A DNA stretch of 64,000 nt. Origin: Eukaryota sp. GEM-RC1. Its lineage: Eukaryota. The notes under the pieces are model-generated. The model was not told the DNA's origin, did no database searches, and saw only the letters and a program-made list of their open reading frames with translations. How positions within the stretch are numbered: position 1 is the first letter of the stretch; each line of letters starts with the position of its first letter. The position numbers were made by a program, and so were the translations under genes. The stretch is from contig JAUFOQ010000004.1 of NCBI GenBank assembly GCA_040285855.1, positions 1,302,001-1,366,000 of the forward strand. Direction: 5' to 3'. This document shows positions 1-64,000 of this stretch, in pieces.

Positions 1-3000
1 ATCAGTAACGACAGTTCTTCTACTCAATTAATTGTTGGTTCAACTGCTTATTTAGATGGAATACTAGAAATTGAATTTGACACAAAGTCTGACTCAACCA
101 GGTATAATTATACTCTGATAGAGTCTGATCAAATTAATGGAAGATTTAGAAGCATAATTAATCCTTGTGCTTCACTTATAACCACCTTTTATTCAAAGTC
201 TTCTCTAATTGTCTCTGTAAATGATTTTGTAGTCGACTTACAACAAGGTTCTTACGTTTCACCTACTGGAGTTGATGATCCTTGTTGTGGAACTTTTGAC
301 AGTCCTTGTGCTTCTTTTAGAGGAGTTTTAGAAAGAATGGGAAGAAAAGGGACGGTGTATTTCCATAGTGGTCACTATTTGTTTAATCAAGGTTTCGGCA
401 AATTAATTGATGTTGATTGGGAAGTTATTGGTCTCGTTGACGTCATCATTGATGGAAGTGATGAGACTATACTTGACATTATTTATTCTTCTTTGACCTT
501 TCATAATTTAATTATCTACGGCAAAAATGTAGTTTTTGAGGTTTCTGATTCATCAATCATTTTTGATTTCGTGAGTGTTCTTTCCGTCTCTAATGATACC
601 ATGTTTTTAATTGAAAATTCCTCTTTAACTACAACAAACTGTCTGTTTGACATCGATTCTTTTCGTCTATTTGAATGTATTGAATCTTTACTTTTCATCA
701 ACAATTCTAGTTTTTCCGGATCATTGTCTGACTCGTTAATCTCGTTGTCATCATCGTCAATGATTTTTGACAATACACTTTTTAATGACTTGAATGTTAA
801 TAATTTGGTTGTTTCTTCCTCTTCGTCTATTAAACTCAATCATTTATCAATAACGGAAGTAACTGCTAACACTGTATTTCAATTACATCAGTCTATTATT
901 CTCATGAATAATTTAATTGTTTTTTCAATCTTTTCAAAAGACTTTTGTTTATAGTACGTTCTCAATTATTTCTCTAAATACTCTCAAAGTGGATCAATCA
1001 ATTTCTACTGTGTGGTTCAGTTTAATCAATTGTAAATTCCACTTACAAAATTTGAATTTCTCAAGTATTCACGGTGATGCTTTTAGTGTCTTAAATTCGA
1101 CGGACTCCTCTTTATCTATGGTTTTGGTTGTGAATTCGAACTTGTCCATCTTTCTCAACGTTTTAAATTCAGGATTGTCCATCAACTCTCTTTCTCTTTT
1201 CAACTGTATAGGAAGTATACTAGAATCTTGTGTTAATAGTTCAATTACCACACAGAATTTGGCCATTACTGATTCATTATTTGATACTTTGTTTTTGTTA
1301 TCAGACTCGTCCTTGAGTTTATCTTTGGGTAACATTGGGTCATCGTCGTTTAATAATAGTACACTTGTGCTTTATAACTCTACCCTGGACATGGAAGAAG
1401 TTACCATTGATTTGGTTTCAACTTCTATTTTCTTAGAGTCTATAGAAAGTAATAGTACTTTTAAGAATATTGTATTACGTCGTTATGAGTTTCTCCAGTT
1501 TTTGGTTCTAACTCTGTCCAAAACTAATTTTTTTCTCTATTCATGGATCGTTGCCAACTGTCTGAATTAGATTTTTCAGTATATGATATTTTTTTAATTG
1601 ACTCGTATCTAACTCTGGAAAAATCTAATATTTCTGGATGTGTTTCTAACCAAGACTTTAAGTTGAGTTTATATTCAGAAAAATCTTACCTGTATTTTCA
1701 TAAGTTTGATCAGGAATTCTACTTTTCTTCATTGGTTTTAGATCATTCCAATGTCTCAATAATGTCATATTCCCCAGTAATTTCTAAGTCTGTTTTAATT
1801 GATGAAGAATCTATTATAATTGGTAATGCTCCATTACTAGATCTTTCCAGATTAATTTCGAATATTTCGATTTTTCCTTCACAACACTGCTGCAACACGT
1901 CTATTTGTCAAGTTTCTCTGAATTTTGATAATATCGAGTATCTTTCAGAGTTACTAGAACTCTCAATCCTTAATAATTTTCTTATTTTTCCACCAGAGGT
2001 TAGATTTAATTCTCAAATTCAATTTGTGCTTAGTGAAGATATTTCTCATCTCTTCATAACACATGGAAGTTAAACGATTTCTGTTCACAATGGTGCCAAT
2101 ATTTTAAATTTGAAGGATTCTCCCACCTTCATTACTCTTCACAGATATTCTCAGTCAATGAACGTCAGTTTTGTTACTTCTTTTATTGACACCGTAATTC
2201 CTGATGTGATTGAGGTAAATCACCTTCAATCTATTTTGATTGATCTGAACAACAAATTGTATTATTTAGATGTCAGTTGTTCTGGTAACTGTGATTTGGC
2301 TTTAGACCATCTTCCGAACTCCACTATTAAGGTTTCTTTTACTGGTATTGAAATTGGATCAATTGTACTGGAGTTTTACGTTAATTATTCCAATTCAAAT
2401 TTCCACTTTCGGATCCCAATATCAGTTGAAAGACCTCCTGTATTTGAACTTGTAAGTCCAAATGTTTTGTCTACCTCTGTAAATTCTCTAGTTTTCATTC
2501 ACAGTTACTCATATTTTGATTTGGAATCCTATTTTTCTTTTGATGATTCTAATATTGAACCTACTAATGTTGAGCTCCTCTCCAGTTCTGATTTCTTCTT
2601 TGTTTATAGATTTGAACTGAATCTTACTTCCATGCCAGTTTTTGAGGGGGAATCTGTCCAAGATCTTTGTTGGTCTCAGAGAGGATTCAGAAGATCATTG
2701 GTCACTCAAATTAAAATATATAATTTTGAATTCAGTAGTAACGATCACGTTAGTGTTTTTGAACATCGTGATATTTCTGTTGACTTCCGAGGAAATCTTA
2801 CCTCAAACGTGACGTGTTCTATTGATGGTCAAATCTTCTTTGGAAAAGTTGTTGATATTTTACTGGTTTGCAAGAGTGTAAGAATTCCAACTTTCCAGCA
2901 ACACGTGTGTGTTGACGTTTACTATGATCACTTTCTTTTGAATTCTTTTGAAATTCATGGTGAATCCTTTTTGGAGGAGGTTTGCTTCGAGTCATTTTCA

Positions 3001-4215
3001 CGTCATCCTTTGGTGAATTCTTCTGAAATTATTTTAAATCGAGAATCAAATTTAATATTCGACGGCTCAAGATGCTGTAGTGTTGATGTTTTCTATTGTT
3101 CAGAATTAATCTCCAAAAATGAATTAGTTACATTCGATTTTCCTTCACTATTTGACATTCATCACGTTATTATCACGTCAAATTCTAGTTGTGAAGAGAT
3201 TGATTCTGGACTTCCTTTTGAACTGATCGTTAACAATCACGCTATTTCACCATCCATTATTTGTAAGCAAATTCCTAGTGGATATTCCTTCGCATCAATG
3301 TGTGAAATAGATGTAATTTTTCCAAAAATTTCTGAGATTACTCTAGTAGCTCTAGAAGACGTTTACTTACTTGAAGTAGAGTTTTATGGATACAAATCTA
3401 ATTCCTGTTTTAAACCTTTTCATGGGGAAAAGGCGTAACTTCATTAGGAGGAATAATTGATGAAGATGTTCATTTGAGATTTAATAATCAATCTTTTGAT
3501 TCAATTTCGGAATTCAAACAATTCGTGGTTGATAAGTCAAGTTTCTGGTCATCGTCATTTCTAACTTTTGCCACTGAGTTGTATTCTCCTTATTGTTATT
3601 ATTCTACTGTTAGTTATCCAACAGTTTTGACTGCTTCATCAGCATCATTTGTAATCTTTCTAGCTGAAGAAGTAGAACTAAATCCTCAATTTTTAAACAT
3701 TTCTATCCCAATTATTTGTGTTGATCCTTTGAATTTCATTGTGCACTGTAGTGATATGTTTACAGTAACGACTTCAACATTTGAATACTTGAGTTTCTAT
3801 TTTTGAATAATTCATTGATTTTTTCTTTCCTGAATTTGATCAAACTAGGAGAACATTCTCTATCAATTACTTATGGTCAAAGTCAATTTTACTGGAATGG
3901 GATTATTGTTCAAAAATTTTATGAAATATTTGAAATTAGTGATTCCGGAACACACTGGTGTGATCACCAATTTACTTTGGATAAAACATGTACTTTATTA
4001 CACTTTTCGTCCACATTAATAACTCAAAATTTATATTCTAATTTTTCAAAAATACTTTTGATTTCAGATTTAAGAATAGATCTTGAGTTTGATACTTCAA
4101 TCCTACATGTTGTTAATGGATCCACTTTGGAAATTATTGGACCTCCACGTCAATCAATGACGATTACACTTTCCTATTCATCCCAATATACTGCTGTCGA
4201 GCTAGTTTCAAATGA
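1..4215 (+). pseudogene. Copy A of giant modular surface/membrane protein family; begins before the window, has an internal deletion and is truncated before the Cys-rich/TM region
   Basis: Near-identical to 37513-43160 (copy D). Lacks D 39490-40922. Shares the in-frame TAA at 2071-2073 with D (41016-41018). Identity to D stops at ~4215 (gtttcaaatga|gtatt vs gtttcaaatga|ttgtcac). Confidence 0.85.
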
Positions 4216-4714
4216 GTATTCTATTTGGAAATTAGAAACTAAACAAATATCATCCATGAATACATAAAAACTTACTTACCTGATACAAGTAAATCTTCAC
4301 TGTTATACAAGCAAATATCGGGGGATGTCGTACAAAATACAACTGGTGAAACACTAGACACACAAAATTCCTGGTCAACAGCACCTTAGTTCTTCTACAA
4401 CATAGTGATAATTGACTTAATAAAGTTTGAAGACTGGCCTTAACAAAGAAACCATGAAACGCTGTTGCCAAATTAATGACGATGTTGAACTTAAACATAC
4501 AATCAAAATTAATGAAAAACTGAGAAGACATTTCATCAATGCTATCAAAAAATAGGAATATGAAATCCACCAAATCCAAATGTCGAGTACAAATTTTGAT
4601 AGAGCACATCAACTGTTGATGTGCTCAACGTCATTCTGCACAAAAGCTATGTTTCGTTTTCGGCCAAGTGATTAAAATCTTTCGAATTCATGATGCTAAA
4701 ATACATACATACAA

Positions 4715-5550
4715 TGTTGTGAGCCTACTATTAGTGGAATCAGACAGAATTCTAGTGGCCTCACTCAAAATCATCACCGAATTCCTATAGAGCTCAAGTT
4801 CTGTCAAATTCCTAAAAACTACACCTTCTGATTGAAGGTTTGAGGAAGTTAAAGACAATAATCCAATGTAAAATGAAGCAGCTACAAATGATGCTGCGGA
4901 ACCGACAAATGACAATTTCCCATTTCCAAACATTCCTTGTGGAAGATCAAAAGAGAGCAGTTTAATCTCAGCTTCTGTTAGAGTTCTGGTATAAAACTGG
5001 ACGGCGCGCATTTTACCTTGAAAATCATTACCGTCTGGTTGTATTTCAGAAAGAGGAAAAAGAGGAGGAGGGCCCTTAGAACATTGATATGGAGATTGAG
5101 GAACAACAGGCTCTGACACCAAAGTTCTATTGATATACACACGAGATGACTCGTGATCAAATGTAAATTCCACGTGGAACTACTTACGAAAAGGAAGAAC
5201 ATCATGAGTAATAGAAGAACCCCAGTGTAGACTGTTGTCTGAGAAGTGAAGCCTACAAGGACTTTGACAGTACCCAAAACCTGCACCACCTCCCTCTTCC
5301 AAGTATATCCATAAAGATATAGAAGTACCTCTCCAACCGTGTTCTTTAGGGATATTGGAACATGTAAGATGTCAAAATGTTTGATATCTAAATAACCACC
5401 GATATCGTCAGTTTTCCATTCAGGTCCATCAATTTTGATTGCAGCAGGATCATGTTTTCCTGAAAAGTCAATTGGGCTAGGTGAATAAACCCAGCTGTAG
5501 TAAAGAAACAAGTCAGGATCAGAAGAATCAAAAACACTGTCAATAATAAA
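4715..5550 (-). pseudogene. Orphan LamG/concanavalin-like module of the surface-protein family
   Basis: ORFs 4978..5598 and 4688..5173 contain FLYYSWVYSPSPIDFSGKHDPAAIKIDGPEWKTDDIGGYLDI ... FQGKMRAVQFYTRTLTEAEI ... GNGKLSF, homologous to modules 2 and 3 of copy C (23961.., 25320..) but a distinct variant. No signal peptide or TM region attached. Confidence 0.8.
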
Positions 5551-5802
5551 ATTAAATATTAAACATATTAAATATTTCAAACATTTTGATAGCATCATAT
5601 AATATCTTGTTTATCTACAAACGTTCTATTAAAAACAAAGACATATCCGCTACATAGCTTTTTTTACTAACGTGCATTGTTACAGAAGATGTATTATACA
5701 TGAATTGTTATGTTTATTACTTTCTTGTAATCAAGTAAGAAAACGTCGGCTCATATAGGTTCAAACAATCAAAAAATGGAAAACCACAACAGTAAATCAA
5801 AC

Positions 5803-8800
5803 TCAAACATACACCATGAAATTATGTACACAAACTAAAGAACTAATTCCAAGAACAACTCGTTCAAAAGAAGTAGAAACACAGTAAAGACAAATCAATA
5901 AAACTGTTTGAATAATGAAATAGATTAAACTCGGTAGTAACTCTGCAAAGATTATGACACAATAAACAACAAGTGAAAAAATATAAGGGAGTGTTCGTTG
6001 AGCATATATGACATAAAAAACAAAAATAATATGAATAAAAACAAAAATAAATAATAGAAATGGCAATTGTTGACTAAAGAAATGAGACAAAGTCATTCCA
6101 AAAACATAATTTAGTGAAATAAAGGCAGCTCCAGTAAAGAAGGAACTATGAAAAATATTAAAAGTTTTGAACTTAAAATATTCTGTTAAGCAAAATCTTG
6201 AAGAAAACGACAGAGAGCATACAATTAAAGGTAACAATATCATTGACTTATCTAAATAAAACAGAGATGAAACATATTCAAGAAAAATCAAACTGAAGGA
6301 AACTCTTTTGTAACTGAAGACTGAAACTGAGAAAAGAAAGACATTCAAAATATTGGAATAATTTAAATGATGCTTCAAAATTTGAGAGGAACGGAAAAAC
6401 GATAAAGAAGAGATGGACAATCATAAAAGCACGTGACATTACTTTTGATTGAAGAAAGGCAATGAGGAGCACATCTGCCACAAACAGAACTACAACAAAG
6501 AACATGAATAGAAGAATTTTGAAAAATAAATGTTCTTTTCCGATACAATAAATCCTAGTAACAACAGCATCTTCAGTACAATATTGACACAAATCTCCAT
6601 AAGCATGACGTGATCTGCAGGAATTCTCGTGACAACTATACCAAAAAACACACTCATCTAGTTCCCAAGTATCAGTATTTAATCTAAAACCAGGTTCAAT
6701 TCCAGTCAAATTTCCATATCCACATTCAGCTAAATGAGGACAAGGTAAACAAGAATCTACAGAATCTAGAGTGTTCAAAGGACAAACACATTGGACAAGA
6801 TCACTAGAACCTTTTTGAAGAGTAACTCTAGGAAAAGAACAAGACCTACATTCTGAATTAAATTCTGAACTTGAATAATAATTTAGCGAACATTCCACAC
6901 ATTCACCAAGAGAATTAAATTCCATTCCTTTTGAACATAAACATCCATGTCCAGAATTCAATTTAGGAAAGTGACAATCATTGGATACCAGATTGCTAGT
7001 AGCAGAATGCGATAAATAGGAAATTGTAATCGTCATTGACTGACGTGGAGGTCCAATAATCTGCAACGTGGATTCATTAACGACATGTAAAACTGAAGAC
7101 GCAACTTCAAGAACAATACTTAAATCTGAAAACATAATGGCTTTCGAATAATTAGAAAATTGATTTTGAATTATCAATTTAGATGAGAAGTCCAATAAAG
7201 TACATGCATTATCAGAGGTATAGTGATGATCACATCTAGTAGTTTTAAAATGACCAACTTCAAATATTTCATTAAAATTTTGAATAACATTCACATTCCA
7301 ATAAAACTGACTTTGATTGTAAGTAATTAAGAACGAATGTTCCCCAAGATTGATCATATTCGATAAAAAGAAAATCAATGAATTGGAAATGACATCAAAT
7401 TTCAAGTATTCAAATGTTGAAGTCATTACTGTAAACATATCACCACAGTCAACAACGAAATTCAAAGGATCGACACACAATATCGGAATTGAAATATTCA
7501 AATATTGAGGATTTAGTTCTACAACATCAGCTAGAAAGATCACAAATACTGCTGACGACGCAGTAAAAACAGTTGGATGACTAACAATAGAATAATAACA
7601 ATAAGAAGAATATAACTCAGTGGGAAAAGATAGAGATGATGATGACCAGAAAGTTGTCTTATCAACCACAAATTGTTTGAATTCTGAAATTGAATAATAT
7701 GATTGATTATTAAATCGCAAATGAATAACTTCATCAATTAGTTGTCCTAGAGAAGTTACTCCTTTTACCAATGAAAAGGTTTAAAACAAGAATTAGATTT
7801 GTAACCATAAAACTCTACTTCTAGTAAAAAAACGTCATCTAAAGGTAGTAGAGTAATTTCAGAAGTATTTGGTAAAATTAAATCTATTTCACACATTGAT
7901 GCAAATGAATAACCACTAGGAATTTGCTTACAAGAAACGGAAGTGGAAAGAGTTTGATTGTTGACAATGAGCGCAAAAGGAAAACCAGAATCAATGCCCT
8001 GACAACTAGAATTAGACGTGATTATGATGTGATGAATGTCATAATTAGATTCAAAGAAAAAAGAAACCATTTCGGTAATGTAAAAGAATTCTGAACAATA
8101 AGAAACATCAACACTACAACATCTTGAACCATCAAATATTAAATTTGTTTTCATATTCGAATTAATCTCAAAAGAATTTACCACAGGGTGATGTGTAAAT
8201 GAGCTGAAGCATATCTCCTCCAAAAAAAGCCTCACCATAAAGTTCAAAAGAATTCAAAAGAAAGTAATCATAGTAAATGTCAACAGACACGTGTTGCTGA
8301 AAAGTTGGAATTCGGACACTCTTGCAAACCAGCACGTGATCAACGACTTGTCCGAAGAAGGTTTGATCATCAATAGAACAAGTCACGTTTGAAGTAAGAT
8401 TTCCTTTGAAGTCAACAGAAATATCACGATGTTCAAAAACACTGACGTGATCGTTACTGCTGAATTCCAAATTGAAGAATTTAATTTCTGAAACAAGCTG
8501 TCTTCTGAATCCTATCTGAGACCAACAAAGATCTAGGACATATTCACCGTCAAACACTGATATGGAAGTAAGATTCAGATCAAATCTGTAAACAAAGAAG
8601 GAATCAGAACTGGAGATGAGCTCAACGTGAGTAGGTTCAATAACAGAATTATCAATCAAAAAATATCCTGTTATGACAAAATGTGAGTAACTCAAAATTT
8701 CTAGAAGAGAATCTTCAGATGTTGTGACAACATTTGGACTTATAAGTTCAAACACTGGAGGATTTTCTACTACTATAGGAATTCGAAAGTTGAAATTGGA

Positions 8801-11800
8801 ATTAAGATAAAGAATAATAAACTCCAAAGTAATTGTTTCGGACTCAAATCCAGTAAAAGAGATAATTGGAACTGATTCATGTATATACTTCGAGTGTAAA
8901 TCACAGAAACCAAGACAACGTACATTTAAACGATAAAGTATATTTCTTAAATCAATCAGGCTTGACTGAAAATTATTGAGCTCAATTACCTCAGGAATTT
9001 CTGAGTAAAGCATAGAGGTAACAACACTGATGTTCATTGACTGAGAGAATCTGTGAAGACTGATAAATGTAGAAGCATCTTGCAAATTTAAAATATTTGC
9101 CCCATTGTTAACAGGTACAGCTTGACTCCCAACGGTTATAAAAAGATGTTTAATATCTTCAACAAGAGTAAACTCAATGCGTGAATTATAACTAACTTCT
9201 GGGGGAAAAATAAGAAAGTTCTTGGCTTCAACTGAAAGGCTTAAAGGTAAAATATCTAAAAATGATGTTCCTATTAAAGTACAATTTCCCATACTAGAAA
9301 ACTCAACATCAAAAATTAGGGAAGATTCAGAGAAACCAGAAAGTATAGATGAACAATTGTCAAAATGAAAACTGTTTTGAATCACAGAGAAACTGTAAAA
9401 TGAAATACCCTCAACTTCAACAAGAACTTCAGTAGTTATAGGTTCATTTAACCATTGGACATGCTTTGGAGATAAATAAGAAGGCTCAACAACAAAAGGT
9501 AAATTATAAATTGCAAAACAACCAAGTTTGGAACAAATTTTTAAATCTTGTGGTATTCCAGGTACATAAGAAATAAATGTAACACTAGCAAACGATTCAG
9601 TTGATCCAAAATAAAGAAAATAAATACTATCGGGAACATTAGGTTCAATGAAAGTTTCGAGGAACGAAAAGGACTCCAAATAACTGTAAACATCAATTTC
9701 ACAAGCAAAACCTACAAAACAAACAAACTCAGTTTTTCTCGCAATACAGGAAGTCACTGGTACAGATATTAAAAAATTGAAATCTTCGATAAAGATTACA
9801 AACTCTGTTGACCCATATAATTCACCTGTGATAACAGTCATTTCACTATCAGAAGAGATGTTGAACGTTGCAGTACTAACAGCAAATTCAATATATGAAT
9901 TATGAAAACAATTAAACATTTTTGAGAAATTTCGATAATGTAAAAGAATAGTTTCACCAGTGGGGGAAAGAGGAACAGGTTGATAAATAACTTTTGGTGG
10001 ACGAAAACTGAGTTGATAAGAAGTACTACTCTGATTTCCAATTATTAAATCAATTTCAAATTTGGTGGAATTGATATCACAAATATAATGTACATCTAAA
10101 ATAATTTCATCATGTGTGTAATTGAACACATCAACTTGTGGAAAGCTTGAAAGCAAAGAGAAAAATTCAAAATTTGTGGAAAAATCTGATCCTTTTAGAG
10201 TCAGTGATCCTGTTAAAGGGAAAGGATTTGGAGTTACAGAATGAATGATAGGTTGTTTAAAACAGTAATGAAAGAACAACGTTTCCGTATCAGTTGATCT
10301 AGATATGACCATTTCATGACACCCATGACCCTCAAAAAGAAAATATTTAAATTTTCATGATTACTTGAAGAATATTCAAGACTTTGATTGACCCATGCAG
10401 TTGAATGATGAATAACAATAGGATCTAATCCAAGATTAAAAGCAAACAGTGGTACAAATCCACCTCTAGTTGGAGGTTCTAGACTAACAAACTCAATAGG
10501 ACACATAGGAACGAATAGGTGATGAAAAGAAAATATTCTGGAAAAACCTAAATTAAAATAAATTGAATTATTCATTGGATTGAAAGTAATAATGTCGGTT
10601 AAAAAAAAAGTCAAGAGAATTCAATAAGAAGTTGTGGTAGAATTCATCATTATTAGGGACTGAGAGTTCCAGTAACTCTGAAATATATCCTATATTATTG
10701 AAATTCAGAGAAACCTGACAGATAGACGTGTTACAACAGTGTTGCGAAGGAGAAATTGAAATATTTGAAATTAAAAACGAAAGATCTAGTAATGGAGCAT
10801 TCCCAAGGATAATAGATTCTTCATCAATGGAAACAGACTTTGAAATTATTGGAAAATGTGACATTATAGTAATATTGGAATGGTCCAAAACTATTGAAGA
10901 AAAGAAGAATTCCTGGTCAAAAGCAAGTAAATGGAGAAAAGATTGTTCTGAATATAAACTCAATTTAAATTGTTCATTAGAAACACATCCCGAAAGATAA
11001 GATGTTTCCAGTGTTAGATAAGATTCAATTAAAATAATGTCGTAAATTGAATAATCTAATTCAAAAAGTTGACAACGATCCATAGACAGAGAGTAGAAAC
11101 TCGCTTTAGATCTGGTTAATACCAAAAACTGGAGAAAATCATAATTACGTATGATAACATTCTCAAAAGTACTAGTACTTTCTTTTGACTCTAGGAAAAC
11201 AGAAGTTGAAACCATATCAATGGTAACCTCCTCCATCTGCAGGGTAGAGTTATAAATCACAAGTGTACTATTATTAAACGACGATGAACCAATGTTACCC
11301 AAAGATAAACTCAATGACGAATCTGATAACAAAAACAACGTATCAAATACTGAATCAGTAATGGTCAAATTATGTGTGGTAATTGAGCTATTGACAGAAT
11401 GTTCTAGTATACTTCCTGTGCAGTTGAAAAGAGAAAGAAGATAAATGGTCAATTCTGAATTTAAGGCGTTAAGGAAGACAGATAAGTTTGAATTAACAAC
11501 CAAAACCATAGATAAAGAGGAGTCCGTTGAATTTACAACACTGAAAGCATCACCGTGAGTACTAGAGAAATTCAAATTATTTAAGTGGAATAAACAATTG
11601 ACTAAACTGAACCACACATTAGAAATTGATTGATCAATTTCGATCAAACTCAGAAAAATAGTTGATAAGTTACCGCAAACAAAATCTTTTGAAGAAACTG
11701 AAGTAATATTTAAATTATTCATAACGATATCAGATTGATCTAAATGAAATACCGAGTTAGCAGTAACTTGCATTATTGACGAATGACTGAACTCAATAAA

Positions 11801-14800
11801 AGAAAAAGAAGAATAAACCAAATTACTAGTATTCAAGTAGGTAAAAAGTGAATTGTCAACAAGCAATGACGATGATGATAACGAGATTAATGAGTCAGAC
11901 AATGATCCGGAAAAAAATGAATTGTCAACAAAAACTGAAGATTTGAGACCTTCAAATAGGCGAAGAGAATCAATATCAAACAAACAGTTTGTGAAGCGAA
12001 CAATGGAATTTTGAATCAGAAACAGGTTATCATTGGAGACAGAACGAAAGTTCATAAAATCAAAATTGATTGATGAATTACAAATTTCAAAAGAACATTA
12101 TTACCGTAAACCTTTAAGTTTTGGATGGTCAAAGAAGATGAAACCGCATCAAGAAAGACGAGATCAATTCCATCAATGATCACGTCGCCAAGACCAGTAA
12201 CTTCCCAATTAACATCAATTAATTTGCCGAAACCTTGACTAAGAAAATAGTAACCACTATGAAAATAAACCTTCCCTTTTCTACCCATTCTTTCTAAGAC
12301 TCCTTTAAAAGAAGCACAAGGACTGTCAAAAGTTCCACAACAAGGATCATCAACACCAGAAGGAGAAATGTAAGAAACTTGATTAAGATCTAGTACAATA
12401 TCATTTAAAGAAATAATAAGAGAATTATCTGAATAAAAAGTAGTAATAAGCGAAGCACATGTATTGATAATGCTAGTAAATCTTCCATTAATTTGACCAG
12501 CTTCTATAAGTGTGTAATTAGCCCCAGTTGAAGCAGACTTAGTATCAAATTCTAGTTCTAGTATTCCATCTAAAAAAAGCCGTTGAACCAACAATTAATT
12601 GAGTAGATGAAGTGTCGTTATTGATTTGAAGAGAGACGATTGATGAAGGAGTAAGAGAAAGGTTGTCTTTAAAAGTAAAGATAGTTGAAGGGTAAATCCG
12701 ACCAAAATTTAAAATATTAGTATCAATGGTACCAAACCCGATCATAGTTTGATAATCAAAGAGAACAAACAGCGGGGCAATCAAGAGAGTAGAATCAAAG
12801 AGAGCCAATGTGTTGTTGAAAGCGAAAGAAACATCAGAAACATTTACATCATTTCTCATCAAAACATCAGAATGACAAGTGATTGAACCGTTGGGTGAAA
12901 ATTGGAACTCTGAAACTGACACGTCATCAAGAACCACGTGACTGTAGAAATGCATGGAATTCGCCAATTGAACTTGACCAGTGACTGATGAATTATCCGC
13001 TGATTCTTGAACAACTAAGGAAGATGCGAAATTCCCAGAATTAATTTTAGCAACAGTTTCTATCAACAATGGCGAACTTCCAAGTATTTGGCAATGAAAA
13101 CAGTAGAAATACCCAACAATTATCTGAGTGCTGGACGTTGACTCAAAAGTTGAAAAGGATAAATCTAAATTACGGATATTATAAAAGTCAAAATCATTAT
13201 GAAAACGACTGTTGATAGCAATCAAACTGACACTTGATAATGATATGTCGACTGAACCATCATAGTAGAGCTCACTTGAATTTAAGGTGAGAGTTAAATC
13301 ATCAGAAACAATTTTTGAATCACTAGTTACATTTACTAAAGAATTAGCCCATAATTCGAAGAACTTTAAATAGTCCAAATAGACGTCATTTAAATAAAGA
13401 GTCGAGTAACTAAGAGAAATTGTTCTAATGCCAAACGTGGTCGAATATAACTGTACTTCTGAATTGATAAGTGAAAACTTGCCTTGTCCAAAGATACCAC
13501 TAGACCGTGAACTATAAGAAAAACTAGACCTATAATGGGCATTAATACCACTAATTTCTTTGCCCTCCAATTGAGTAATACGACCTGGATTTAATCGTTC
13601 AACAGTCAAGGTAGTAGTCCTACCTAGAGCACCATCATAATGAGTACCCCAAGACCACACGTCATTGCTGACGTCAACAGCAATAGAGTGATCCCTTCCT
13701 GCAGCCGCAGTAATCACGTTTCCAATGTTTTTTACTTCAACTGGAGTAGTGGAAGAAGATGTACTACCTCTACCTAGTCTACCCCTACCACCATCACCCC
13801 AACTCCACAGCTTCTGGTTAACATCAATTGCAAGAGCGTGAAGATTACTGGTGTCTATAAAAGTAAACTCAATATCCTCAGCAAATAGAGTTGGAGAAGG
13901 ATAAGTTCCAGATCCACCTAATACTCTTCCACAAGTTGCAGTAGAACCATCCTCTTTGATGAAAAAAGCTGCCTGACCAGCTGCAATAAATTTAATTTTT
14001 GCAAGAATTCGATTGGCATTGGTGAATTTTCGTTAGCATTGTTTGAGCTACATAAAATACTGAAAGAACCACTTCCCCATCCAAAAACTTTACCATCTCC
14101 AGTTAAAGCAAATGATGTGAGATGTCGACCACCAATTTGTTTAACATTTTCTAAATTTTGAATTAAAGAAGGGGTGTCTTTGTTAATTGAATGTCCTAAA
14201 CCTAACTGACCATACTGGTTATTACCCCAAGAGTACACAGAACCAGAAATATTCAAGGCATAACTTGAGCGATAAGAAGCGACAATTTGAATAATATTAG
14301 AAATTTGAATTCTCTCATGAAAATTCCGATCACCGCTGTCGTATCCTAGTTGTCCATGGTCATTATTTCCAGCACTGTAAACGTCACCATTTGTTAACAG
14401 AACTAGAGAATGCCATCTTCCAGCAGAAGCCTGTCTAATAGGATAAGGAAGATTGAATGACTCTGGTAACCATTGACTTCCAGATAGTTCTCCTCCAAGG
14501 TTACCGAAACCACTCCATCCCCAAACATGAAGAACATCAGAACTGATTCGGGATTCGGCATCATTACGGGAAGTAACATTGACCAAAACAAGTTCACTGG
14601 AGCCATCGAGATCAATTGAACAACGTTTCCAGTCAAAGAGACGAGTGACTATAAGTTTGTGAGAAAAGAGACTAACATGGTCAGAATCGACAATGAGAAA
14701 ATCAACGGAAGTAAAAGAGAGACGAGATGATGATTCAGTACTCAAGCTACCCCCGTTGATGATAAGGCTATCAGAAACAGTGAGGGTAGAATTACCTCTG

Positions 14801-15030
14801 AAAAGAAGCTCAACATTGGAGGAGAGTGTGAGAGATGATACAAGAACTTTAGATTGAACAATTACTGTTAAAGGAGAGGTTTGAGGTGGAAAATAAGCGA
14901 AAGAATGTTTTGAAGGAGCTATACCCGTTTCCCAGTTGTTACCATCAGTCCAAAACCCATCAGTTGTAGCATTCCAACGATAAACTGAGGCAAACGCATA
15001 ACAACAAAGGATCAGAACGACTACTATCAT
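5803..15030 (-). CDS. Copy B: ~3,070-aa modular surface protein (signal peptide, RCC1 repeats, beta-helix-like/IPT-like stalk, ephrin-receptor-like CxxC repeats, multi-pass TM C-terminus); frameshifted in this assembly
   Basis: Tiling ORFs 13918..15030, 12545..13717, 12052..12594, 10568..12055, 10234..10614, 8168..10312, 7765..8247, 6278..7771, 5803..6420. Hydrophobic N-terminus MIVVVLILCCYAFA. RCC1 motifs (ASAGRWHSLVLLTNGDVYSAGNNDHGQLG; VYSWGNNQYGQLGLG). YISPSGVDDPCCGTFDSPC beta-helix cap-like motif. CxxCxxNYYS/CxxC..GS..C repeats. Several hydrophobic helices at the end. Confidence 0.8.
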
Positions 15031-15071
15031 AAAAGACTGGAAGAATTAGTTAGAAATTGTTGCAGTTGTTG

Positions 15072-15099
15072 AGGAAAGTTGCAGATAGACAACTTTCCT
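15072..15099. promoter_or_regulatory. 10-bp inverted repeat ~40-70 bp upstream of the copy B start codon, conserved upstream of copy C
   Basis: AGGAAAGTTG-N8-CAACTTTCCT is perfect here; AGGAAAGTTG-N8-CAACTTCCCT occurs at 20305-20332 upstream of copy C. A regulatory role is inferred only. Confidence 0.35.
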
Positions 15100-15386
15100 G
15101 TCAGGGTGTTTTTAAAAAAAACAGATTCGTTCTCATTTTGGGTGGATACTACTAGTAGTATCCCCATTTTACCAATTCCCCCACACCCCTAATTCCCACC
15201 ACTTCATCAACACAATGAACACTTTTAGGAACAACAACATCATCCATAATTGGTATACTCGGATCTGCACAAAATTTCAAACAATGAATTAAAATGATTG
15301 AAATCTCGTGGAAGACCATGTTGATTTCCCATAGTATCCAAATCCAAATCAATAGTAGATGGCTTATCATGATAAAAAGTTGAATA

Positions 15387-16087
15387 TTACCATTGATATA
15401 ATCCCATATTAGGTACTGGAGAACTTCTTCCAATGCTTAAAATCTTTAAACTTCTCCAAAACCGAACCCTACTTAAGGTCACATAAAGCTGCGCATATTC
15501 CCAGAACTGAATAGCAACTTCAATCCCGTCAATTGTGAAACCCTGGGATCGATGGACTGTTATCGCCCAGCAAGGTCTTAGCGGAAACTGAATTCTTTTT
15601 GCCACTTGAAAAGGTCTTCCGAAATTTGACTGATAGATTCTTTTTGGTTCTGCTTCAGCGTTGAACCGTACATCAATATATGTGACTGAAAAATTAACAA
15701 TAACTCCTTTTGAACCATTAACTAGTCCAAGTTCTGGTTTGTTTTGAGTTTACATCACTTGTCCTCCAACAACACAGTCAAGTTTTTTTCCGGCAACATC
15801 TTCCAATCGATTTGACAGTACAGAAGTTTCAAAAAAACTAGAAAATCTCTAAAACAAATCACTTGAAATCCTCCAAATGGTTTCTTCGGAGTGTGACATT
15901 TTGGCGTCTGCATAAGCTCACTCAAAATGTCACTCGTCCGTTGGAACAAATTGGAGGATATCAATTGAAATTTCATCACTGCACCAGAGAGCTTGTAGAA
16001 GATATGATTTTCCAGATCCTGCTCCACCAGTGACAAAGAAGTTGTGTCTGCTGGTAGTGATTGCGTTAAAGATCTCACGTTGGTCAT
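15387..16087 (-). pseudogene. PIF1: Degenerate PIF1-family helicase fragment (possibly Helitron-derived)
   Basis: KPFGGFQVICFRDFL (cf. PFGGxQxIxxGDFxQL). NKPELGLVNGSKGVIVNF read at ~15690-15745. RIQFPLRPCWAITVHRSQGFTID...QLYVTLSRVR (PIF1 C-terminal motifs). Walker A and Rep domain not seen. Confidence 0.8.
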
Positions 16088-16626
16088 CTGTGAGATTGAT
16101 GTTGTGTATAGTGCTTGGTGCTATTGAGTTGATGGATTGTTTTAACGCAAGGAAACTTGGTCTTCATCAAAATTCTCTTTCACTTCACAACCTGACTTTA
16201 TGCCGTAGTTTGAGTTTTTTCAATTTATCCCGCAATTATATTGGCCGAATCTTTGAAGATACGGATCCATTTCTTGTTTCTCAGTTTGACTCTTATAGGT
16301 TGACTTTACACGTTATAAAACATAGACAATATCCAATATTTATACTTACTTCCTTCGTTCAGATCCTGGATGATTGTTTCACGAGATGTTTGATAGATAC
16401 GAGATGTGTTTGGCAAGATGTTCTTTATTTATACTATACTACTTAGTTCGTCCAGATCCTAGCTGAATGTTTCACAAGATGCTTGATAGATACATGATGT
16501 TTGACAGAGACAAGATGTGTAACACAAAATGTGTTGGTCAAGACATGTAATACAAGATGTGTAATACAAGATCTATAGCAATATTTTAAATATTGCTGGG
16601 TTGTAGGGTTGTTAAAAGGTCACATG

Positions 16627-18756
16627 TAGGGATGGTAATGGATTGGTTTGGTTTGGTTTTGGTTCTCAAAATTTGAACCAAACCAACCCAGAACCACACA
16701 CGTCTAAACCACACCAAACCAGCACCATAGACGTCTGAACAAAACCAGAACCACGAACCATATGGTTCTATGTATTTGTATCAATAGTATTGTGTTTACT
16801 TGGAATAATACAATACACATCTTTCTTACATGTCTGATATACAATATCTTTCGGAGAGGAACCTGAACCCCAACCTGAAGCTAAACACCAACTTGAACCC
16901 CAACCTGAAGCTCGTTTAACTTCTCCAACGAAGTCCATCGTGTGGAACTACTTCTCGAAAGATGATAGCAAGGCAAGATGTTCTTTATGTCTCCCTATCA
17001 TCACTGAGTACACTCATTCCAAATCCTCCGGAACTTCTACTTTAAAGAAGCACTTGGATAGATGCCATTCTGGCTGGGATACAGGTACTGCTCTTCCTTG
17101 CAAACAAACTATTCTCAACTTTAACGTCCGTGAGGCGTCATCTCTTTCATCATCTTCTTTGTCAGTCTCAAAACAAAATGAACTGGAGGAACTTCTTTTG
17201 ACCTGGGTCAGAGAAGAATGCCAGAGCTATAGTTCGTTGCAGGCGAAGTCGTTTGTCGCAATTTTGAACTTCTTTAATTCAACTGTAACTGGTGTGGAGC
17301 GACACGATGTGTAAGAAAAATTTTTTTAACCAAGTATAACAGCGCCATTGCGAGTTTCAAAGTGTGTTTTGACACCATCAACTCAAAGATTTCACTAACA
17401 ACGGATCTTTGGACATCCACTGCAGGTGTTCCTTTTATTGGTGTTACAGCACACTATCTTGCTGATGACTTCACTTTTCACAATGTGACTTTGGATACTC
17501 TCCAATTACCTCATCCTCATAATGGTGAGCAAATTGCTGACGCCATTTATGAACTTCTTGAAAAGTTTGATTTGACTCAAAAGATTATGTCTATTACACA
17601 TGACAATGCTACAAACGTCATTTCAGCTATTGCAATACTGAATGACAAATATCATCTACAAATTCAATCAAAGAGATGTGCTGCTCACATCTTAAATGTC
17701 ATTGTTTACAGTGCTTTTCCTCGTTTTCACAAACTATTGCAAAAAGTGAGATCTTTTGTAAATCATTATCGTCGGAGCAGTTTTACCTCTCAATTAATGA
17801 ACGAAATCGCAACCAATAACTATTTCCCAACTCCCACAAAGCTGCAAATTGATGTTGTCACGCGTTGGAATTCCACTTTCACCATGATTGAAGGTTATTT
17901 AAAAAACTTACAAGTTATTGACATGGCCATCTCGAGAATAGGTGGTAATGTGACAAAATACCGTCTATTCATGGAAAAAACTGAGTCTTTAAGACATCTT
18001 ATGAACTTTTTGAAGAAATTCAAGGAAGTAACTCAGGTGATTTCTGGAAGTACATATCCTACTTTAGCAGCAGCTGGAGTGTGTTTTGAAGATATTGAAG
18101 AGCACGTGGCCACGTACCATTTAAGTTCTCCCGAGGAAGAAACCGAATGGAGTAAGTGTATTGAGAGAGCCACTTTTTTTATGTGGGAGAAACTAATGAA
18201 GTAGAACCAACATCTGTCAATGATCCATTAGAGTGGTGGTGCTCATCTAGAAATCGTTTTCAGTGGCTTGCCAAAATTGCAAGGGACTTTCTTGCAATTC
18301 AAGCCATATTTGTCCCTTGTGAACAACTATTTTCTTTGGCTTGATGTACTGTGACCAAATTACGTAATCGATTAAGCCATGATAGTGTACAAGCCTTGAT
18401 GACTCTGCGATCTTGTCTCAAAAACAACATTAGATGATAGTTGATCTAATGTGAAATAGAAATAAATAAACTACTTAAAAAGAAATAAATAAATAAATAC
18501 GTAAATAACTACTTTAATATAGAGATATTAATAAAAATGAGGTTTCAAACACTTCTGTTCCTCGGTTCTTTAAGGGTGTTATGTAAGTAAACACAGACAT
18601 GCTGAAGTCATCATGGTTCTGGTTTGGTCCTGGTTTTTGCAGTTGGGACCAAACCAGAACCAAAACCATGATGGTTCCGGATTTTAGAACCAAACCAGAC
18701 CAAACCAATCCTATTTATTGGTTTAACCAGAACCATTGGTTTTTCTGCCATCCCTA
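16627..18756 (+). mobile_element. hAT (Ac-like) DNA transposon, 2,130 bp, internally deleted
   Basis: TIR TAGGGATGG / CCATCCCTA. 8-bp TSD gtcacatg (16619-16626) / gtcacagg (18757-18764), 1 mismatch. Dense AAACC/GGTTT subterminal repeats at both ends. Encodes hAT transposase remnants. Confidence 0.93.
16830..18437 (+). pseudogene. hAT transposase with BED zinc finger and C-terminal dimerization domain, disrupted
   Basis: BED finger VWNYF..ARCSLC..GTSTLKKHLDRCH; ISLTTDLWTS; ITHDNATN; RCAAHILN; TRWNST; DPLEWW..LAKIARDFLAIQA..PCEQLFS..LRNRL in another frame after 18200. Has frameshifts, an in-frame TGA, and lacks the segment between KLMK and the dimerization domain. Confidence 0.92.
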
Positions 18757-20365
18757 GTCACAGGTCAAAGGTCAGTTTCAATAAATTTGATGACCTTGGA
18801 CCTGACCTTGAACCTGACCTTTTAACAACCCTTAATATTTATCTACTTGCACAGATACTTACAAAATTACTTCACTACGATGTCGTAAATCTGCAAGAAC
18901 TCATCACATAAATTATCCACGTCAATCTCAATCTCTGACATTTTCCAAGTCAAAACGTGTTTGCAGTCAACAAAATCACTTCGTTCTAAAACAAATCTAA
19001 ACAAATTGACAACTTCAGTATAATCATTATAATTACTCTTTGTTAAAACCATGTTAACAAAAATCAAAACAAACTTTGAAAGAGACAGACAATAATCATT
19101 GTCGTCAAGTAATAACAACAGTTAATCCTCAATCTTTCCTAAATAGACTTCTCTTAAATGACTATCATCATGAAGTGAACTTTGGAAGAGTACATGAATT
19201 TACTGTTGAGTAGATGCGTGAACTGCCAAAAATGAGATGCTCTGATTAAGACTTGGTCAACATTACAAATTTCTGATGAAGGTTAGGAAAGAGTTGACAC
19301 AAGATCTTTTAAGGAAGTTGATGTAGATGTGGTCACAGAATCATCTCCTAAAGAAGTACAACGGTCACAATTGCATAAGGTTATCAAACTTCTGTTGGAG
19401 TGTTCGTGATATTGTACTAACAGACTTGACATCGATTCAAGAGAAGAAGACTCGTTCAAAGACAATGAGATGCAGATGAAGGAGAATTTGTTTTGCTGGC
19501 AAAATTTCAACGAACTCATCAGCAAACATTCTGTCTCGGAAACGTCGTCTTTATGCTTATCAGCTAAAGTATGCATCTAAACATCAAGATGTATACAATG
19601 TCTTTTCATTTACTGAGACAAAACAAACTTCTACTTCATCTTGCAATCTCGAAATCAATGGAGATTATATCTTAATCACTCGAGCTTCTGATAGTACTTC
19701 TGATATCGCAGTGTCCACCAACAATACAACATGGTTTAAAAATGTTGTTGGTGATAATATTAAGGAAAACATTGCATTCTTTATTAACAAAGAAACTCAT
19801 CTTCTTGAAGAAAAGAATGGTACGACTAATTCATTGTCCTCTCAAAAATTGTATAATGTTTTGATTAAAGATCAATCTGACTCATCAATAGATTTCTACT
19901 ATAGCATATCTACTGATTTCTACTCATATAATATATACAACAGACTTACCGTCAGCGTCACACTTCGGTTGAAGTGGTTCAATGGTGATTCCATGACGAG
20001 GATCCCAAGAACTGACAGCTGGGTAACTGTATGTATTTCCAGCCTCCCTGTTGTACCAATCGCCAAGAAACTGTTCCACGACATGAGGAGAGACACCAGG
20101 TTGAACATTACGAAGAAGGCAATGCCTACGTTGTGGCACACGGTTCCTAAGGACTGGATGCCATGGGCGAAACTTTGCTAGGTGCCACATTTCAGGGTCA
20201 GAGATTGATACATTCTGATCATGTTACTTGACTTGAGTCATTGAACAACTCTAGGGTCAACACACATGTCACACCGATATGGTGTTTTTTTTAAAAACTC
20301 TTGTAGGAAAGTTGTTAATCTGCAACTTCCCTCAACAACTGCAACATCCTCTACCACAATCATAT

Positions 20366-23300
20366 ATGATAGTAGTCATTCTGATCCTTTGTTGTTATGC
20401 GTTTGCCTCAGTTTATCGTTGGAATGCTACAACTGATGGGTTTTGGACTGATGGTAACAACTGGGAAACGGGTATAGCTCCTTCAAAACATTCTTTCGCT
20501 TATTTTCCACCTCAAACCTTTCCTATAACAGTAATTGTTGAATCTAAAGTTCTTGTATCATCTCTCACACTCTCCTCCAATGTAGAGCTTCTTTTCACAA
20601 ACAACTCTACCCTCACTGTTTCTGATAGCCTCGTCATCAACGGGGGTAGCTTGAGTACTAATCTTTCTTCACCTCTCTTATTTTCTTCTGTTGAATCTCT
20701 CGTTGTGGATGCTGTTGACCATGTTACTCTCTCTTCTCACAAACTTATAGTCACTGGACTCTTTGACTGGAAACGTGGGTCAATTGATCTAGATGGCTCC
20801 AGTGAACTTGTTTTGGTCAATGTTACTTCCTTCTCCTCTTCTGATAGTGACTTTTCTCAGGACCCCAACGATCTTTATGTTTGGGGGTTCAATTCAAATG
20901 GTCAACTTGGAGGAGACTTGCAAACTTCTTCTGATGGTATTTCCCCTGAATCTTATAGTATTCATGTTTCTATTAGACAAGCTTCTCTTGGAAGATATCA
21001 TTCTCTTGTACTCTCAACAAGTGGTGACGTTTACACAGCTGGAAGTAACGTTTACGGTCAATTAGGATATCTTGGTGAAGGAAGAACTGTGCATGACAAA
21101 ATAGAACTATCGAATATTATTCAAGTACTCTCATCTCATAACTCTAGTTTTGCTTTAACTGCTTCTGGTCACGTGTTCTCTTGGGGAGGTAATTTTAATG
21201 GAGAATTAGGTTTAGGAGATGTAATTGACAGAAATACTCCCAGTTTAATTGAAAATTTAAATAATATTCAACAAATTGCTGGTCGACACTCTACAGTATT
21301 TGCTTTAACTAGAAATGGTAAAGTATTTGCATGGGGAAGTAGTGATTTCAATATTTTGTGTTCCCAAAGTACAATGAATGTTCTTGTGCCATCGTTAATT
21401 GAGTATCTTGACAAAGTGAAATTTATTGCTGCTGGACGTGCTTCTTTTTTCATCAAAGAGGATGGTTCTACTCTTACGTGTGGTAGAAAATTAGGAACTA
21501 CTGATGAACCTCAACCGCCATTCACTCATTTTGCTAGTGATATTGAGTTTACTTTTATTGACACGACTCTTAATCACGCTCTTGGAATTGATGTTAACCA
21601 GAAGCTGTGGAGTTGGGGTTGGAATAGTGACGGTAGACTAGGAACTGGTGATGAGGAAACTTCTCTTGATCCAGTAGCTGTAGTTAACATTGGAAACGTG
21701 ATCACTGTAGCTGCAGGAAGAGATCATTCTATTGCTGTTGACGTCAACAATGACGTGTGGTCTTGGGGTACTACTAGTAGTCAATCTCTGGGTAGAACTA
21801 CTACTACAGCAGGGTCACATTCTCCTAGTAAGATTTCTACTCTAGGAGACAAGGGGATTACGTGTTTTACTGCATATCAAAGGGCAAATATGGCTTTTAC
21901 TTCGGTTCCTATGGTTGTTAATTTGATGACGTCATCATCTGGTACTGGATTGATGACTTTGGAAGAAAAACAATTATATCACAAGAGACTCTTTTAATAT
22001 TGGTATTCAACAGTTTAATCACATCTTTCTTCCAGTTTTTCTTTCTGGTTCATTGAATCTAACCAGCGATTCTTTCTTTTTCTTGTCTGAATTCAATTTA
22101 AATGCAATTATGTCAATTAATTCGCCAGTTGAGAATCTTTTCACTTTACTTTTTCTGGGAGCTTCTGAATGTTCAACTCTTTCTTTAGAATCTAATGTTT
22201 TTGTTGAAACTTTGTACTGGTATTGTGGAACAATTGAAGGTGTTGGAGAATTGAAAGTAAATACGTTGGTGTTTTGTTCTTCTAATCCTGAACTAAAATT
22301 AAGTAGAATTTCTATAGGTAAAATGATGATGTCTGAATTAAATGTTGAATTAAAGCTGACTAATGATTTAATTTTTTCTGTTAATGGAATAATTGAAATA
22401 GCACAGTTGTCTTTCTATTCAGATTTGGATGTTAATTTAACTTTGAGTGGAAATATTAAATTGGTCAACACTTCATTGAACCTTTGTGTCGATTCTCATA
22501 TAAATTCAAAGATTCAATTAGACCAGAGTTCTAAAATTCAAATTATTTCATCTTCATCTACTCTTGGATTTGATCTTTCGTTGTTTCTTTATTATGATTG
22601 GTCAGAAAGTTCTTCTGGAAATGATCTTTCTGGTAATAATAATAATGTACTAGAAGTTTCTGGTGCTCAGTGGAATTCTGATGGTTATTACCAATTTAAA
22701 ACTTCTACTGACGTTATCAAAATTCCAAATATTCCAGGCAAAATCGGCTGGGAATCAGCTACAGTTGCATTTTCAATATGGTTTGACACTGACACTACCA
22801 TTAGATTCGGATTTGGTACTAATCATTCTGGTTGTGGATTAGTTATTGGAGATCAGTTATCTTTTGGTGATGTAACCATTGAAGATCTGTCGATTCCAAG
22901 AAATCAATGGATCTCATTGATTGTTACTACAGATCATAGTGGAGCTCAAATGTATATTAATGGAGCTCTGAGTGCTTCTGTGAACGGGAAGTATGACTGT
23001 GATGAGTTTGCTGATTTCTTCCCTTTGGGATCTGTCTATTACAAGAGTGGTAATGACTGGGTACCATCGTCTGATCAGTTTTTTAAAGGTAGAATTAGAC
23101 GAGTTGTTGTTTTTACACAGAAACTTGCTGACATTGAAGTTAAATCACTTTCTGAAACTCAATTAGGATCTTTAACTCAATTAATTGGTGATGGAAATTT
23201 AGTTATCCAAAACTCTTCTCTTCTTGTAAACTCGTTATCAACTATGGGTTTAAATAGTCTTTATTCTTTTAATTCTTCGTTATTCATTGTTTCATCTGCT

Positions 23301-26300
23301 TTATTTGGAGTAGTCAATACTGTCGCTAAAGGAGGTTCAACTATTGAAATCCATGGACGTTTCCTTTCTACTGACTTCTTCCTTCCTAATCTTGAGTTAG
23401 ATTATTCCTCATTTACTTCAACTACTTTGAAACTTCATTTTGATGTTCTTTCTTTGTCAAGTGGTGACTTTATTAGTGACAGTTACTTGGAAGCTTCAGT
23501 CATTTATTGGTATGCTGGTTCATTATCTTTACATGAAGGCAAAGTAAACGTCATCAATCTTTATGGTGACGACAAGGTATTACTGGTAGAATCATTGACA
23601 ATTACAGATGAGGTGTTTTTAATAATTCTCTTACATTACATTCAAATATTCATCAATTAGATTTTAATTCCGTAATTTTGAAGTGTACTCCTTTGTCCTC
23701 TCTGTTCTTGTCTTGTTCTACTGACTGTACTTCTATGGAGTTAAATTTTTACAATACTTTTTTTTGTCTGAATATTGTTTGTTTCGGACTAATTTTGATA
23801 TCTCAAACTATGCCTTCTTTACTCTCAATTCAAATTCCTTTTCCAAACTGAATTCTCTTTTAAGTCTCATATTATTATACAAGTTCAACAGCAAGCAGAA
23901 TTCTCTGTTCTTTCTTCTAATTTCACCATCAACAGCACTTTTGATTCCTCTGATCCTGACATGTTTCTTTACTACAACTGGATTGATTCACCTAGCCCAA
24001 TTGACTTCTCAGGAAATCACGATTCCAGTGCAATCAAAATTGATGGACCAGTGTGGGAAAGTGATGAAAATGGTGGTTATTTGAAAATTACGCCAGGTAA
24101 TACTTTGCATGTCCCAAACCTTCCTGGTACTACTGGCTGGATCCAAGCCACAATTGCGATGTGGCTGAACATTAAAGGAGGGGGTATGGGAATCTTATCA
24201 AATGATCATTGTAAATTTTCAATCGAACCTACTCGAATTTGTTGGGGTTCAGCTTGTTCTACAATACACTTCCCAGCTGGGAATTGGTTTTATTTGGCAA
24301 TTGTAACAACTTTAGAAGAAAATTTACGCTCGAAAGCTAACATTTATATCAATGGAAAATATATTAATACAATTTCATCCAGTGGATACAACTGCCCTTC
24401 CCCCTCCTTCGTACTTTCCCCTTTCAAGAGTGTATCCTTCAGGTTCATTTTTCCGAGGTATGCTTCGTGCTGTATTAGTGTTTCGAAGAGTTTTATCAGC
24501 TGAAGAGATAAGTGATATTGATTTTAGTTTTCCTGTTAGTGTTGGGGGTCAAGGAAAGTTCTCATTTATTAATTCTTATTGTGCTCTTTCATCTTTGTAC
24601 TTTGAAATTCGTTTTTTATCATTAACTTCGTCATTTCTACAATCAAGCAACGGCGGACTTGGGCACCTTGTAGAACTTGATCTTAGTTCTAATTCAGAGA
24701 TGGTTTTTGTCCGTAGTCGCGACTTTGATTCTAGTAATCTTACTGTCTTTTTTAGACTCAAGCAAACTTCGTTATGTAGAGTTTGATTCTGATATCCAGG
24801 TTTTTATTGATTCAGTTTATCTAACAAATACTTCTTCTGTAATCACTGATGCTATTCTACATGTAGGCAATTTTCACTGGCTTGAGGGTGAGTTCTTCCC
24901 GCCTGGCAACATATTTTTAAAAATACTTGTCTTGTATGGTGATTCTAAAACTTGGTTTCTGAACTCTTTAATTATTGAAGAAGAATTACATTTCAATAAT
25001 TCTCTTACTTTTTCCACCTCTCATCTCAGTTTAATTTCTGTTTCTGTTACTTGTTTTCCTGGTTCAGAACTTCTTCTTGATTCACATTCTTTTGATGAAG
25101 GTTTATTTGAAGTCAAGAACCATCTTCATCTAACTTCCAATTGTTCTCTCACTTCACTATCACCAGTTCAAAGTACTGGGATTATTACTCTTACGAATCA
25201 CTCAGTACTAACTCTTTTGAATGATTTTAGTTCATCAGGTGTACTTGAGATTTATTATGATGGAGAGTTAGTTCTTAAGAATACTACTATTACGTTTAAT
25301 GGTTCGCTGTATTTACATGAAGAACTTTTTCTGTACTATAATTGGATTACGTCATCTAATCAAATTGATTACTCAATGAATCATGATACCAATGCTATCA
25401 TAATTGATGGACCAGAGTGGAAAACTGACGATATCGGTGGTTATTTAGATATCATACCTGGTAACACTCTCCATATTCCAAATATTCCTGGAGAATTTGG
25501 ATGGAGAGATGCATCCATTTCTCTCTGGATTTACTTTGAAGAAGGAGGAATGGGTTTTTGGGGCCAGAGTCCTTGTATTTTGTACCTAACAACAAACCTA
25601 ATTTGGTGGGGTGACTATTACTTGATACATATTAAATTCCCTCTTAAAGAATGGTTTCATCTGGTGATCACTTTTGATCAATCAGAAGTTTACTTTTATG
25701 TTGATGGAGAGTTTTTGTATACATTTCAACCAGATACTCCGTATGGTTGCCCCAACGGACATCGCTCTTTTTCCCACTTTCAGACATTACAGATGCCCCT
25801 CAGAAGTTTCGAGGAAAGATTCGTGCAGTTCAAATTTTCACCAAGACTTTAACAGTATCTGAAATTAATCAATTAACAATCGAGCTACCTACATCTGTTT
25901 GGGGACAAGGAAAAGTTTCTCTATTAAACTCCAACGTTGAGTTCTTATCTTCTAAGTTTTTCATTAGATCACTTTCTTTAACTTCTTCAAAACTTCAAGC
26001 AAATAACGTTGTTTTTAGAGATTTAGATCAACTCGAGTTGTATATTGAGTCTAGAATGAACTTAAGCCAAAACGCGAAAATCTATTCTGATCGTCTTTCA
26101 ATAACGTTAAATTCCAGTGAGCTCTTTTATGATGATTCAGTCAACATTTCCACGTCCATAATTAGTTTGATTGCTTTCAAAAGCCATTTTCAGAATGATT
26201 TTGAGTTTGATACTATTCAAATTTTGAACTTGTCATTATCAAATTTTCAGTCAACATCTAGTACTGGAATAGCTGTTGGCCATTTCTCTTGTGTTTATTG

Positions 26301-29300
26301 CCAGATCCTAGGAAACTCAACTTTGTTGATAGAAACTAATTCTGAGATTAACACAGGAAACTTCTCTTCTTCTTTCATTGTTCAAGAATCAGCAGATAAT
26401 AACTGGATCACTGGTCAAGTTCAATTGGCTAAGTCCATGGATTTCTTCAGTCACGTGATTCTTGATGACGTGTCAGTTTCAGAATTCCAGTCTTCCATTG
26501 GATCCATCACTTGTCATTCTGATGTTTTGATGAGAAATGATGTCAGTATTTCCGTTGTTTCTTTTGTTTTCAATGATACTTTAATTCTTATCGATTCAAC
26601 TTTTCTACTTGACATGATGCTTGTTATCTATGATTCTCAAACTATCACCGGATTTGGTACTATTGTTAGTAATTTTTTAAATTTTGGACGGCTTCGTCCT
26701 GATTCCATTATTGCATTTGAAGATGTTGTTTTTCTTTCACTTTCATCCATTGTTTCTTTTCAAATCAATAATGATAGTTGTTACACCCAATTAGCAGTGA
26801 ATTCCACTGTTTATTTAGATGGAATTCTAGAAGTAGAATTTGACTCGAATTTTCCATCAACTGATGCTAATTTTACACTTATTCGGTCCAATCAAATTAT
26901 CGGGAAATTTAGTCATATCACCAGTCGATGTGCTTCAGTATTAACTACTTTTTATTCAGATACTTCTCTTTCTGTTTCTGTAAATGATATTGTACTAGAT
27001 CTTAATCAAGTTTCTTACATTTCTCCATCTGGTATTGATGATCCTTGTTGTGGAACTTTTGATAGTCCTTGTGCTTCTTTTAAAGGAGTTTTAAAAAGAA
27101 TGGGAAGAAAAGGGAAGGTTTGTTTTCATAGTGGTTACTATTTCCTTAGTCAAGGGTTCGGCAAATTAAGTGATGTTAATTGGGAAGTTACTGGTCTTGG
27201 CGACGTGATCATTGATGGAATTGATCTCGTCTTTCTTGATGCAGTTTCATCTTCTTTGACAATCCAAAACTTAAAGGTTTACGGTAATAATGTTCTTTTG
27301 AAATTTGTAATTCATCAATCAATTTTGATTTTATGAACTTTCGTTCTGTCTCCAATGATAACCTGTTTCTAATTCAAAATTCCATTGTTCGCTTCACAAA
27401 CTGTTTGTTTGATATTGATTCTTTTCGCCTATTTGAAGGTCTTAAATCTTCCATTGTTGTTGACAGTTCATTTTTTTCCGGATCATTGTCTGACTCATTA
27501 ATCTCGTTATCATCATCGTCATTGCTTATTGACAATTCACTTTTTACCTACTTGAATACTAGTAATTTGGTTTATTCTTCTTTTTCTTCTATTGAGTTCA
27601 GTCATTCGTCAATAATGCAAGTTAATGCTAACTCGGTATTTCATTTAGATCAATCTGATATCGTCTTGAGTGATTTAAATATTACTTCAGTTTCTTCAAA
27701 AGATTTTGTTTGCGGTAACTTATCAACTATTTTTCTGAGTTTGATCGAAATTGATCAATCAATTTCTAATGTGTGGTTCAGTTTAGTCAATTGTTTATTC
27801 CACTTAAATAATTTGAATTTCTCTAGTACTCACGGTGATGCTTTCAGTGTTGTAAATTCAACGGACTCCTCTTCATCTATGGTTTTGGTTGTTAATTCGA
27901 ACTTTTCCATCTTTCTCAACGCCTTAAATTCTGAATTATCCATCAACTCTCTTTCTTTTTCAACTGCACAGGAAGTATACTAGAACATTCTGTCAATAGC
28001 TCAATTTCCACACATAATTTGACCATTACTGATTCAGTATTTGATACGTTGTTTTTGTTATCAGATTCGTCGTTGAGATTATCTTTGGGTAACATTGGTT
28101 CATCGTCGTTTTATAATAGTACACTTGTGCTTTATAACTCTACCCTGCAGATGGAGGAGGTTACCATTGATCTGATTTCAACTTCTATTTTCCTAGAGTC
28201 AAAAGAAAGTACTAGTACTTTTGAGAATGTTATCATACGTAATTATGATTTTCTCCAGTTTTTGGTATTAACCAGATCTAAAGCGAGTTTCTACTCTCTG
28301 TCTATGGATCGTTGTCAACTTTTTGAATTAGATTATTCAATTTACGACATTATTTTAATTGAATCTTATCTAACACTGGAAAAATCTTATCTTTCGGGAT
28401 GTGTTTCTAATGAACAATTTAAATTCAGTTTATATTCAGAACAATCTTTTCTCCATTTACTTGCTTTTGACCAGGAATTCTTCTTTTCTTCAATAGTTTT
28501 GGACCATTCCAATATTACTATAATGTCACATTTTTCAGTAATTTCAAAGTCTGTTTCCATTGATGAAGAATCTATTATCCTTGGGAATGCTCCATTACTA
28601 GATCTTTCGTTTTTAATTTCAAATATTTCAATTTCTCCTTCGCAACACTGTTGTAACACGTCTATCTGTCAGGTTTCTCTGAATTTCAATAATATAGGAT
28701 ATATTTCAGAGTTACTGGAACTCTCAGTCCCTAATAATGATGAATTCTACCACAACTTCTTATTGAACTCTCTTGACTTTTTTTTTAACCGACATTATTA
28801 CTTTCAATCCAATGAATAATTCAATTTATTTTAATTTAGGTTTTTCCAGAATATTTTCTTTTCATCACCTATTCGTTCCTATGTGTCCTATTGAGTTTGT
28901 TAGTCTAGAACCTCCAACTAGAGGTGGATTTGTACCACTGTTTGCTTTTAATCTTGGATTAGATCCTATTGTTATTCATCATTCAACTGCATGGGTCAAT
29001 CAAAGTCTCGAATATTCTGCAAGTAATCATGAAAATTTAAATATTTTATTTTTTCAGGGTCATGGGTGTCATGAAATGGTCATATCTAGATCAACTGATA
29101 CGGAAACGTTGTTCTTTCATTACTGTTTTAAACAACCTATCATTCATTCTGTAACTCCAAATCCTTTCCCTTTAACCGGATCACTGATTTTAAAAGGATC
29201 AGATTTCTCCACGAATTTGGAATTTTTCTCTTTACTTTCAACTTTTCCACAAACAGTTGTTTCTAATTACACTCATGATGAAATAATCTTGTATATCCCC

Positions 29301-32300
29301 TATATTTGCGACATCACTTCGGCCACATTTGAAGTATTTCTAGTAATTGGAAATCAGTCTACTAATATTTTCCAACTTGTTTTTGGACCACCCAGAGTTA
29401 CTTATTACCCTATTCCTCTTTCCCCTTCTGGTAAAACGATTTTTCTTTATGATACCAATTTTTCCAAAATGTTCAACTGTTTCGACAATTCATCAATTGA
29501 ATTTTCTGTTGACACGTCCTCTTTTGAAGTTATATCTGATCATCAAATAAAGGTTATAACTGGTTCATTATATGGATCTACTGAGTTTGTAATCGCTTTC
29601 CAATACTTCAAAGATTTCAATTTTTTAATTTCTATACCGGTGACGTCATTTGTCGCTAGAGATACTGTGTTTATTTGTTTTGTAGGCTTTGCTTGTGAAC
29701 TTGAAGTATACAATTATTTGGAGTCCTTTTCGTTTCTTGAAACTTTCATTGAACCTAATGTACCTGATAGTATTTACTTTCTTTATTTTGGTTCAACCGA
29801 ATCATCTGCTGTTGTTACATTTATTTTTATGTACCTGGAATACCACAAGATCTAAAAATTTGCTCCAAACTTGGATGTTTTTCTATTTTTAACTTACCGT
29901 TTGTCGTTCAACCGGCTTATTTATCTCCAAAGCATGTCCAATGGTTAAATGAACCTATAACTACTGAAGTTCTTGTTGAAGTTGAGGGTATTTCATTTTA
30001 CAGTTTCTCTGTGATTCAAAACAGTTTTCATTTTGACAATTGTTCATCTATACTTTCTGGTTTCTCTGAATCTTCCCTAATTTTTGATGTTGAGTTTTCT
30101 AGTATGGGAAATTGTACTTTAATAGGAACATCATTTTTAGATATTTTACCTTTAAGCCTTTCAGTTGAAGCCAAGAACTTTCTTATTTTTCCCCCAGAAG
30201 TTAGTTATAATTCACGCATTGAGTTTACTCTTGTTGAAGATATTAAACATCTTTTTATAACCGTTGGGAGTCAAGCTGTACCTGTTAACAATGGGGCAAA
30301 TATTTTAAATTTGCAAGATGCTTCTACATTTATCAGTCTTCACAGATTCTCTCAGTCAATGAACATCAGTGTTGTTACCTCTATGTTTTACTCAGAAATT
30401 CCTGAGGTAATTGAGCTCAATAATTCTCAGTCAAGCCTGATTGATTTAAGAAATATACTTTATCGTTTAAATGTACGTTGTCTTGGTTTCTGTGATTTAC
30501 ACTCGAAGTATATACATGAATCAGTTCCAATTATCTCTTTTACTGGATTTGAGTCCGAAACAATTACTTTGGAGTTTATTATTCTTTATCTTAATTCCAA
30601 TTTCAACTTTCGAATTCCTATAGTAGTAGAAAATCCTCCAGTGTTTGAACTTATAAGTCCAAATGTTGTCACAACATCTGAAGATTCTCTTCTAGAAATT
30701 TTGAGTTACTCACATTTTGTCATAACAGGATATTTTTTGATTGATGATTCTGTTATTGAACCTACTAATGTTGAGCTCATCTCCAGTTCTGATTCCTTCT
30801 TTGTTTACAGATTTGATCTGAATCTTACTTCCATGTCAGTGTTTGACGGTGAATATGTCCTAGATCTTTGTTGGTCTCAGATAGGATTCAGAAGACAGCT
30901 TGTTTCAGAAATTAAATTCTTCAATTTGGAATTCAGCAGTAACGATCACGTCAGTGTTTTTGAACATCGTGATATTTCTGTTGACTTCAAAGGAAATCTT
31001 ACTTCAAACGTGACTTGTTCTATTGATGACCAAACCTTCTTCGGACAAGTCGTTGATCACGTGCTGGTTTGCAAGAGTGTCCAAATTCCAACTTTTCAGC
31101 AACACGTGTCTGTTAACGTTTACTATGATTACTTTCTTTTGAATTCTTTTGAACTTCATGGTGAGGCTTTTTTGGAGGAGATATGCTTCAGCTCATTTAC
31201 ACATCACCCTGTGGTAAATTCTTTTGAGATTAATTCAAATATGAAAACAAATTTAATATTTGATGGTTCAAGATGTTGTAGTGTTGATGTTTCTTATTGT
31301 TCAGAATTCTTTTACATTAACGAAATGGTTTCTTTTTTTCTTTGAATCGAATTATGACATTCATCACATCATAATCACGTCAAATTCCAGTTGTCAGGGC
31401 ATTGACTCTGGTTTTCCTTTTGAGCTGATTGTCAACAATCAAACTCTTTCACCTTCCGTTTCTTGTAAGCAAATTCCTAGTGGTTATATATTTGCATCAA
31501 TGTGTGAAATAGATTTAATTTTACCAAAAATTTCTGAAATTACTCTAATAGTTCAGGAAGATGTTTATTTACTAGAAGTAGAGTTTTATGGTTACAAATC
31601 TAATTCTTGTTTTAAACCTTTTCATTGGTAAAAGGAGTAACTTCTCTAGGACAAATAATTGATGAAGTTATTCATTTGCGATTTAATAATCAATCATATT
31701 ATTCAATTTCAGAATTCAAACAATTTGTGGTTGATAAGACAACTTTCTGGTCATCATCATCTCTATCTTTTCCCACTGAGTTATATTCTTCTTATTGTTA
31801 TTATTCTATTGTTAGTCATCCAACTGTTTTTACTGCGTCGTCAGCAGTATTTGTGATCTTTCTAGCTGATGTTGTAGAACTAAATCCTCAATATTTGAAT
31901 ATTTCAATTCCGATATTGTGTGTCGATCCTTTGAATTTCGTTGTTGACTGTGGTGATATGTTTACAGTAATGACTTCAACATTTGAATACTTGAAATTTG
32001 ATGTCATTTCCAATTCATTGATTTTCTTTTTATCGAATATGATTAATTTTGGGGAACATTCGTTCTTAATTACTTACAATCAAAGTCAGTTTTATTGGAA
32101 TGTGAATGTTATTCAAAGTTTTAATGAAATATTTGAAGTTGGTCATTTTAAAACTACTAGATGTGATCATCAATATACCTCTGATAATGCATGTACTTTA
32201 TTGGACTTCTCATCTAAATTGATAATTCAAAATCAATTTTCTAATTATTCGAAAGCCATTATGTTTTCAGATTTAAGTATTGTTCTTGAAGTTGCGTCTT

Positions 32301-33597
32301 CAATTTTACATGTCGTTAATGAATCCACGTTGCAGATTATTGGACCTCCACGTCAGTCAATGACGATTACAATTTCCTATTTATCGCATTCTGCTACTAG
32401 CAATCTGGTATCCAATGATTGTCAATTTCCTAAATTGAATTCTGGACATGGATGTTTATGTTCAAAAGGAATGGAATTTAATTTTCTTGGTGAATGTGTG
32501 GAATGTTCGCTAAATTATTATTCAAATTCAGAATTTAATTCAGAATGCAGATTTTGTTCTTTTCCTAGAATCACTCTTCAAAAAGGTTCTAGTGATCTTG
32601 ACCAATGTGTTTGTCCTTTAAACACTCTAGATTCTGTAGATCATTGTTTACCTTGTCCTCATTTAGCTGAATGTGGATATGGAAATTTGACTGGAATTGA
32701 ACCTGGTTTTAGATTAAATACTGATACTTGGGAACTAAATGAGTGTGTGTTTTGGTATAGTTGTCACGAGAATTCCTGCAGATCACGTCATGCTTATGGA
32801 GATTTGTGTCAATATTGTACTGAAGATGCTGTTTCTAGTCGAATTTACTGTATCGGAAAAGAACATTTATTTTTTAAAATTCTTCTATTCATGTTTTTGT
32901 TGTAGTTCTGTTTGTTGCAGATGTGCTCCTCATTGCCTTTCTTCAATCAAAAGTATTGTCACGTGCTTTGCGATTGTCCATCTCTTCTTTATCGTTTTTC
33001 CGATCATCTCAAATTTTGAAGCATCATTTAAATTATTCAAATATTTTGAATGTCTTTCTTTTCTCAGTTTCAGTCTTCAGTTACAAAAGAGTTTCCTTCA
33101 GTTTAATTTTTCTTGAGTATGTTTCATCTCTGTTTTATTTAGATAAGTCAATGATATTGTTACCTTTAATTGTGTGCTCTCTGTCGTTTTCTTCAAGATT
33201 TTGCTTAACAGAATATTTTAAGTTCAAAACTTTTAATATTTTCCATAGTTCCTTCTTTACTGGAGCTGCCTTTATTTCACTAAATTATGTTTTTGGAATG
33301 ACTTTGTCTCATTTCTTTAGTCAACAATTGCCATTTCTATTATTTATTTTTGTTTTTATTCATATTATTTTTGTTTTTTATGTCATATATGCTCAACGAA
33401 CACTCCCTTATATCTTTTCACTTGTTGCTTATTGTGTCATAATCTTTGCAGAGTTGCTGCCCAGTTTAATTTATTTCATTGTTCAAACAGTTTCATTGAT
33501 TTGTCTTTACTGTGTTTCTACTTCTTTTGAACGAGTTGTTCTTGGAATTAGTTCTTTAGTTTGTGTACATAATTTCATGGTGTATGTTGGAGTTTGA
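20366..33597 (+). CDS. Copy C: ~4,400-aa modular surface protein, as copy B plus a ~4-kb insert carrying three LamG/concanavalin-like modules; frameshifted in this assembly
   Basis: ATG at 20366 (MIVVILILCCYAFASVYRW). Tiling ORFs 20279..21997 through 32923..33597. LamG-like units FLYYxW..D.SG..G..W...G.l..V..F.R.LS..EI at ~22570-23160, ~23950-24530 and ~25320-25890. 3' two-thirds and ~250 bp of 3' flank near-identical to inverted copy B. Confidence 0.8.
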
Positions 33598-34104
33598 TTT
33601 ACTGTTGTGGTTTTCCATTTTTTGATTGTTTAAACCTATATGAGCCGACGTTTTCTTACTTGATTACAAGAAAGTAATAAACATCACAATTCATCTATAA
33701 TACATCTTCTGTAACAATGCACGTTAGTAAAAAAAGCTATGTAGCGGATATGTCTTTGTTTTCAATAGAACGTTTGTAGATAAACAAGATACTATATGAT
33801 GCTATCAAAATATTTGAAATAATTAATATGTTCAATATTAATCAATCTTTATCACAAATCAATTTGGTTATATCATATGGACCAGTCCTGAGTACGGCAT
33901 TACCACACCAGACGAAGGCCATTGGAGGATGTACTGGGTATTCACATCCTAATTTAGATAAGAATAAAATACTTATTTAAGTGCAGAAAGATATTCAGTT
34001 ATCTTCTTTTTGTATGTTTTTGTTGCTTGCTTGTTCTTACGTGTAAACCAATTTTTGTTGACTGATTACAACCTGTTGTGATTTTTGATATAATTACCCA
34101 CTTC

Positions 34105-34800
34105 TATACACTGATGGTCAAACCGTAAACTGAAAGTTAGTGTAGTTATGGAATTGTCATAATTACGGTACGATTTTAAGTTGGTACTTCCAACTGTTGA
34201 TTTCCGTAAAATAGAGTTTCCCGTAAAATACGCAAAATATTTATGGAAAAACAATTCTAAAATATATTTCGGTCAACAATGCCAAGACGAAGCTTTGCTT
34301 TCACGAAGCTGAAAGACCCGCTACATCCTCCCAGAAACCATACCGTAATCGCTTCTGACTGCTACAAGTGCAAATACTGTTTTTTCTCCTGGATTATGAA
34401 GTGAAAGGGAAACTCCAATCTACTACTTGCCAAAACTGGTAATATGAATGCATATCACAGTTTTGAATTGTTAGAACCTCAAAAAAAGTGTTCAATATGC
34501 TGTTCCAATTCTTTCCAAAAAGAAAATAAGAGGATTGTGGTGTTAGAAATAAATATGATTGTGACTATGGTTTCCACTTCAAACAAACGAACAGTATGAT
34601 ATCAATTCATGTACTAAACACGTCTAAAAACAGAAAGTACGTTTAGGTTTACGCTGAAATACAATACGGTACCGTATGGCAATTACTTACGGAAAATAAC
34701 ATTCTTGCTATAAAATAATGTTCCGTATAATACGGAAATTATTTACGGAGTCATCTCAAAAGTTGCTGCATTTATGGTTTTGTATTTTGACGATCACCGC
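34105..34800. repeat. Possible degenerate MITE with inverted clusters of TTCCGTA/TACGGAA motifs
   Basis: ccgtaaa/ttccgtaaaata motifs at 34120-34250 and ttacggaaaata/aatacggaaat motifs at 34660-34750. Only weak terminal similarity (tgatggtcaaa / tttgacgatca). Confidence 0.3.
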
Positions 34801-35115
34801 TTCTACTAAAAGTTTTAGTCCAAAACTGGAAAGAAATTCCGATGCAAGTGCAGCATCAAGTGAAGTACAACATCTTGGAAACGTTTGTTAGGATCCGCTT
34901 CCCACCTTTAATTCCATAATAAGCAACAGTAACCCGGCACTGTTGTTCAGCATTAGATGTAGAATCAAAAGAGAACATTATATAAAAGAAGAAAAAGTTT
35001 GGGAAAAAGATGGAAATTTATTGGGAGTATGTATCTGAAGTGAAAAGCACTGTGTACATTGTAGTCAAGACCTTCCAGTCTATATCCTGAACCATAATCC
35101 CGACAATTCAAGACC

Positions 35116-38100
35116 ATGGTCGTGGTCTTTCTTCTCCTTTGCTGTTATACTTATGCCTCAAATTGTCGATGGAATGTCACGACTGATGGATTTTTGGTTT
35201 GACAGTAACAACTGGGATCGAGGTATCGTTCCCTCTCAACATTCTTTCGCTATTCTCCCACCTCAAACCGTTCTTTTAACAGCATTTGTTGAATTCAAAG
35301 TTGATATAACGTCTCTCGCTCTGTCCTCCAATGTTGAGCTTTTTTTCACCGATAACTCTACCCTAACCGTGTCTGATAGCCTTGTCATGAATGGGGGTAG
35401 CTTAAGCACCGATACATCGTCTCCTCTCTCTTTTTCTTCTGTTAAATCTCTCATTGTGGATTCTGTTGATCCTATTACTTTCTCTTCTCACAAACTCATA
35501 GTTACAGATCTCTTTGAGTGGAAACGTGGTTCAATTGATCTAGATGGGTTCAGTGAACTTGTTCTTGTCAATGTTACTTCCCGTAATGATGGTGAATCCT
35601 CAACCAGTTCTGATGTTCTTCATGTTTGGGGAAGGAATGAGTATGGTCAGTTTGGAGGAGAACTGTCTGGAAGTCAAGTTTTCCCTGGAGTCATTCAATT
35701 TTCATTTTCCTATTAAACAAGCTTCAGTTGGAAGATGGCATTCTCTAGTTCTGTTAACAAATGGTGACGTTTACACTGCTGGACGTAACTATTATGGACA
35801 ACTAGGATGTGACGGTGGTGATCGTAATTTTCATGAGAGAATTCAAATTTCTAATATTATTCAAATTGTCGTTTCTTTTCGCTCAAGTTATGCCTTGAAT
35901 AGTTCTGGTTCTGTTTACTCTTGGGGTAATAACCAGTATGGTCAGTTAGGATTAGGACATTTATCTAACAAAGACACCCCTTCTTTAATTCAAAATTTAG
36001 AAAATGTTAAACAAATTGTTGGTAGACAAGTCGCAACATTTGCTTTAACTAGAGATGGTAAAGTTTTTGGATGGGGAAGTGGTTCTGGTAATATTTTTGT
36101 AAGGAAATTACTGCCAATGAACATTCACCAGTGCCAGTCGAACCATTGGAAAATATTAAATTTATTGCTGCTGGCTGGGCTGCCTTTTTCATTAAAGAAA
36201 ATGGTTCTACTCTTACCTGTGGTAGAAAATTGGGTGGTTCTGGAACTTATTTGACACTGACTGAATTTGCCAATCATATTGAGTTTACTTTTATTGACAT
36301 TTCCTCTGTTCACGCGCTTGGAATTGATATTAACCAGAAGCTGTGGAGTTGGGGTGAAGGTGGCGATGGTAGACTAGGTAATGGGGATACATCCCAATCT
36401 TCAACTCCAGTTGAAGTAAAAAACATTGGGAAAGTGTTTACCGCAGCTGCATGATTGAGTCATTCCACTGCTGTTGACGTTAATAATGACGTGTGGTCTT
36501 GGGGTAATCATTTCGACGGTGCTCTAGGTAGAACTACTACCTCTCCTAATGAAAGATTCATTCCAGGTCGTATTACTCATTTGGAGAACAAAGAAATTAG
36601 TGGTATCAATGCATATTATAGGTCTAATTTTGCTTATAGTTCACAGTCTAGTGAGAAGGAAAATTTTCACTTATCAATTCAGAAGTACAGTTATATTCCT
36701 CGAAGTTCGACGTTAGAACAATTTCTCTAACATACTCGACTCTTTATTTAAATGACGTCTATTTTAACAATTTAAAATTCTTCGAATTATTGGCTAATTC
36801 ATCAGTAAATGTAACTAGTGACTCCAAAATTGCTTCTGATGATCTAACTATCACCTTAAATTCAAGTGATCTCTACTATGATGATTCAGTCGACATATCG
36901 TCATCAAGTGTCAGTTTGATTGCTATCAACAGTCGTTTCCAGAATGATTTTGACTTTGATAATATCCGTGTTTTAGATTTATCCTTTTCAACTTTTGAGT
37001 CAGCTTCAAGTATTCATATCATTGTTGGGTACTTCTCTTGTTTTCATTGTCAACTACTTGGAAACTCTTCGTTGTTGACAGAAACATATTCTGAGATTAA
37101 TTCAGGGAATTTCTCATCTTCATTAGTTGTTACACAATCAGCAGATACTAATACGCTCATTGGTCAAGTTCAATTGGCGAATTCTATTGATTTCTTCAGT
37201 TACGTGATTCTTGATGACGTGTCAGTTTCAGAATTCCAGTCTTCGATTGGGTCCATCATTTGTCATTCTGATGTTTTGATGAGAAATGTTGTAGCTATTT
37301 CCAGTATTCCGTTCGTTTTCCACAATGCATTGATTTTATCTGATGCAACTGTCTTTCTTGATCCGCTCTTTGTTCTCTTAGATTTTCAAACTTTGAAAGG
37401 CGTTGGTACTATTGATACTAATATTTTAAATTTTGGAAGAATTAATCCTTCTTCTACATTAACTTTTAATGACAATCTTACTCTTTCCTTTTCGTCCATA
37501 GTAACTCTTCAGATCAGTAACGACAGTTCTTCTACTCAATTAATTGTTGGTTCAACTGCTTATTTAGATGGAATACTAGAAATTGAATTTGACACAAAGT
37601 CTGACTCAACCAGGTATAATTATACTCTGATAGAGTCTGATCAAATTAATGGAAGATTTAGAAGCATAATTAATCCTTGTGCTTCACTTATAACCACCTT
37701 TTATTCAAAGTCTTCTCTAATTGTCTCTGTAAATGATTTTGTAGTCGACTTACAACAAGGTTCTTACGTTTCACCTACTGGAGTTGATGATCCTTGTTGT
37801 GGAACTTTTGACAGTCCTTGTGCTTCTTTTAGAGGAGTTTTAGAAAGAATGGGAAGAAAAGGGACGGTGTATTTCCATAGTGGTCACTATTTGTTTAATC
37901 TAGGTTTCGGCAAATTAATTGATGTTGATTGGGAAGTTATTGGTCTCGTTGACGTCATCATTGATGGAAGTGATGAGACTATACTTGACATTATTTATTC
38001 TTCTTTGACCTTTCATAATTTAATTATCTACGGCAAAAATGTAGTTTTTGAGGTTTCTGATTCATCAATCATTTTTGATTTCGTGAGTGTTCTTTCCGTC

Positions 38101-41100
38101 TCTAATGATACCATGTTTTTAATTGAAAATTCCTCTTTAACTACAACAAACTGTCTGTTTGACATCGATTCTTTTCGTCTATTTGAATGTATTGAATCTT
38201 TACTTTTCATCAACAATTCTAGTTTTTCCGGATCATTGTCTGACTCGTTAATCTCGTTGTCATCATCGTCAATGATTTTTGACAATACACTTTTTAATGA
38301 CTTGAATGTTAATAATTTGGTTGTTTCTTCCTCTTCGTCTATTAAACTCAATCATTTATGAATAACGGAAGTAACTGCTAACACTGTATTTCAATTACAT
38401 CAGTCTAATAGTGTCATGAATAATTTAATTGTTTTTTCAATCTTTTCAAAAGACTTTGTTTATAGTACGTTCTCAATTATTTCTCTAAATACTCTCAAAG
38501 TCGATCAATCAATTTCTACTGTGTGGTTCAGTTTAATCAATTGTAAATTCCACTTACAAAATTTGAATTTCTCAAGTATTCACGGTGATGCTTTTAGTGT
38601 CTTAAATTCGACGGACTCCTCTTTATCTATGGTTTTGGTTGTGAATTCGAACTTGTCCATCTTTCTCAACGTTTTAAATTCAGGATTGTCCATCAACTCT
38701 CTTTCTCTTTTCAACTGTATAGGAAGTATACTAGAATCTTGTGTTAATAGTTCAATTACCACACAGAATTTGGCCATTACTGATTCATTATTTGATACTT
38801 TGTTTTTGTTATCAGACTCGTCCTTGAGTTTATCCTTGGGTAACATTGGGTCATCGTCGTTTAATAATAGTAGACTTGTGCTTTATAACTCTACCCTGGA
38901 CATGGAAGAAGTTACCATTGATTTGGTTTCAACTTCTATTTTCTTAGAGTCTATAGAAAGTAATAGTACTTTTAAGAATATTGTATTACGTCGTTATGAG
39001 TTTCTCCAGTTTTTGGTTCTAACTCTGTCCAAAACTAATTTTTTTTGTCTATTCATGGATCGTTGCCAACTGTCTGAATTAGATTTTTCAGTATATGATA
39101 TTTTTTTAATTGACTCGTATCTAACTCTGGAAAAATCTAATATTTCTGGATGTGTTTCTAACCAAGACTTTAAGTTGAGTTTATATTCAGAAAAATCTTA
39201 CCTGTATTTTCATAAGTTTGATCAGGAATTCTACTTTTCTTCATTGGTTTTAGTTCATTCCAATGTCTCAATAATGTCATATTCCCCAGTAATTTCTAAG
39301 TCTGTTTTAATTGATGAAGAATCTATTATAATTGGTAATGTTCCATTACTAGATCTTTCCAGATTAATTTCGAATATTTCGATTTTTCCTTCACAACACT
39401 GCTGCAACACGTCTATTTGTCAAGTTTCTCTGAATTTTGATAATATCGAGTATCTTTCAGAGTTACTAGAACTCTCAATCCCCAATAATGATAAATTCTC
39501 TCACAACTTCCTATTGAATTCTCTTGACTTCTTATTAAATGATATTATTTCTTTCAAGAATATTTCAGTTTTTTTCAAATTCACTATTTCCAGAATATTT
39601 TACATTCGACGTGCGTTCATCCGTATTTGTCCTATTGAGTTTGTTAGTCTAGAACCTCCAACTAGAGGTGGATTTATACCACTGTTTGCTTTTAATCTTG
39701 GGTTAGATCCTATTGTTATTCATCATTCAACTGCTTCGATCAATCAAAGTCTCGAATATTCTTCAAATAATCATGAATATTTCCACTTCTTCTTTTTGAA
39801 AGTCATGGTTGTCATGAAATGATTGTTTCTAGATCCACTGATGAAGCAATGATATATTTTAAATATTGTTTCAAGCGTCCTCATATTCAAACTATTTCCC
39901 CAAATCCTTTCCCTTTAACAGGACCATTGACTATTACAGGATCAGATTTCTCTACAAATTTTGATTTTCTTGCTATTCTTTCAAGCTTCCCACAAGGGGG
40001 AAGTTCGTAATTATACACACGAAGAAATCGTTTTACACATCCCCTTTATTTGCGATATCACTTCCACTAAATTTGAAATTGTTTTAATAGTTGGAAATCA
40101 GTTCAGTAACTCTTATCAAATCCATTTTGGTCCGCCAAGAGTTACTTATCAACCTGTTCCTCTTTCTCCTTCTGGTGAAACTATTCTTCTTTATGATCCA
40201 AATTTTTCAAAAATGTTGAACTGTTACCATAACTCATCTATCCAATTTTCAGTTAGTAGTGCTACTTTTGAAATAGTACTTGATGATGAAGTCAATGTTA
40301 GAACTGGTTCTTTATATGGATCAACTGCGTTTGTAATCGATATCCAGTTTTTCAAGGATTTCAATTTTTAATTTCTATACCGGTGACGTCATTTGTCGCT
40401 AGAAATACCCCATTTGTTTGCTTTGTGGGTATTGCTTGTGAAATTGAAGTTTATACTTATCTGGAAGAATTCTCGTTTCTCGAAACTTACATTGAACCTA
40501 ATGTACCTGATAGTATTTACTTTCTTTATTTTGGTTCAACTGTTTCTTCTGCTATTGTTACATTTATCTCTTATGTTCCTGGAGTTCCTCAAGATTTGAA
40601 AATTTGTGCACATTTTGGATGTTTTTCTATTTTTAACTTACCCTTTGTCATTCAGCCGGCTTATTTATCTCCAAAGCATTTCCAATGGTTAAATGAGCCT
40701 ATATCTACTGAAGTTCTGGTTGAAGTTGAGGGTATTTCCTTTTACAGTTTCTCTGTAATTCAAAACAGTTTTTATTTTGACAATTGTCCATCTTTGTTAT
40801 CTTATTTAAGTGAATCTTACATGATCTTTGATGTGGTGATTTCTCAAATAGGAACTTGTTCATTAGTTGGATCTTCTTTTTTAAATATTGTCCCATTCAA
40901 CATGATTATTGAAACCAAGAATTTTCTTATTTTTCCACCAGAGGTTAGATTTAATTCTCAAATTCAATTTGTGCTTAGTGAAGATATTTCTCATCTCTTC
41001 ATAACACATGGAAGTTAAACGATTTCTGTTCACAATGGTGCCAATATTTTAAATTTGAAGGATTCTCCCACCTTCATTACTCTTCACAGATATTCTCAGT

Positions 41101-44100
41101 CAATGAACGTCAGTTTTGTTACTTCTTTTATTGACACCGTAATTCCTGATGTGATTGAGGTAAATCACCTTCAATCTATTTTGATTGATCTGAACAACAA
41201 ATTGTATTATTTAGATGTCAGTTGTTCTGGTAACTGTGATTTGGCTTTAGACCATCTTCCGAACTCCACTATTAAGGTTTCTTTTACTGGTATTGAACCT
41301 GGATCAATTGTACTGGAGTTTTACGTTAATTATTCCAATTCAAATTTCCACTTTCGGATCCCAATATCAGTTGAAAGACCTCCTGTATTTGAACTTGTAA
41401 GTCCAAATGTTTTGTCTACCTCTGTAAATTCTCTAGTTTTCATTCACAGTTACTCATATTTTGATTTGGAATCCTATTTTTCTTTTGATGATTCTAATAT
41501 TGAACCTACTAATGTTGAGCTCCTCTCCAGTTCTGATTTCTTCTTTGTTTATAGATTTGAACTGAATCTTACTTCCATGCCAGTTTTTGAGGGGGAATCT
41601 GTCCAAGATCTTTGTTGGTCTCAGAGAGGATTCAGAAGATCATTGGTCACTCAAATTAAAATATATAATTTTGAATTCAGTAGTAACGATCACGTTAGTG
41701 TTTTTGAACATCGTGATATTTCTGTTGACTTCCGAGGAAATCTTACCTCAAACGTGACGTGTTCTATTGATGGTCAAATCTTCTTTGGAAAAGTTGTTGA
41801 TATTTTACTGGTTTACAAGAGTGTAAGAATTCCAACTTTCCAGCAACACGTGTGTGTTGACGTTTACTATGATCACTTTCTTTTGAATTCTTTTGAAATT
41901 CATGGTGAATCCTTTTTGGAGGAGGTTTGCTTCGAGTCATTTTCACGTCATCCTTTGGTGAATTCTTCTGAAATTATTTTAAATCGAGAATCAAATTTAA
42001 TATTCGACGGCTCAAGATGCTGTAGTGTTGATGTTTTCTATTGTTCAGAATTAATCTCCAAAAATGAATTAGTTACATTCGATTTTCCTTCACTATTTGA
42101 CATTCATCACGTTATTATCACGTCAAATTCTAGTTGTGAAGAGATTGATTCTGGACTTCCTTTTGAACTGATCGTTAACAATCACGCTATTTCACCATCC
42201 ATTATTTGTAAGCAAATTCCTAGTGGATATTCCTTCGCATCAATGTGTGAAATAGATGTAATTTTTCCAAAAATTTCTGAGATTACTCTAGTAGCTCTAG
42301 AAGACGTTTACTTACTTGAAGTAGAGTTTTATGGATACAAATCTAATTCCTGTTTTAAACCTTTTCATGGGGAAAAGGCGTAACTTCATTAGGAGGAATA
42401 ATTGATGAAGATGTTCATTTGAGATTTAATAATCAATCTTTTGATTCAATTTCGGAATTCAAACAATTCGTGGTTGATAAGTCAACTTTCTGGTCATCGT
42501 CATTTCTAACTTTTGCCACTGAGTTGTATTCTCCTTATTGTTATTATTCTACTGTTAGTTATCCAACAGTTTTGACTGCTTCATCAGCATCATCTGTTGT
42601 CTTTCTAGCTGAAGAAGTAGAACTAAATCCTCAATTTTTAAACATTTCTATCCCAATTATTTGTGTTGATCCTTTGAATTTCATTGTGCACTGTAGTGAT
42701 ATGTTTACAGTAACGACTTCAACATTTGAATACTTGAGTTTCTATTTTTGAATAATTCATTGATTTTTTCTTTCCTGAATTTGATCAAACTAGGAGAACA
42801 TTCTCTATCAATTACTTATGGTCAAAGTCAATTTTACTGGAATGGGATTATTGTTCAAAAATTTTATGAAATATTTGAAATTAGTGATTCCGGAACACAC
42901 TGGTGTGATCACCAATTTACTTTGGATAAAACATGTACTTTATTACACTTTTCGTCCACATTAATAACTCAAAATTTATATTCTAATTTTTCAAAAATAC
43001 TTTTGATTTCAGATTTAAGAATAGATCTTGAGTTTGATACTTCAATCCTACATGTTGTTAATGGATCCACTTTGGAAATTATTGGACCTCCACGTCAATC
43101 AATGACGATTACACTTTCCTATTCATCCCAATCTACTGCTGTCGAGCTAGTTTCAAATGATTGTCACTTACCTAAATTGAATTCTGGACATGGATGTTTA
43201 TGTCCAAAAGGAATGGAATTTAATTTTCTTGGTGAATGTGCGAAGTGCTCGCTAAATTATTATTCAAATTCAGAATTTAATTCAGAATGCAGACCTTGTT
43301 CTTTTCCTAGAATCACTCTTCAAAAAGGTTCTAGTGATCTTGACCATTGTGTTTGTCCTTTAAACACTCTAGATTCCCTAGATGCATGTTTACCTTGTCC
43401 TCATTTAGCTGAATGTGGATATGGAAATTTGACTGGAATTGAACCTGGTTTTAGATTAAATACTGATACTTGGGAACTAGATGAGTGTGTGTTTTGGTAT
43501 AGTTGTCACGAGAATGTCTGCAGATCACGTCATGCTTATGGAGATTTGTGCCATTATTGTACTAAAGATGCCATTGTTGGTAATAGAATCTACTGTATTG
43601 GAAGAGAATATTTATTGTTCAAGATTCTTTTATTGGTACTCTTTGTCCTAATTCTGTTTGTTACAGATAGAGTTTACATTGCCTTTCTTCAATCAAAAGT
43701 ATTGTCACGTGCTTTGCGATTGTCCATCTCTTCTTTATCGTTTTTCCGATCCTCTCAAATTTTGAAGCATCATTTAAATTACTCAAATATTTTGAATATC
43801 TTTCTGTTCTCATTTTCAGTTTTCAGTTACAGAAGAGTGTCTTTCAGTTTAATATTTTTTGAGTATGTTTCATCTCTGTTTTATTTAGATAAGTCAATGA
43901 GAATGTTACCTTTAATTGTTTGCTCTCTGTCACTTGCTTCAAGATTTTGGTTAACACATTATTTTAACTTCAAAACTTTTAATATTTTCCATAGTTCCTT
44001 CTTTACTGGAGCTGCCTTTATTTCTCTGAATTTTATTTTTGGAGTTACTTTGTCTCATTTTTTCAGTGGTCCAGAGCCATTTCTATTATTTATTTTTGCT

Positions 44101-44337
44101 TTTATTCACATTCTATTTGTTGTTTTTGTTATTTATGCTCAGCGAACACTTCCTTACTGTTTTACCATTATTGCTTATTGTGTTATAATCTTTTCAGAAG
44201 TATTACCCAGTTTAATCTGCTTTATTATTCAAACAGTTTTATTGATTTGTCTTTATTGTGTATCAACTTCCCTTGAACGAATTTCTCTTGGAATTAGTTC
44301 TTTAGTTTGTGTTTATAATTTGATGGTGTACGTTTGA
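35116..44337 (+). pseudogene. Copy D of the modular surface protein (~9.2 kb, no LamG insert), with in-frame stops
   Basis: ATG 35116 (MVVVFLLLCCYTYAS). RCC1 region resembles copy B. In-frame stops TGA 36452-36454 (Gly in paralogues), TGA 38359-38361 (TCA in copy A) and TAA 41016-41018 (CAA in B/C). Intact Cys-rich plus TM ORF 42748..44337. Confidence 0.8.
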
Positions 44338-45236
44338 TGCACAGGATGTCCCACCATTTTTTTAATGGTAGTTTTTTGATAATGTTAGGGCCCTGTACTT
44401 GACTTCTGTTACTAATGCTTTGTCATCTCTTGGAAGGAAAAAATATGAAATTTGGACTTTGAGGATATTGATTATTAGAGCTCTAAACTTAGTTGTTACA
44501 TGTACGATGATTAATTAACTTCGTGCAATTGGTTTGGTGATCCAATTGTGTGTTTCACAACCAGCAGCAGTACACCGTGTACTGTAGGTAAAAAATGAGA
44601 CTACAGAAGTACATTTTTTTCATTTTGATTGTATCCATCGTAAACGATAATGTTACTACTGTGATGAAGCATTAGGGTTTGCGTATTATGATTCAGCGTT
44701 GCTATAGCATCTAATTACAGAACAAAACGAACCGCTCTAATAGATGCTGGTTTTTTACACTGCGGTAGCTGGTGGTATATGGGTGGGAACTGTAAGGTGC
44801 CTTTACTTTCATTGTTTAAATGCACAGTGTAACGCAGTTGTTTTCTTCGACTTACCAATCTAAAAACTTGAACTTTTCTGACATTTACAATTGAAGTAAG
44901 TTGTTTTTGTTCTTAGACCTTGAATATTCCTTCAATACAGATTCATTTTTTGAACTGTGTTTATCATCTACAATCATCTCCAACAATCAGAAGTACAATA
45001 CCACGTCAACAGTAGTATCTTGTGATTAATGGTGTCTTTGTATCTGTGCATGTATTTGATTCTATATTTTAGGCATTGTTTGAACTTTAAACTTTGAAGT
45101 ACATGATTCATCTAACCAAATAAATGTTCTTCAATGTATGTGTATCAACAATTCAGACAAAGTCATTTGCATTTATTTACGAAGTTATTGTAATTACAAA
45201 ATCTCCTACAATACTCATGTGAAACATTTGTAGCAA

Positions 45237-46083
45237 TCACAAACGCTCCAATTTCCATTTTTGTCCTGTACCATATAATTTTAATCCAAAGATATCACCG
45301 TCAACCATTGGAGTTGAAAAGGTAGTGTTTGATGTTGAAGGTGCAAATAAAAGTTGATCATCAGACAATTCCAAGACAACGTGACACCCTTCCGTAAGTG
45401 GAGGAAAACTTGGCTCAGATAGTTCGAAATGTCCTTGGCTTTCTGTACCATCCAAATCCAAATCCATGTTCAAGTACCTGCTTTGAGGCTTCCGGCTGTC
45501 CGCAAGACAAAGACTGGCAGATACATCACCACTAACAAGTGTAAGTCTCACTCTATAACCATTAAGTAAAGGGATTGCAACAAAATTATCAGATTCTACA
45601 TATGTTGTCCTTTCTTTTCTGAGGATGACGTAACCAAAGTATCATCATCTGATAGCTCCACATAAGATCCACAAATAGCTGAATCAAACTTGCCAATTAG
45701 ATTTGCATATATACGATATTCATTTTCCTCAAATTTTGCATCCATTTCATATTCGAACTCAGTCTCAAGAGTTTGAATAGTATTTTTAACTCTAAAATTT
45801 CTTGATGTTGATTACTCATAACTCTCACTGAATTGATTGAAATAAAGTTGTTCAAGAAAGATTGAAGTCTCTGGTCAATACATAAAGGGGTTATCAGATT
45901 TAAAAATTCAATTGGATTTGAGTCAATATTTAAAGCAGAGAGACAACTGACAAAGTATTTAACCGACCAAAAACTAGAGACGTCAGAAGACTTCCAGGAA
46001 AAAATTAGTGATTTTAGTAGGAATATTGTGTATTCCGAAGGTAGATTTGAAGATAAACTTTGGCAAACTTCAGGAATTAACAA
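45237..46083 (-). pseudogene. Hypothetical protein fragments, family not recognised
   Basis: Two co-oriented ORFs (45697..46083, 45237..45551) with protein-like composition; no motif recognised. Confidence 0.25.
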
Positions 46084-47149
46084 AAGTGAAGACAGAGATT
46101 GTAAACAACTGATGAATAAGGAACAACCTAATGTCGCTGAACAACGGCATTACGGTTCAAATGTGTGTGTATTGTGTACACCTCTAAGTGTTTGACCTCA
46201 ATCATATTTATTTAAATAATGCTATATTAGGCAATAAACATTGCACTTCCGAAACAGTCGAAAATGAATATTTTTTGCAATATTTATTTAAATATTGCAA
46301 TATAAATATTTATTAGTGCTCCCTGTTCTGACGTTCACTGAAGGTTTTTGGTTCAACTCCTTGGTTATAGTGACGTGACACTTTTAGTACAATTTCTAAA
46401 CTTTCTTTCTTTGTCACACTTTTCTGCGCCTTTTCGCATGACTTTGAAACTGAAAGACTGGAACACTTATTGAGTGCAGAAAAAACTGAGTCTTTGGAAG
46501 CTTTCAGAAGAGTTTCGTCAGTTCCTCCTGTTTCCCTCCACCGTCTGCTTTTTCCATGACATCTTCTTTAAAAGCATCACTAGGTGAACTCTTTTCCTCT
46601 TCTTCTGACTTTATTGATCTTAGTTTCATGCCCTCGACTCCAAAAATCATGTGAAAGACTTTTTTCTACTGACAAACGAGCCCTTGGCTTTCATAGGTTT
46701 GGATTGAATCCTACAAGCTTGGAAAAGTAACTTTTCATGAAGTCTAATCGAACTTGGTGGACTGAAGCTATTTTTAGGGATAATTTCATTGAAGATGGTG
46801 CTGGTCTCGAATAGGTTGTGATGGATTTGTTGTTTTTGTTTTTAGTATGGTGTGATTCCATAAAAATGTATATAACGATAAGTACAAAAGTATAGGTAAC
46901 GCATTTAGTCATCAAACTCAGAAAGAGTTGTGTCACAGAAATATTGTATATTGCAATAATTGCAAAATTTATTTAGTGGACAACTGTACTGTAATATGTA
47001 TTGTCTAGACTGAACCTATTTAAATATATATTGTTGGCCATGATATTTATTTAGATATTTTTTCCCAATCCCTGGGTCCAACGGCTTTAAAATACAAAAT
47101 TATTTATAGATGAAAGAGACATACATATCAAAATATAAGCTAATGAAAC

Positions 47150-47650
47150 TCTAGAAACCGGCAATTCATGGTCAACGCTACCACAATCACCTGCAAATTC
47201 GTGTTAATTGATTTAATACACTTAGGCATCGAACGGAACAGAGAGAAAATCAAACGGTTATGCCAAATTGATAAGTTAAATCTCTTATTCTGAGACTTTA
47301 ACATAGATCCAAAATTAGTTAAAAACTGAGAAGCCATTTCACAAATACAACAGAGAATAGAAATGCCAAATTACAAATTTTGAATATGACTTTTGATTGC
47401 GCTTAGCAACATCACTGGAATACAAATCAATTTTACGTTTTTGGTTGTTTCTAAGTAGATTAAACCTTTTGAAGTTACGCTGTTAACATAAGTTTGAGAA
47501 CATGGATCTAATGTTGTAACATCAAGGATAATTTGATTAGAATCATTAAAAGGACCATGTGAGTCACCTCGACGAGAATTGTAAATTAAATCAAGACCGA
47601 ACTTACTAAATATGGGTTCAACTGTGGTATGAAATCCATGATAATATTCT
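47150..47650 (-). mobile_element. Remnant of a non-LTR retrotransposon restriction-like endonuclease (RLE) domain
   Basis: Manual translation HGFHTTVEPIF...SRRGD...QIILDVTTLDPC...KRKIDLY...RFNLSIWHNRLIFSLFRSMP fits the E-P / R(P/G)D / DV / KxxKY / W..R layout of RLE PD-(D/E)xK domains and resembles 56400-56850. Confidence 0.6.
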
Positions 47651-48574
47651 TTAATGATTTTTATCTTTTATACTGTTCAAATTGAAGTTGCCTATATGTT
47701 GTTTAAGGAATAACCGTATCATCTGCGCGCTTCTTGGAAGCATTACTAAGTATCAAAGCTCCATTGTTTCTAAAATGTATAGAGGTCACTCTGTTGTTAA
47801 TGTGAACAATTTGACTTCTTACATTTTCAGCATTAGTAAATATTAAATAAATGCTTGGACATATACAGACTTAACATTAAAACAAAAACTTAAGTATCAA
47901 ACCTAAAATCGTCCTTTAGAATTATTCCTTTTGTTATATCAATACTTGATACTATTGTTGCTGCTGAGGATTTCGGTGATGCGTTTCCCAATTGTGTCGT
48001 AATCAAAGTAAATTTTTCGATCCAAATCTTTGACACAATCGCATATTTTTTCGTTATAAACAAATTTTGCAAGGTAGTTCTCTACTATCGTATACTGAGT
48101 ATGTATCGTGATCCAAGCGTAGATGTAAAGCACTGTTTATATGCAAAACACCAGTAGAGCAGAAAACAACAAAGAGTCACAAAGTTCGTTCAACAATAGT
48201 TTTATGGACGAGCATGTTATATTATTTTGGTCACGTGTTTGTTAATTAATACATGTATAATGTACAACAAGTTATCTGACACAAAGTGACATGTCTAATT
48301 GACGCGAACGAATTGTGAAAAATTATAAGAGTTGAATGTAGCACCAGTACTTGTACCGGAATGAAAAATTCCAATGTAGCCCACTGATGTCTTATATCAA
48401 TGCATGTTCTGAGCTTTTTGAAGAAACATTAGAGTTTATTAAGAGAACCAATAAAAGCATACCCTCTACTATGCTTGTATTAGGACCTTGCTTGTATTAG
48501 GACCTCGACGATAATACAAAAGGTCATCATAATCTACATGTAACATTCTTGAAGGACATATATACGTTCTGAAT

Positions 48575-49034
48575 CAGGGCCTAGAAAAATTGAATTGCCA
48601 ATACAATTATTTCAATACATTGGTATGAAACATTGATTGGCGCCAATTTAGAACATTGAAACATTGACTGGCTCAACATAAATCATCGAAACATTGATTG
48701 ATATAATATTCAAAAATTGCAACATTGGCCAATTATATTTTGCGAATTATCCTATTTCACTCAACACTGGAAATCACAATACCAATATGCAGCTGATGTA
48801 GATAGTCGTTTTAACATGTTCTTTATGAACAAAAACATAACTTGTATGATTTGGCTGTTCTACTACTAGTAGTAGTGGTACTTGAAACATGGGACCAATA
48901 TCAAACATTCAAGCATCGTTTCGACCAATATCTAACATTCAAACACTGATTGGTTTCATTTGAAACATTGAAATATTGATTGGTTCAATTTGAGACACTG
49001 ACATTGGCAATCAATTCAATTTTTCCAGGCCCTG
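48575..49034. mobile_element. 460-bp MITE with hAT-like CAGGG termini
   Basis: 23-bp TIR CAGGGCCT(A/G)GAAAAATTGAATTG with 1 mismatch; many internal GAAACATTGA/CAATA repeats. No 8-bp TSD recognisable. Confidence 0.8.
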
Positions 49035-49126
49035 AAAAGGACCTTTTTAGATTCCAGGTACTGAATGATCCCCAAGACAAGACTTTTTCTTCAAAATTTC
49101 TTCACTATCTCCTTTATCTCTTTTTA

Positions 49127-49414
49127 ATGCAATCAACCGGTCTACCTGGAGGATCCATTTCCCGTAATCACGATGAACCCGATGTTAAAGAAGCTGTTGA
49201 GTTCGCCATGGAACATCTAAATCTCATGTCAAATAGTCTGAATCCTCACATTTTGGATTCAGTTGTTGACGCTTCTTCCCAAGTCGTTGCTGGTACTAAC
49301 TACCACCTTACATTAAAAACTACAAGAGGAACCGCATCTGAATGTCACAAGTTTCAGGTTTTCAAGTCTCTTACTGGCGCAATGGAGCTTACCAACCATC
49401 AGGTTGTTTTCTAG
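49127..49414 (+). CDS. Cystatin (papain-family cysteine protease inhibitor), 95 aa
   Basis: N-terminal PGG, helix DVKEAVEFAMEHLN and the canonical QVVAGTNY loop. ATG at 49127. Confidence 0.9.
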   Translation: MQSTGLPGGSISRNHDEPDVKEAVEFAMEHLNLMSNSLNPHILDSVVDASSQVVAGTNYHLTLKTTRGTASECHKFQVFKSLTGAMELTNHQVVF

Positions 49415-49448
49415 TGATGTTATTTTGTGTTGTATATACCACATGTAT

Positions 49449-49855
49449 TTATTCTACTCTTGTTTTACATAGAGGACATTCCGGGTGCTTCTTCAACCAC
49501 TTACTTATACATCGTCTGTGGAAATAGTGATCACACATACTCAATCGCAAGACAGTATGCCCTTTTTCATCATATCTAGACAAATTGTACATTGTTGATC
49601 CAAACATTTAGAGAGTTTGGTAGACGACATGCTCTTGATCTGAGCAGTAGTTAGTCCTAGTCTCAAACTAGTAGAGGGTTCTGCAATTTCTGGTAAATCC
49701 AATTCACGATCAGAAAGATATATGAACACATCTTCCTCATCATCAACAGTTACTGGTTCAGGGTAACTTGTATCTACTTCACTGTCAACGTATACTCCAG
49801 CATCAAAGTTTGAGTCATCATTGAGATACCAATCGTTCATTAGAAATCCTTGCAC
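49449..49855 (-). CDS. RING-H2 E3 ubiquitin ligase-like protein (one frameshift; start uncertain)
   Basis: GLTTAQIKSM...CTICLD, then after a shift near 49560 HTVLRLSMCDHYFHRRCISKWLKKHPECPLCKTRVE* (TAA 49449-49451): a C3H2C3 pattern. Confidence 0.88.
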
Positions 49856-49979
49856 CTTTTTGTTTATATCCAGAAGATCTCTCCTTATATATCCTGTACA
49901 AGTAGATATTGTCTGTTTTTAAGGCTTTGAACTAAATCGGCAACACTAATTGTTGGTATTTATTGAATCAAAATCTTCC

Positions 49980-50303
49980 CTAGTCTTTCCATTCTTTACA
50001 TTGGCTACTTGAACCTACTTCCTTGCAGCAGATCTCCTTTTCACATTCTAAATGTGAGCTTTTCTCATATTCTTTAGGACGTGCAATCTTTTCCTTTTGA
50101 ACTGGTTCGCATACTACTTCCTCCTGTTGAACTTTTGTACGATGAACTGGTTCGCATACTGTTCTGCACACTATCTCTGGTTCACAAGGAACACATACGG
50201 GTCGTTCTCTTGGTTTGCAGTCGGGATCAGCTGTTTGTGATAGATGAGCGTCTTCTCTTCTCTCACTGCGAGTTCTGTCAACAATATCTCGGCGTTCAGA
50301 CAT
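49980..50303 (-). CDS. Small Cys/Glu/Pro/Val-rich protein with VCEPV-type repeats
   Basis: 107-aa ATG-initiated ORF with VCVPCEPE, VCEPVH, VCEPVQ; AATAAA ~15 nt after the stop. Confidence 0.6.
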   Translation of the reverse strand: MSERRDIVDRTRSERREDAHLSQTADPDCKPRERPVCVPCEPEIVCRTVCEPVHRTKVQQEEVVCEPVQKEKIARPKEYEKSSHLECEKEICCKEVGSSSQCKEWKD

Positions 50304-50344
50304 TTTGGTGTAGTTTAGATTGTTTTTTCGTCAATAATATCTAG

Positions 50345-50470
50345 CAGGTATCTCTTTGTCTTCAAAAACATATCTTTTTCCAATAACTTCTGGAATGAAT
50401 GTGAATCCGAAGATTCAATAATGCTACAGAGTCACTGTAGTAAATAAAGGCTATGACTATGACTATGACA
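50345..50470 (-). ncRNA. Candidate Fanzor omegaRNA scaffold / element right end
   Basis: Directly 3' of the Fanzor stop, three consecutive hairpins on the minus strand: CTACAG-tgact-CTGTAG (50440-50424), TGAATC-TTCG-GATTCA (50417-50402, cUUCGg tetraloop) and TTCCA-N8-TGGAA (50395-50378). Position matches Fanzor/TnpB guide RNAs; boundaries are estimates. Confidence 0.55.
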
Positions 50471-52600
50471 AATAACTGGGTCTAACTCCTAGACCCCGCT
50501 CCAAATGATGCTCCACAATGGTCTTGATGTTGATACATGCTAACTTGTTACGATTCCAAATCTTGGCGCTACCATGACATTCTTCTCTACATTCTTGGGA
50601 CTTGCATCTCAACAAAGCGTGACACTTTACCAGAGGTTTCTTCTCTCTTTTCCATGGTTTTGGATTACTGATTTCTTTGAACACTTTGACTGGCTTCCAA
50701 CAAGTAGGACACTTTGAAGACGTGTAACTCTCATCTACGAGAACAAGGTTGTAACCATTTCTCTTAAAGAAGTTTCTCCAACCCACACCTCTACTTGATC
50801 GGAGATGTTTTAGGTTCTGCCTTTTATTACCATTGTCACCAAACATCAATACACTGTCATTTTTATTCCATCCTTTTGCAGTCATATTTTTCGACAACTT
50901 ACTTTCTGTTTTTTGAATATGGACGTATCTTTGCATTTTTGAATGCGCCATATCATCAAACAGTAGTAATCAAATGTTGATTCAATAACTGTAAGTTTGG
51001 AACCCATATAGTCATAGAATGTGTCATAAAGAGTGGACTTCGAATTTTCTTTCGACAATGTTGACTCTTCTTGTTCAACTGTTTTTCCATCTTGGAGAAT
51101 GAATTCTTTTTTCTTTCCCCTTCTAAACTTTTGATGGACCCTTGACCATCTGGACCATTCTGTCTCTGTCAATCTTAGCCACTCGTATTCTTTGTCTCTT
51201 CTTTCTCGTGCTTTTTGTTCAGGAAATGGCCTATTTACTTTCTCTGAACAAAAATAGAGTAAATCTGTTTTTCCAGGATCAATAAAAACCTTTGTTTTCA
51301 ATGAAAACTCTTCAACATCATAGTCTTGAACATATTCTTCTTTACTGGAGAACTTTGCACTGTCTGGTTTAAAGGACATTCCCACACAGTCCTCTCTGGT
51401 AAGTTCAACACAAGCAGAGAAACCATCAGTTTTAATGGTATTGTTAAACTTATAACCTTTCTTTATAAATGGACGATTAAAGTTGAAAAATGGGACCACA
51501 ATTGATTTTGTTCAGCAGGAGACATGTGTGCAATTTCATTCTTTGTATTCCAATCAGACATTTTCTTCTTGACATTCACTTGTTGTGTTGACAAAGTGGA
51601 ACGTAATATTCGCCAAAGACCTTGTGTGTCTATTTCAAAAAGCCTGGTGTGACGTGACGAACAATCGGAATTACATTGTAAGCACTTGCACCTTCACTTT
51701 CAAGATAGTTATTTATTTGAATCGCAGATTTAATAAAGGATTGAGGATGTTCACGAACTGATTTAAGTAGAGATTTAACGACTTTCTTTTTATAAACACC
51801 ATTAGCATTTTGAATATCAATTGATGGTGGGAAGAGAACATCAATAAAATATTTATCTCTAAACAATCCTTCAACATAGTCGTTAGTTGCCCACAGAAGT
51901 TTAATTTTACCTGCAATGTTCAAACTTCTATTACTGTCGTCTTGAAGAATTTCTGTATTTCATCTTTGAATAAATTGTTTTATTTCTACAGTTGTTTTTG
52001 GAACGTCATTTCTGTTACCTTCGAGAAAGACATTTGTAACTTGTCTAAGTCTCCAACGAAAAACAGACTGTTCTTTTTTTGACATTTTCTCTTCTTGATC
52101 AGTCTTTTGAAAATAAACATTAATAAATTTGTCAATGTATTGAGCATAACGCATTTTAATATTGGTGTCCAAATTTGTTTTGATAGTTTCACCAACCATT
52201 GCCATAATTCGTGAGGAACGAGCAGCTGGAAAGAGTGTAAATCCTCCATTGTTGAGCATTACTTGTTTGTATTCCTCTAAAACAAAGTTTTTCAACTGTT
52301 CATTAAATGTAGGAGGTCGTCCTTGAGGTAATTCAATCTCATGATGTTCAGCAGAGATGTATCTTAACAGAGTTTGAATATGTTCTACTTCTTTTCTTGT
52401 AATTAAAGGTAATTTTTCACCATTCTTATCCATGTGTAATAAAAACAGCTTCAAACAATAGGAAGTGTGCATTCCAAGTTTGTGAACTAATGGAGCATAA
52501 TAATCGAGTAATAACGTTAATCCAAAATGTTTGACAATAGACTTTGGTGTAGTTTTATGTGTTACAAAAGTTGGACGAACGATTTTATTTGATTGAAACA
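50463..52600 (-). pseudogene. Fanzor1: Fanzor1 (eukaryotic TnpB-family RNA-guided RuvC nuclease) domain
   Basis: N-terminal THKTTPKSI..HTSYCLKLFLLH..LPLI..IKTNLDTNIKMRY; YKFNNTIKTDGFS; RuvC-I FIDPG; FGD then rearranged RuvC-II VDESYTSSKCPTC; zinc finger CPTC...C.SQEC; RuvC-III WNRNKLACINI; terminal RPSYL. Three homopolymer frameshifts and one in-frame TGA (51960-51962). Confidence 0.93.
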
Positions 52601-53330
52601 ATAAAAACAACTTCAATGCTATTACACTATCTTTGAAGCAATAGTTTACAACTTCTTGAGGTCTTTCATCAACACAATCAATAGGCAATAAGTGGTGAAA
52701 TTCGTCATGAAGACGTCCTTTAGATTCGTTTAATAAAAACCAACTTAATGACCTTAAAGACTTTGAACATTTTGAAACAATAAATTGCTTAGCATAAACG
52801 TATGAATCACAGACAATTCTACCAGCCCATTAAGAACAAACATTTTGCCATAGAGATGATAAATGAGATTTAGTTGTTTCATCTAGCATTGGTTCTGGAA
52901 AGTCGACTCCAAGTGTAACAATCCTTTTGCCTAAAACAACATTAACGAAGTCAGTTATGTTAAATCCAGTTAAAACTGATGGATTTTTATCATTCAAATA
53001 GTTGACAAAAACTCTAGTAACTGTTTTTCGTCTTCAAAAAATCGAAGGTTTCTACAATCAGGTGGCAGTTCAACATCAGATTCATGAGTCAACTCTAAAG
53101 TTGCAACAAAATTGTCTTGAAGGAAAAATTGATCTTTTATAAAATGACCAAACACTCCAGAAATCATAAATACTTGTTGGTTTTGAATCCACAGTTCTCT
53201 TTCTGCATCACTTTTCATTTTGAGAGATCCATTCTCGTTCTTTCTTTGATCATCCAACTCCTCTGTAAGTGTTTCTGCAGGGATTTGATCAATTTCTCTA
53301 GTTTCAATATCAAAAGACAATATTGAACAA
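52600..53330 (-). pseudogene. Family-B DNA polymerase 3'-5' (DEDDy) exonuclease domain, in frame with Fanzor
   Basis: ExoI ILSFDIET; FEDEKQLLEF; ExoII-like NPSVLTGFNITDF; GRIVCDSY; SLRSLSWFLLNESK; ExoIII NYCFKDSVIALKLF, which sits in the same uninterrupted ORF (51960..52688) as the Fanzor N-terminus. No polymerase palm motifs follow. Confidence 0.85.
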
Positions 53331-53984
53331 TGATTAGAGTTATTTGGTAATTGGGAATGTTTGAGAAACTCAATCATTGGTTTTTTAGGAGGTTTCAAAC
53401 TCTTTGTCGCATTTGATACTCCACTTGCTTTTGGTTTGGTGGTTTTGCTTTTGGCAACTGTTGTCTTTCTATTACCTGTTGCTGCTGTTGTTTCAGTGGT
53501 GTCAGATGACTCAATTGTTTCTGTTGTTTCTGTTGTATCTGTTGTATCAGGTTTCTCACAAGCAGCAACATTTATTTTTGGAGTTGGTAAATGTATTTCT
53601 GGAAGATCTGTTAACTCTGGACGACTAAAGTTTTGATAACTTTCTTGAAATAATTCTTCAGCTTCTTCCAGCGCTTGTTCAATCATTTTTAACTTCAAAA
53701 GACGTTTCTTTTCCGGTTAGATAAATTTCCAGGTAAACTTTTGAGAAAGTTTTGATAAGTGAGCTTTGACACCGTTTCCTTGTAACTACTATCATCTACC
53801 ATTGTTTCAGGAGTTAAACTTTCATATTCTGCTGTTAGAGTTGTACACTGCACAGGTTGCTTAACAGGTGATTCAATCTCATCAGAATAAAACTCATTTA
53901 ACATACCTTGGGCATGAGTACATACATATTGTCGGTATTCATCAGGGTGATCTTCATCAGGGTGAGTAGTAACGATTTGAGACG

Positions 53985-54620
53985 GTATTTGTTTTCTCAT
54001 TTCTAATGCATTATAAACAACACAATTAGAGACTTTAGACAGAATTTCGAAAAGATTTGTTGATGTTGATTCACACTCGACAATTTAATTCATATACAGT
54101 AGAATAAATAGACCACAGTCATTGAGAGTTTGGACTTGTTGAACTGGTACTCTAGCTATGTAGCTGAAATTTGCCATATCAAACAGGAATTGCTGTAATT
54201 GTGAAATGACGGTGTCAATACGTGATAAAGTGTTAGAAAACTGAGAATTTTGATCTTCTGTGCACATTGAGTCAATAGAGAAGTATTGTTTGTTTTCAAT
54301 ATCACAGATTAACAGTGACCAGTGAGTGGCTGTTGTACCAAAGAGACCGTCATGTATTGGAAGTCACAAGAAACGTTTCTTACACTTTTTAGTGTGTCCT
54401 TTACTGTACTTTTCCATTGATAATTGAACCTCTCTAAATTGTTCAAACATTCTGTTTTATTGTGAAAGATTGATTGCATCTTGAATGTTGGCTACTTCAA
54501 AGAACTCGCATCGATTACTGTTTTCAACAATGTACTGACCAAAAAAGTCAATGACAGAATCATGAAGTAGTACATTTGGTTTCAGTGAGTCAATTTGATC
54601 AGATCTAAGAATATGAGGTC
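53985..54620 (-). pseudogene. Ulp1/SENP (peptidase C48, clan CE) cysteine protease domain at the N-terminal part of the Fanzor polyprotein
   Basis: One frame reads LRSDQIDSLKPNVLLHDSVIDFFGQYI...LPIHDGLFGTTATHWSLLICDIENKQYFSIDSM...PVQQVQTLNDCGLFILLY...LEMRKQI, giving His-Asp-Cys triad motifs. In-frame stops at 54457, 54364 and 54085. Confidence 0.85.
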
Positions 54621-55504
54621 TAGGACGAGATTGTGTTAGAATTCCACGATATTGATGTTGAATAAATTGATATTTTTGAGAAAATTTCTTTTTTTTGGAG
54701 GATATTTTCTAGATTGACGAGTTTTTCTTGTCCGATTTGAGTCCATAAGTTGATTGCGAGTAGTCAATGGCACCTGTCGAGTTTCATCAGGAGATGAAAT
54801 TACTGTTGAATGTTCGTATATTTCAGAAGTACCAGCAGATCTATTTATTTGTTGTTGAGAAGGGGTTAAATGAACTACAGTACTGTGTTCTTGAACACGT
54901 GCTTGAATGTTGTTTGAAAAGTACTCATGTACAATACTTAAAGCAAGTATAGCAAAAGGCGTAGGATGAGTAGTTCCTATTAGATTTAGCACTTGTTTTC
55001 TCATGTCAAAAGCATCATAATCGACATAATTTTGGACTTGAGACATAATTTCCTGGAAATTGTCTGATGTTGATGCCAAATGAACAAATCGTTATCTTAA
55101 CTTATTCCAATTCGTTCAACCATAAATACTCAATGAACTTTTTTCTTCAATAATCAATCTAGATTTGAGACAACACATTTTAATTCACATTACACATTAT
55201 ATTATTGAGAGTTTGCCAACTTCCATCAATTTCATTTCATTTAGAAACGAAACGTAAGTTTAGAATGGCTGAATGGAAAAACCGTATAGTGTTTTCCATA
55301 TATCGGAATATGCCTTTCTATTTCTCCGATTAATTGAGAAATTGTACAAGTTTGGTGTGACGGTTGATGTTGAAAAACGTAATCCTTTACCGGGTGGTGA
55401 TGAAGTCGTTTGGATTTAATCTTAGTACTGTTTGTTTGTTTTTGCAATTTCATAGTTTTGTAGGAAGGTTACCTTATTGGGTACCGAATAAAGTATATTG
55501 TATT

Positions 55505-55856
55505 TCATTTACATTTACAAAACACAAATCTCAGATCCTCATCTAAAAAACGGGGTTTATGATCAGTCAGTGAAATAAATGCATTTGCAGAAGTTGATAA
55601 CTGACAGACACTAACTAAAGTATCTAAACTATGATCCTTCTGTCCATCACCGAACAACTTACCTAAAATTGAATTAAAATATCTGTGCATTGAACGACAC
55701 AACGCAAACGTTAACCTACGCAACCAAAAATTTTCATTGAAAACTTTACCGCACTCAGAACACTATTTACCAAAGGAAGTTAATAAACCTCGTGCAGCTG
55801 GTCCAATATTACATCGCAAACGGTTGAAGCACAAAAGAATTGTACCTATCAACATT
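55505..55856 (-). mobile_element. Short remnant of an RLE retroelement C-terminus
   Basis: IGPAARGLLTSFGK*CSECGKVFNENFWLRRLTFALCRSM resembles the G.LG..A...L....FW..R.S.AL tail of RLE domains. Confidence 0.4.
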
Positions 55857-55899
55857 CAATTGGTTAATTAAGTGACAGTACTTTGTATTTTTTCCTTTT

Positions 55900-56880
55900 T
55901 CAGCCACTTCAAGAGCAGAAAAATCATCATCAAATTTTTTTGGAAATTGATCCTCATCTTGGTGGTATTGGTTGTACTTCATCTAAATGGTATGGTGGTA
56001 AGAATTTTGTCTTTGAGTTCTATAGACGATACCCGAGTGAAAACACTCTTCTTGTTTCTACAAGTAGCTTTTTCTTGGAAAATTTGAGATTGTAAAATTC
56101 GACTTGGCCTGGCCAAAGAAAACAATCTAGCGTTCTCAATTTGTTTAATCGATTTGAAGGAGAAGTTCCTCAGTTGATTTGATTAACCAAATTCCACAGA
56201 TTTATGGTTTGTTGTTGAATGATCATCGATGGAATACAATATTTAGATTTCGATGTTTCTTGTTACCTAAGGATCTTGAATGTCAATGTGGTAAATTAGT
56301 TATTTTTCCTCACATTTTGAGTTGTAACCGTTTCATTGCATATCGAACTTGCATTCATGATGTTGTCAGAGATCAAATTCATAAGTGCTACAAATTCGAA
56401 TCTTTTGTTGAGCCACTGTTGAGATAACCTGAGATCAATAATTTAAAAAATAGTGATTCTGATAGGACTTTTGGTAAAAAAGAGCTGATGTCAACGTTCC
56501 ATCACTCAATGATGAAATGACGGTTGCTGATGTGATTACTGTGGATGTTTGCAAACAAAAGTGTATCTAAAAATGTAAACAATGAAGTGTCTTCCCTTAA
56601 TTTTTCAGAACAATTTAAGAGAAACAAATACGAAGCTCCTTTGACTGCTCTCAAACATACTAGACGTGTTTAATACAAATTCTGTCATTTTGCAATTTCA
56701 ATTTATGGTCGACTTGGTATAGATGTTCTTTGTCTTCTCTATGATTTTGAGACAGTTGTCAAAAAAAGGATGAACAAGAAATTTGAGTTTGACTTTTGGT
56801 GGAATTGTACTGTATTTACAATAATTAAAACAATTCCTATTATGATTTTGAAAGTTCTATTAGATGTCAGTATTTTCAAT
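55900..56880 (+). mobile_element. Degenerate 3' part of an RLE-type (CRE/R2-like) non-LTR retrotransposon
   Basis: CQCG..PHILSC..RTCIHDVVRDQI (CCHC knuckle plus RHD-like motif), ESFVEPLL, RADV..VADVITVDVC, EQFKRNKYE, FAISIYGRLG, FDFWWN. Many stops and frameshifts; no RT core visible. Confidence 0.7.
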
Positions 56881-57176
56881 GAAAAAAAAGCTGATGTGAA
56901 GCGACGATTATGGTTTAAATTATATGGTTTTAAATAAATTACAATTTTATGTAAATAAGTCTTATGTGTGTTTGTGCTGGATTTAAAGTTATTTGTATGG
57001 GGACTTTAACGTTACGTAAACTCATAAATGAAATAATAATTTCAAGAATAAGTAAGATCAAACGAGAGAAAAACCATGACTAAATGCAGTCAAAATCTAC
57101 CAATATAAATTAAAAACAAATCGTAATATACAAGCAAAAAACTATAAAAAACACTGACAACAACACTCAGAAACGT

Positions 57177-60100
57177 TTACCTTCGGAAACTTTGACCACT
57201 TTTAGGCCTATTCAATTGCACAGGTGGCAGAGAAGAACTCGCACTGGATGGTTTTGACCTTGATTTTTGACCTGTTGGCTTAGTATTAAACGATAGTGGA
57301 TTAACAACTCCCACATTTGGATTTCGATTAAATACTTTGTTATAACCTTCCTCTCTATTAACTAACTCCATCTTAAAGAACTGCATTTCCTGAATAGCTT
57401 TACTCAAATCACGTTCTTTTTGAACCAGTTTTGATTGCAATTGATTAATCAGCTCCAAATCATCGGCACGTGATTCCCTATTAGTAATTTTGTCTTGTAG
57501 AATATCAATCTTCTCTAATAAAACATGTAACTGTTGATCATGTTTGGTTTGAGCTTCTCTCATTTGACTGTACATTTGATCAACTCTTCCTCGATTAGAC
57601 TCAACTAAAGCCGCAATCTCAATCTGATGACGCTTCTTGAGCTCTTCCATCTCAATCACATGAGTATCACCATCTTTTGCCAACTGCGATTTGAAATTCT
57701 CTTCTGTCGATTCCAAATCTCCTTTAATTCTGCCTAAATCCTCAGTCAAAACCAAAATTCTACTCTCCAGCTCTTCACCCCGTTTCTTATACTTTGTCAA
57801 CTTAGTCTCTAGAGCAGCATATCGTTCCTTATGTTGGTCAACAATGTTCCTGTATTCTTCTTTCTTCTTCTTTAGTAGAGCTTCACTTGCAGCTTGAAGT
57901 TCTTCCCGTTGTCTGGCAAGTTCGCCCTTCATAATATTCTTGGCTGAATCATCGACTTGTAAGAGCTCTTCTTCCATAGTCCTTTTCAATGATTGTATAT
58001 TTTGTTCATTGCTCGTTTCAATTGCCCTAATCTGATCATCATAATAATCACGTACACGTTGCACTTCCAATCGTTGAACTTCTTCCATCTCATCCATTTG
58101 CTCTTGCCAGTTCTTATTGATCCTTTTAACTTCATCCTCATGGAAAGTATTCATTTCTTCTAGTTTGTTCTTCATTCTTGACTCATGGTCCTTCATCAAT
58201 TGTTCACTTCCAGCTAGTAATTCACGTTCTCGATCACTAAATGCTACAGCCATTTCTTGTTTTTCTTCCTTGAGAGAGGTCAGAAGTTTTTGAAGTCGCG
58301 AGACTTCTTCTTGGAGTCGTTGGAGTTCTTGGGCGTGTTTTTCTTTTATTTGCTTGTTTAGAGATTGAACACGTTGCTCGGAGTCAAGAGAAGTCGTGCG
58401 AAGGTTGTGTTCCAAAAGAGAAATTTCACCTTGGTAATAATTTTTCAAATCTGTCAATTCTTTTTCTTTTGAGTTTTGGAGATCTTGAAGTTCTTGTTTG
58501 TGCTGTTTACTGAGTTGTTCCAGACTGCTTTGATATTCCGAAATTTTAGTATTAAATTCAATTATTTTAGCTTCCAATTCTAAAATAATTCCTTTTGAAG
58601 CAATCAGTTCATCTGAGCTCTTCTGCAGTTCAATTTTAGTCTGATTGAGCTCTTTTTCCAGCTCAGTTGACTTAGATCTGTGAAAAGCCAACTCTTTCTC
58701 AACAGAGTTTAAAGTAGATTCAAGTTTAGAAGTTAACTTATTAGATGAAGTTGCTTTTTCCTTCCACAAGTCACGTTCAGACAACGCACCATTTAAAAGT
58801 TTTTGGGAATTTTCAAATTCTAGAGTCAACGAGTCGAATTTAGATGTAATATTAGTAACTCTATTTTGAAGTTCAATGGTTTCCTTATCTGAAAGAGACA
58901 ACTTCTTCGATAGCTGAGTGATTTTGTCTTGTAATTCCTCCATAGATTCAGTAGAATTCTGACTTATTCTATCGTACTTTTGCTTCCAAAACACTCAACT
59001 CTTCCCGTAGACTGTTAATCTCCTGGTCTTTAATTTTGGAGCTATTAGTTCCAGAAATCAAATCAGCTTCCAACTCAGTATTCCTAGAGTTTAATTTGGA
59101 AAGTTTCTCCATTGATGACGTCAGCTGATTCTGAAGTTCCTTGTAAGATTTGGAAAGTGATGAGTAATCAGATTCTATTGATTTCACTTTTGATTGAAGG
59201 TCGGAAACTGTCTGACTTTCACTGGAGTTTTGTTGTAAAAGATCCTGATACTGAACGTTGAGGTCTTGAAACCTGTCTTGTTCTTGACGCAATTGAGCAT
59301 CAAAATCTTTTTGTTGATTTTCAGATCTAGATTGACTTTCTTTCAAAAGGTTTTCTAATTTTGACACTTTTTGGTCCCAATCAGTTTGATTGTTGGAAAG
59401 GGATGATTTGACTGAGGAAAGCTCATTAATCAAGTTTGCCTTGTCAGTTTCTGTTTGTTTTAGTTTTTGAGCCAGCGAATCACGCTCTTTTTCTAAATTT
59501 GAAATTGAATGTTTTAAATCCAATATAGCATTGGATTTTTCAATACTTATAGCACTTTTCTCAGCACTAACATCAATCAACTGCGACTTCAAAGTTTCCA
59601 CCTCATTTTTTAAATTTTCAATATTCTTCAAAAGTCCAGTCTCAATCTTGACCTTCTCATCCAAGTCTCTCCCCAAATTTTCCATTCTCTTTCTCATTTC
59701 AACCAACTCCTTTTCATTTCCCTCAGAAGCAGTAGCCAAGGAATCCTTGAGATCAAGGTATTTAATCATCAACTCATTGTACTTTTGATTATGACTCTCA
59801 ATGAACCTCTGCAATTCCTCTTCATAACGCTTCTTCTCCCTACTTTCAACTTCCTTAACTGACTGAGAGCTAGCCTGAGTAGTACTAGCAAGATCAAGCC
59901 GTAGCTTTTCAACTGACTTCTCTGCACTTTCCCTACGTTTCACTTCATCTTCATATTTTCTCTTCAATTCATCAGACTGAGTTTTAGATGAGGACAAAGT
60001 CTTGGACCATTCCCGTTTGAGAGTGACCAATTCCGATTGGAGATTAGAGATAGTTTCAGAAGCAGTGGAGATTGCTTGTTTATGAGAGAGTGAACAAGAA

Positions 60101-60429
60101 GACTTAAAGTCGGCAAACTCTGATAGAAATTGCTGACGTTCTTTTTGATGTTTTTCACGTTCAAGTTTAAGAAGTTCTTCGTAACGAGAGGTGTCATTAG
60201 ATTCCTCAATCATTTTCTTGAAAGCAGAGATACGTTGAGCAGCATCAGAGAGAACACTGGCCATTTCCTGTTCATAGCGTTTAGAAACCAGAGAAACTTC
60301 ATCATCTCGTTCAGCGTGTTGAGTATGTAGTTGATAGACTACTCGAGTAAGTTGAGCGATTTTCTTGTTCATTTTAAACTTAAGGTCTTGACTGATATCT
60401 GGTGGTTTTTGATCATGAACTTGTGTCAT
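57177..60429 (-). CDS. FAM184: FAM184A/B-like long coiled-coil protein (~1,080 aa, one frameshift near 58990)
   Basis: N-terminal KMNKKIAQLTRVVYQLHT and C-terminal RESRADDLELI...MELVNREEGYNKVFNRNPNVGVVNPL match the conserved FAM184 termini as I recall them; heptad-rich middle. Confidence 0.85.
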
Positions 60430-60574
60430 GATAGACAGGTGCTGGAGGAGGTATCAAGAGATAGCTTATAGAGGAGACAGATTCGAAGAGACAGAATTAG
60501 CAGCTCCATCATTGATCTTGAACCAAACTTCTTGTCTTCAGTTACTTACTTCGAGTAACTTTCGCTTTTGACTC

Positions 60575-63500
60575 ATGTTTCTCCATAGTACTATTAAATC
60601 ACCATCTTCTATATATTCTGTTGTAAATGGGTTTTTTTCAAGTGGTCAATCCCAGGACATTGTCGTTTCCAAAGGATCTACTTTGGATCTATACACTCTA
60701 TCTGACAACAAACTAACTCAGTCTTCTACTTTCAATACCTACTCTCTCGTTAGAGCAATGTGTTCTGTCAAACGATACTCTCAAGAGCTTCACTACATTG
60801 CAGTCACTTCAGACAGTGGTTTCCTCACACTTCTATCCATGGCCAATGGAGTTTTCCAACCAGTCGCCACTTCCTCCCTGGGTAGACCTGGTTTTAGAAG
60901 AAGCATCCCTGGAGAATTCCTCTGTTCTGACACTGAAGGAAGAGTCATCTTCTGCTCCTCAATCGATGGTACCAAGTCAGCACATCTTCTCACTCTCAAA
61001 GACGACCTCTCCTTTGCTACCTCTGTCTGGCTTCCCCAATCCACTACTTACTCCGTAGTCCTAGGAGCCGTCTGCCTTGACACTGGACCTCACAACCCCA
61101 TCTTCGTTACTCTGGAAGCAAGTCTAGAGAACGAAACCCCAGTCAAAACCCTTCACTACTACTCCTTCTTAATGGGGAACAACGCCTTCTCTCACTTGGA
61201 AGTCTCTTAAAGTCGACCCTTCCTCTTACTTTGTCATCTCTCTTCCTTTGATCTATGGTGAGGATCAGAATACTACTCATGGAGGTGTGGTGGTTTGTAC
61301 TACTAACAGAGACGTGTATGTGATTGATGATAGTTATAATGTTATTAGTGAACATTTGCCAACACGATCATCGTGGCCTTCTAATCAATCAAATCTGATT
61401 GTCTGTCACTCGCTACGACCCCTCAAAAATAGAGTTTTTGCTTTAATTCAAGATGAAGCCGGTGATATCTTTTCCCTTGACATTACTAGAAACTCTCTTA
61501 GTCTTGGTTACTTTGACTCTTGTTTCCCTTGTTCTTGTATGTCTCTGTTAATGGGAGGAGTTCTCTTTGGAGCAAGTATCACCGGTGACCATCATTTATT
61601 CAAGATCACGCGACCACCTTCCTCTGAGAATCCTTTAATCACTGAGCCGTTCTTTACCCCTCAATCAATGAGAATGGAGCTCATCGACAAGATCTCTTCT
61701 TCTTTCCCAGTCACTACTCTATGCCCACTCCAAGACTCCCGTTTTGCCTTTGTTTCATCCACTTCCCCTTTCCCTTCCATCTCCTTCCTCTCTCCAGGAT
61801 ACGGAACTCATCAATACGCATCATCTCCGCTTCCTCCCACTGCAACTCCCAATGGGATATGGGCTTTAAAGAGATCATCTTCTGATCGAGCTGATTCGTT
61901 GATTGTGATTTCCTTTAGTCATCCGGCTTCTACTTTGCCGTTAGCGGTAGGGAAGAAGGTCGTACCTATTAAGGATAGTGGGATGATTACCAATCAATCA
62001 ACTAAATTGATTGCTTTGTTGGGATCGGGGTTGATTCTGCAGGTGACTACTGAGAGAGTGATTGTTATGTCACTTGCCTCTTCTGATAGTCCATCACGTT
62101 TACTTTCCAGTTGGATTCCGACTGCCAAACGTGAGATTCGACAGGTGAGCTCAAGCGGTAACTACATTGTTCTCGCACTTTCCGGTGGTGAGCTCTTCTT
62201 TTGACCTTTGATGACGTCAGCAAGACTCTCGCAGAAAAAGGTTCTTCCTTTTTCGCCGTAGAAGTCTCTGCTATCTCAATGCCCTCAGATCCATTTCCCA
62301 AGTATTGCATCGTTGCTGACCTTGAACAACGTTTGTCCATCCTTTCTTTATCTCCCAGGGATCCTCTGTCTGTAACGTCTGTCATGGATCTATCATATCC
62401 GATTGCTGATATGACTGTCATACCAGGAAGTTTGATTGTTGCGGTTTCTGGAGGATTAGTGTTAGTTTTGAATGACGTGGATACAGTGAGTGGAAGATTT
62501 CTTCAGAAGTCTTCACCTCTGCCACGTAAGCTTGCTGGTGACGTGGCACCTAGAATAAGTCGTCTGAATTCTGATCAAGTTGCTGTTTTCTCACAGGATG
62601 GCTTTAGTTGGATGACTAAAAGTGATTCAAGTTGTGTATTCACTAGAGTTTTACTCCCGTCGTTACTTCTTTTGGCTCCCTTTTCTTTCCAACATGCATC
62701 AGGTAACGTCATTGAGTGCGTGATTGGTATCACGTCACCCAATCAAAACCAATCACCCCAATTGATCATCAATGAGATCAAAACTACTCAATCAGGTCAA
62801 GAATCAGTTTTAACAGCTGACTCATGGCAAACCATTGCAATCAATTCCAAGTACTCTCCACGTAAGCTAGTTCAACATTCCCTTGGTTGGCTTTTTGTCA
62901 GTTGAGTGTGATAAGGATGTTCTGTCTCTACAGGACAGAGAGTCTGTGGATGGGCCAAATAGTAGTATATTTTTTAAATTTGAACCTCGTGATGATTTGA
63001 TGGAGGAAGTGATTGAGCCGATGGAAGCTCCACCTGGGCAGGTTTCTGATGACCTTCCTAAAAGAGTGTCATCAGTTGACGCCTATAATTCACCGATGAG
63101 CTCGTCTCTATCACCTTGGAAATCAGGTCCAAACTATTGGGCAAGTTGCCTGTCAGTCTACCACCCCGGTCTCTTCTCCTCCCCTTCAAATCTCTCTTCA
63201 GCCAAGCCTTCTTGTGTTGATCGTTGGGAAATGCCCCAAGGTCAAGGTCTCTTTGCCATCACTGAAGTCACATTTAGTAATTCCAACAAGAGCTTTGTTG
63301 CCATTGGAGGAGCCATTAAGCTTCGTTCAAGACCAAAAAGAACTTGTGAAGGCGGTTTTGTTCACTTGTTTGAAATTCAGGATGATGGTAAGTTGGCTTT
63401 TGTTCATACAACTGAATTACCTGATAGTTGTCATTGTTTATGTGGGTTTAAAGGAATGTTGTTAGCTGGATCTGGTAATAGAGTTAGGTTGTTGGCATTA

Positions 63501-64000
63501 GGAAGACAACGATTATTGAAAAAATGTGAATTTAAAATATTACCGAGATTAGTCGTTGGTTTGTCTGCTGTTGATGACCGAGTTTTTGTGTCTACTGTGT
63601 GTAATTCTGTATTTTATCTCAAATATCGACCGGAAAGCAACATATTTCAATTATTCGCAGAAGATCCTCTGCCACGTCACATCACGTCATCATGTGCTTT
63701 AGACCAAGACTCTATTGCTTTTGGTGATAAATTCGGTACATTCTCAGCTGTTAGAATTTCTGCTGAGGTCACCTCTGACGTGGAAGACGATCCTCTAGCT
63801 TATAAAGGATTACGTGAAGATTCAATGCATCTATCTACAAGTCCAAATTTGACTGAAAGTTTATTTAATTTTTACATTGGATCGCCAGTAACTAGTTTAT
63901 TTTCTTTAGGAAACGTTCCAGGGTCAATTATGGCGTCAGAAGTTATAGTTTGTTCTTGTTTTGATGGGTCTATCCACGTCATCAGGCCTTTTCTATCACG
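60575..64000 (+). CDS. SF3B3: Splicing factor 3B subunit 3 (Rse1/SAP130), divergent; runs off the window; several frameshifts
   Basis: MFLHSTI...GFFS..QDIVVSKGSTLDL; TSDSG; GRPGFRRSIPGEFL..D..GR; YFD; near the end LGRQRLLKKCE, FAEDPLPRHIT, GDKFG. Confidence 0.88.

Follow-up and report, generated by a model that had tools for sequence, protein, structure and literature searches.

Mosaic giant genes for predicted surface proteins in Eukaryota sp. GEM-RC1, a patchwork probably made by recombination between paralogues

How can two neighbouring copies of one giant gene be 97% alike over most of their length and only 71% alike in a block of several kilobases? The question is raised by a window (the whole stretch of DNA analysed here, 64,000 nucleotides of contig JAUFOQ010000004.1 of Eukaryota sp. 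GEM-RC1) in which self-BLAST detected four related copies, A to D, of one gene of 3,000-4,400 residues. The answer that we favour, with a probability of about 0.7, is that these genes belong to a Skoliomonas-type family of giant genes for predicted surface proteins, and that the patchwork arose by ectopic homologous recombination between paralogues, that is, by gene conversion together with segment exchange. The features are as follows.

1..4215, forward strand: copy A, 5' end outside the window (self-BLAST)
4691..5610, reverse strand: fifth member of the family, present as a fragment (LamG module and beta-helix junction) that adjoins the 3' flank of B
5803..15030, reverse strand: copy B, ~3,075 codons
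14532-13510, reverse strand: RCC1 domain of B
6976-6529, reverse strand: Cys-rich block of B
6526-5808, reverse strand: multi-TM part of B
15390..18201: spacer between B and C, which stand head-to-head
15390-16163, reverse strand: PIF1-helicase fragments in the spacer
16838-18201, forward strand: BED-finger/hAT-like transposase remnant in the spacer
20366..33597, forward strand: copy C, ~4,410 codons, the putative recombinant
20366..20596, forward strand: signal peptide and tip of C, 98% identical to B
20837..26980, forward strand: putative foreign head cassette of C (RCC1 propeller, three beta-helix+LamG units and stalk part S1)
20870-21905, forward strand: RCC1 propeller of C
22581-23145, 23961-24520 and 25325-25876, forward strand: LamG modules of C
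26981..27280, forward strand: conserved cysteine box with DDPCCGT motif at the S1/S2 junction, apparent switch point of C
29188..29915, forward strand: second putatively exchanged patch of C, IPT/TIG-like by homology to P0126
32420..32867, forward strand: Cys-rich Ephrin_rec_like block of C
32870..33592, forward strand: C-terminal multi-pass membrane anchor of C, by hydropathy
35116..44337, forward strand: copy D, collinear with B (77-83%)

The order in B is signal peptide, beta-helix cap, RCC1, stalk, Cys-rich block and multi-TM part. No Rfam match was found in the window. The three-way alignment of B, C and D (9,032 aligned sites, 2,058 of them informative) gave these identities for B-C, B-D and C-D, in coordinates of C:

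20290-20836: 90.5, 77.3 and 76.7%
20837-26980, homologous part: 71.1, 82.9 and 71.1%
26981-29187: 97.3, 81.8 and 81.5%
29188-29915: 78.8, 78.4 and 79.5%
29916-33585: 97.8, 82.0 and 82.4%

The informative sites fell into 460 runs, against 975±21 in 2,000 permutations (minimum 903), and the longest run shared by B and C reached 109 sites, compared with at most 32 in the permutations. Within the near-identical blocks the 139 differences between B and C were clustered as well (p<0.001). The identity mosaic among the copies, as assembled, is real. As the initial annotation had described, B and C are alike in the signal-peptide tip and in most of the stalk and anchor (97-98%), the RCC1 variant of C is a different one (the motif SSDVLHVWG..GGELSGSQ is present in B and D and absent from C), and Pfam places three LamG-like modules in C and none in B or D, another one being found in the fragment at 4691-5610, at 44-64% identity to the third LamG unit of C. 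A block of 4 kb in the head of C has no counterpart in B. The suggestion that B had borrowed its RCC1 from D had to be abandoned: B-D identity is flat, the RCC1 being no closer than the rest, and C is the odd one out. Judged from these comparisons it is C, with a head from another subfamily, and not B that is the recombinant. Around 29200-29930, where C had been reported to depart from B and to resemble D, the departure is confirmed; the resemblance shrinks to a single short tract (29630-29657, p=0.007) in a patch where the three copies are otherwise equidistant (informative sites 65/62/70).

Silent divergence follows the same pattern. Between B and C, dS is 0.018 in the tip, 0.58 in RCC1, 0.80 in S1, 0.046 in S2a, 0.80 in the patch and 0.025 in S3b-S4, a 30-fold range from 0.02 to 0.80, and therefore selection cannot account for the mosaic; the B-D values run from 0.21 to 0.71 across segments. 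The per-domain trees that had been proposed as a check are incongruent, as exchange predicts: the cap and S2 trees give (B,C),D, and those of RCC1 and S1 give (B,D). The RCC1 of C falls in a clade with P0004, P0005, P0010 and P0015 (UFBoot 87), and its head cassette groups with RCC1-LamG paralogues of GEM-RC1 and not with B and D. No donor of this head was seen, the best relative standing at 62-84% per module, and the direction of transfer is inferred. Together, the heterogeneous dS and the incongruent trees argue for the segmental exchange between paralogues that the initial annotation had put forward. Restricted to GEM-RC1, the S1 and S2 trees differ by delta lnL of 326 and 243, with controls at 1.7-5.7 (three column-shuffled) and at most 25 (odd/even). 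The incongruence of RCC1 versus S1 among GEM-RC1 paralogues alone, leaving out the window copies, appears weak (delta lnL 29 and 36, with an odd/even control of 22-25 that is also "rejected"), and we discounted such small values because noise is enough to make an AU test reject when the trees are fully resolved, as in the odd/even S2 control.

Where would the exchanges have taken place? When 10 GEM-RC1 paralogues are compared, the tree topology breaks best at residues 2203-2293 of C, which is the cysteine box of its switch, and P0132/P0134 are 55-86% identical up to this box and 15-24% beyond it. In 11 of the 13 young-group GEM-RC1 paralogues the Cys block is 70-90% identical to that of C, versus mostly 20-60% in the adjacent 60-residue windows; the figure is 25-47% for 3 older paralogues and for 4 proteins that come from two other isolates. 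The stricter statement that every breakpoint lies in a conserved box is only partly true: at nucleotide level one of three (29915) is beside a top-decile conserved window, the others being at the 9th-65th percentile. By the reading that we prefer, B and C would have arisen as an inverted duplicate, as we infer because the flanks are shared, and C would then have gained a 6-kb head (RCC1 and three LamG modules) from another subfamily by an exchange bounded on one side by the cap and on the other by the conserved cysteine box. The 730-bp patch would have been replaced in a separate event, and repeated short conversions would hold the remainder of B and C 97-100% alike. Conserved boxes may act as recurring crossover points, so that heads move between stalks. 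The idea of a conserved stalk bearing variable heads did not survive at the level of the family, where median pairwise identity is 56% for RCC1, 50% for S1 and 37% for S2, and only short boxes are conserved.

The relatives of these genes are in Skoliomonas-type metamonads, and for the cap, stalk and TM anchor the named relatives among the matches listed are found only there. The matches listed include 41 distinct GEM-RC1 gene models of the family, these being partial models and hence fewer genes, and 14 of the 24 head/S1 models sit on one 2.82-Mb contig. The models come from long-read data and are likewise in pieces (30 of 30 mapped models are partial); with genes split in this way in current annotations, the family is hidden. 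P0156, from another isolate, is intact, with 2,446 residues running from signal peptide through RCC1 to membrane anchor. Architectures among relatives vary in order and number (H-R-S1, H-L-S1, two or three RCC1, up to four LamG), in agreement with the cassette-like interchange of RCC1 and LamG modules that had been proposed. A metagenome scan with the Cys/TM part returned 100 pattern matches and no relatives. Among the papers listed in literature searches none dealt with this gene family, and "RCC1" is absent from the main text and six searchable supplements of the genome paper of the relatives.

The signal peptide and multi-TM anchor claimed initially were both seen by hydropathy, and they occur in one chain, as in P0156. 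Pfam detects RCC1 in C with E 2e-46 (WD40_RLD is above cut-off too) and Laminin_G_3 with E 1.4e-9 (above the curated cut-off), 0.0017 and 6.7e-6 (below it, in ORFs split by frameshifts). The structure model of the paralogue P0004 (pLDDT 74) matches HERC2 RLD3 (Z 42.1, rmsd 2.3, 337 residues), i.e., the seven-bladed RCC1 repeat fold, and its residues 575-1097 match pertactin (2iou, Z 17.7) and UpaB (6bea, Z 17.3), with a LamG-type match (Z 16.2) inside this beta-helix span; TibA (4q1q) is a further match. P0004 is predicted to be a pertactin-like beta-helix that bears an RCC1 propeller together with a LamG domain, and the architecture predicted from models is a beta-helix rod with RCC1 and LamG (ConA-like) inserts, then IPT/TIG-like domains, a Cys-rich block and ~8 TM helices. 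The anchor has 4-8 hydropathy segments across relatives, the ~8 helices coming from a low-confidence model (pLDDT 40); in the window ORFs and relatives scanned Pfam gave no match in this part, to a GPCR-type 7TM family or to any other, and an Atlas search with it gave no usable match. With the stalk, the Atlas returned unnamed clusters at 0.87-0.90, Pectate_lyase_5 and Chlam_PMP rows being at just 0.78-0.81, and a PDB sequence search found nothing below E 0.25. In B, C and D the protein stops directly behind the last TM segment, with no cytoplasmic domain and no kinase; among the relatives, the model P0160 starts with a kinase and is possibly fused.

Variation is concentrated on one face of the RCC1 propeller, which is hypervariable on the model, and the variable distal domain of the initial annotation is borne out to that extent. 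The motif-defined top-face loops, picked after the entropy profile was already known, have an entropy of 2.24 versus 1.05 and hold 18 of the 26 most variable columns. Top-face loops are variable in RCC1 folds generally. We think it somewhat better than an even bet that by this face the heads bind a range of external ligands (prey surfaces, glycans, viruses or kin), the proteins acting as tethers or receptors that would be held far from the membrane. Swaps of such heads among gene copies would then provide a free-living microbe with a diverse set of recognition proteins.

RCC1 propellers behind a signal peptide are less unusual than had been supposed, with precedents in the plant CRINKLY4/ACR4 ectodomains and in BLIP-II (3qhy), both matched by the P0004 model (Z 20.6-20.9 to the ACR4-type structures 7a0j/7a0k). 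In CRINKLY4/ACR4 (bioRxiv 10.1101/2020.08.10.245050) the ectodomain combines a seven-bladed propeller, in which a ligand groove is proposed, with a cysteine-rich TNFR-like domain that precedes the membrane; the protein is small and conserved and signals via a cytoplasmic kinase that follows a single TM segment. Here, in contrast, there is a true RCC1 repeat propeller (Z 42 to HERC2), a stalk of ~2,000-3,500 residues and a multi-pass anchor, with no kinase. RCC1 propellers combined with LamG, Ig or FN3 in long proteins are also known from bacterial surface proteins, which make up 107 of 120 among the matches listed, but the propeller alone matches (24-35% identity). Autotransporter passengers (pertactin, UpaB, TibA) share the beta-helix rod; unlike them, the present proteins have no beta-barrel and carry RCC1 and LamG inserts. 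Trichomonas Pmp is described in bioRxiv 10.1101/454884 as an expanded metamonad family increasing adhesion; the genes studied here differ in those inserts and in having free-living relatives, and Chlam_PMP gave no match at E 0.01-0.05 in the window ORFs and relatives scanned, although the model fold is a beta-helix. In the young LRR family of Tetrahymena (Xiong et al. 2019, PMC6564038) an exon of 90 bp, with introns in phase 2, is the unit, whereas here whole domains of 190-350 residues would move inside long reading frames; conserved boxes in the coding sequence would be the sites, and a beta-helix anchored in the membrane the carrier.

The alternative that survives best, although we consider it unlikely, is neutral churn in a decaying array within a transposon-rich region, with recombination a by-product that has no role in recognition and many pseudogenes, perhaps including B and C. 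It shares the recombination mechanism of the favoured explanation and differs on function alone. D carries three in-frame nonsense substitutions (36452, 38359 and 41016) and is likely a pseudogene; A, 99.2-99.6% identical to D, lacks the equivalent of D39482-40919 and stops exactly at the expected start of the Cys-rich block, without a TM anchor; A and D are both likely decaying copies under the favoured reading as well. The fragment at 4691-5610, the transposon remnants between B and C, the partial GEM-RC1 models and the lack of positive selection fit churn too. Against it, dN/dS is 0.2-0.6 in all long segments, even downstream of an indel common to all four copies; B and C have no nonsense substitution; the deletion in A is in frame, allowing for the 1-bp indels of D itself; variation is focussed on one propeller face, and an intact member exists in another isolate.

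Could the assembly itself be at fault, B and C having been homogenised or mis-joined from repeat-rich long reads? We regard this as highly unlikely, although polishing may have left artefacts in the blocks that are 97-100% alike. None of the four copies has an intact ORF as assembled, with 8 single-base indels in B, 13 in C and 9 in D, and the consensus is poor even in SF3B3 (~1 indel/kb). A is almost identical to D, B and C have three indels in common, and the relatives' genome is 48% repetitive according to a passage of PMC11316075. Errors in the long-read consensus are the most likely source of the frameshifts, because they are located in homopolymers (of 17 single-base indels all but one touch a run of at least 4, background 19%) and occur at the same rate as in the nearby SF3B3 (33 breaks in 31.7 kb of the family versus 4 in 6.7 kb of SF3B3 and a coiled-coil gene, p=0.39). 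An alternative genetic code does not mend the frames, short introns or stop read-through do not fit breaks that are single-base indels, and programmed frameshifting as the main cause was rejected as the indels go in both directions and lie in homopolymers. Against mis-assembly, the near-identical 5' tip of ~230-300 bp sits between unrelated flanks and the 730-bp patch is unlike in B and C, and therefore the copies were resolved separately. A swap of heads between stalks would give the identical contrast of 71% versus 97%, polishing by cross-mapping requires copies much closer than 71%, and the same break is found in GEM-RC1 paralogues merely 50-86% alike. Both A and D, moreover, have private changes, the B/C base being kept at 11 of 19 sites in A and 5 of 19 in D.

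More remote still is a programmed system resembling antigenic variation, with a few expressed loci fed by a silent archive or a B-C pair that flips heads or promoters. Segmental gene conversion underlies antigenic variation in Trypanosoma brucei VSG, Borrelia vlsE and Anaplasma msp2, and the present family has in common with these systems conserved homology blocks beside variable segments, mosaic genes and pseudogene copies. B and C stand head-to-head, their near-identical tips and stalks forming inverted repeats; partial copies are possible donors, and the exchange box recurs. But a signal peptide is present in B, in C and in D, leaving one 5'-less fragment (4691-5610, without signal peptide) as possible silent donor, the 5' end of A lying outside the window; the exchanged blocks are old (dS 0.6-0.8); the B-C spacer holds only the PIF1 and BED/hAT remnants, no site-specific recombinase of the kind that serves shufflons or invertons having been seen in it; and, in contrast to the pathogens, there is no known host immune system, the named relatives being free-living bacterivores without a host in passages of PMC11603281. 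The antigenic-variation analogy is unsupported, since nothing points to an expression site, a silent archive or one-way flow. That diversifying selection alone drove apart the heads of simple duplicates is close to untenable: dN/dS is higher in RCC1 (0.49-0.60) than in S1 next to it (0.32-0.36), but dS is 0.58-0.80 in head and patch versus 0.02-0.05 in the flanking blocks, a contrast that already refutes it unless the assembly is wrong, and the head of C groups with another subfamily and carries a block missing in B. Nor did the diversifying selection implied at first find support, as dN/dS exceeds 1 in no segment, heads included, except the tip (six changes only), and on the variable face pN stays below pS (0.48/0.55, 0.30/0.48 and 0.51/0.73 on 33-42 codons, hence of low power), pS being likewise higher there.

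We consider decidedly unlikely a bolder version of the favoured reading, in which a free-living anaerobic flagellate would mount RCC1 propellers with a hypervariable face and LamG lectin modules on a beta-helix rod as a combinatorial receptor repertoire. The heads would be actively moved from stalk to stalk at fixed cysteine boxes, quickly enough for clones to differ, and prey or viruses would be recognised through a somatic-like or programmed system made of folds without precedent in that role. Variable surface-gene families have been studied mostly in parasites. The present one is apparently undescribed and occurs in free-living organisms that branch at the base of the Giardia lineage; its architecture, in which a beta-helix with a multi-pass anchor bears RCC1 and LamG inserts, is new, and its recurring exchange point can be mapped. 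If the heads do bind different prey or viruses, this would be a culturable system for how a phagotroph diversifies recognition, and the same system could test whether metamonads varied their surfaces by recombination before they became parasites.

The window DNA is AT-rich and eukaryotic. It holds four copies of a giant receptor/adhesin-like gene, in which tip (signal peptide), cap, head (RCC1, LamG), stalk (with S1 and S2), Cys-rich block and multi-TM anchor follow one another. Self-BLAST delimited them as follows:

1-4215, plus strand, copy A
15030-5803, minus strand, copy B
20366-33597, plus strand, copy C
35116-44337, plus strand, copy D

B and C are arranged head to head with 5.3 kb between them, and share ca. 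250 bp of 3' flank and, more loosely, the 5' flank. The gap contains, at 15390-18201, fragments of a PIF1 helicase (Helitron-like) and the remnant of a BED-finger, hAT-like transposase. A fragment of a fifth member, with LamG, is found at 5610-4691. Copy A is 99.2-99.6% identical to D but lacks 1,433 bp (478 codons after allowing for the indels of D). It ends no more than two bases from where the Cys-rich block starts (43160 in D), which may be the mark of a recombination event there. The stretch 4333-4559, past the end of A, is 67% similar to one downstream of D (47129-47364). The block where A breaks off is also the most homogenised of the family.

The initial annotation had proposed segmental exchange between copies, and this is borne out by silent divergence and conflicting per-module trees. 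Segmentation of 9,032 aligned sites gave five blocks with B-C identities of 90.5, 71.1, 97.3, 78.8, and 97.8%, over all of which B-D identity was 77-83%, and the informative sites were clumped (460 runs vs. 975 in 2,000 permutations). The dS between B and C was 0.018 in the tip, 0.58 in RCC1, 0.80 in S1, 0.046 in S2a, 0.80 in a 730-bp patch, and 0.025 in the segment S3b-S4. This contrast rules out selection at the protein level as the cause of the mosaic; dN/dS was 0.07-0.75 across all long segments. The 139 B/C differences within the near-identical blocks were clustered, as expected for overlapping conversion tracts differing in age. We give recombination a probability of ca. 0.85 as the origin of the mosaic. 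Collapse or mis-joining in the assembly fits poorly, as the shared 230-300-bp tip sits between unrelated flanks, the 730-bp patch is not the same in B as in C, a swap of joins would not remove the identity contrast, and the same break is present in paralogues with only 50-86% identity. Polishing may, however, have raised the identity inside the 97-100% blocks.

B groups with C in the cap and S2 trees and with D in the RCC1 and S1 trees, while the RCC1 of C groups with four related protein models (P0004, P0005, P0010, and P0015), all of which run on into LamG units. The likeness of B's RCC1 to D, first read as a sign of shuffling in B, thus reflects ancestry, and it is C that is the recombinant, with a foreign 6-kb block. 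Its donor was not among the matches, the best relative reaching 62-84% per module. Because B and C share flanks, we favour C as a duplicate of B that took a new head over the alternative of an older gene whose two ends B overwrote.

Similar exchanges are visible across the family, in a comparison that rests on partial gene models. For nine paralogues, without the window copies, the S1 and S2 trees rejected each other by 326 and 243 lnL (controls: 1.7-5.7 for shuffled columns, up to 25 for odd/even); RCC1 against S1 gave 29 and 36 lnL, too near the control level to be relied on. When ten paralogues were scanned for breakpoints, the peak fell at C residues 2203-2293, the cysteine box at the S1/S2 junction, where C switches to the stalk of B and mean identity is 69-71% amid 24-56% (one other window reached 75%). 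At the nucleotide level, only one of three breakpoints clearly fitted the idea of conserved boxes. Near the membrane, 11 of 13 young paralogues have a Cys-rich block 70-90% identical to that of C between flanks mostly at 20-60%; in older paralogues and other isolates the block is 25-47% identical, a probable sign of concerted evolution and not of constraint alone. The “conserved stalk” of the initial annotation does not extend to the family (median identity 56% for RCC1, 50% for S1, and 37% for S2).

The nearest named relatives are from GEM-RC1: 13 of the 120 matches listed for the N-terminus of C, including the top six (48-63% identity), all 18 for the D stalk and all six for the C-terminus. 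The Cys/TM part had 31 matches in a search of 1.84 billion representatives; the 17 looked up were from GEM-RC1 (11), TZLM1-RC (3), TZLM3-RCL (2), and Lithocolla (1, Cys-rich part only). The isolate names match Skoliomonas, described as free-living anaerobic bacterivorous metamonads (PMC11603281), with genomes assembled from Nanopore and polished with Illumina reads (PMC11316075). In 30 mapped GEM-RC1 models the slot behind the cap holds RCC1 or LamG, RCC1 is present up to three times and LamG up to four, and 14 of 24 head/S1 models are on one contig. Two models carry a further domain ahead of the family modules, a protein kinase at the N-terminus of P0160 and PF01485 in P0028; these are possibly fused gene models or real variants.

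All four copies have broken frames, which no alternative genetic code opens. The neighbouring genes, of which SF3B3/RSE1 served as control for the consensus error rate, are:

48980-49411, plus strand, cystatin-domain gene (E 1e-10)
50466-52829, minus strand, TnpB/Fanzor-like gene, broken, with motifs of RuvC and zinc-finger type recognised by eye (the Pfam match to Cas12f1-like_TNB, E 5e-4, stays below the cut-off)
52997-55091, minus strand, fragments of a Ulp1/C48 peptidase (E 3e-8) together with a 112-bp repeat, upstream of the TnpB/Fanzor-like gene and perhaps of the same mobile element
57177-60453, minus strand, gene for a long coiled-coil protein, with weak similarity to FAM184 (E 1e-7, slightly below cut-off) and one frameshift
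60575-64000, plus strand, SF3B3/RSE1 gene (E 8e-39 to human SF3B3; Pfam; three frameshifts in 3.4 kb)

A frame-aware parse counted 8 breaks for B and 13 for C; D has 11 and a further one close to its start, and A has 5. SF3B3 has 3 and the coiled-coil gene 1; the densities for family and control (33 in 31,675 bp vs. 4 in 6,674 bp) do not differ (p=0.39). Of 17 single-base indels placed by three-way alignment, 16 touch a run of at least 4 (background 19%). One T-run indel is common to all copies (3430 in A, 7770 in B, 31626 in C, 42375 in D), and the relatives P0122 and P0126 are continuous there. Downstream of it, dN/dS vs. D lies at 0.25-0.31 for three of the four comparisons and at 0.75 for the short C-D Cys block, which speaks against an old lesion. 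Transcriptional slippage may bridge this indel, but a systematic base-calling error is most likely. Given the similar break rate in the control genes, the homopolymer runs at the family indels and the downstream dN/dS, the family indels in general are most likely consensus errors. SF3B3 itself has three frameshifts, and pseudogene calls in this assembly would have to be backed by reads; D, with three nonsense substitutions, one in common with A, and A itself are likely pseudogenes, while B and C are possibly intact.

The N-termini of B, C, and D are hydrophobic, and 4-5 C-terminal TM-like segments pass a strict threshold (up to 8 in relatives; eight long helices in a low-confidence model). P0156, from TZLM1-RC, unites signal peptide, RCC1, stalk, Cys block, and TM tail in a single chain of 2,446 residues. 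The structure model of P0004, the closest head relative of C (pLDDT 74), matches RCC1 propellers (Z 42) and, at residues 575-1097, the beta-helices of pertactin, UpaB, and TibA (Z 15-18). A ConA-like domain (738-933, Z 16) falls inside this span, so that LamG is modelled as an insert in the beta-helix, as RCC1 would be from its position. The patch (C29188-29915) corresponds to an IPT/TIG-like region, via the related model P0126. The RCC1 loops that we take to be the top face, by the RCC1/UVR8 convention, have a mean entropy of 2.24 vs. 1.05 elsewhere and 0.74 in the opposite turns and contain 18 of the 26 most variable columns, loops chosen after the entropy profile was known; in them pN is below pS.

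The literature searches yielded no published description of this family. Its nearest likeness is the Tetrahymena LRR case, and the closest precedent for an outside propeller with a Cys-rich domain is the CRINKLY4 receptors, which carry a kinase, whereas the family was negative in the kinase test. It works in the same way as other recombination-diversified surface families but is not demonstrated to be an antigenic-variation system, and programmed switching is very unlikely. The process is already known; the architecture and setting appear to be new. Many clustered, similar copies would allow ectopic pairing, with exchanges resolving within conserved coding boxes and the frame kept, so that heads, LamG units, and TIG patches would be shifted between stalks, while adjacent inverted copies would homogenise and some products decay. 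A putative role in surface recognition is somewhat favoured, and the proteins would probably serve to bind diverse external ligands well away from the cell.

Follow-up and report, generated by a model that had tools for sequence, protein, structure and literature searches.

A reverse-strand reading frame in the 64,000-nt stretch of DNA analysed here (henceforth the window) encodes a PolB-type DEDDy 3′-5′ exonuclease placed directly before a full-length Fanzor1, and we regard this fusion as almost certainly real. The frame belongs to a 5′-truncated and decayed copy of a multicopy element with a single reading frame, whose copies are dispersed over many contigs of three isolates, many of them as fragments. 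Both the exonuclease and the Fanzor profiles were matched by 26 of the 213 database proteins that we fetched, all 26 labelled as coming from three Skoliomonas isolates. Skoliomonas are free-living metamonads, flagellates of salt lakes. We found no natural Fanzor-exonuclease fusion described in the literature searched, and no related loci in the viral contigs, metagenomes and prokaryote genomes that were searched (none of 30 metagenome pattern matches was confirmed by tblastn).

The exonuclease-Fanzor1 core

An initial reading of the sequence alone had proposed a tripartite protein made of an Ulp1-type protease, a PolB exonuclease and a Fanzor1, with the junction of the last two inside one ORF. 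This junction is indeed stop-free in the window DNA across 51960-52829, and the three domains occur in the same order, without any reconstruction, in the relatives P0009 (whole) and P0005, P0008, P0021 and P0026 (partial). P0009, a predicted protein of 1,571 aa, unites all three, and a single PDB search with it gave matches to SpuFz1, SENP8 and Pol delta. It is the notion of a tripartite unit that has to be amended: all three domains do share one chain, but the conserved unit is exonuclease-Fanzor, with a protease that varies between subfamilies. The relatives are database gene predictions; at least in P0001 and P0042, splicing seems to have been modelled across breaks.

The proposed Fanzor1 identity is upheld by the Fanzor part of the family profile, whose best PDB matches are SpuFz1 and PpFz1. 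The window copy carries at RuvC-I the DPG motif taken as a criterion for Fanzor1 (PMC10711439), which is replaced by DLG or DIG in the P0188 and P0213 subfamilies, and in the window and all complete relatives the zinc finger is preceded, at a distance of six residues, by an alternative RuvC-II Glu (ExxxxxxC). The third RuvC residue is Asn and not Asp, and RN occupies this site in the window and the whole family except for one RD fragment (P0184). The Fanzor motif reported in 2013 has 'RD' as its third catalytic site (PMC3627910); among 114 library matches with the zinc-finger motif, the residue was Asp in 92, Asn in nine and unparsed in 13. A nuclease-dead Fanzor, as could be deduced from the RuvC-III Asn, was rejected, since GtFz1 is reported to be active with a D-E-N triad, and D606N to increase the activity of SpuFz1 (PMC11423790). 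An AF2 model of P0002, built from an alignment of 123 rows (pLDDT 84, pTM 0.76; a single-sequence fold gave a pLDDT of 33), matches the Fanzor1 fold with its REC, WED, RuvC and TNB insertions, with TMt values of 0.81-0.83 to Fanzor1 structures. In a structure search the same model retrieved Fz1 structures with E from 1e-28 to 1e-18, and Cas12 and polymerases at 1e-5 or weaker.

The PolB-type DEDDy signature (ExoI DxE, ExoII D, ExoIII YxxxD) is present in the family, the window copy being devoid of the ExoII Asp. In Pfam, the protease of the window is recognized directly (Peptidase_C48 on 54085-54363, E 3.2e-8, above the cut-off), whereas the exonuclease assignment stands through P0004, which is 92% identical to the window read-through over 646 columns and matches DNA_pol_B_exo1 with an E of 4e-14; in the window itself, the fragments of the exonuclease had no match in Pfam.

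The RuvC cores of the family fall into one group (9/9, support 100 in FastTree), and exonuclease and Fanzor identities correlate over seven representatives (rho 0.62, with pairs that are not independent), which together suggest a long co-descent. At identities of 27-54%, the ExoII and ExoIII Asp are retained in six of six database representatives, and the ExoI DxE in all five that cover that region, a pattern that would reflect selection on catalysis. The stretch from ExoIII to Fanzor keeps a near-constant length in all seven representatives.

The window copy and its surroundings

Table 1. Parts of the element copy in the window, with the residues, stops and frame breaks located in each.
Feature	Position	Strand	Evidence and details
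Tail of first Ulp1/SENP-type unit and spacer	54702..55091	-	84-88% aa identity to P0020 61-197 and to P0194/P0196
Second Ulp1/SENP8-like cysteine protease	54070..54633	-	Pfam Peptidase_C48 and alignment; Atlas features/structure of the P0018 counterpart; His codon 54324-54322, Cys codon 54117-54115; interrupted by stops TAA 54457-9, TGA 54364-6 and TAA 54085-7
Spacer, short helix and Thr/Lys-rich linker	53331..54069	-	Frame break near 53712; short helix common to P0009/P0016-type relatives
PolB-type DEDDy 3′-5′ exonuclease	52590..53330	-	ExoI DxE 53311; ExoII Asp>Val (codon 52946-52944); ExoIII YxxxD 52643-52629; frame break near 53009; stop TAA 52830-2
Full-length Fanzor1	50463..52589	-	RuvC-I FIDPG 51286-51272, Asp 51280 (DPG); RuvC-II Glu 50732 (Ealt); C4 zinc finger; RuvC-III Asn 50549; stop TGA 51960-2; frame breaks near 51640, 51489 and 50938
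Candidate omegaRNA scaffold	50380..50462	-	Two predicted hairpins, 50424-50440 and 50402-50417 (cUUCGg loop)

The six homopolymer breaks and five in-frame stops listed by the sequence-only reading were all confirmed in the DNA, and the decayed state that it had assigned to the copy is supported. Each frame break is an A or T run one base short with respect to intact relatives in the alignment (five bases where six fit in four cases, eight where nine fit and four where five fit in one case each). Read through from 55091 to 50466 with X at the breaks, the frame spans 1,544 codons, and about 1,529 from the ATG at 55046, in line with the earlier estimate of ~1,530. The frame so read shares 89% identity with P0018 (769 columns) and 43% with full-length P0009 (1,112 columns). 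The six frameshifts are likely sequencing errors. A window-wide bias towards one-base losses was discarded as proof of such errors when its control failed: among 16 shifts between adjacent long ORFs of the window, some of them perhaps introns or separate genes, eight were -1 and eight +1. Stop-codon recoding was also rejected, since the five stop sites hold differing residues in close relatives (Tyr, Ile, Lys, Glu and Cys) and standard stops terminate the neighbouring genes.

The alignment and a 125-nt repeat at a spacing of 1,004 nt identify the N-terminal region formerly described as the end of a first protease unit, followed by a spacer. The 5′ end of the copy is cut at ~55093, inside this unit, so that it lacks the leader, the 2A motif and the catalytic portion of the first unit. 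The upstream residues of P0020 and P0194/P0196 (2A and first protease) have no separate counterpart in the window. Owing to this truncation and to the Val replacing the ExoII Asp, the copy is probably dead.

No second copy of the element occurs within the 64-kb window, and no inverted repeat joins both element ends in 50100-57200, the copy being 5′-truncated. No transposase was found with the element, and none of the fetched relatives contains a reverse transcriptase (RT). A remnant located 400 bp upstream of the copy, which had no Pfam match, we take to be RLE-like from its motif. The flanking genes encode a cystatin, a RING protein, a coiled-coil protein and an RSE1/DDB1/CPSF1 propeller, on which ground an endogenous giant-virus context was rejected.

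The two candidate hairpins lie 20-60 nt past the Fanzor stop. Their folding z-score was -3.2 on a 51-nt piece picked after the fact and -0.9 to -1.4 on three longer pieces; the region ranked 15 of 1,280 windows, and it has the sole such hairpin among nine CTTCGG sites. Rfam gave no match to these hairpins and one chance-level match overall. Altogether, the hairpins behind the stop are only suggestive of an omegaRNA.

Variable protease and 2A modules

The alignment of the protease reveals a His-Asp/Asn-Cys triad with an oxyanion Gln, as in Peptidase C48 (Ulp1/SENP). SENP8 was the best PDB match for all three protease types tested, with E values from 4e-8 to 7e-6 and a narrow margin over Ulp1 and SENP2. 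SENP8 is a deNEDDylase (NEDP1). The subfamily to which the window copy belongs has the protease twice; in P0072/P0180 and P0003/P0016 it is missing, and between P0009 and P0021, which share a near-identical backbone, it is replaced by a 30%-identical one. The SENP8-like protease is a variable extra on a constant exonuclease-Fanzor core.

A 2A ribosome-skip motif, GD(V/I)ExNPGP, overlooked by the sequence-only reading, lies near the ORF start of 11 fetched proteins, its canonical form being found in the close relatives P0194, P0195, P0196 and P0198. Four more proteins have His variants, and His-for-Glu motifs such as those of P0009 and P0072 belong to a type reported as very weak (PMC3708506). 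In P0191/P0188, a 2A motif separates the protease from the exonuclease-Fanzor. Since these motifs offer a non-proteolytic route for splitting the product, a self-processing protease becomes the weaker option.

Proposed mechanism, alternatives and known systems

The reading that we favour, plausible although as a whole just short of probable, is that the intact exonuclease-Fanzor protein cuts element-free alleles under omegaRNA guidance and trims the ends, after which repair copies the element in. In the window's subfamily, the order at the sequence level is leader, 2A motif, protease(s), linker, exonuclease and Fanzor1. Skipping at 2A would separate the leader, and in one subfamily also the protease, from the rest of the product. 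By analogy with Fanzor1 biology, an omegaRNA from the hairpins 3′ of the stop would extend into the flanking DNA and direct the enzyme to the empty site, which would be cleaved some 16-21 nt away from the TAM if the cut positions are those of SpuFz1 (PMC10432273). The cut non-target strand, displaced by the guide, would be a single-stranded 3′ tail of 16-17 nt with no uninterrupted counterpart in the donor allele, whose TAM is followed by the element. The fused exonuclease may then trim this tail back to the TAM duplex, that is, to the insertion point, which would clear a non-homologous block to homing, stop re-ligation and leave a primer for gene conversion. As an accessory deNEDDylase or deSUMOylase, the protease could target host factors for repair or silencing and would be dispensable in cis. 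There is precedent in the proofreading exonuclease of yeast Pol delta, which is reported to remove non-homologous tails and chew invading 3′ ends (PMC9477423), and in the restorative homing described for OMEGA nucleases, demonstrated there for TnpB and IscB, not for Fanzor (PMC13565253). On the other side, no transposase was seen, so that excision, the premise of restorative homing, lacks support, and the DLG/DIG of P0188 and P0213 and the weak-type His 2A motifs of P0009 and P0072 also count against the mechanism. Moreover, a PolB exonuclease domain on its own, without its polymerase, may be poorly active.

An unlikely alternative is a destructive cutter, whose exonuclease would degrade cut ends, making the lesion irreversible or mutagenic, or would destroy DNA that invades or has been excised, and would not help to copy the element. 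The anatomy of the fusion and its conserved active sites would suit this too, as would the increased editing reported for engineered TREX2-Cas9 fusions (PMC13370227), but a dispersed, multicopy and fragment-rich element is more in keeping with selfish spread than with a gene domesticated for defence, and deletions at the empty site would add no copies. Less likely still, the exonuclease would serve the transposition of its carrier (donor ends, flaps or cDNA, with transposase or RT in trans) and merely share an ORF with Fanzor. Against this stand the exonuclease abutting the first Fanzor strand, with similar spacing in 7/7 representatives whereas all upstream parts are swapped, the absence of 2A between both domains, and searches with the protease region, which gave no fusion to RT or transposase within the limited lengths searched; in its favour, P, piggyBac and LTR elements are known to carry DEDD exonucleases as accessory domains (PMC3627910, PMC6338049), Ginger1, Mutator, NeSL and Utopia have Ulp1 domains, 2A motifs are typical at non-LTR ORF starts, and 5′ truncation, as in the window copy, is frequent in retroposed copies. 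We consider improbable a role of the exonuclease in omegaRNA maturation, in which the read-through transcript would be shortened from its 3′ end to guide length. Some DEDD enzymes use RNA substrates, but the exonuclease matched only proofreading domains of DNA polymerases, Pol delta best of all, and neither RNase D nor Rrp6, and ordinary Fanzors obtain mature guides without any exonuclease domain, even if the omegaRNA 3′ end is described as reaching flanking DNA and needing trimming (PMC10432273). Finally, a passenger exonuclease with no coupling, captured by chance or joined by gene prediction, is very improbable: the window copy has its 11 breaks, the database proteins are unverified models and chance in-frame N-terminal fusions do occur (helicase in P0016, DM10 in P0031), but no stop interrupts the junction in the DNA of the window, and it recurs in 26 proteins from three isolates, with catalytic residues retained across deep divergence.

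Going further than the cut-and-trim reading, it is possible, if doubtful, that this lineage-specific Fanzor1 clade captured a polymerase proofreading domain to become a self-sufficient RNA-guided homing enzyme, trimming exactly to the insertion point and spreading an element that has no transposase and encodes a polyprotein punctuated by 2A, with deNEDDylase cassettes that can be exchanged. If true, the clade would amount to a genome editor of natural origin that both cuts and trims. An exonuclease retained at identities as low as ~25-30% suggests that processing of the ends after cleavage is a limiting step. Intact-looking natural sequences exist (P0002, P0009, P0017 and P0188), which makes repair of the window copy unnecessary for work on the protein.

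With the known Fanzor1 proteins SpuFz1, PpFz1 and GtFz1, the fusion shares the whole fold (TMt 0.81-0.83 to SpuFz1), the DPG, Ealt and C4 zinc finger, predicted hairpins 3′ of the stop codon and a D-E-N triad as in GtFz1; unlike them, it has a PolB exonuclease fused N-terminally, straight onto the first Fanzor strand, with protease and 2A modules upstream, and reaches 940-2,027 aa against about 600-820 aa in other full-length Fanzor matches. Its exonuclease resembles those of family-B polymerases in the ExoI DxE, ExoII NxxxFD and ExoIII YxxxD motifs, in DNA_pol_B_exo1 matches with E down to 3e-17 and in having Pol delta as best PDB match, but no polymerase domain follows, Fanzor beginning ~25 residues past ExoIII. 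As in Ginger1, Mutator, NeSL and Utopia, a mobile element bears a C48 protease (His...Asp/Asn...Gln-x-Cys, also that of SENP8/NEDP1), joined here to an RNA-guided nuclease instead of a transposase or RT, and tandem, swapped or absent depending on the subfamily. The 2A/StopGo motifs sit near the ORF start, as in non-LTR retrotransposons and RNA viruses, yet they precede a protease or exonuclease-Fanzor rather than the APE/RT of non-LTR elements, and in one subfamily the motif lies between protease and exonuclease. Engineered TREX2-Cas9 likewise tethers a guided cutter to a 3′-5′ exonuclease; the present fusion, in contrast, has an exonuclease derived from PolB and has been retained by subfamilies that diverged deeply, which makes it a natural counterpart, with an evolved junction, of the exonuclease-nuclease fusions that genome engineers design.

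Intact relatives and the decayed window copy

The sequence-only reading had proposed that protease, exonuclease and Fanzor1 domains are joined in one chain, and intact relatives, all of them gene models known as predicted proteins alone, settle this fusion at the sequence level. In P0009 (1,571 aa), one PDB search matched SpuFz1, SENP8 and Pol delta, in descending order of score. P0005, P0008, P0021 and P0026 combine protease and exonuclease with part of a Fanzor, and P0004 and P0018, which share 92% and 89% identity with the window copy's read-through translation, contain protease plus exonuclease. The exonuclease-Fanzor junction lies, as proposed, within an unbroken ORF (51960-52829, stop-free). 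Searching with the junction ORF matched 5 of 1,033 candidate proteins with lengths of 507-2,000 aa, each match being an NCBI model with a GEM-RC1 or TZLM3-RCL label; their clusters held 21 further proteins. Isolates so labelled are named Skoliomonas, free-living soda-lake metamonads (10.1101/2023.05.03.539051). In the window copy itself, Pfam recognized the protease (Peptidase_C48 on 54085-54363, E 3e-8), gave a sub-threshold TNB match on 50463-50969 and returned zero matches for the exonuclease fragments.

Three-frame translation and tblastn with relatives recovered all six frame breaks and five in-frame stops previously located on the minus strand, and at each break an A or T run lacks one base (6/6; mostly runs of 5 where 6 are expected). 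Translating 55091-50466 with X at each break gives 1,544 codons, or ~1,529 from the ATG at 55046, in keeping with the ~1,530 first estimated. Because of these short runs, and because breaks recur in other copies (at 50938 in P0001 and P0201, at 53712 in P0020 and P0193), the six frameshifts probably reflect sequencing errors; common ancestry of the copies would account for the recurrence as well, and neighbouring genes, a control for the sequencing-error reading, showed no -1 bias (8/16 frame shifts). The five stops and an ExoII Asp>Val change are absent from relatives covering those positions and point to real decay, as had been suspected; moreover, the copy begins just past the catalytic Cys of protease 1, and is thus 5'-truncated at ~55093.

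The exonuclease-Fanzor1 core and its distribution

Of the unit described as tripartite, the constant part is the exonuclease-Fanzor pair, which on sequence comparison is the conserved core of the family; the protease is doubled, exchanged or absent among relatives. Across seven representatives, identities of 27-54% (exonuclease) and 23-54% (Fanzor) covary (rho 0.62, pairs non-independent), and the distance from the ExoIII motif to Fanzor is about equal; acidic exonuclease residues are retained in database representatives. The RuvC domain carries the DPG and Ealt fingerprints of Fanzor (PMC10711439), and an AF2 model of the relative P0002 (pLDDT 84, pTM 0.76, 123-row alignment) matches Fz1 structures first, PolB and Cas12 chains next, and also viral Fanzor-like proteins (BFVD); fingerprints and predicted structure both agree with the Fanzor1 identity originally assigned. 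A subfamily from two isolates (P0188, P0213) has DLG/DIG in place of DPG. The third RuvC residue is Asn in nearly the whole family; the reading of a nuclease-dead Fanzor on this account was rejected, since GtFz1 cleaves with Asn and D606N raises SpuFz1 activity (PMC11423790).

An exonuclease plus Fanzor profile gave 1,662 matches at E 0.001 among 1.84 billion representatives. Exonuclease is present in six of the best 150 of these, all labelled as Skoliomonas isolates, including TZLM1-RC, and the remainder of the 150 are family fragments or ordinary Fanzors; distant fusions are possible beyond them. Both profiles match 26 of the 213 fetched proteins (20 labelled TZLM3-RCL, 4 TZLM1-RC, 2 GEM-RC1). 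In a FastTree phylogeny of 91 RuvC cores (101 minus 10 near-duplicates), the nine rows of the family group together with support 100, and the branches within this group are deep. The window copy is a real, decayed member of this clade, which is apparently undescribed so far. Titles and abstract openings of the papers listed on Fanzor with Ulp1, exonuclease fusion or DEDD, or on TnpB fusions, offered no natural fusion of this kind (most subscription papers lie outside that search), and no listed paper combined Fanzor and Skoliomonas. The word 'exonuclease' is absent from the main texts of Fanzor surveys and a review, whose supplements could list such proteins.

A possible role for the exonuclease, and the surroundings of the element

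OMEGA nucleases cut empty sites, leading to restoration by gene conversion, as shown for TnpB and IscB (PMC13565253). With SpuFz1, the cut in the non-target strand falls 16-17 nt from the TAM (PMC10432273), so that the TAM-side 3' end would bear a tail without continuous match in the donor, and yeast Pol delta proofreading exonuclease removes ends with such unmatched tails (PMC9477423). As Pol delta is also the best PDB match of the family exonuclease, we tentatively propose, with slightly less than even confidence, that the fused exonuclease shortens the displaced strand in the direction of the insertion point. Destructive degradation of the cut ends seems unlikely, service to a transposase or RT of the carrier rather improbable, and guide RNA maturation more doubtful still; that exonuclease and Fanzor act without coupling, or are an artefact, is very improbable.

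The SpuFz1 scaffold spans ~75 nt, from stop codon to right end (PMC10432273). In the window copy, two hairpins lie 20-60 nt past the Fanzor stop, in a region ranking 15/1,280 among sliding windows, and one is capped by a cUUCGg loop; of the 9 CTTCGG sites that the window contains, no other forms such a hairpin. The two hairpins are suggestive of a candidate omegaRNA scaffold. Three tandem GTCATA units (50453-50470, minus strand) begin in the last codon and span the stop. No terminal repeats were found around this 5'-truncated copy.

The retrotransposon-like remnant upstream, labelled by a motif that we take to be of RLE type, gave zero Pfam matches for two fragments and may have caused the truncation. 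At 1-44337, multi-kilobase genes are repeated four or more times in direct and inverted orientation, 75-100% alike, and encode large, probably membrane-bound proteins; they have many frameshifts, and some in-frame stops are common to near-identical copies.

Features flanking the Fanzor element (window positions)
Feature	Position	Strand	Remarks
RLE-type non-LTR retrotransposon-like decayed 3' part	55500-57000	-	~400 bp upstream of truncated element, same strand
107-aa Cys/Glu/Lys-rich ORF	49980-50303	-	directly downstream of element
RING-finger gene	49449-49840	-	split by frameshift
Cystatin gene	48980-49414	+	Pfam E 1e-10

The modular front end

As judged from predicted proteins, the front end of the family is modular. 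As deduced from close relatives (P0194-P0196 and P0198), the window subfamily opens with a leader and a canonical 2A motif; protease 1 follows and, after a spacer, protease 2, which shares 45% identity with it, and a linker then leads into the exonuclease and Fanzor. From the linker on, P0009 and P0021 hardly differ, but their proteases, each preceded by a 2A-like motif, are only 30% identical. In P0191/P0188 a protease tail comes before the 2A and the exonuclease after it; in P0072/P0180 the 2A leads into the exonuclease, without protease. In P0016 (2,027 aa) exonuclease-Fanzor is preceded, in frame, by a DEAH helicase, and a DM10 domain precedes the Fanzor fragment of P0031; these N-termini may stem from captured genes, from insertions into host genes or from faulty gene models.

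For all three protease types tested, SENP8 was the best PDB protease match, by a narrow margin. Ulp1 domains are known cargo in Ginger1, Mutator, NeSL and Utopia elements (PMC2836005, PMC4640811), which carry this domain as the present family does. Non-LTR retrotransposons have 2A motifs at their ORF starts, the motif alone being no guarantee of activity (PMC3708506); in the present family, those members that have the motif carry it ahead of protease or exonuclease.

Follow-up and report, generated by a model that had tools for sequence, protein, structure and literature searches.

Three hairpins that follow the stop codon of a broken Fanzor gene probably form the variable interior of a longer omegaRNA of about 175 nt. 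This RNA would belong to a decayed copy of a multicopy Fanzor1 element in which nuclease and exonuclease are fused. We set the probability of this reading at about 0.6. Fanzor proteins are eukaryotic relatives of CRISPR-Cas12. The exonuclease-fused system is likely a previously unreported form of Fanzor1, with an omegaRNA that is likely of a known type. Positions refer to the window, that is, the whole stretch of 64,000 nucleotides analysed, and the features are collected in Table 1. Published work is cited from parts of each paper.

A first-pass annotation had pointed to three back-to-back stems, one of them with a UUCG loop, behind a (TCATAG)x3 repeat that spans the stop codon. All three stems were found on the minus strand, within 63 nt in total. 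The second one carries C-UUCG-G on its stem, the hexamer repeat occupies 50468-50451, and its first TAG (50465-50463) is the stop codon. The small Cys-rich ORF downstream has its ATG at 50303, as had been claimed. On their own, the three hairpins are barely above chance. The 126 nt first put forward folded like shuffled sequences (z -0.62; 56 of 200 shuffles). The 64-nt hairpin core gave z -2.37 (12 of 500 shuffles), with z -2.88 on the plus strand, and its folding was among the best 2% of 7992 windows. Clusters of three perfect stems of at least 5 bp in 65 nt occur 14 times, in 11 places, in the 64-kb window, versus 5.05 expected per 64 kb from Markov shuffles. As for the UUCG loop, one of the nine CTTCGG sites in the window sits on a 6-bp stem, and 20 shuffles produced none. 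An Rfam search returned three matches (best E 0.84), all far under the gathering scores.

In known systems, Fanzor1 omegaRNAs lie between the end of the ORF and the right end of the element, the guide follows stem 2, and the GtFz1 omegaRNA overlaps 17 codons of the ORF (PMC10432273, in part). The three solved Fanzor1 RNAs, 75-150 nt long, have an SL1 of seven pairs with a variable region behind it (PMC11423790). The scaffold is described as ending in a double-stranded stem, of which the TSD may be part (PMC10711439, PMC13565253). Folding of the wider region around the hairpins revealed two further elements: a stem of 7 bp within the final codons, and a long stem enclosing four hairpins, the three above and an imperfect one. 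The segment 50500-50326, whose limits were chosen post hoc, had an MFE of -45.8; MFE and centroid structures coincided, and none of 200 shuffles did as well (z -3.05). A second run gave z -2.68 (2 of 300 shuffles), with z -3.21 on the plus strand, and folds as good as this one were found in 55 of 4256 same-size windows and in 7% of the 427 blocks of the window. This fold follows the published Fanzor1 omegaRNA plan, and the segment is a predicted scaffold. The omegaRNA claim of the first-pass annotation is partly supported: it agrees with the Fanzor1 gene and the position behind the stop codon, but not as regards the three hairpins taken alone. That annotation mentioned neither the decay of this copy nor the exonuclease fusion. 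Because the longer fold gives the Fanzor1 plan and the three hairpins alone do not, both boundaries probably move. At 175 nt plus guide, the candidate is longer than the three solved Fanzor1 RNAs.

The stem in the last codons, candidate SL1, showed a pair probability of about 1.0, which fell to 0.18 in a 500-nt context. It involves the codons CGG and CCC, which were used in 0 of 49 and 0 of 39 cases elsewhere in the element. Among 5000 synonymous shuffles, a 7-bp stem arose in 1.2-1.7% and an energy as low in 4-5%, and none of the 65 other 45-nt coding bins contained such a stem. The closing stem, in which 50472-50450 would pair with 50345-50327, had a pair probability of 0.6-0.95, and a double-stranded end of the scaffold just ahead of the guide was predicted with probability 0.9; by itself the closing stem is not significant, an equal partner being present in 30% of 397 random 150-nt zones. 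Candidate guides had no match at one mismatch or fewer elsewhere in the window, although 64 kb says little in this respect.

Table 1. Positions of the features discussed, in coordinates of the window.
Feature	Position	Strand	Remarks
Candidate omegaRNA scaffold, ~175 nt	50326-50500	minus	predicted; limits picked after the fold was seen
Candidate SL1, 7-bp stem-loop	50478-50496	minus	within the last 11 codons
(TCATAG)x3 with stop codon, predicted 5′ strand of closing stem	50450-50472	minus	
Hairpin 1	50424-50440	minus	6 bp, 5-nt loop; pair probability 0.95
Hairpin 2	50402-50417	minus	6 bp, cUUCGg loop; pair probability 0.59
Hairpin 3	50378-50395	minus	5 bp, 8-nt loop; pair probability 0.93-0.95
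Fourth, imperfect inner hairpin	50346-50375	minus	pair probability ~0.57
Predicted 3′ strand of closing stem	50323-50345	minus	holds one copy of the 22-nt direct repeat
Predicted guide, first 15-20 nt	50304-50326	minus	from the fold and PMC10432273 (in part); reaches the host start codon
Small Cys-rich ORF	49980-50303	minus	likely a host gene outside the element; cluster of one
Fanzor1 part	50463-52590	minus	RuvC triad D (IDPG), E (VDE), N (WNRN); broken here
PolB-type 3′-5′ exonuclease domain	52600-53320	minus	tblastn of P0003; fused directly to Fanzor
Low-complexity linker	53320-54084	minus	last part 33-38% identical to P0016/P0019
Ulp1 (C48) protease-like domain	54085-54570	minus	PF02902 E 3e-08, 4e-08; in-frame stops
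5′-most remnant ORF	54636-55091	minus	repeats the segment behind the Ulp1 domain
Upstream copy of the 22-nt direct repeat	55139-55162	minus	possible left boundary or TSD
Block copies	1-4215, 5555-15030 (minus), 26077-33839, 35116-44337		

The gene upstream of the hairpins had been called a Fanzor, and this identification was borne out, for a copy that is broken here. Minus-strand frames between 53686 and 50463 are pieces of one gene, of which P0003 (940 aa) is an intact sister. P0003 matched SpuFz1 with E 5e-24 and PpFz1 with E 2e-20, from about residue 239 onward. Its structural model, computed with a 99-row alignment, had a pLDDT of 87 and a pTM of 0.77. When this model was used in a structure search, the three solved Fanzor1s filled ranks 1 to 7 with PolB enzymes next, and the target TM against SpuFz1 was 0.81-0.82, in agreement with the Fanzor1 fold and its enlarged REC. 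The Fanzor1 signature comprises DPG at RuvC-I and, at RuvC-II, a Glu just ahead of a zinc finger (PMC10711439, PMC13565253, both in part). The window shows IDPG and VDESYTSSKCPTC, which align with the outgroup D and E in 69 of 69 rows, and the TDG motif of the WED domain is present as KTDG. At the third RuvC position the window has N, as do 38 of 39 C-termini of the clade, whereas D occupies it in 67 of 69 outgroup rows. A RuvC site killed by this D to N change was considered and rejected, GtFz1 being active with N (PMC11423790, in part).

In-frame stops were found at 52832-52830 and 51962-51960, where the sisters read E and C, and three more lie in the Ulp1 region. These sister readings at two of the stops led us to reject a non-standard genetic code. 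Five frame switches interrupt the ORF of the element, each at a run of A or T. The shift at ~50935 is common to six sisters, named from one genome; it is read through by 16 proteins, and those identified all come from the other two genomes of the clade. A programmed frameshift at this position is unlikely, and a homopolymer error of the long-read assembly would be the simpler reading. We infer that the five frame switches are probably assembly errors, that the in-frame stops probably reflect decay, and that this copy is probably a dead gene. Three sisters, P0003, P0040 and P0202, are intact. Compared with its closest sisters, the present copy is 92-94% identical in the N-terminal half, rising to 96-99% close to the 3′ end, with 95-99% for the 3′ part as a whole. 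The latter value bears on the idea that the hairpins are chance structure in a decayed AT-rich spacer, in a copy that has lost its omegaRNA. Decay is indeed visible in the five stops and in the lost exonuclease Asp described below, and the z of -0.62 for the region as first delimited would fit; but the high identity of the 3′ part, the codon test on SL1 and the uniqueness of the UUCG hairpin in the window make this explanation very improbable.

The C-termini of sister proteins give indirect hints that the scaffold may be conserved. P0209 ends in YLSLSLS, the reading expected if its three hexamers had TTG in place of TAG. In P0039, which comes from another species, the C-terminus is YLSQVIVFY, near IVIAF in the post-stop frame of the window; this corresponds to 5 mismatches in 18 positions, with p 0.006 per position and about 0.08 over 14 offsets. 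The VIVF match alone, picked post hoc, has p ~0.005. RGLGVRP is kept in 5 of 7 sisters, P0209 and P0212 altering one residue in the 3′ arm of SL1. When sister DNA was sought, 0 of 373 pattern matches were confirmed in metagenome contigs and 0 of 24 in viral contigs, where a second scan also gave 0. Two loci from a motif scan were discarded as sister copies, being chance matches antisense to a bacterial ATP synthase gene.

The candidate RNA and the protein were then set against known systems. With GtFz1 of Guillardia theta, the clade shares the D-E-N RuvC triad, active in GtFz1, and the candidate RNA resembles the 150-nt GtFz1 omegaRNA in its overlap with the last codons, in an SL1 of 7 bp and in having several stem-loops ahead of the guide (PMC11423790, PMC10432273, both in part). 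The structural match of GtFz1 to the P0003 model had E 2.7e-18 at 14% identity. GtFz1 is without an exonuclease domain, and the candidate RNA is longer, with four inner hairpins. The fungal SpuFz1 and PpFz1 are the closest solved relatives by sequence and fold. They have a C-terminal G..RP.YL end similar to that of the clade, and their RNAs share with the candidate the plan of SL1, linker, stem 2 and guide. In contrast, they have WNRD at RuvC-III, RNAs of 75-90 nt, and no exonuclease or Ulp1 module. The SpuFz1 element measures 2.1 kb and has 30-nt inverted repeats, whereas none were found in the present element.

As to the ends of the element, the Fanzor gene is multicopy and the ORF downstream forms a cluster by itself, so the end most likely lies in the 160 nt between them; for the same reason the right end is most likely above 50303. 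The Cys-rich ORF has no Pfam family and no Atlas match above 0.8. A direct repeat of 22 nt links 50323-50344 to 55139-55162, with 21 of 22 positions identical plus a 2-nt gap, and brackets every remnant of the element. The upstream copy is the best match to the downstream repeat piece in the whole window, and controls scored as well in 15 of 504 pieces, or 2 of 702 after narrowing. This repeat may be due to chance, may be a TSD as in CRe-1/2/3 and MCi-2, or may be a fixed target sequence within the scaffold.

The second possibility would go with a shorter omegaRNA, close to the model of the first-pass annotation, in which hairpin 3 or 4 is the last part of the scaffold (50378-50346), everything from 50345 onward is host DNA and guide, and the repeat is the ordinary TSD of a 5′-truncated 4.8-kb insertion. 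Enclosure of all remnants by the repeat pair and the rank of 55139-55162 agree with this; moreover, the scaffold would then span 50496-50346, or 151 nt, like that of GtFz1. Precedents exist, since CRe-1/2/3 are 5′-truncated with TSDs of 7-19 bp, and MCi-2 has variable 5′ parts, TSDs of 11-12 bp and no TIRs (PMC3627910, in part). However, the repeat is of modest significance, a guide identical to the TSD would nearly match the left junction of the element itself, and the fold without 50345-50327 is weaker and less defined. We regard the shorter form as unlikely and keep the 175-nt scaffold as the preferred reading.

A DNA transposon carrier of the hAT, MuDR, Mariner or Sola kind would have TIRs and a transposase. 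The search for TIRs gave a best inverted match score of 22 against a null mean of 23.8, though a short or decayed TIR could escape it. In six frames of 54100-57150, upstream, no transposase family and no Rep/helicase (RepHel) remnant was detected. The interval 55163-57170 comprises 2 kb without a recognisable gene or a Pfam match in six frames and may hold an older decayed insertion. Elsewhere, a gene-poor stretch at ~46590-46750 of the plus strand gave a weak match to the hAT dimerisation family (PF05699, E 0.007, below the cut-off), possibly the remains of a hAT element at 3.7 kb distance from the Fanzor.

The absence of a RepHel remnant also counts against the idea that the hairpins act in DNA, as terminal signals of a carrier of the Helitron2 type, with its 3′ hairpin and asymmetric repeats, or are plain host upstream sequence. 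The omegaRNA would then be short and confined to SL1, the repeat and their vicinity. Folding is symmetric between the strands and three-stem clusters are common in the window, as would be expected of DNA signals. A UUCG loop is, on the other hand, an RNA-type feature, and here it sits on the Fanzor strand. Helitron2 elements do carry Fanzor1 and have terminal hairpins (PMC3627910, in part); yet one role need not preclude the other, since the element end is part of known omegaRNAs. On balance, we hold a DNA-level origin of the hairpins to be improbable and retain the omegaRNA reading. CRe-1/2/3 (Chlamydomonas, Helitron2-linked) and MCi-2 (Mucor) are described with no TIRs, a conserved 3′ part, a variable or truncated 5′ part and long TSDs (PMC3627910, in part). 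The present element is like them in that its sisters swap N-terminal modules and in its possible 22-nt duplication, at one locus only. It differs from CRe-1/2/3 in showing no Helitron ends or RepHel, and from all four in its exonuclease fusion, to which the portion of PMC3627910 consulted does not refer for these elements.

The exonuclease part of P0003 matched Pfam PF03104 with E 1.3e-15 and Pol delta with E 3e-06 over residues 91-238, and its likeness to the PolB proofreading domain reached an Atlas score of 0.94. The fusion is tight: in the model, the last exonuclease helix ends at residue 242, and a strand follows from residue 251. Like the PolB proofreading exonuclease, the domain keeps the D-x-E, D and Y-x3-D residues. 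Unlike in PolB, no polymerase domain follows, and no more than about 10 residues separate the last exonuclease helix from the start of Fanzor. These motifs correspond to ExoI, ExoII and ExoIII of a DEDDy exonuclease, which has four acidic catalytic residues and a Tyr. Among the clade rows covering each motif, ExoI has D in 13 of 13 and E in 12 of 13, ExoII has D in 14 of 14, and ExoIII has Y and D in 17 of 17, the copy in the window having Val in place of the ExoII Asp. Judged by sequence, the catalytic residues are intact across the clade.

At least 10 proteins combine the exonuclease with RuvC-I and RuvC-III in one chain. The exonuclease profile matched 6 of the best 150 of 1103 relatives, and among these same best 150 it matched 0 of 116 relatives with D at RuvC-III. 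A search with residues 1-300, of limited sensitivity, returned only 4 proteins, all from one skoliomonad genome. No natural Fanzor-exonuclease fusion was found in the open literature searched, although the supplements of PMC10530073 and PMC10711439 may list these proteins. The word 'exonuclease' is absent from the main text of PMC10711439, PMC10530073, PMC10691335, PMC13565253 and PMC3627910, and nine supplement files of PMC10432273, searched by term, held no match.

What the fused domain does can be suggested by analogy. PolB-type exonuclease domains act on DNA. For this reason we tentatively favour that the domain trims 3′ DNA ends, either at the cut or later. A role unrelated to targeting is possible but less favoured. 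Guide maturation, in which the 3′ tail of the RNA would be trimmed to guide length, is the main rival function but is itself rather doubtful. SpuFz1 cuts leave 5′ overhangs (PMC10432273, in part). Since 3′ trimming of 5′ overhangs would favour deletions over strand invasion, the exonuclease step may come later; speculatively, the domain would then take off unpaired 3′ tails. Exonucleases have also been attached by engineers to Cas and Fanzor nucleases in order to change editing outcomes (PMC13370227, PMC11471210, both in part).

To delineate the clade, relatives were collected by a HMMER search of 1.84 billion representatives, which gave 1103 matches, the best 150 being examined. Relatives of the gene piece were 96% identical in Eukaryota sp. 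GEM-RC1 and 52-53% identical in TZLM3-RCL, and a search with the C-terminal piece added a relative genome, TZLM1-RC. All three belong to skoliomonads, free-living metamonads of soda lakes (PMC11316075, in part), and the window probably stems from the same lineage. The Fanzor clusters have 12+1 and 10+6 members, with 13 fragments named from one genome. In a quick tree that left out 13 short rows, 17 clade rows split from 69 other Fanzor1s on one branch with SH-aLRT 100. The 10 clusters looked up, which did not include clade members such as P0056, P0057 and P0094, all came from the three skoliomonad genomes, plus one member encoded by the window. Six representatives of the clade are 28-55% identical pairwise. 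Judged by these sequences, the exonuclease-fused Fanzor1 clade is seen only in skoliomonads among the clusters looked up. No report of Fanzor in metamonads was found in the open literature.

Upstream of the exonuclease, the modules vary among copies, Ulp1 being present in the window and in P0026. In the window, the 5′-most remnant ORF contains a repeat of 74% identity (54963-55074 versus 53959-54070). P0019 and P0026 are 96-100% identical past residue 800 and at most 43% identical before residue 700, and thus carry different Ulp1 modules on a near-identical exonuclease-Fanzor. P0002 is a mosaic, its first part being 87-92% identical to one subfamily and its last part 97-98% identical to another. 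Such mosaic sisters look like a recombination-type spread. The 2A ribosome-skipping consensus is D[VI]ExNPGP-like. Related D[VI]xxNxGP motifs, as candidate skipping sites, stand before or after Ulp1 in seven sister proteins of three subfamilies (P0019, P0026, P0103, P0194, P0195, P0202 and P0205). The copy in the window has no 2A-like motif, and a literature search on the combination of 2A with Ulp1 found nothing relevant. P0189 unites a DEAH helicase and the exonuclease-Fanzor in one model of 2027 aa; the helicase occurs in just one of the four members of its cluster, so this is possibly a merged model or an insertion in or beside a host helicase gene.

Regarding the surroundings, a giant-virus setting was considered and dropped, the flanking genes looking cellular (DDB1-like, cystatin, RCC1). 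A DDB1/RSE1-like beta-propeller gene in several pieces occupies 60575-62905 and supports a cellular eukaryotic context. At 48980-49918, a cystatin gene (plus strand, PF00031) and a RING-like gene (minus strand) converge tail to tail; the RING-like motif was recognised by eye, and its gene is split by a frame switch. The window also contains four copies of a block of 8-11 kb, 79-99% identical, in direct and inverted orientation. They encode large proteins with Ephrin-receptor-like Cys-rich repeats, adjoin RCC1 and LamG genes, have many split ORFs, and look like an expanding surface-protein family. The strongest 175-nt folds of the window (residual z -4 to -6.7) are at ~15800-16000, 16550-16780, 18500-18790 and 19440-19650; these four zones beat the hairpin region, and a short direct repeat is found at 16337-16500.

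Under the preferred reading, the 5′ end of the RNA would lie within the final codons of the Fanzor gene, with the 7-bp stem as its first structure. Pairing of the TCATAG repeat with 50345-50327 would close the fold, and the guide would be the following 15-20 nt of host DNA, from ~50326. RNA from this probably dead copy might nevertheless be taken up by protein that sister copies encode. The complex encoded by intact copies would cut empty alleles beside a TAM, and recombination by the host would then copy the element back in, a homing by gene conversion after cutting of empty alleles for which PMC13565253 (in part) provides the basis. A broader scheme seems doubtful when taken as a whole: Fanzor1 elements that encode no transposase would spread lineage-wide by RNA-guided cutting and recombination, the fusion would shape the cut ends, the polyprotein would be punctuated by 2A and protease, and the closing stem would be made of the stop-codon repeat and a duplicated 22-nt target.

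Overall, an omegaRNA behind a Fanzor1 gene was to be expected, whereas the natural fusion was not. Evolution appears to have kept this fusion catalytically intact across subfamilies that are just 28-55% identical, and both Fanzor1 and the D-E-N triad are extended to metamonads. The intact sisters P0003, P0040 and P0202, together with the predicted scaffold, offer a test of a built-in exonuclease in an RNA-guided nuclease. The same system bears on how the 3′ ends of Fanzor guides arise, and the exonuclease-Fanzor elements provide a way to test how Fanzor elements without inverted repeats move.

Follow-up and report, generated by a model that had tools for sequence, protein, structure and literature searches.

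Why would an RNA-guided nuclease carry at its front the proofreading domain of a DNA polymerase, without the polymerase? This question is raised by a broken gene on the minus strand of a 64,000-nt stretch of the GEM-RC1 assembly (the whole of this stretch being referred to here as the window), in which three-frame translation of 50200-55200 reveals first Ulp1-type protease pieces, then a linker of low complexity and, behind it, a DEDDy exonuclease that is followed by a Fanzor (Table 1). An earlier note on this DNA had proposed that the exonuclease runs from ExoI to ExoIII, has no polymerase domain and is followed directly by the Fanzor, which both motifs and profiles confirm: the exonuclease profile of the family spans 53335 to 52596, the Fanzor profile begins at 52580 and no polymerase domain was found downstream of the exonuclease in the window. 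The junction needs no intron since both profile edges sit in a single stop-free frame (52829-51960), which contains the last helix of the exonuclease and the start of the Fanzor. The piece at 51963-52829 matches SpuFz1 (E 1.6e-5). Taken alone, the pieces of the window have no Pfam exonuclease match, and the ExoI piece has no meaningful PDB match; record P0004, which is 97% identical to the window, matches PF03104 (E 3.7e-14). A weak match to the exonuclease end at 16461-16601 was checked as a possible second exonuclease and rejected, none being present in the window.

Table 1. Parts of the exonuclease-Fanzor element in the window (positions are those of the window).
Feature	Position	Strand	Evidence
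Ulp1-type repeat 1 tail and spacer	54681..55091	-	tblastn with P0057 aa 221-357 (84%) and P0020 aa 61-197 (88%)
Second Ulp1 (C48) protease domain	54085..54633	-	PF02902 E 3.2e-8; motifs
Lys/Ser/Thr-rich linker with basic, NLS-like stretches	53336..54084	-	basic runs; 5% invariant columns across four families
Family-B DEDDy 3'-5' exonuclease domain	52593..53335	-	profile, motifs, PDB and fold matches
Fanzor1 nuclease (WED/REC/RuvC/TNB)	50463..52580	-	SpuFz1/PpFz1 profile E ~1e-30; Foldseek top five
Putative omega-RNA or right-end region, two short hairpins (weak support, boundary approximate)	50385..50500	-	folding z-scores

The copy in the window is a ruin. Its 5' end is missing past 55091, where P0057 has a 2A-like motif and a first Ulp1 core, and what is left aligns with family proteins in seven tblastn segments, that is, with six frame changes, and contains five in-frame stops, one of them within the exonuclease. 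The latter is interrupted by a frame change near 53010 and by a TAA at 52830-32, the second Ulp1 repeat retains its His (54322-24) and Cys (54115-17) and has three in-frame stops, and the Fanzor part has one stop and three frame changes. Some of these breaks may be assembly errors, because neighbouring host-like genes are also fragmented. The element also has a 125-nt internal repeat (53959/54963), and the basic stretches of its linker may, from their composition, serve as NLS. A (GTCATA)3 repeat at 50450-50470 (-) overlaps the Fanzor stop codon.

The catalytic residues of the exonuclease can nevertheless be located to the codon in this broken gene: Asp 53309-11 and Glu 53303-05 in ExoI, Tyr 52641-43 and Asp 52629-31 in ExoIII, all of which are intact, as first noticed. 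The ExoII Asp was said to read Val, and it does: the motif is G-F-N-x-x-x-F-V, in which the Val is a GTT at 52944-46. This change is private to the window copy since 32 of 33 other records read Asp at this position and the remaining one Asn. The family thus follows the DEDDy pattern (ExoI DxE, ExoII NxxxFD, ExoIII YxxxD), from which the window copy departs at the ExoII Asp. The ExoI Glu is found in 34 of 35 records (the search pattern required the Asp), and the Tyr..Asp pair of ExoIII in every one of the 28 records that extend this far. Had the catalytic residues been unconserved, the case for a functional domain would have been weak, but the D and E of ExoI, F-D of ExoII and D of ExoIII are invariant in eight of eight diverged representatives, in which most columns vary. 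Across four families, identity is 31-49% in the exonuclease (20% invariant columns), 23-50% in WED/REC (13%), 35-61% in RuvC/TNB (26%) and 17-38% in the linker (5%). Judged from these alignments, the exonuclease is as conserved between the four families, at the protein level, as the Fanzor body to which it is attached.

That the fusion might be unique to one copy can be discarded, owing to its recurrence in protein records. A query spanning the junction retrieved five clusters among 1033 candidates, with 26 member records (NCBI proteins, from GEM-RC1 and TZLM3-RCL), and a Fanzor-only query (five of 4973 candidates) brought in TZLM1-RC as a third label (29% identity), whose full records P0035 and P0038 again have the exonuclease ahead of the Fanzor. 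We take these three labels to belong to the free-living metamonad genus Skoliomonas. Similar strain names appear in what is accessible of PMC11316075. Within the 75 records of the element family, many of which are fragments, the exonuclease profile is found in 40, the Fanzor profile in 44 and both in 27. The gap between the two is 5-8 residues in 25 of these 27 two-domain records, while the other two skip internal sequence. Fanzor N-termini without an exonuclease number zero in these 75 records, although exonuclease-free Fanzors may be under-sampled in these genomes because most queries contained the exonuclease. The 39 exonuclease segments fall into 14 clusters at 70% identity, nine of which combine the two domains within a single record, while the remaining five are short fragments. 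In addition, no PF00136 polymerase domain is present in the element records scanned by Pfam. As far as these protein records go, the fusion is therefore a trait of a multi-copy mobile-element family, not a single capture.

How far does this family extend? A profile of the Ulp1-linker-exonuclease part, run against 1.84 billion representatives, gave 371 matches at E<=0.001 (21 at E<=1e-10). Among the best 150 of these 371, the top 20 are pieces of the element or of the 2A/Ulp1 module and the twenty-first is an archaeal PolB, and nine of the ten clusters looked up by name belong to the same three labels. The search and these look-ups together gave 158 proteins, 73 of them with polymerase motifs, and none of these 73 matches the Fanzor profile, so that, within these searches (again for the best 150 of 371 matches), the fusion appears to be confined to one lineage of anaerobic protists, in three assemblies. 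Two pattern scans of viral contigs (146 and 55 matches) produced no confirmed relative, a phage collection had no match, and a metagenome scan had at least 596 matches, those listed coming down to 28 loci, with a Fanzor match in none of the 28 and a polymerase motif in the ORFs of 16. A protein atlas returned generic PF03104 clusters only and no usable match for P0035.

Some records depart from the common plan. P0016, a record from a second family, carries a helicase of DEAH type (PF00270, PF00271) ahead of its exonuclease-Fanzor part; this helicase is either captured cargo or a gene-model fusion. P0048 and P0198 have a Ser-rich 5' stretch that is common to different exonuclease-Fanzor families, and P0048 pairs the Ulp1 of one family with another exonuclease, which, together with the shared stretch, suggests module swapping.

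The origin of the exonuclease can be narrowed to a type of polymerase, no further. The model obtained with AlphaFold from a 43-row alignment has a block of residues 1-240 with pLDDT 70-95 (overall mean pLDDT 61.6 and pTM 0.37, against a pLDDT of 32.9 from the single sequence), and leaves the relative placement of exonuclease and Fanzor undefined. The predicted RNase H-like fold superposes on PolB exonucleases with Z 18-19.6 and rmsd 2.2-3.3 A over ~170-190 residues, a range of Z that hardly separates Pol alpha, epsilon, delta, ASFV, Pol II and archaeal enzymes from one another. By sequence, the best PDB match is Pol delta (E 1e-6), followed by Pol alpha (3e-3) and archaeal enzymes (1e-2), while protein-primed polymerases are absent among the 48 PDB matches, which agrees with the suggestion of an RNA-primed rather than protein-primed type. 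PF03175 gave one weak, sub-cut-off match among 48 PolBs scanned. GRIVCD (52806-23), which had been offered as a clue to the donor, is not supported as one, being specific to the window's own family. For phylogeny, 91 of 134 candidates were kept by requiring all three motifs, a filter that dropped Pol alpha, and no protein-primed polymerase was retrieved or is present in the tree. The fused exonucleases form a single clade, both in a quick tree of 99 rows (SH-aLRT 99) and in a 42-row subset from which the long row P0048 was removed (100/99). This clade sits on a long branch, and the best tree puts it outside a 98/92 Pol delta clade and weakly beside one divergent PolB (68/88). AU tests reject neither a Pol delta grouping (p 0.114) nor an archaeal one (p 0.093). 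This phylogeny has thus delivered one clade but no donor: a single origin of the fused exonucleases is likely and, on sequence and fold similarity, the donor is probably a PolB of RNA-primed type, with no narrower placement. Compared with the proofreading domain of RNA-primed PolB (Pol delta 3iay, alpha, epsilon, archaeal and large-virus enzymes), that of the family has the same DEDDy ExoI-III motifs and the same predicted fold but lacks the N-terminal, palm, fingers and thumb domains, and has its own insert and long-branch clade.

The other half of the fusion is closer to Fanzor1 than to Fanzor2/TnpB and has an enlarged REC, as judged by profile and Foldseek matches rather than by a Fanzor tree. 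SpuFz1 and PpFz1 are its only profile matches (E ~1e-30) and also the top five Foldseek matches, while PF07282 is a weak match in the window (E 5e-4), below the cut-off. The TnpB-like RuvC motif D...TS..C4...R[DN] is found in the window and in the family, with the C4 zinc finger. RuvC residues in the window are Asp 51278-80, a relocated Glu 50730-32 and Asn 50547-49. The RuvC-II Glu sits six residues before the zinc finger and a Gly occupies the canonical site (GDNG and DESYTSSKC in the window), which holds in four families. At the third RuvC position, nearly all copies have Asn and one record has Asp. That this Asn marks a dead nuclease was considered and rejected, since GtFz1, which has the same D-E-N triad, is reported to cut, and D606N raised the activity of SpuFz1, in the accessible part of PMC11423790. 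The Fanzor1 of the family is therefore, going by its residues, plausibly active. With SpuFz1, PpFz1 (8gkh, 9cf0) and GtFz1 it shares the WED/REC/RuvC/TNB body and the relocated RuvC-II Glu, its D-E-N being as in GtFz1, and to these it adds an N-terminal PolB exonuclease of ~245 residues and upstream Ulp1 and 2A-like modules.

These upstream modules are less regular than the pair that they precede. A motif of the type DLTxDGD(V/I)ExNPGP, exact or variant, is present in many families, including the window's own (P0057), where it belongs to the 5' part that the truncated window copy has lost. Most families have it ahead of Ulp1, P0038 has it behind, and wherever a record shows the motif, it precedes the exonuclease. 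GD(V/I)ExNPGP is described as a 2A signature of non-LTR retrotransposons, and occurs near the N-terminus of L1Tc, Ingi and CR1/Crack, although the motif alone is said to be insufficient for skipping, upstream context being needed (as far as PMC3708506 could be consulted). Ulp1 is likewise carried as cargo by Ginger transposons, according to the part of PMC2836005 that was available. Unlike Ginger and the 2A-bearing retrotransposons, the element has no reverse transcriptase or integrase in any of its records scanned by Pfam. The number of Ulp1 copies varies (once, twice or none), with His and Cys motifs intact in family records, while the exonuclease-Fanzor pair is constant. When compared by eye, 53935-53970 (-) in the window, just after the second Ulp1, corresponds to the 2A-like motif that P0038 has at this position, and it may be a decayed 2A.

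As for the ends of the element, neither TIR nor TSD was found around the 5'-truncated window copy. In the candidate right-end region, the hairpins of which lie past the Fanzor stop codon, 50395-50445 has a folding z of -3.24 (three of 200 shuffles as good), which is the best of four segments tried, the others having z between -1.1 and -2.3; Rfam gave no match for it, its four matches being at chance level.

The surroundings are rich in other repeats. Two decayed remnants (55270-56750 (+), a short way from where the Fanzor element breaks off at its 5' end, and 46900-48200 (-)) match each other weakly (tblastx E 9e-6) and have no Pfam match; we take their zinc knuckle and endonuclease-like stretch to be features of an RLE-type non-LTR retrotransposon. 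A decayed hAT-like transposase with a BED finger (16838-18700 (+), PF02892 E 2e-8) is adjoined by a broken helicase with a Walker A motif (15400-16150 (-)), the motifs of which are presumably PIF1/Helitron-like. A MITE-like sequence (48574-49035) has 24-bp inverted repeats, 96% identical, around 414 nt, and internal 30-bp repeats. A cystatin gene (49130-49414 (+), PF00031 E 1e-10) is found downstream of the Fanzor element. In 1-45000 there are four or more large copies, in direct and inverted orientation and spaced by ~10.7 kb, of a long, fragmented, membrane-protein-like gene family, the repeats of which are presumably RCC1-like.

What, then, could the exonuclease do? The reading that we favour, with a probability of about 45%, is that it would remove a non-homologous 3' tail of 16-17 nt on the TAM side of the break, letting repair recopy the element. 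In other Fanzor1s the TAM marks the insertion junction, and for SpuFz1 cleavage is reported to follow base 16-17 on the non-target strand and base 20-21 on the target strand (PMC10432273, consulted in part). The RNA-guided Fanzor would thus cut the empty site, the non-target strand 16-17 nt past the TAM; in a donor copy these 16-17 nt should lie beyond the element and would therefore form a non-homologous 3' tail, which would keep repair from being completed until it is taken off. An exonuclease that works 3'-5' on single strands and is tethered to the nuclease could remove this tail, and repair would then copy the element back into the empty site. Such restorative homing, in which OMEGA nucleases cut excised alleles and recombination restores the element, is described in the portion of PMC13565253 available to us, according to which an element gains from it only if it excises; a transposase was found neither within the element nor next to it, nor in family records, and this counts against the tail-trimming role. 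What is accessible of PMC9477423 cuts both ways: in yeast, the proofreading activity of Pol delta degrades invading 3' ends over as much as ~40 nt and is able to excise non-homologous tails, a precedent, but host Pol delta or Rad1-type flap nucleases are then already able to remove such tails, which puts the need for a private enzyme in doubt and also counts against this role. A further parallel is the homing of T4 group I introns, the efficiency of which is affected by the gp43 exonuclease and by DexA: there too, a PolB 3'-5' exonuclease acts on homing-endonuclease breaks, but the T4 exonucleases are separate phage replication proteins that are not fused to the endonuclease (PMC2988022, in the part seen). 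More tentatively, the exonuclease-Fanzor pair might be a natural OMEGA effector with two nucleases, in which the Fanzor cuts and the proofreading domain trims the displaced strand exactly to the insertion junction, the element directing its own homology repair; the polyprotein from which it is made would shed the SUMO-type protease by 2A skipping. The upstream 2A-like motif would separate the other modules and keep exonuclease and Fanzor in one chain.

By analogy with TREX2-Cas9, the domain could instead destroy ends, eroding both 3' ends so that religation is blocked and deletions arise in empty sites, rival elements or viruses, as the earlier note's comparison with engineered fusions also implied. 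The catalytic residues are all kept in family representatives, and TREX2-SpCas9 gave higher editing and larger deletions (PMC13370227, as far as available); we consider it rather unlikely nonetheless, since TREX1, TREX2 and T5 fusions all impaired editing by MmeFz2, a Fanzor2 (PMC12923547, in part), and since deleting an empty site would bring a selfish element no gain in copies. The domain might also be a helper that works independently of the guide, processing transposition intermediates or donor-site ends and merely sharing the polyprotein, much as DEDDh nucleases are accessory genes in P and piggyBac elements (PMC3627910) and DnaQ-like domains occur in LTR polyproteins (PMC6338049), both as described in the accessible parts of these papers. 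This is unlikely in view of a junction fixed at 5-8 residues, without flexible linker, and of a 2A-like motif seen only upstream of the exonuclease.

That the exonuclease matures the guide, shortening the omega-RNA to guide length by removing its 3' read-through, seems more doubtful still. DEDDy folds include RNases too, which speaks for it, and a family-specific helical insert of ~40 residues after ExoI could, in the predicted model, bind RNA. Fanzor guide transcripts do run into variable flank, at least in the part of PMC13565253 that was read, but the sequence and fold neighbours listed for the domain are DNA polymerase domains, and other Fanzors mature their guides without such a domain, yeast-expressed RNPs being active (PMC10432273, in part). 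Finally, a neutral passenger or gene-model artefact, that is, a decaying chance capture, is very improbable and already largely refuted, for while the window copy is broken and has Val in ExoII, and many records are fragmentary, four carboxylates are invariant at ~30% identity across three assemblies, the junction lies in one open frame of the window DNA and the fused exonucleases form a single clade at 100/99.

The closest engineered systems are TREX2-SpCas9 and TREX/T5-MmeFz2, with which the family shares a guided endonuclease tethered to an exonuclease. The difference is that the family's fusion is natural, conserved and built on a polymerase proofreading domain, whereas the engineered Fanzor2 fusions lowered activity (PMC12923547, in part). 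None of the titles and abstract openings listed in the literature searches describes a natural Fanzor-exonuclease fusion. 'Exonuclease' does not occur as a word in the main text, as available, of PMC11423790, 10.1101/2023.08.09.552727, PMC10530073, PMC3627910 and PMC13565253, and a term search of the accessible supplements of PMC10530073 and PMC10432273 gave no PolB or Ulp1 entry, the instances of 'exo' that were checked (two of four) being 'exon'. This is a conserved Fanzor1 architecture that is, going by the literature searched, apparently undescribed.

It is not settled what Fanzors do for the eukaryotic elements that carry them, and the homing model has difficulty in accounting for the fate of the ends once the cut has been made. 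In this family, a putative end-processing enzyme, natural and conserved, shares a chain with the guided nuclease, which makes homing and end destruction directly testable against one another by comparing an exonuclease-dead element with the wild type. Since engineered exonuclease fusions lowered Fanzor2 activity (PMC12923547, in part), the natural docking of the two domains would show which geometry evolution has kept. Here, moreover, selection appears to have kept a proofreading domain in the absence of its polymerase.
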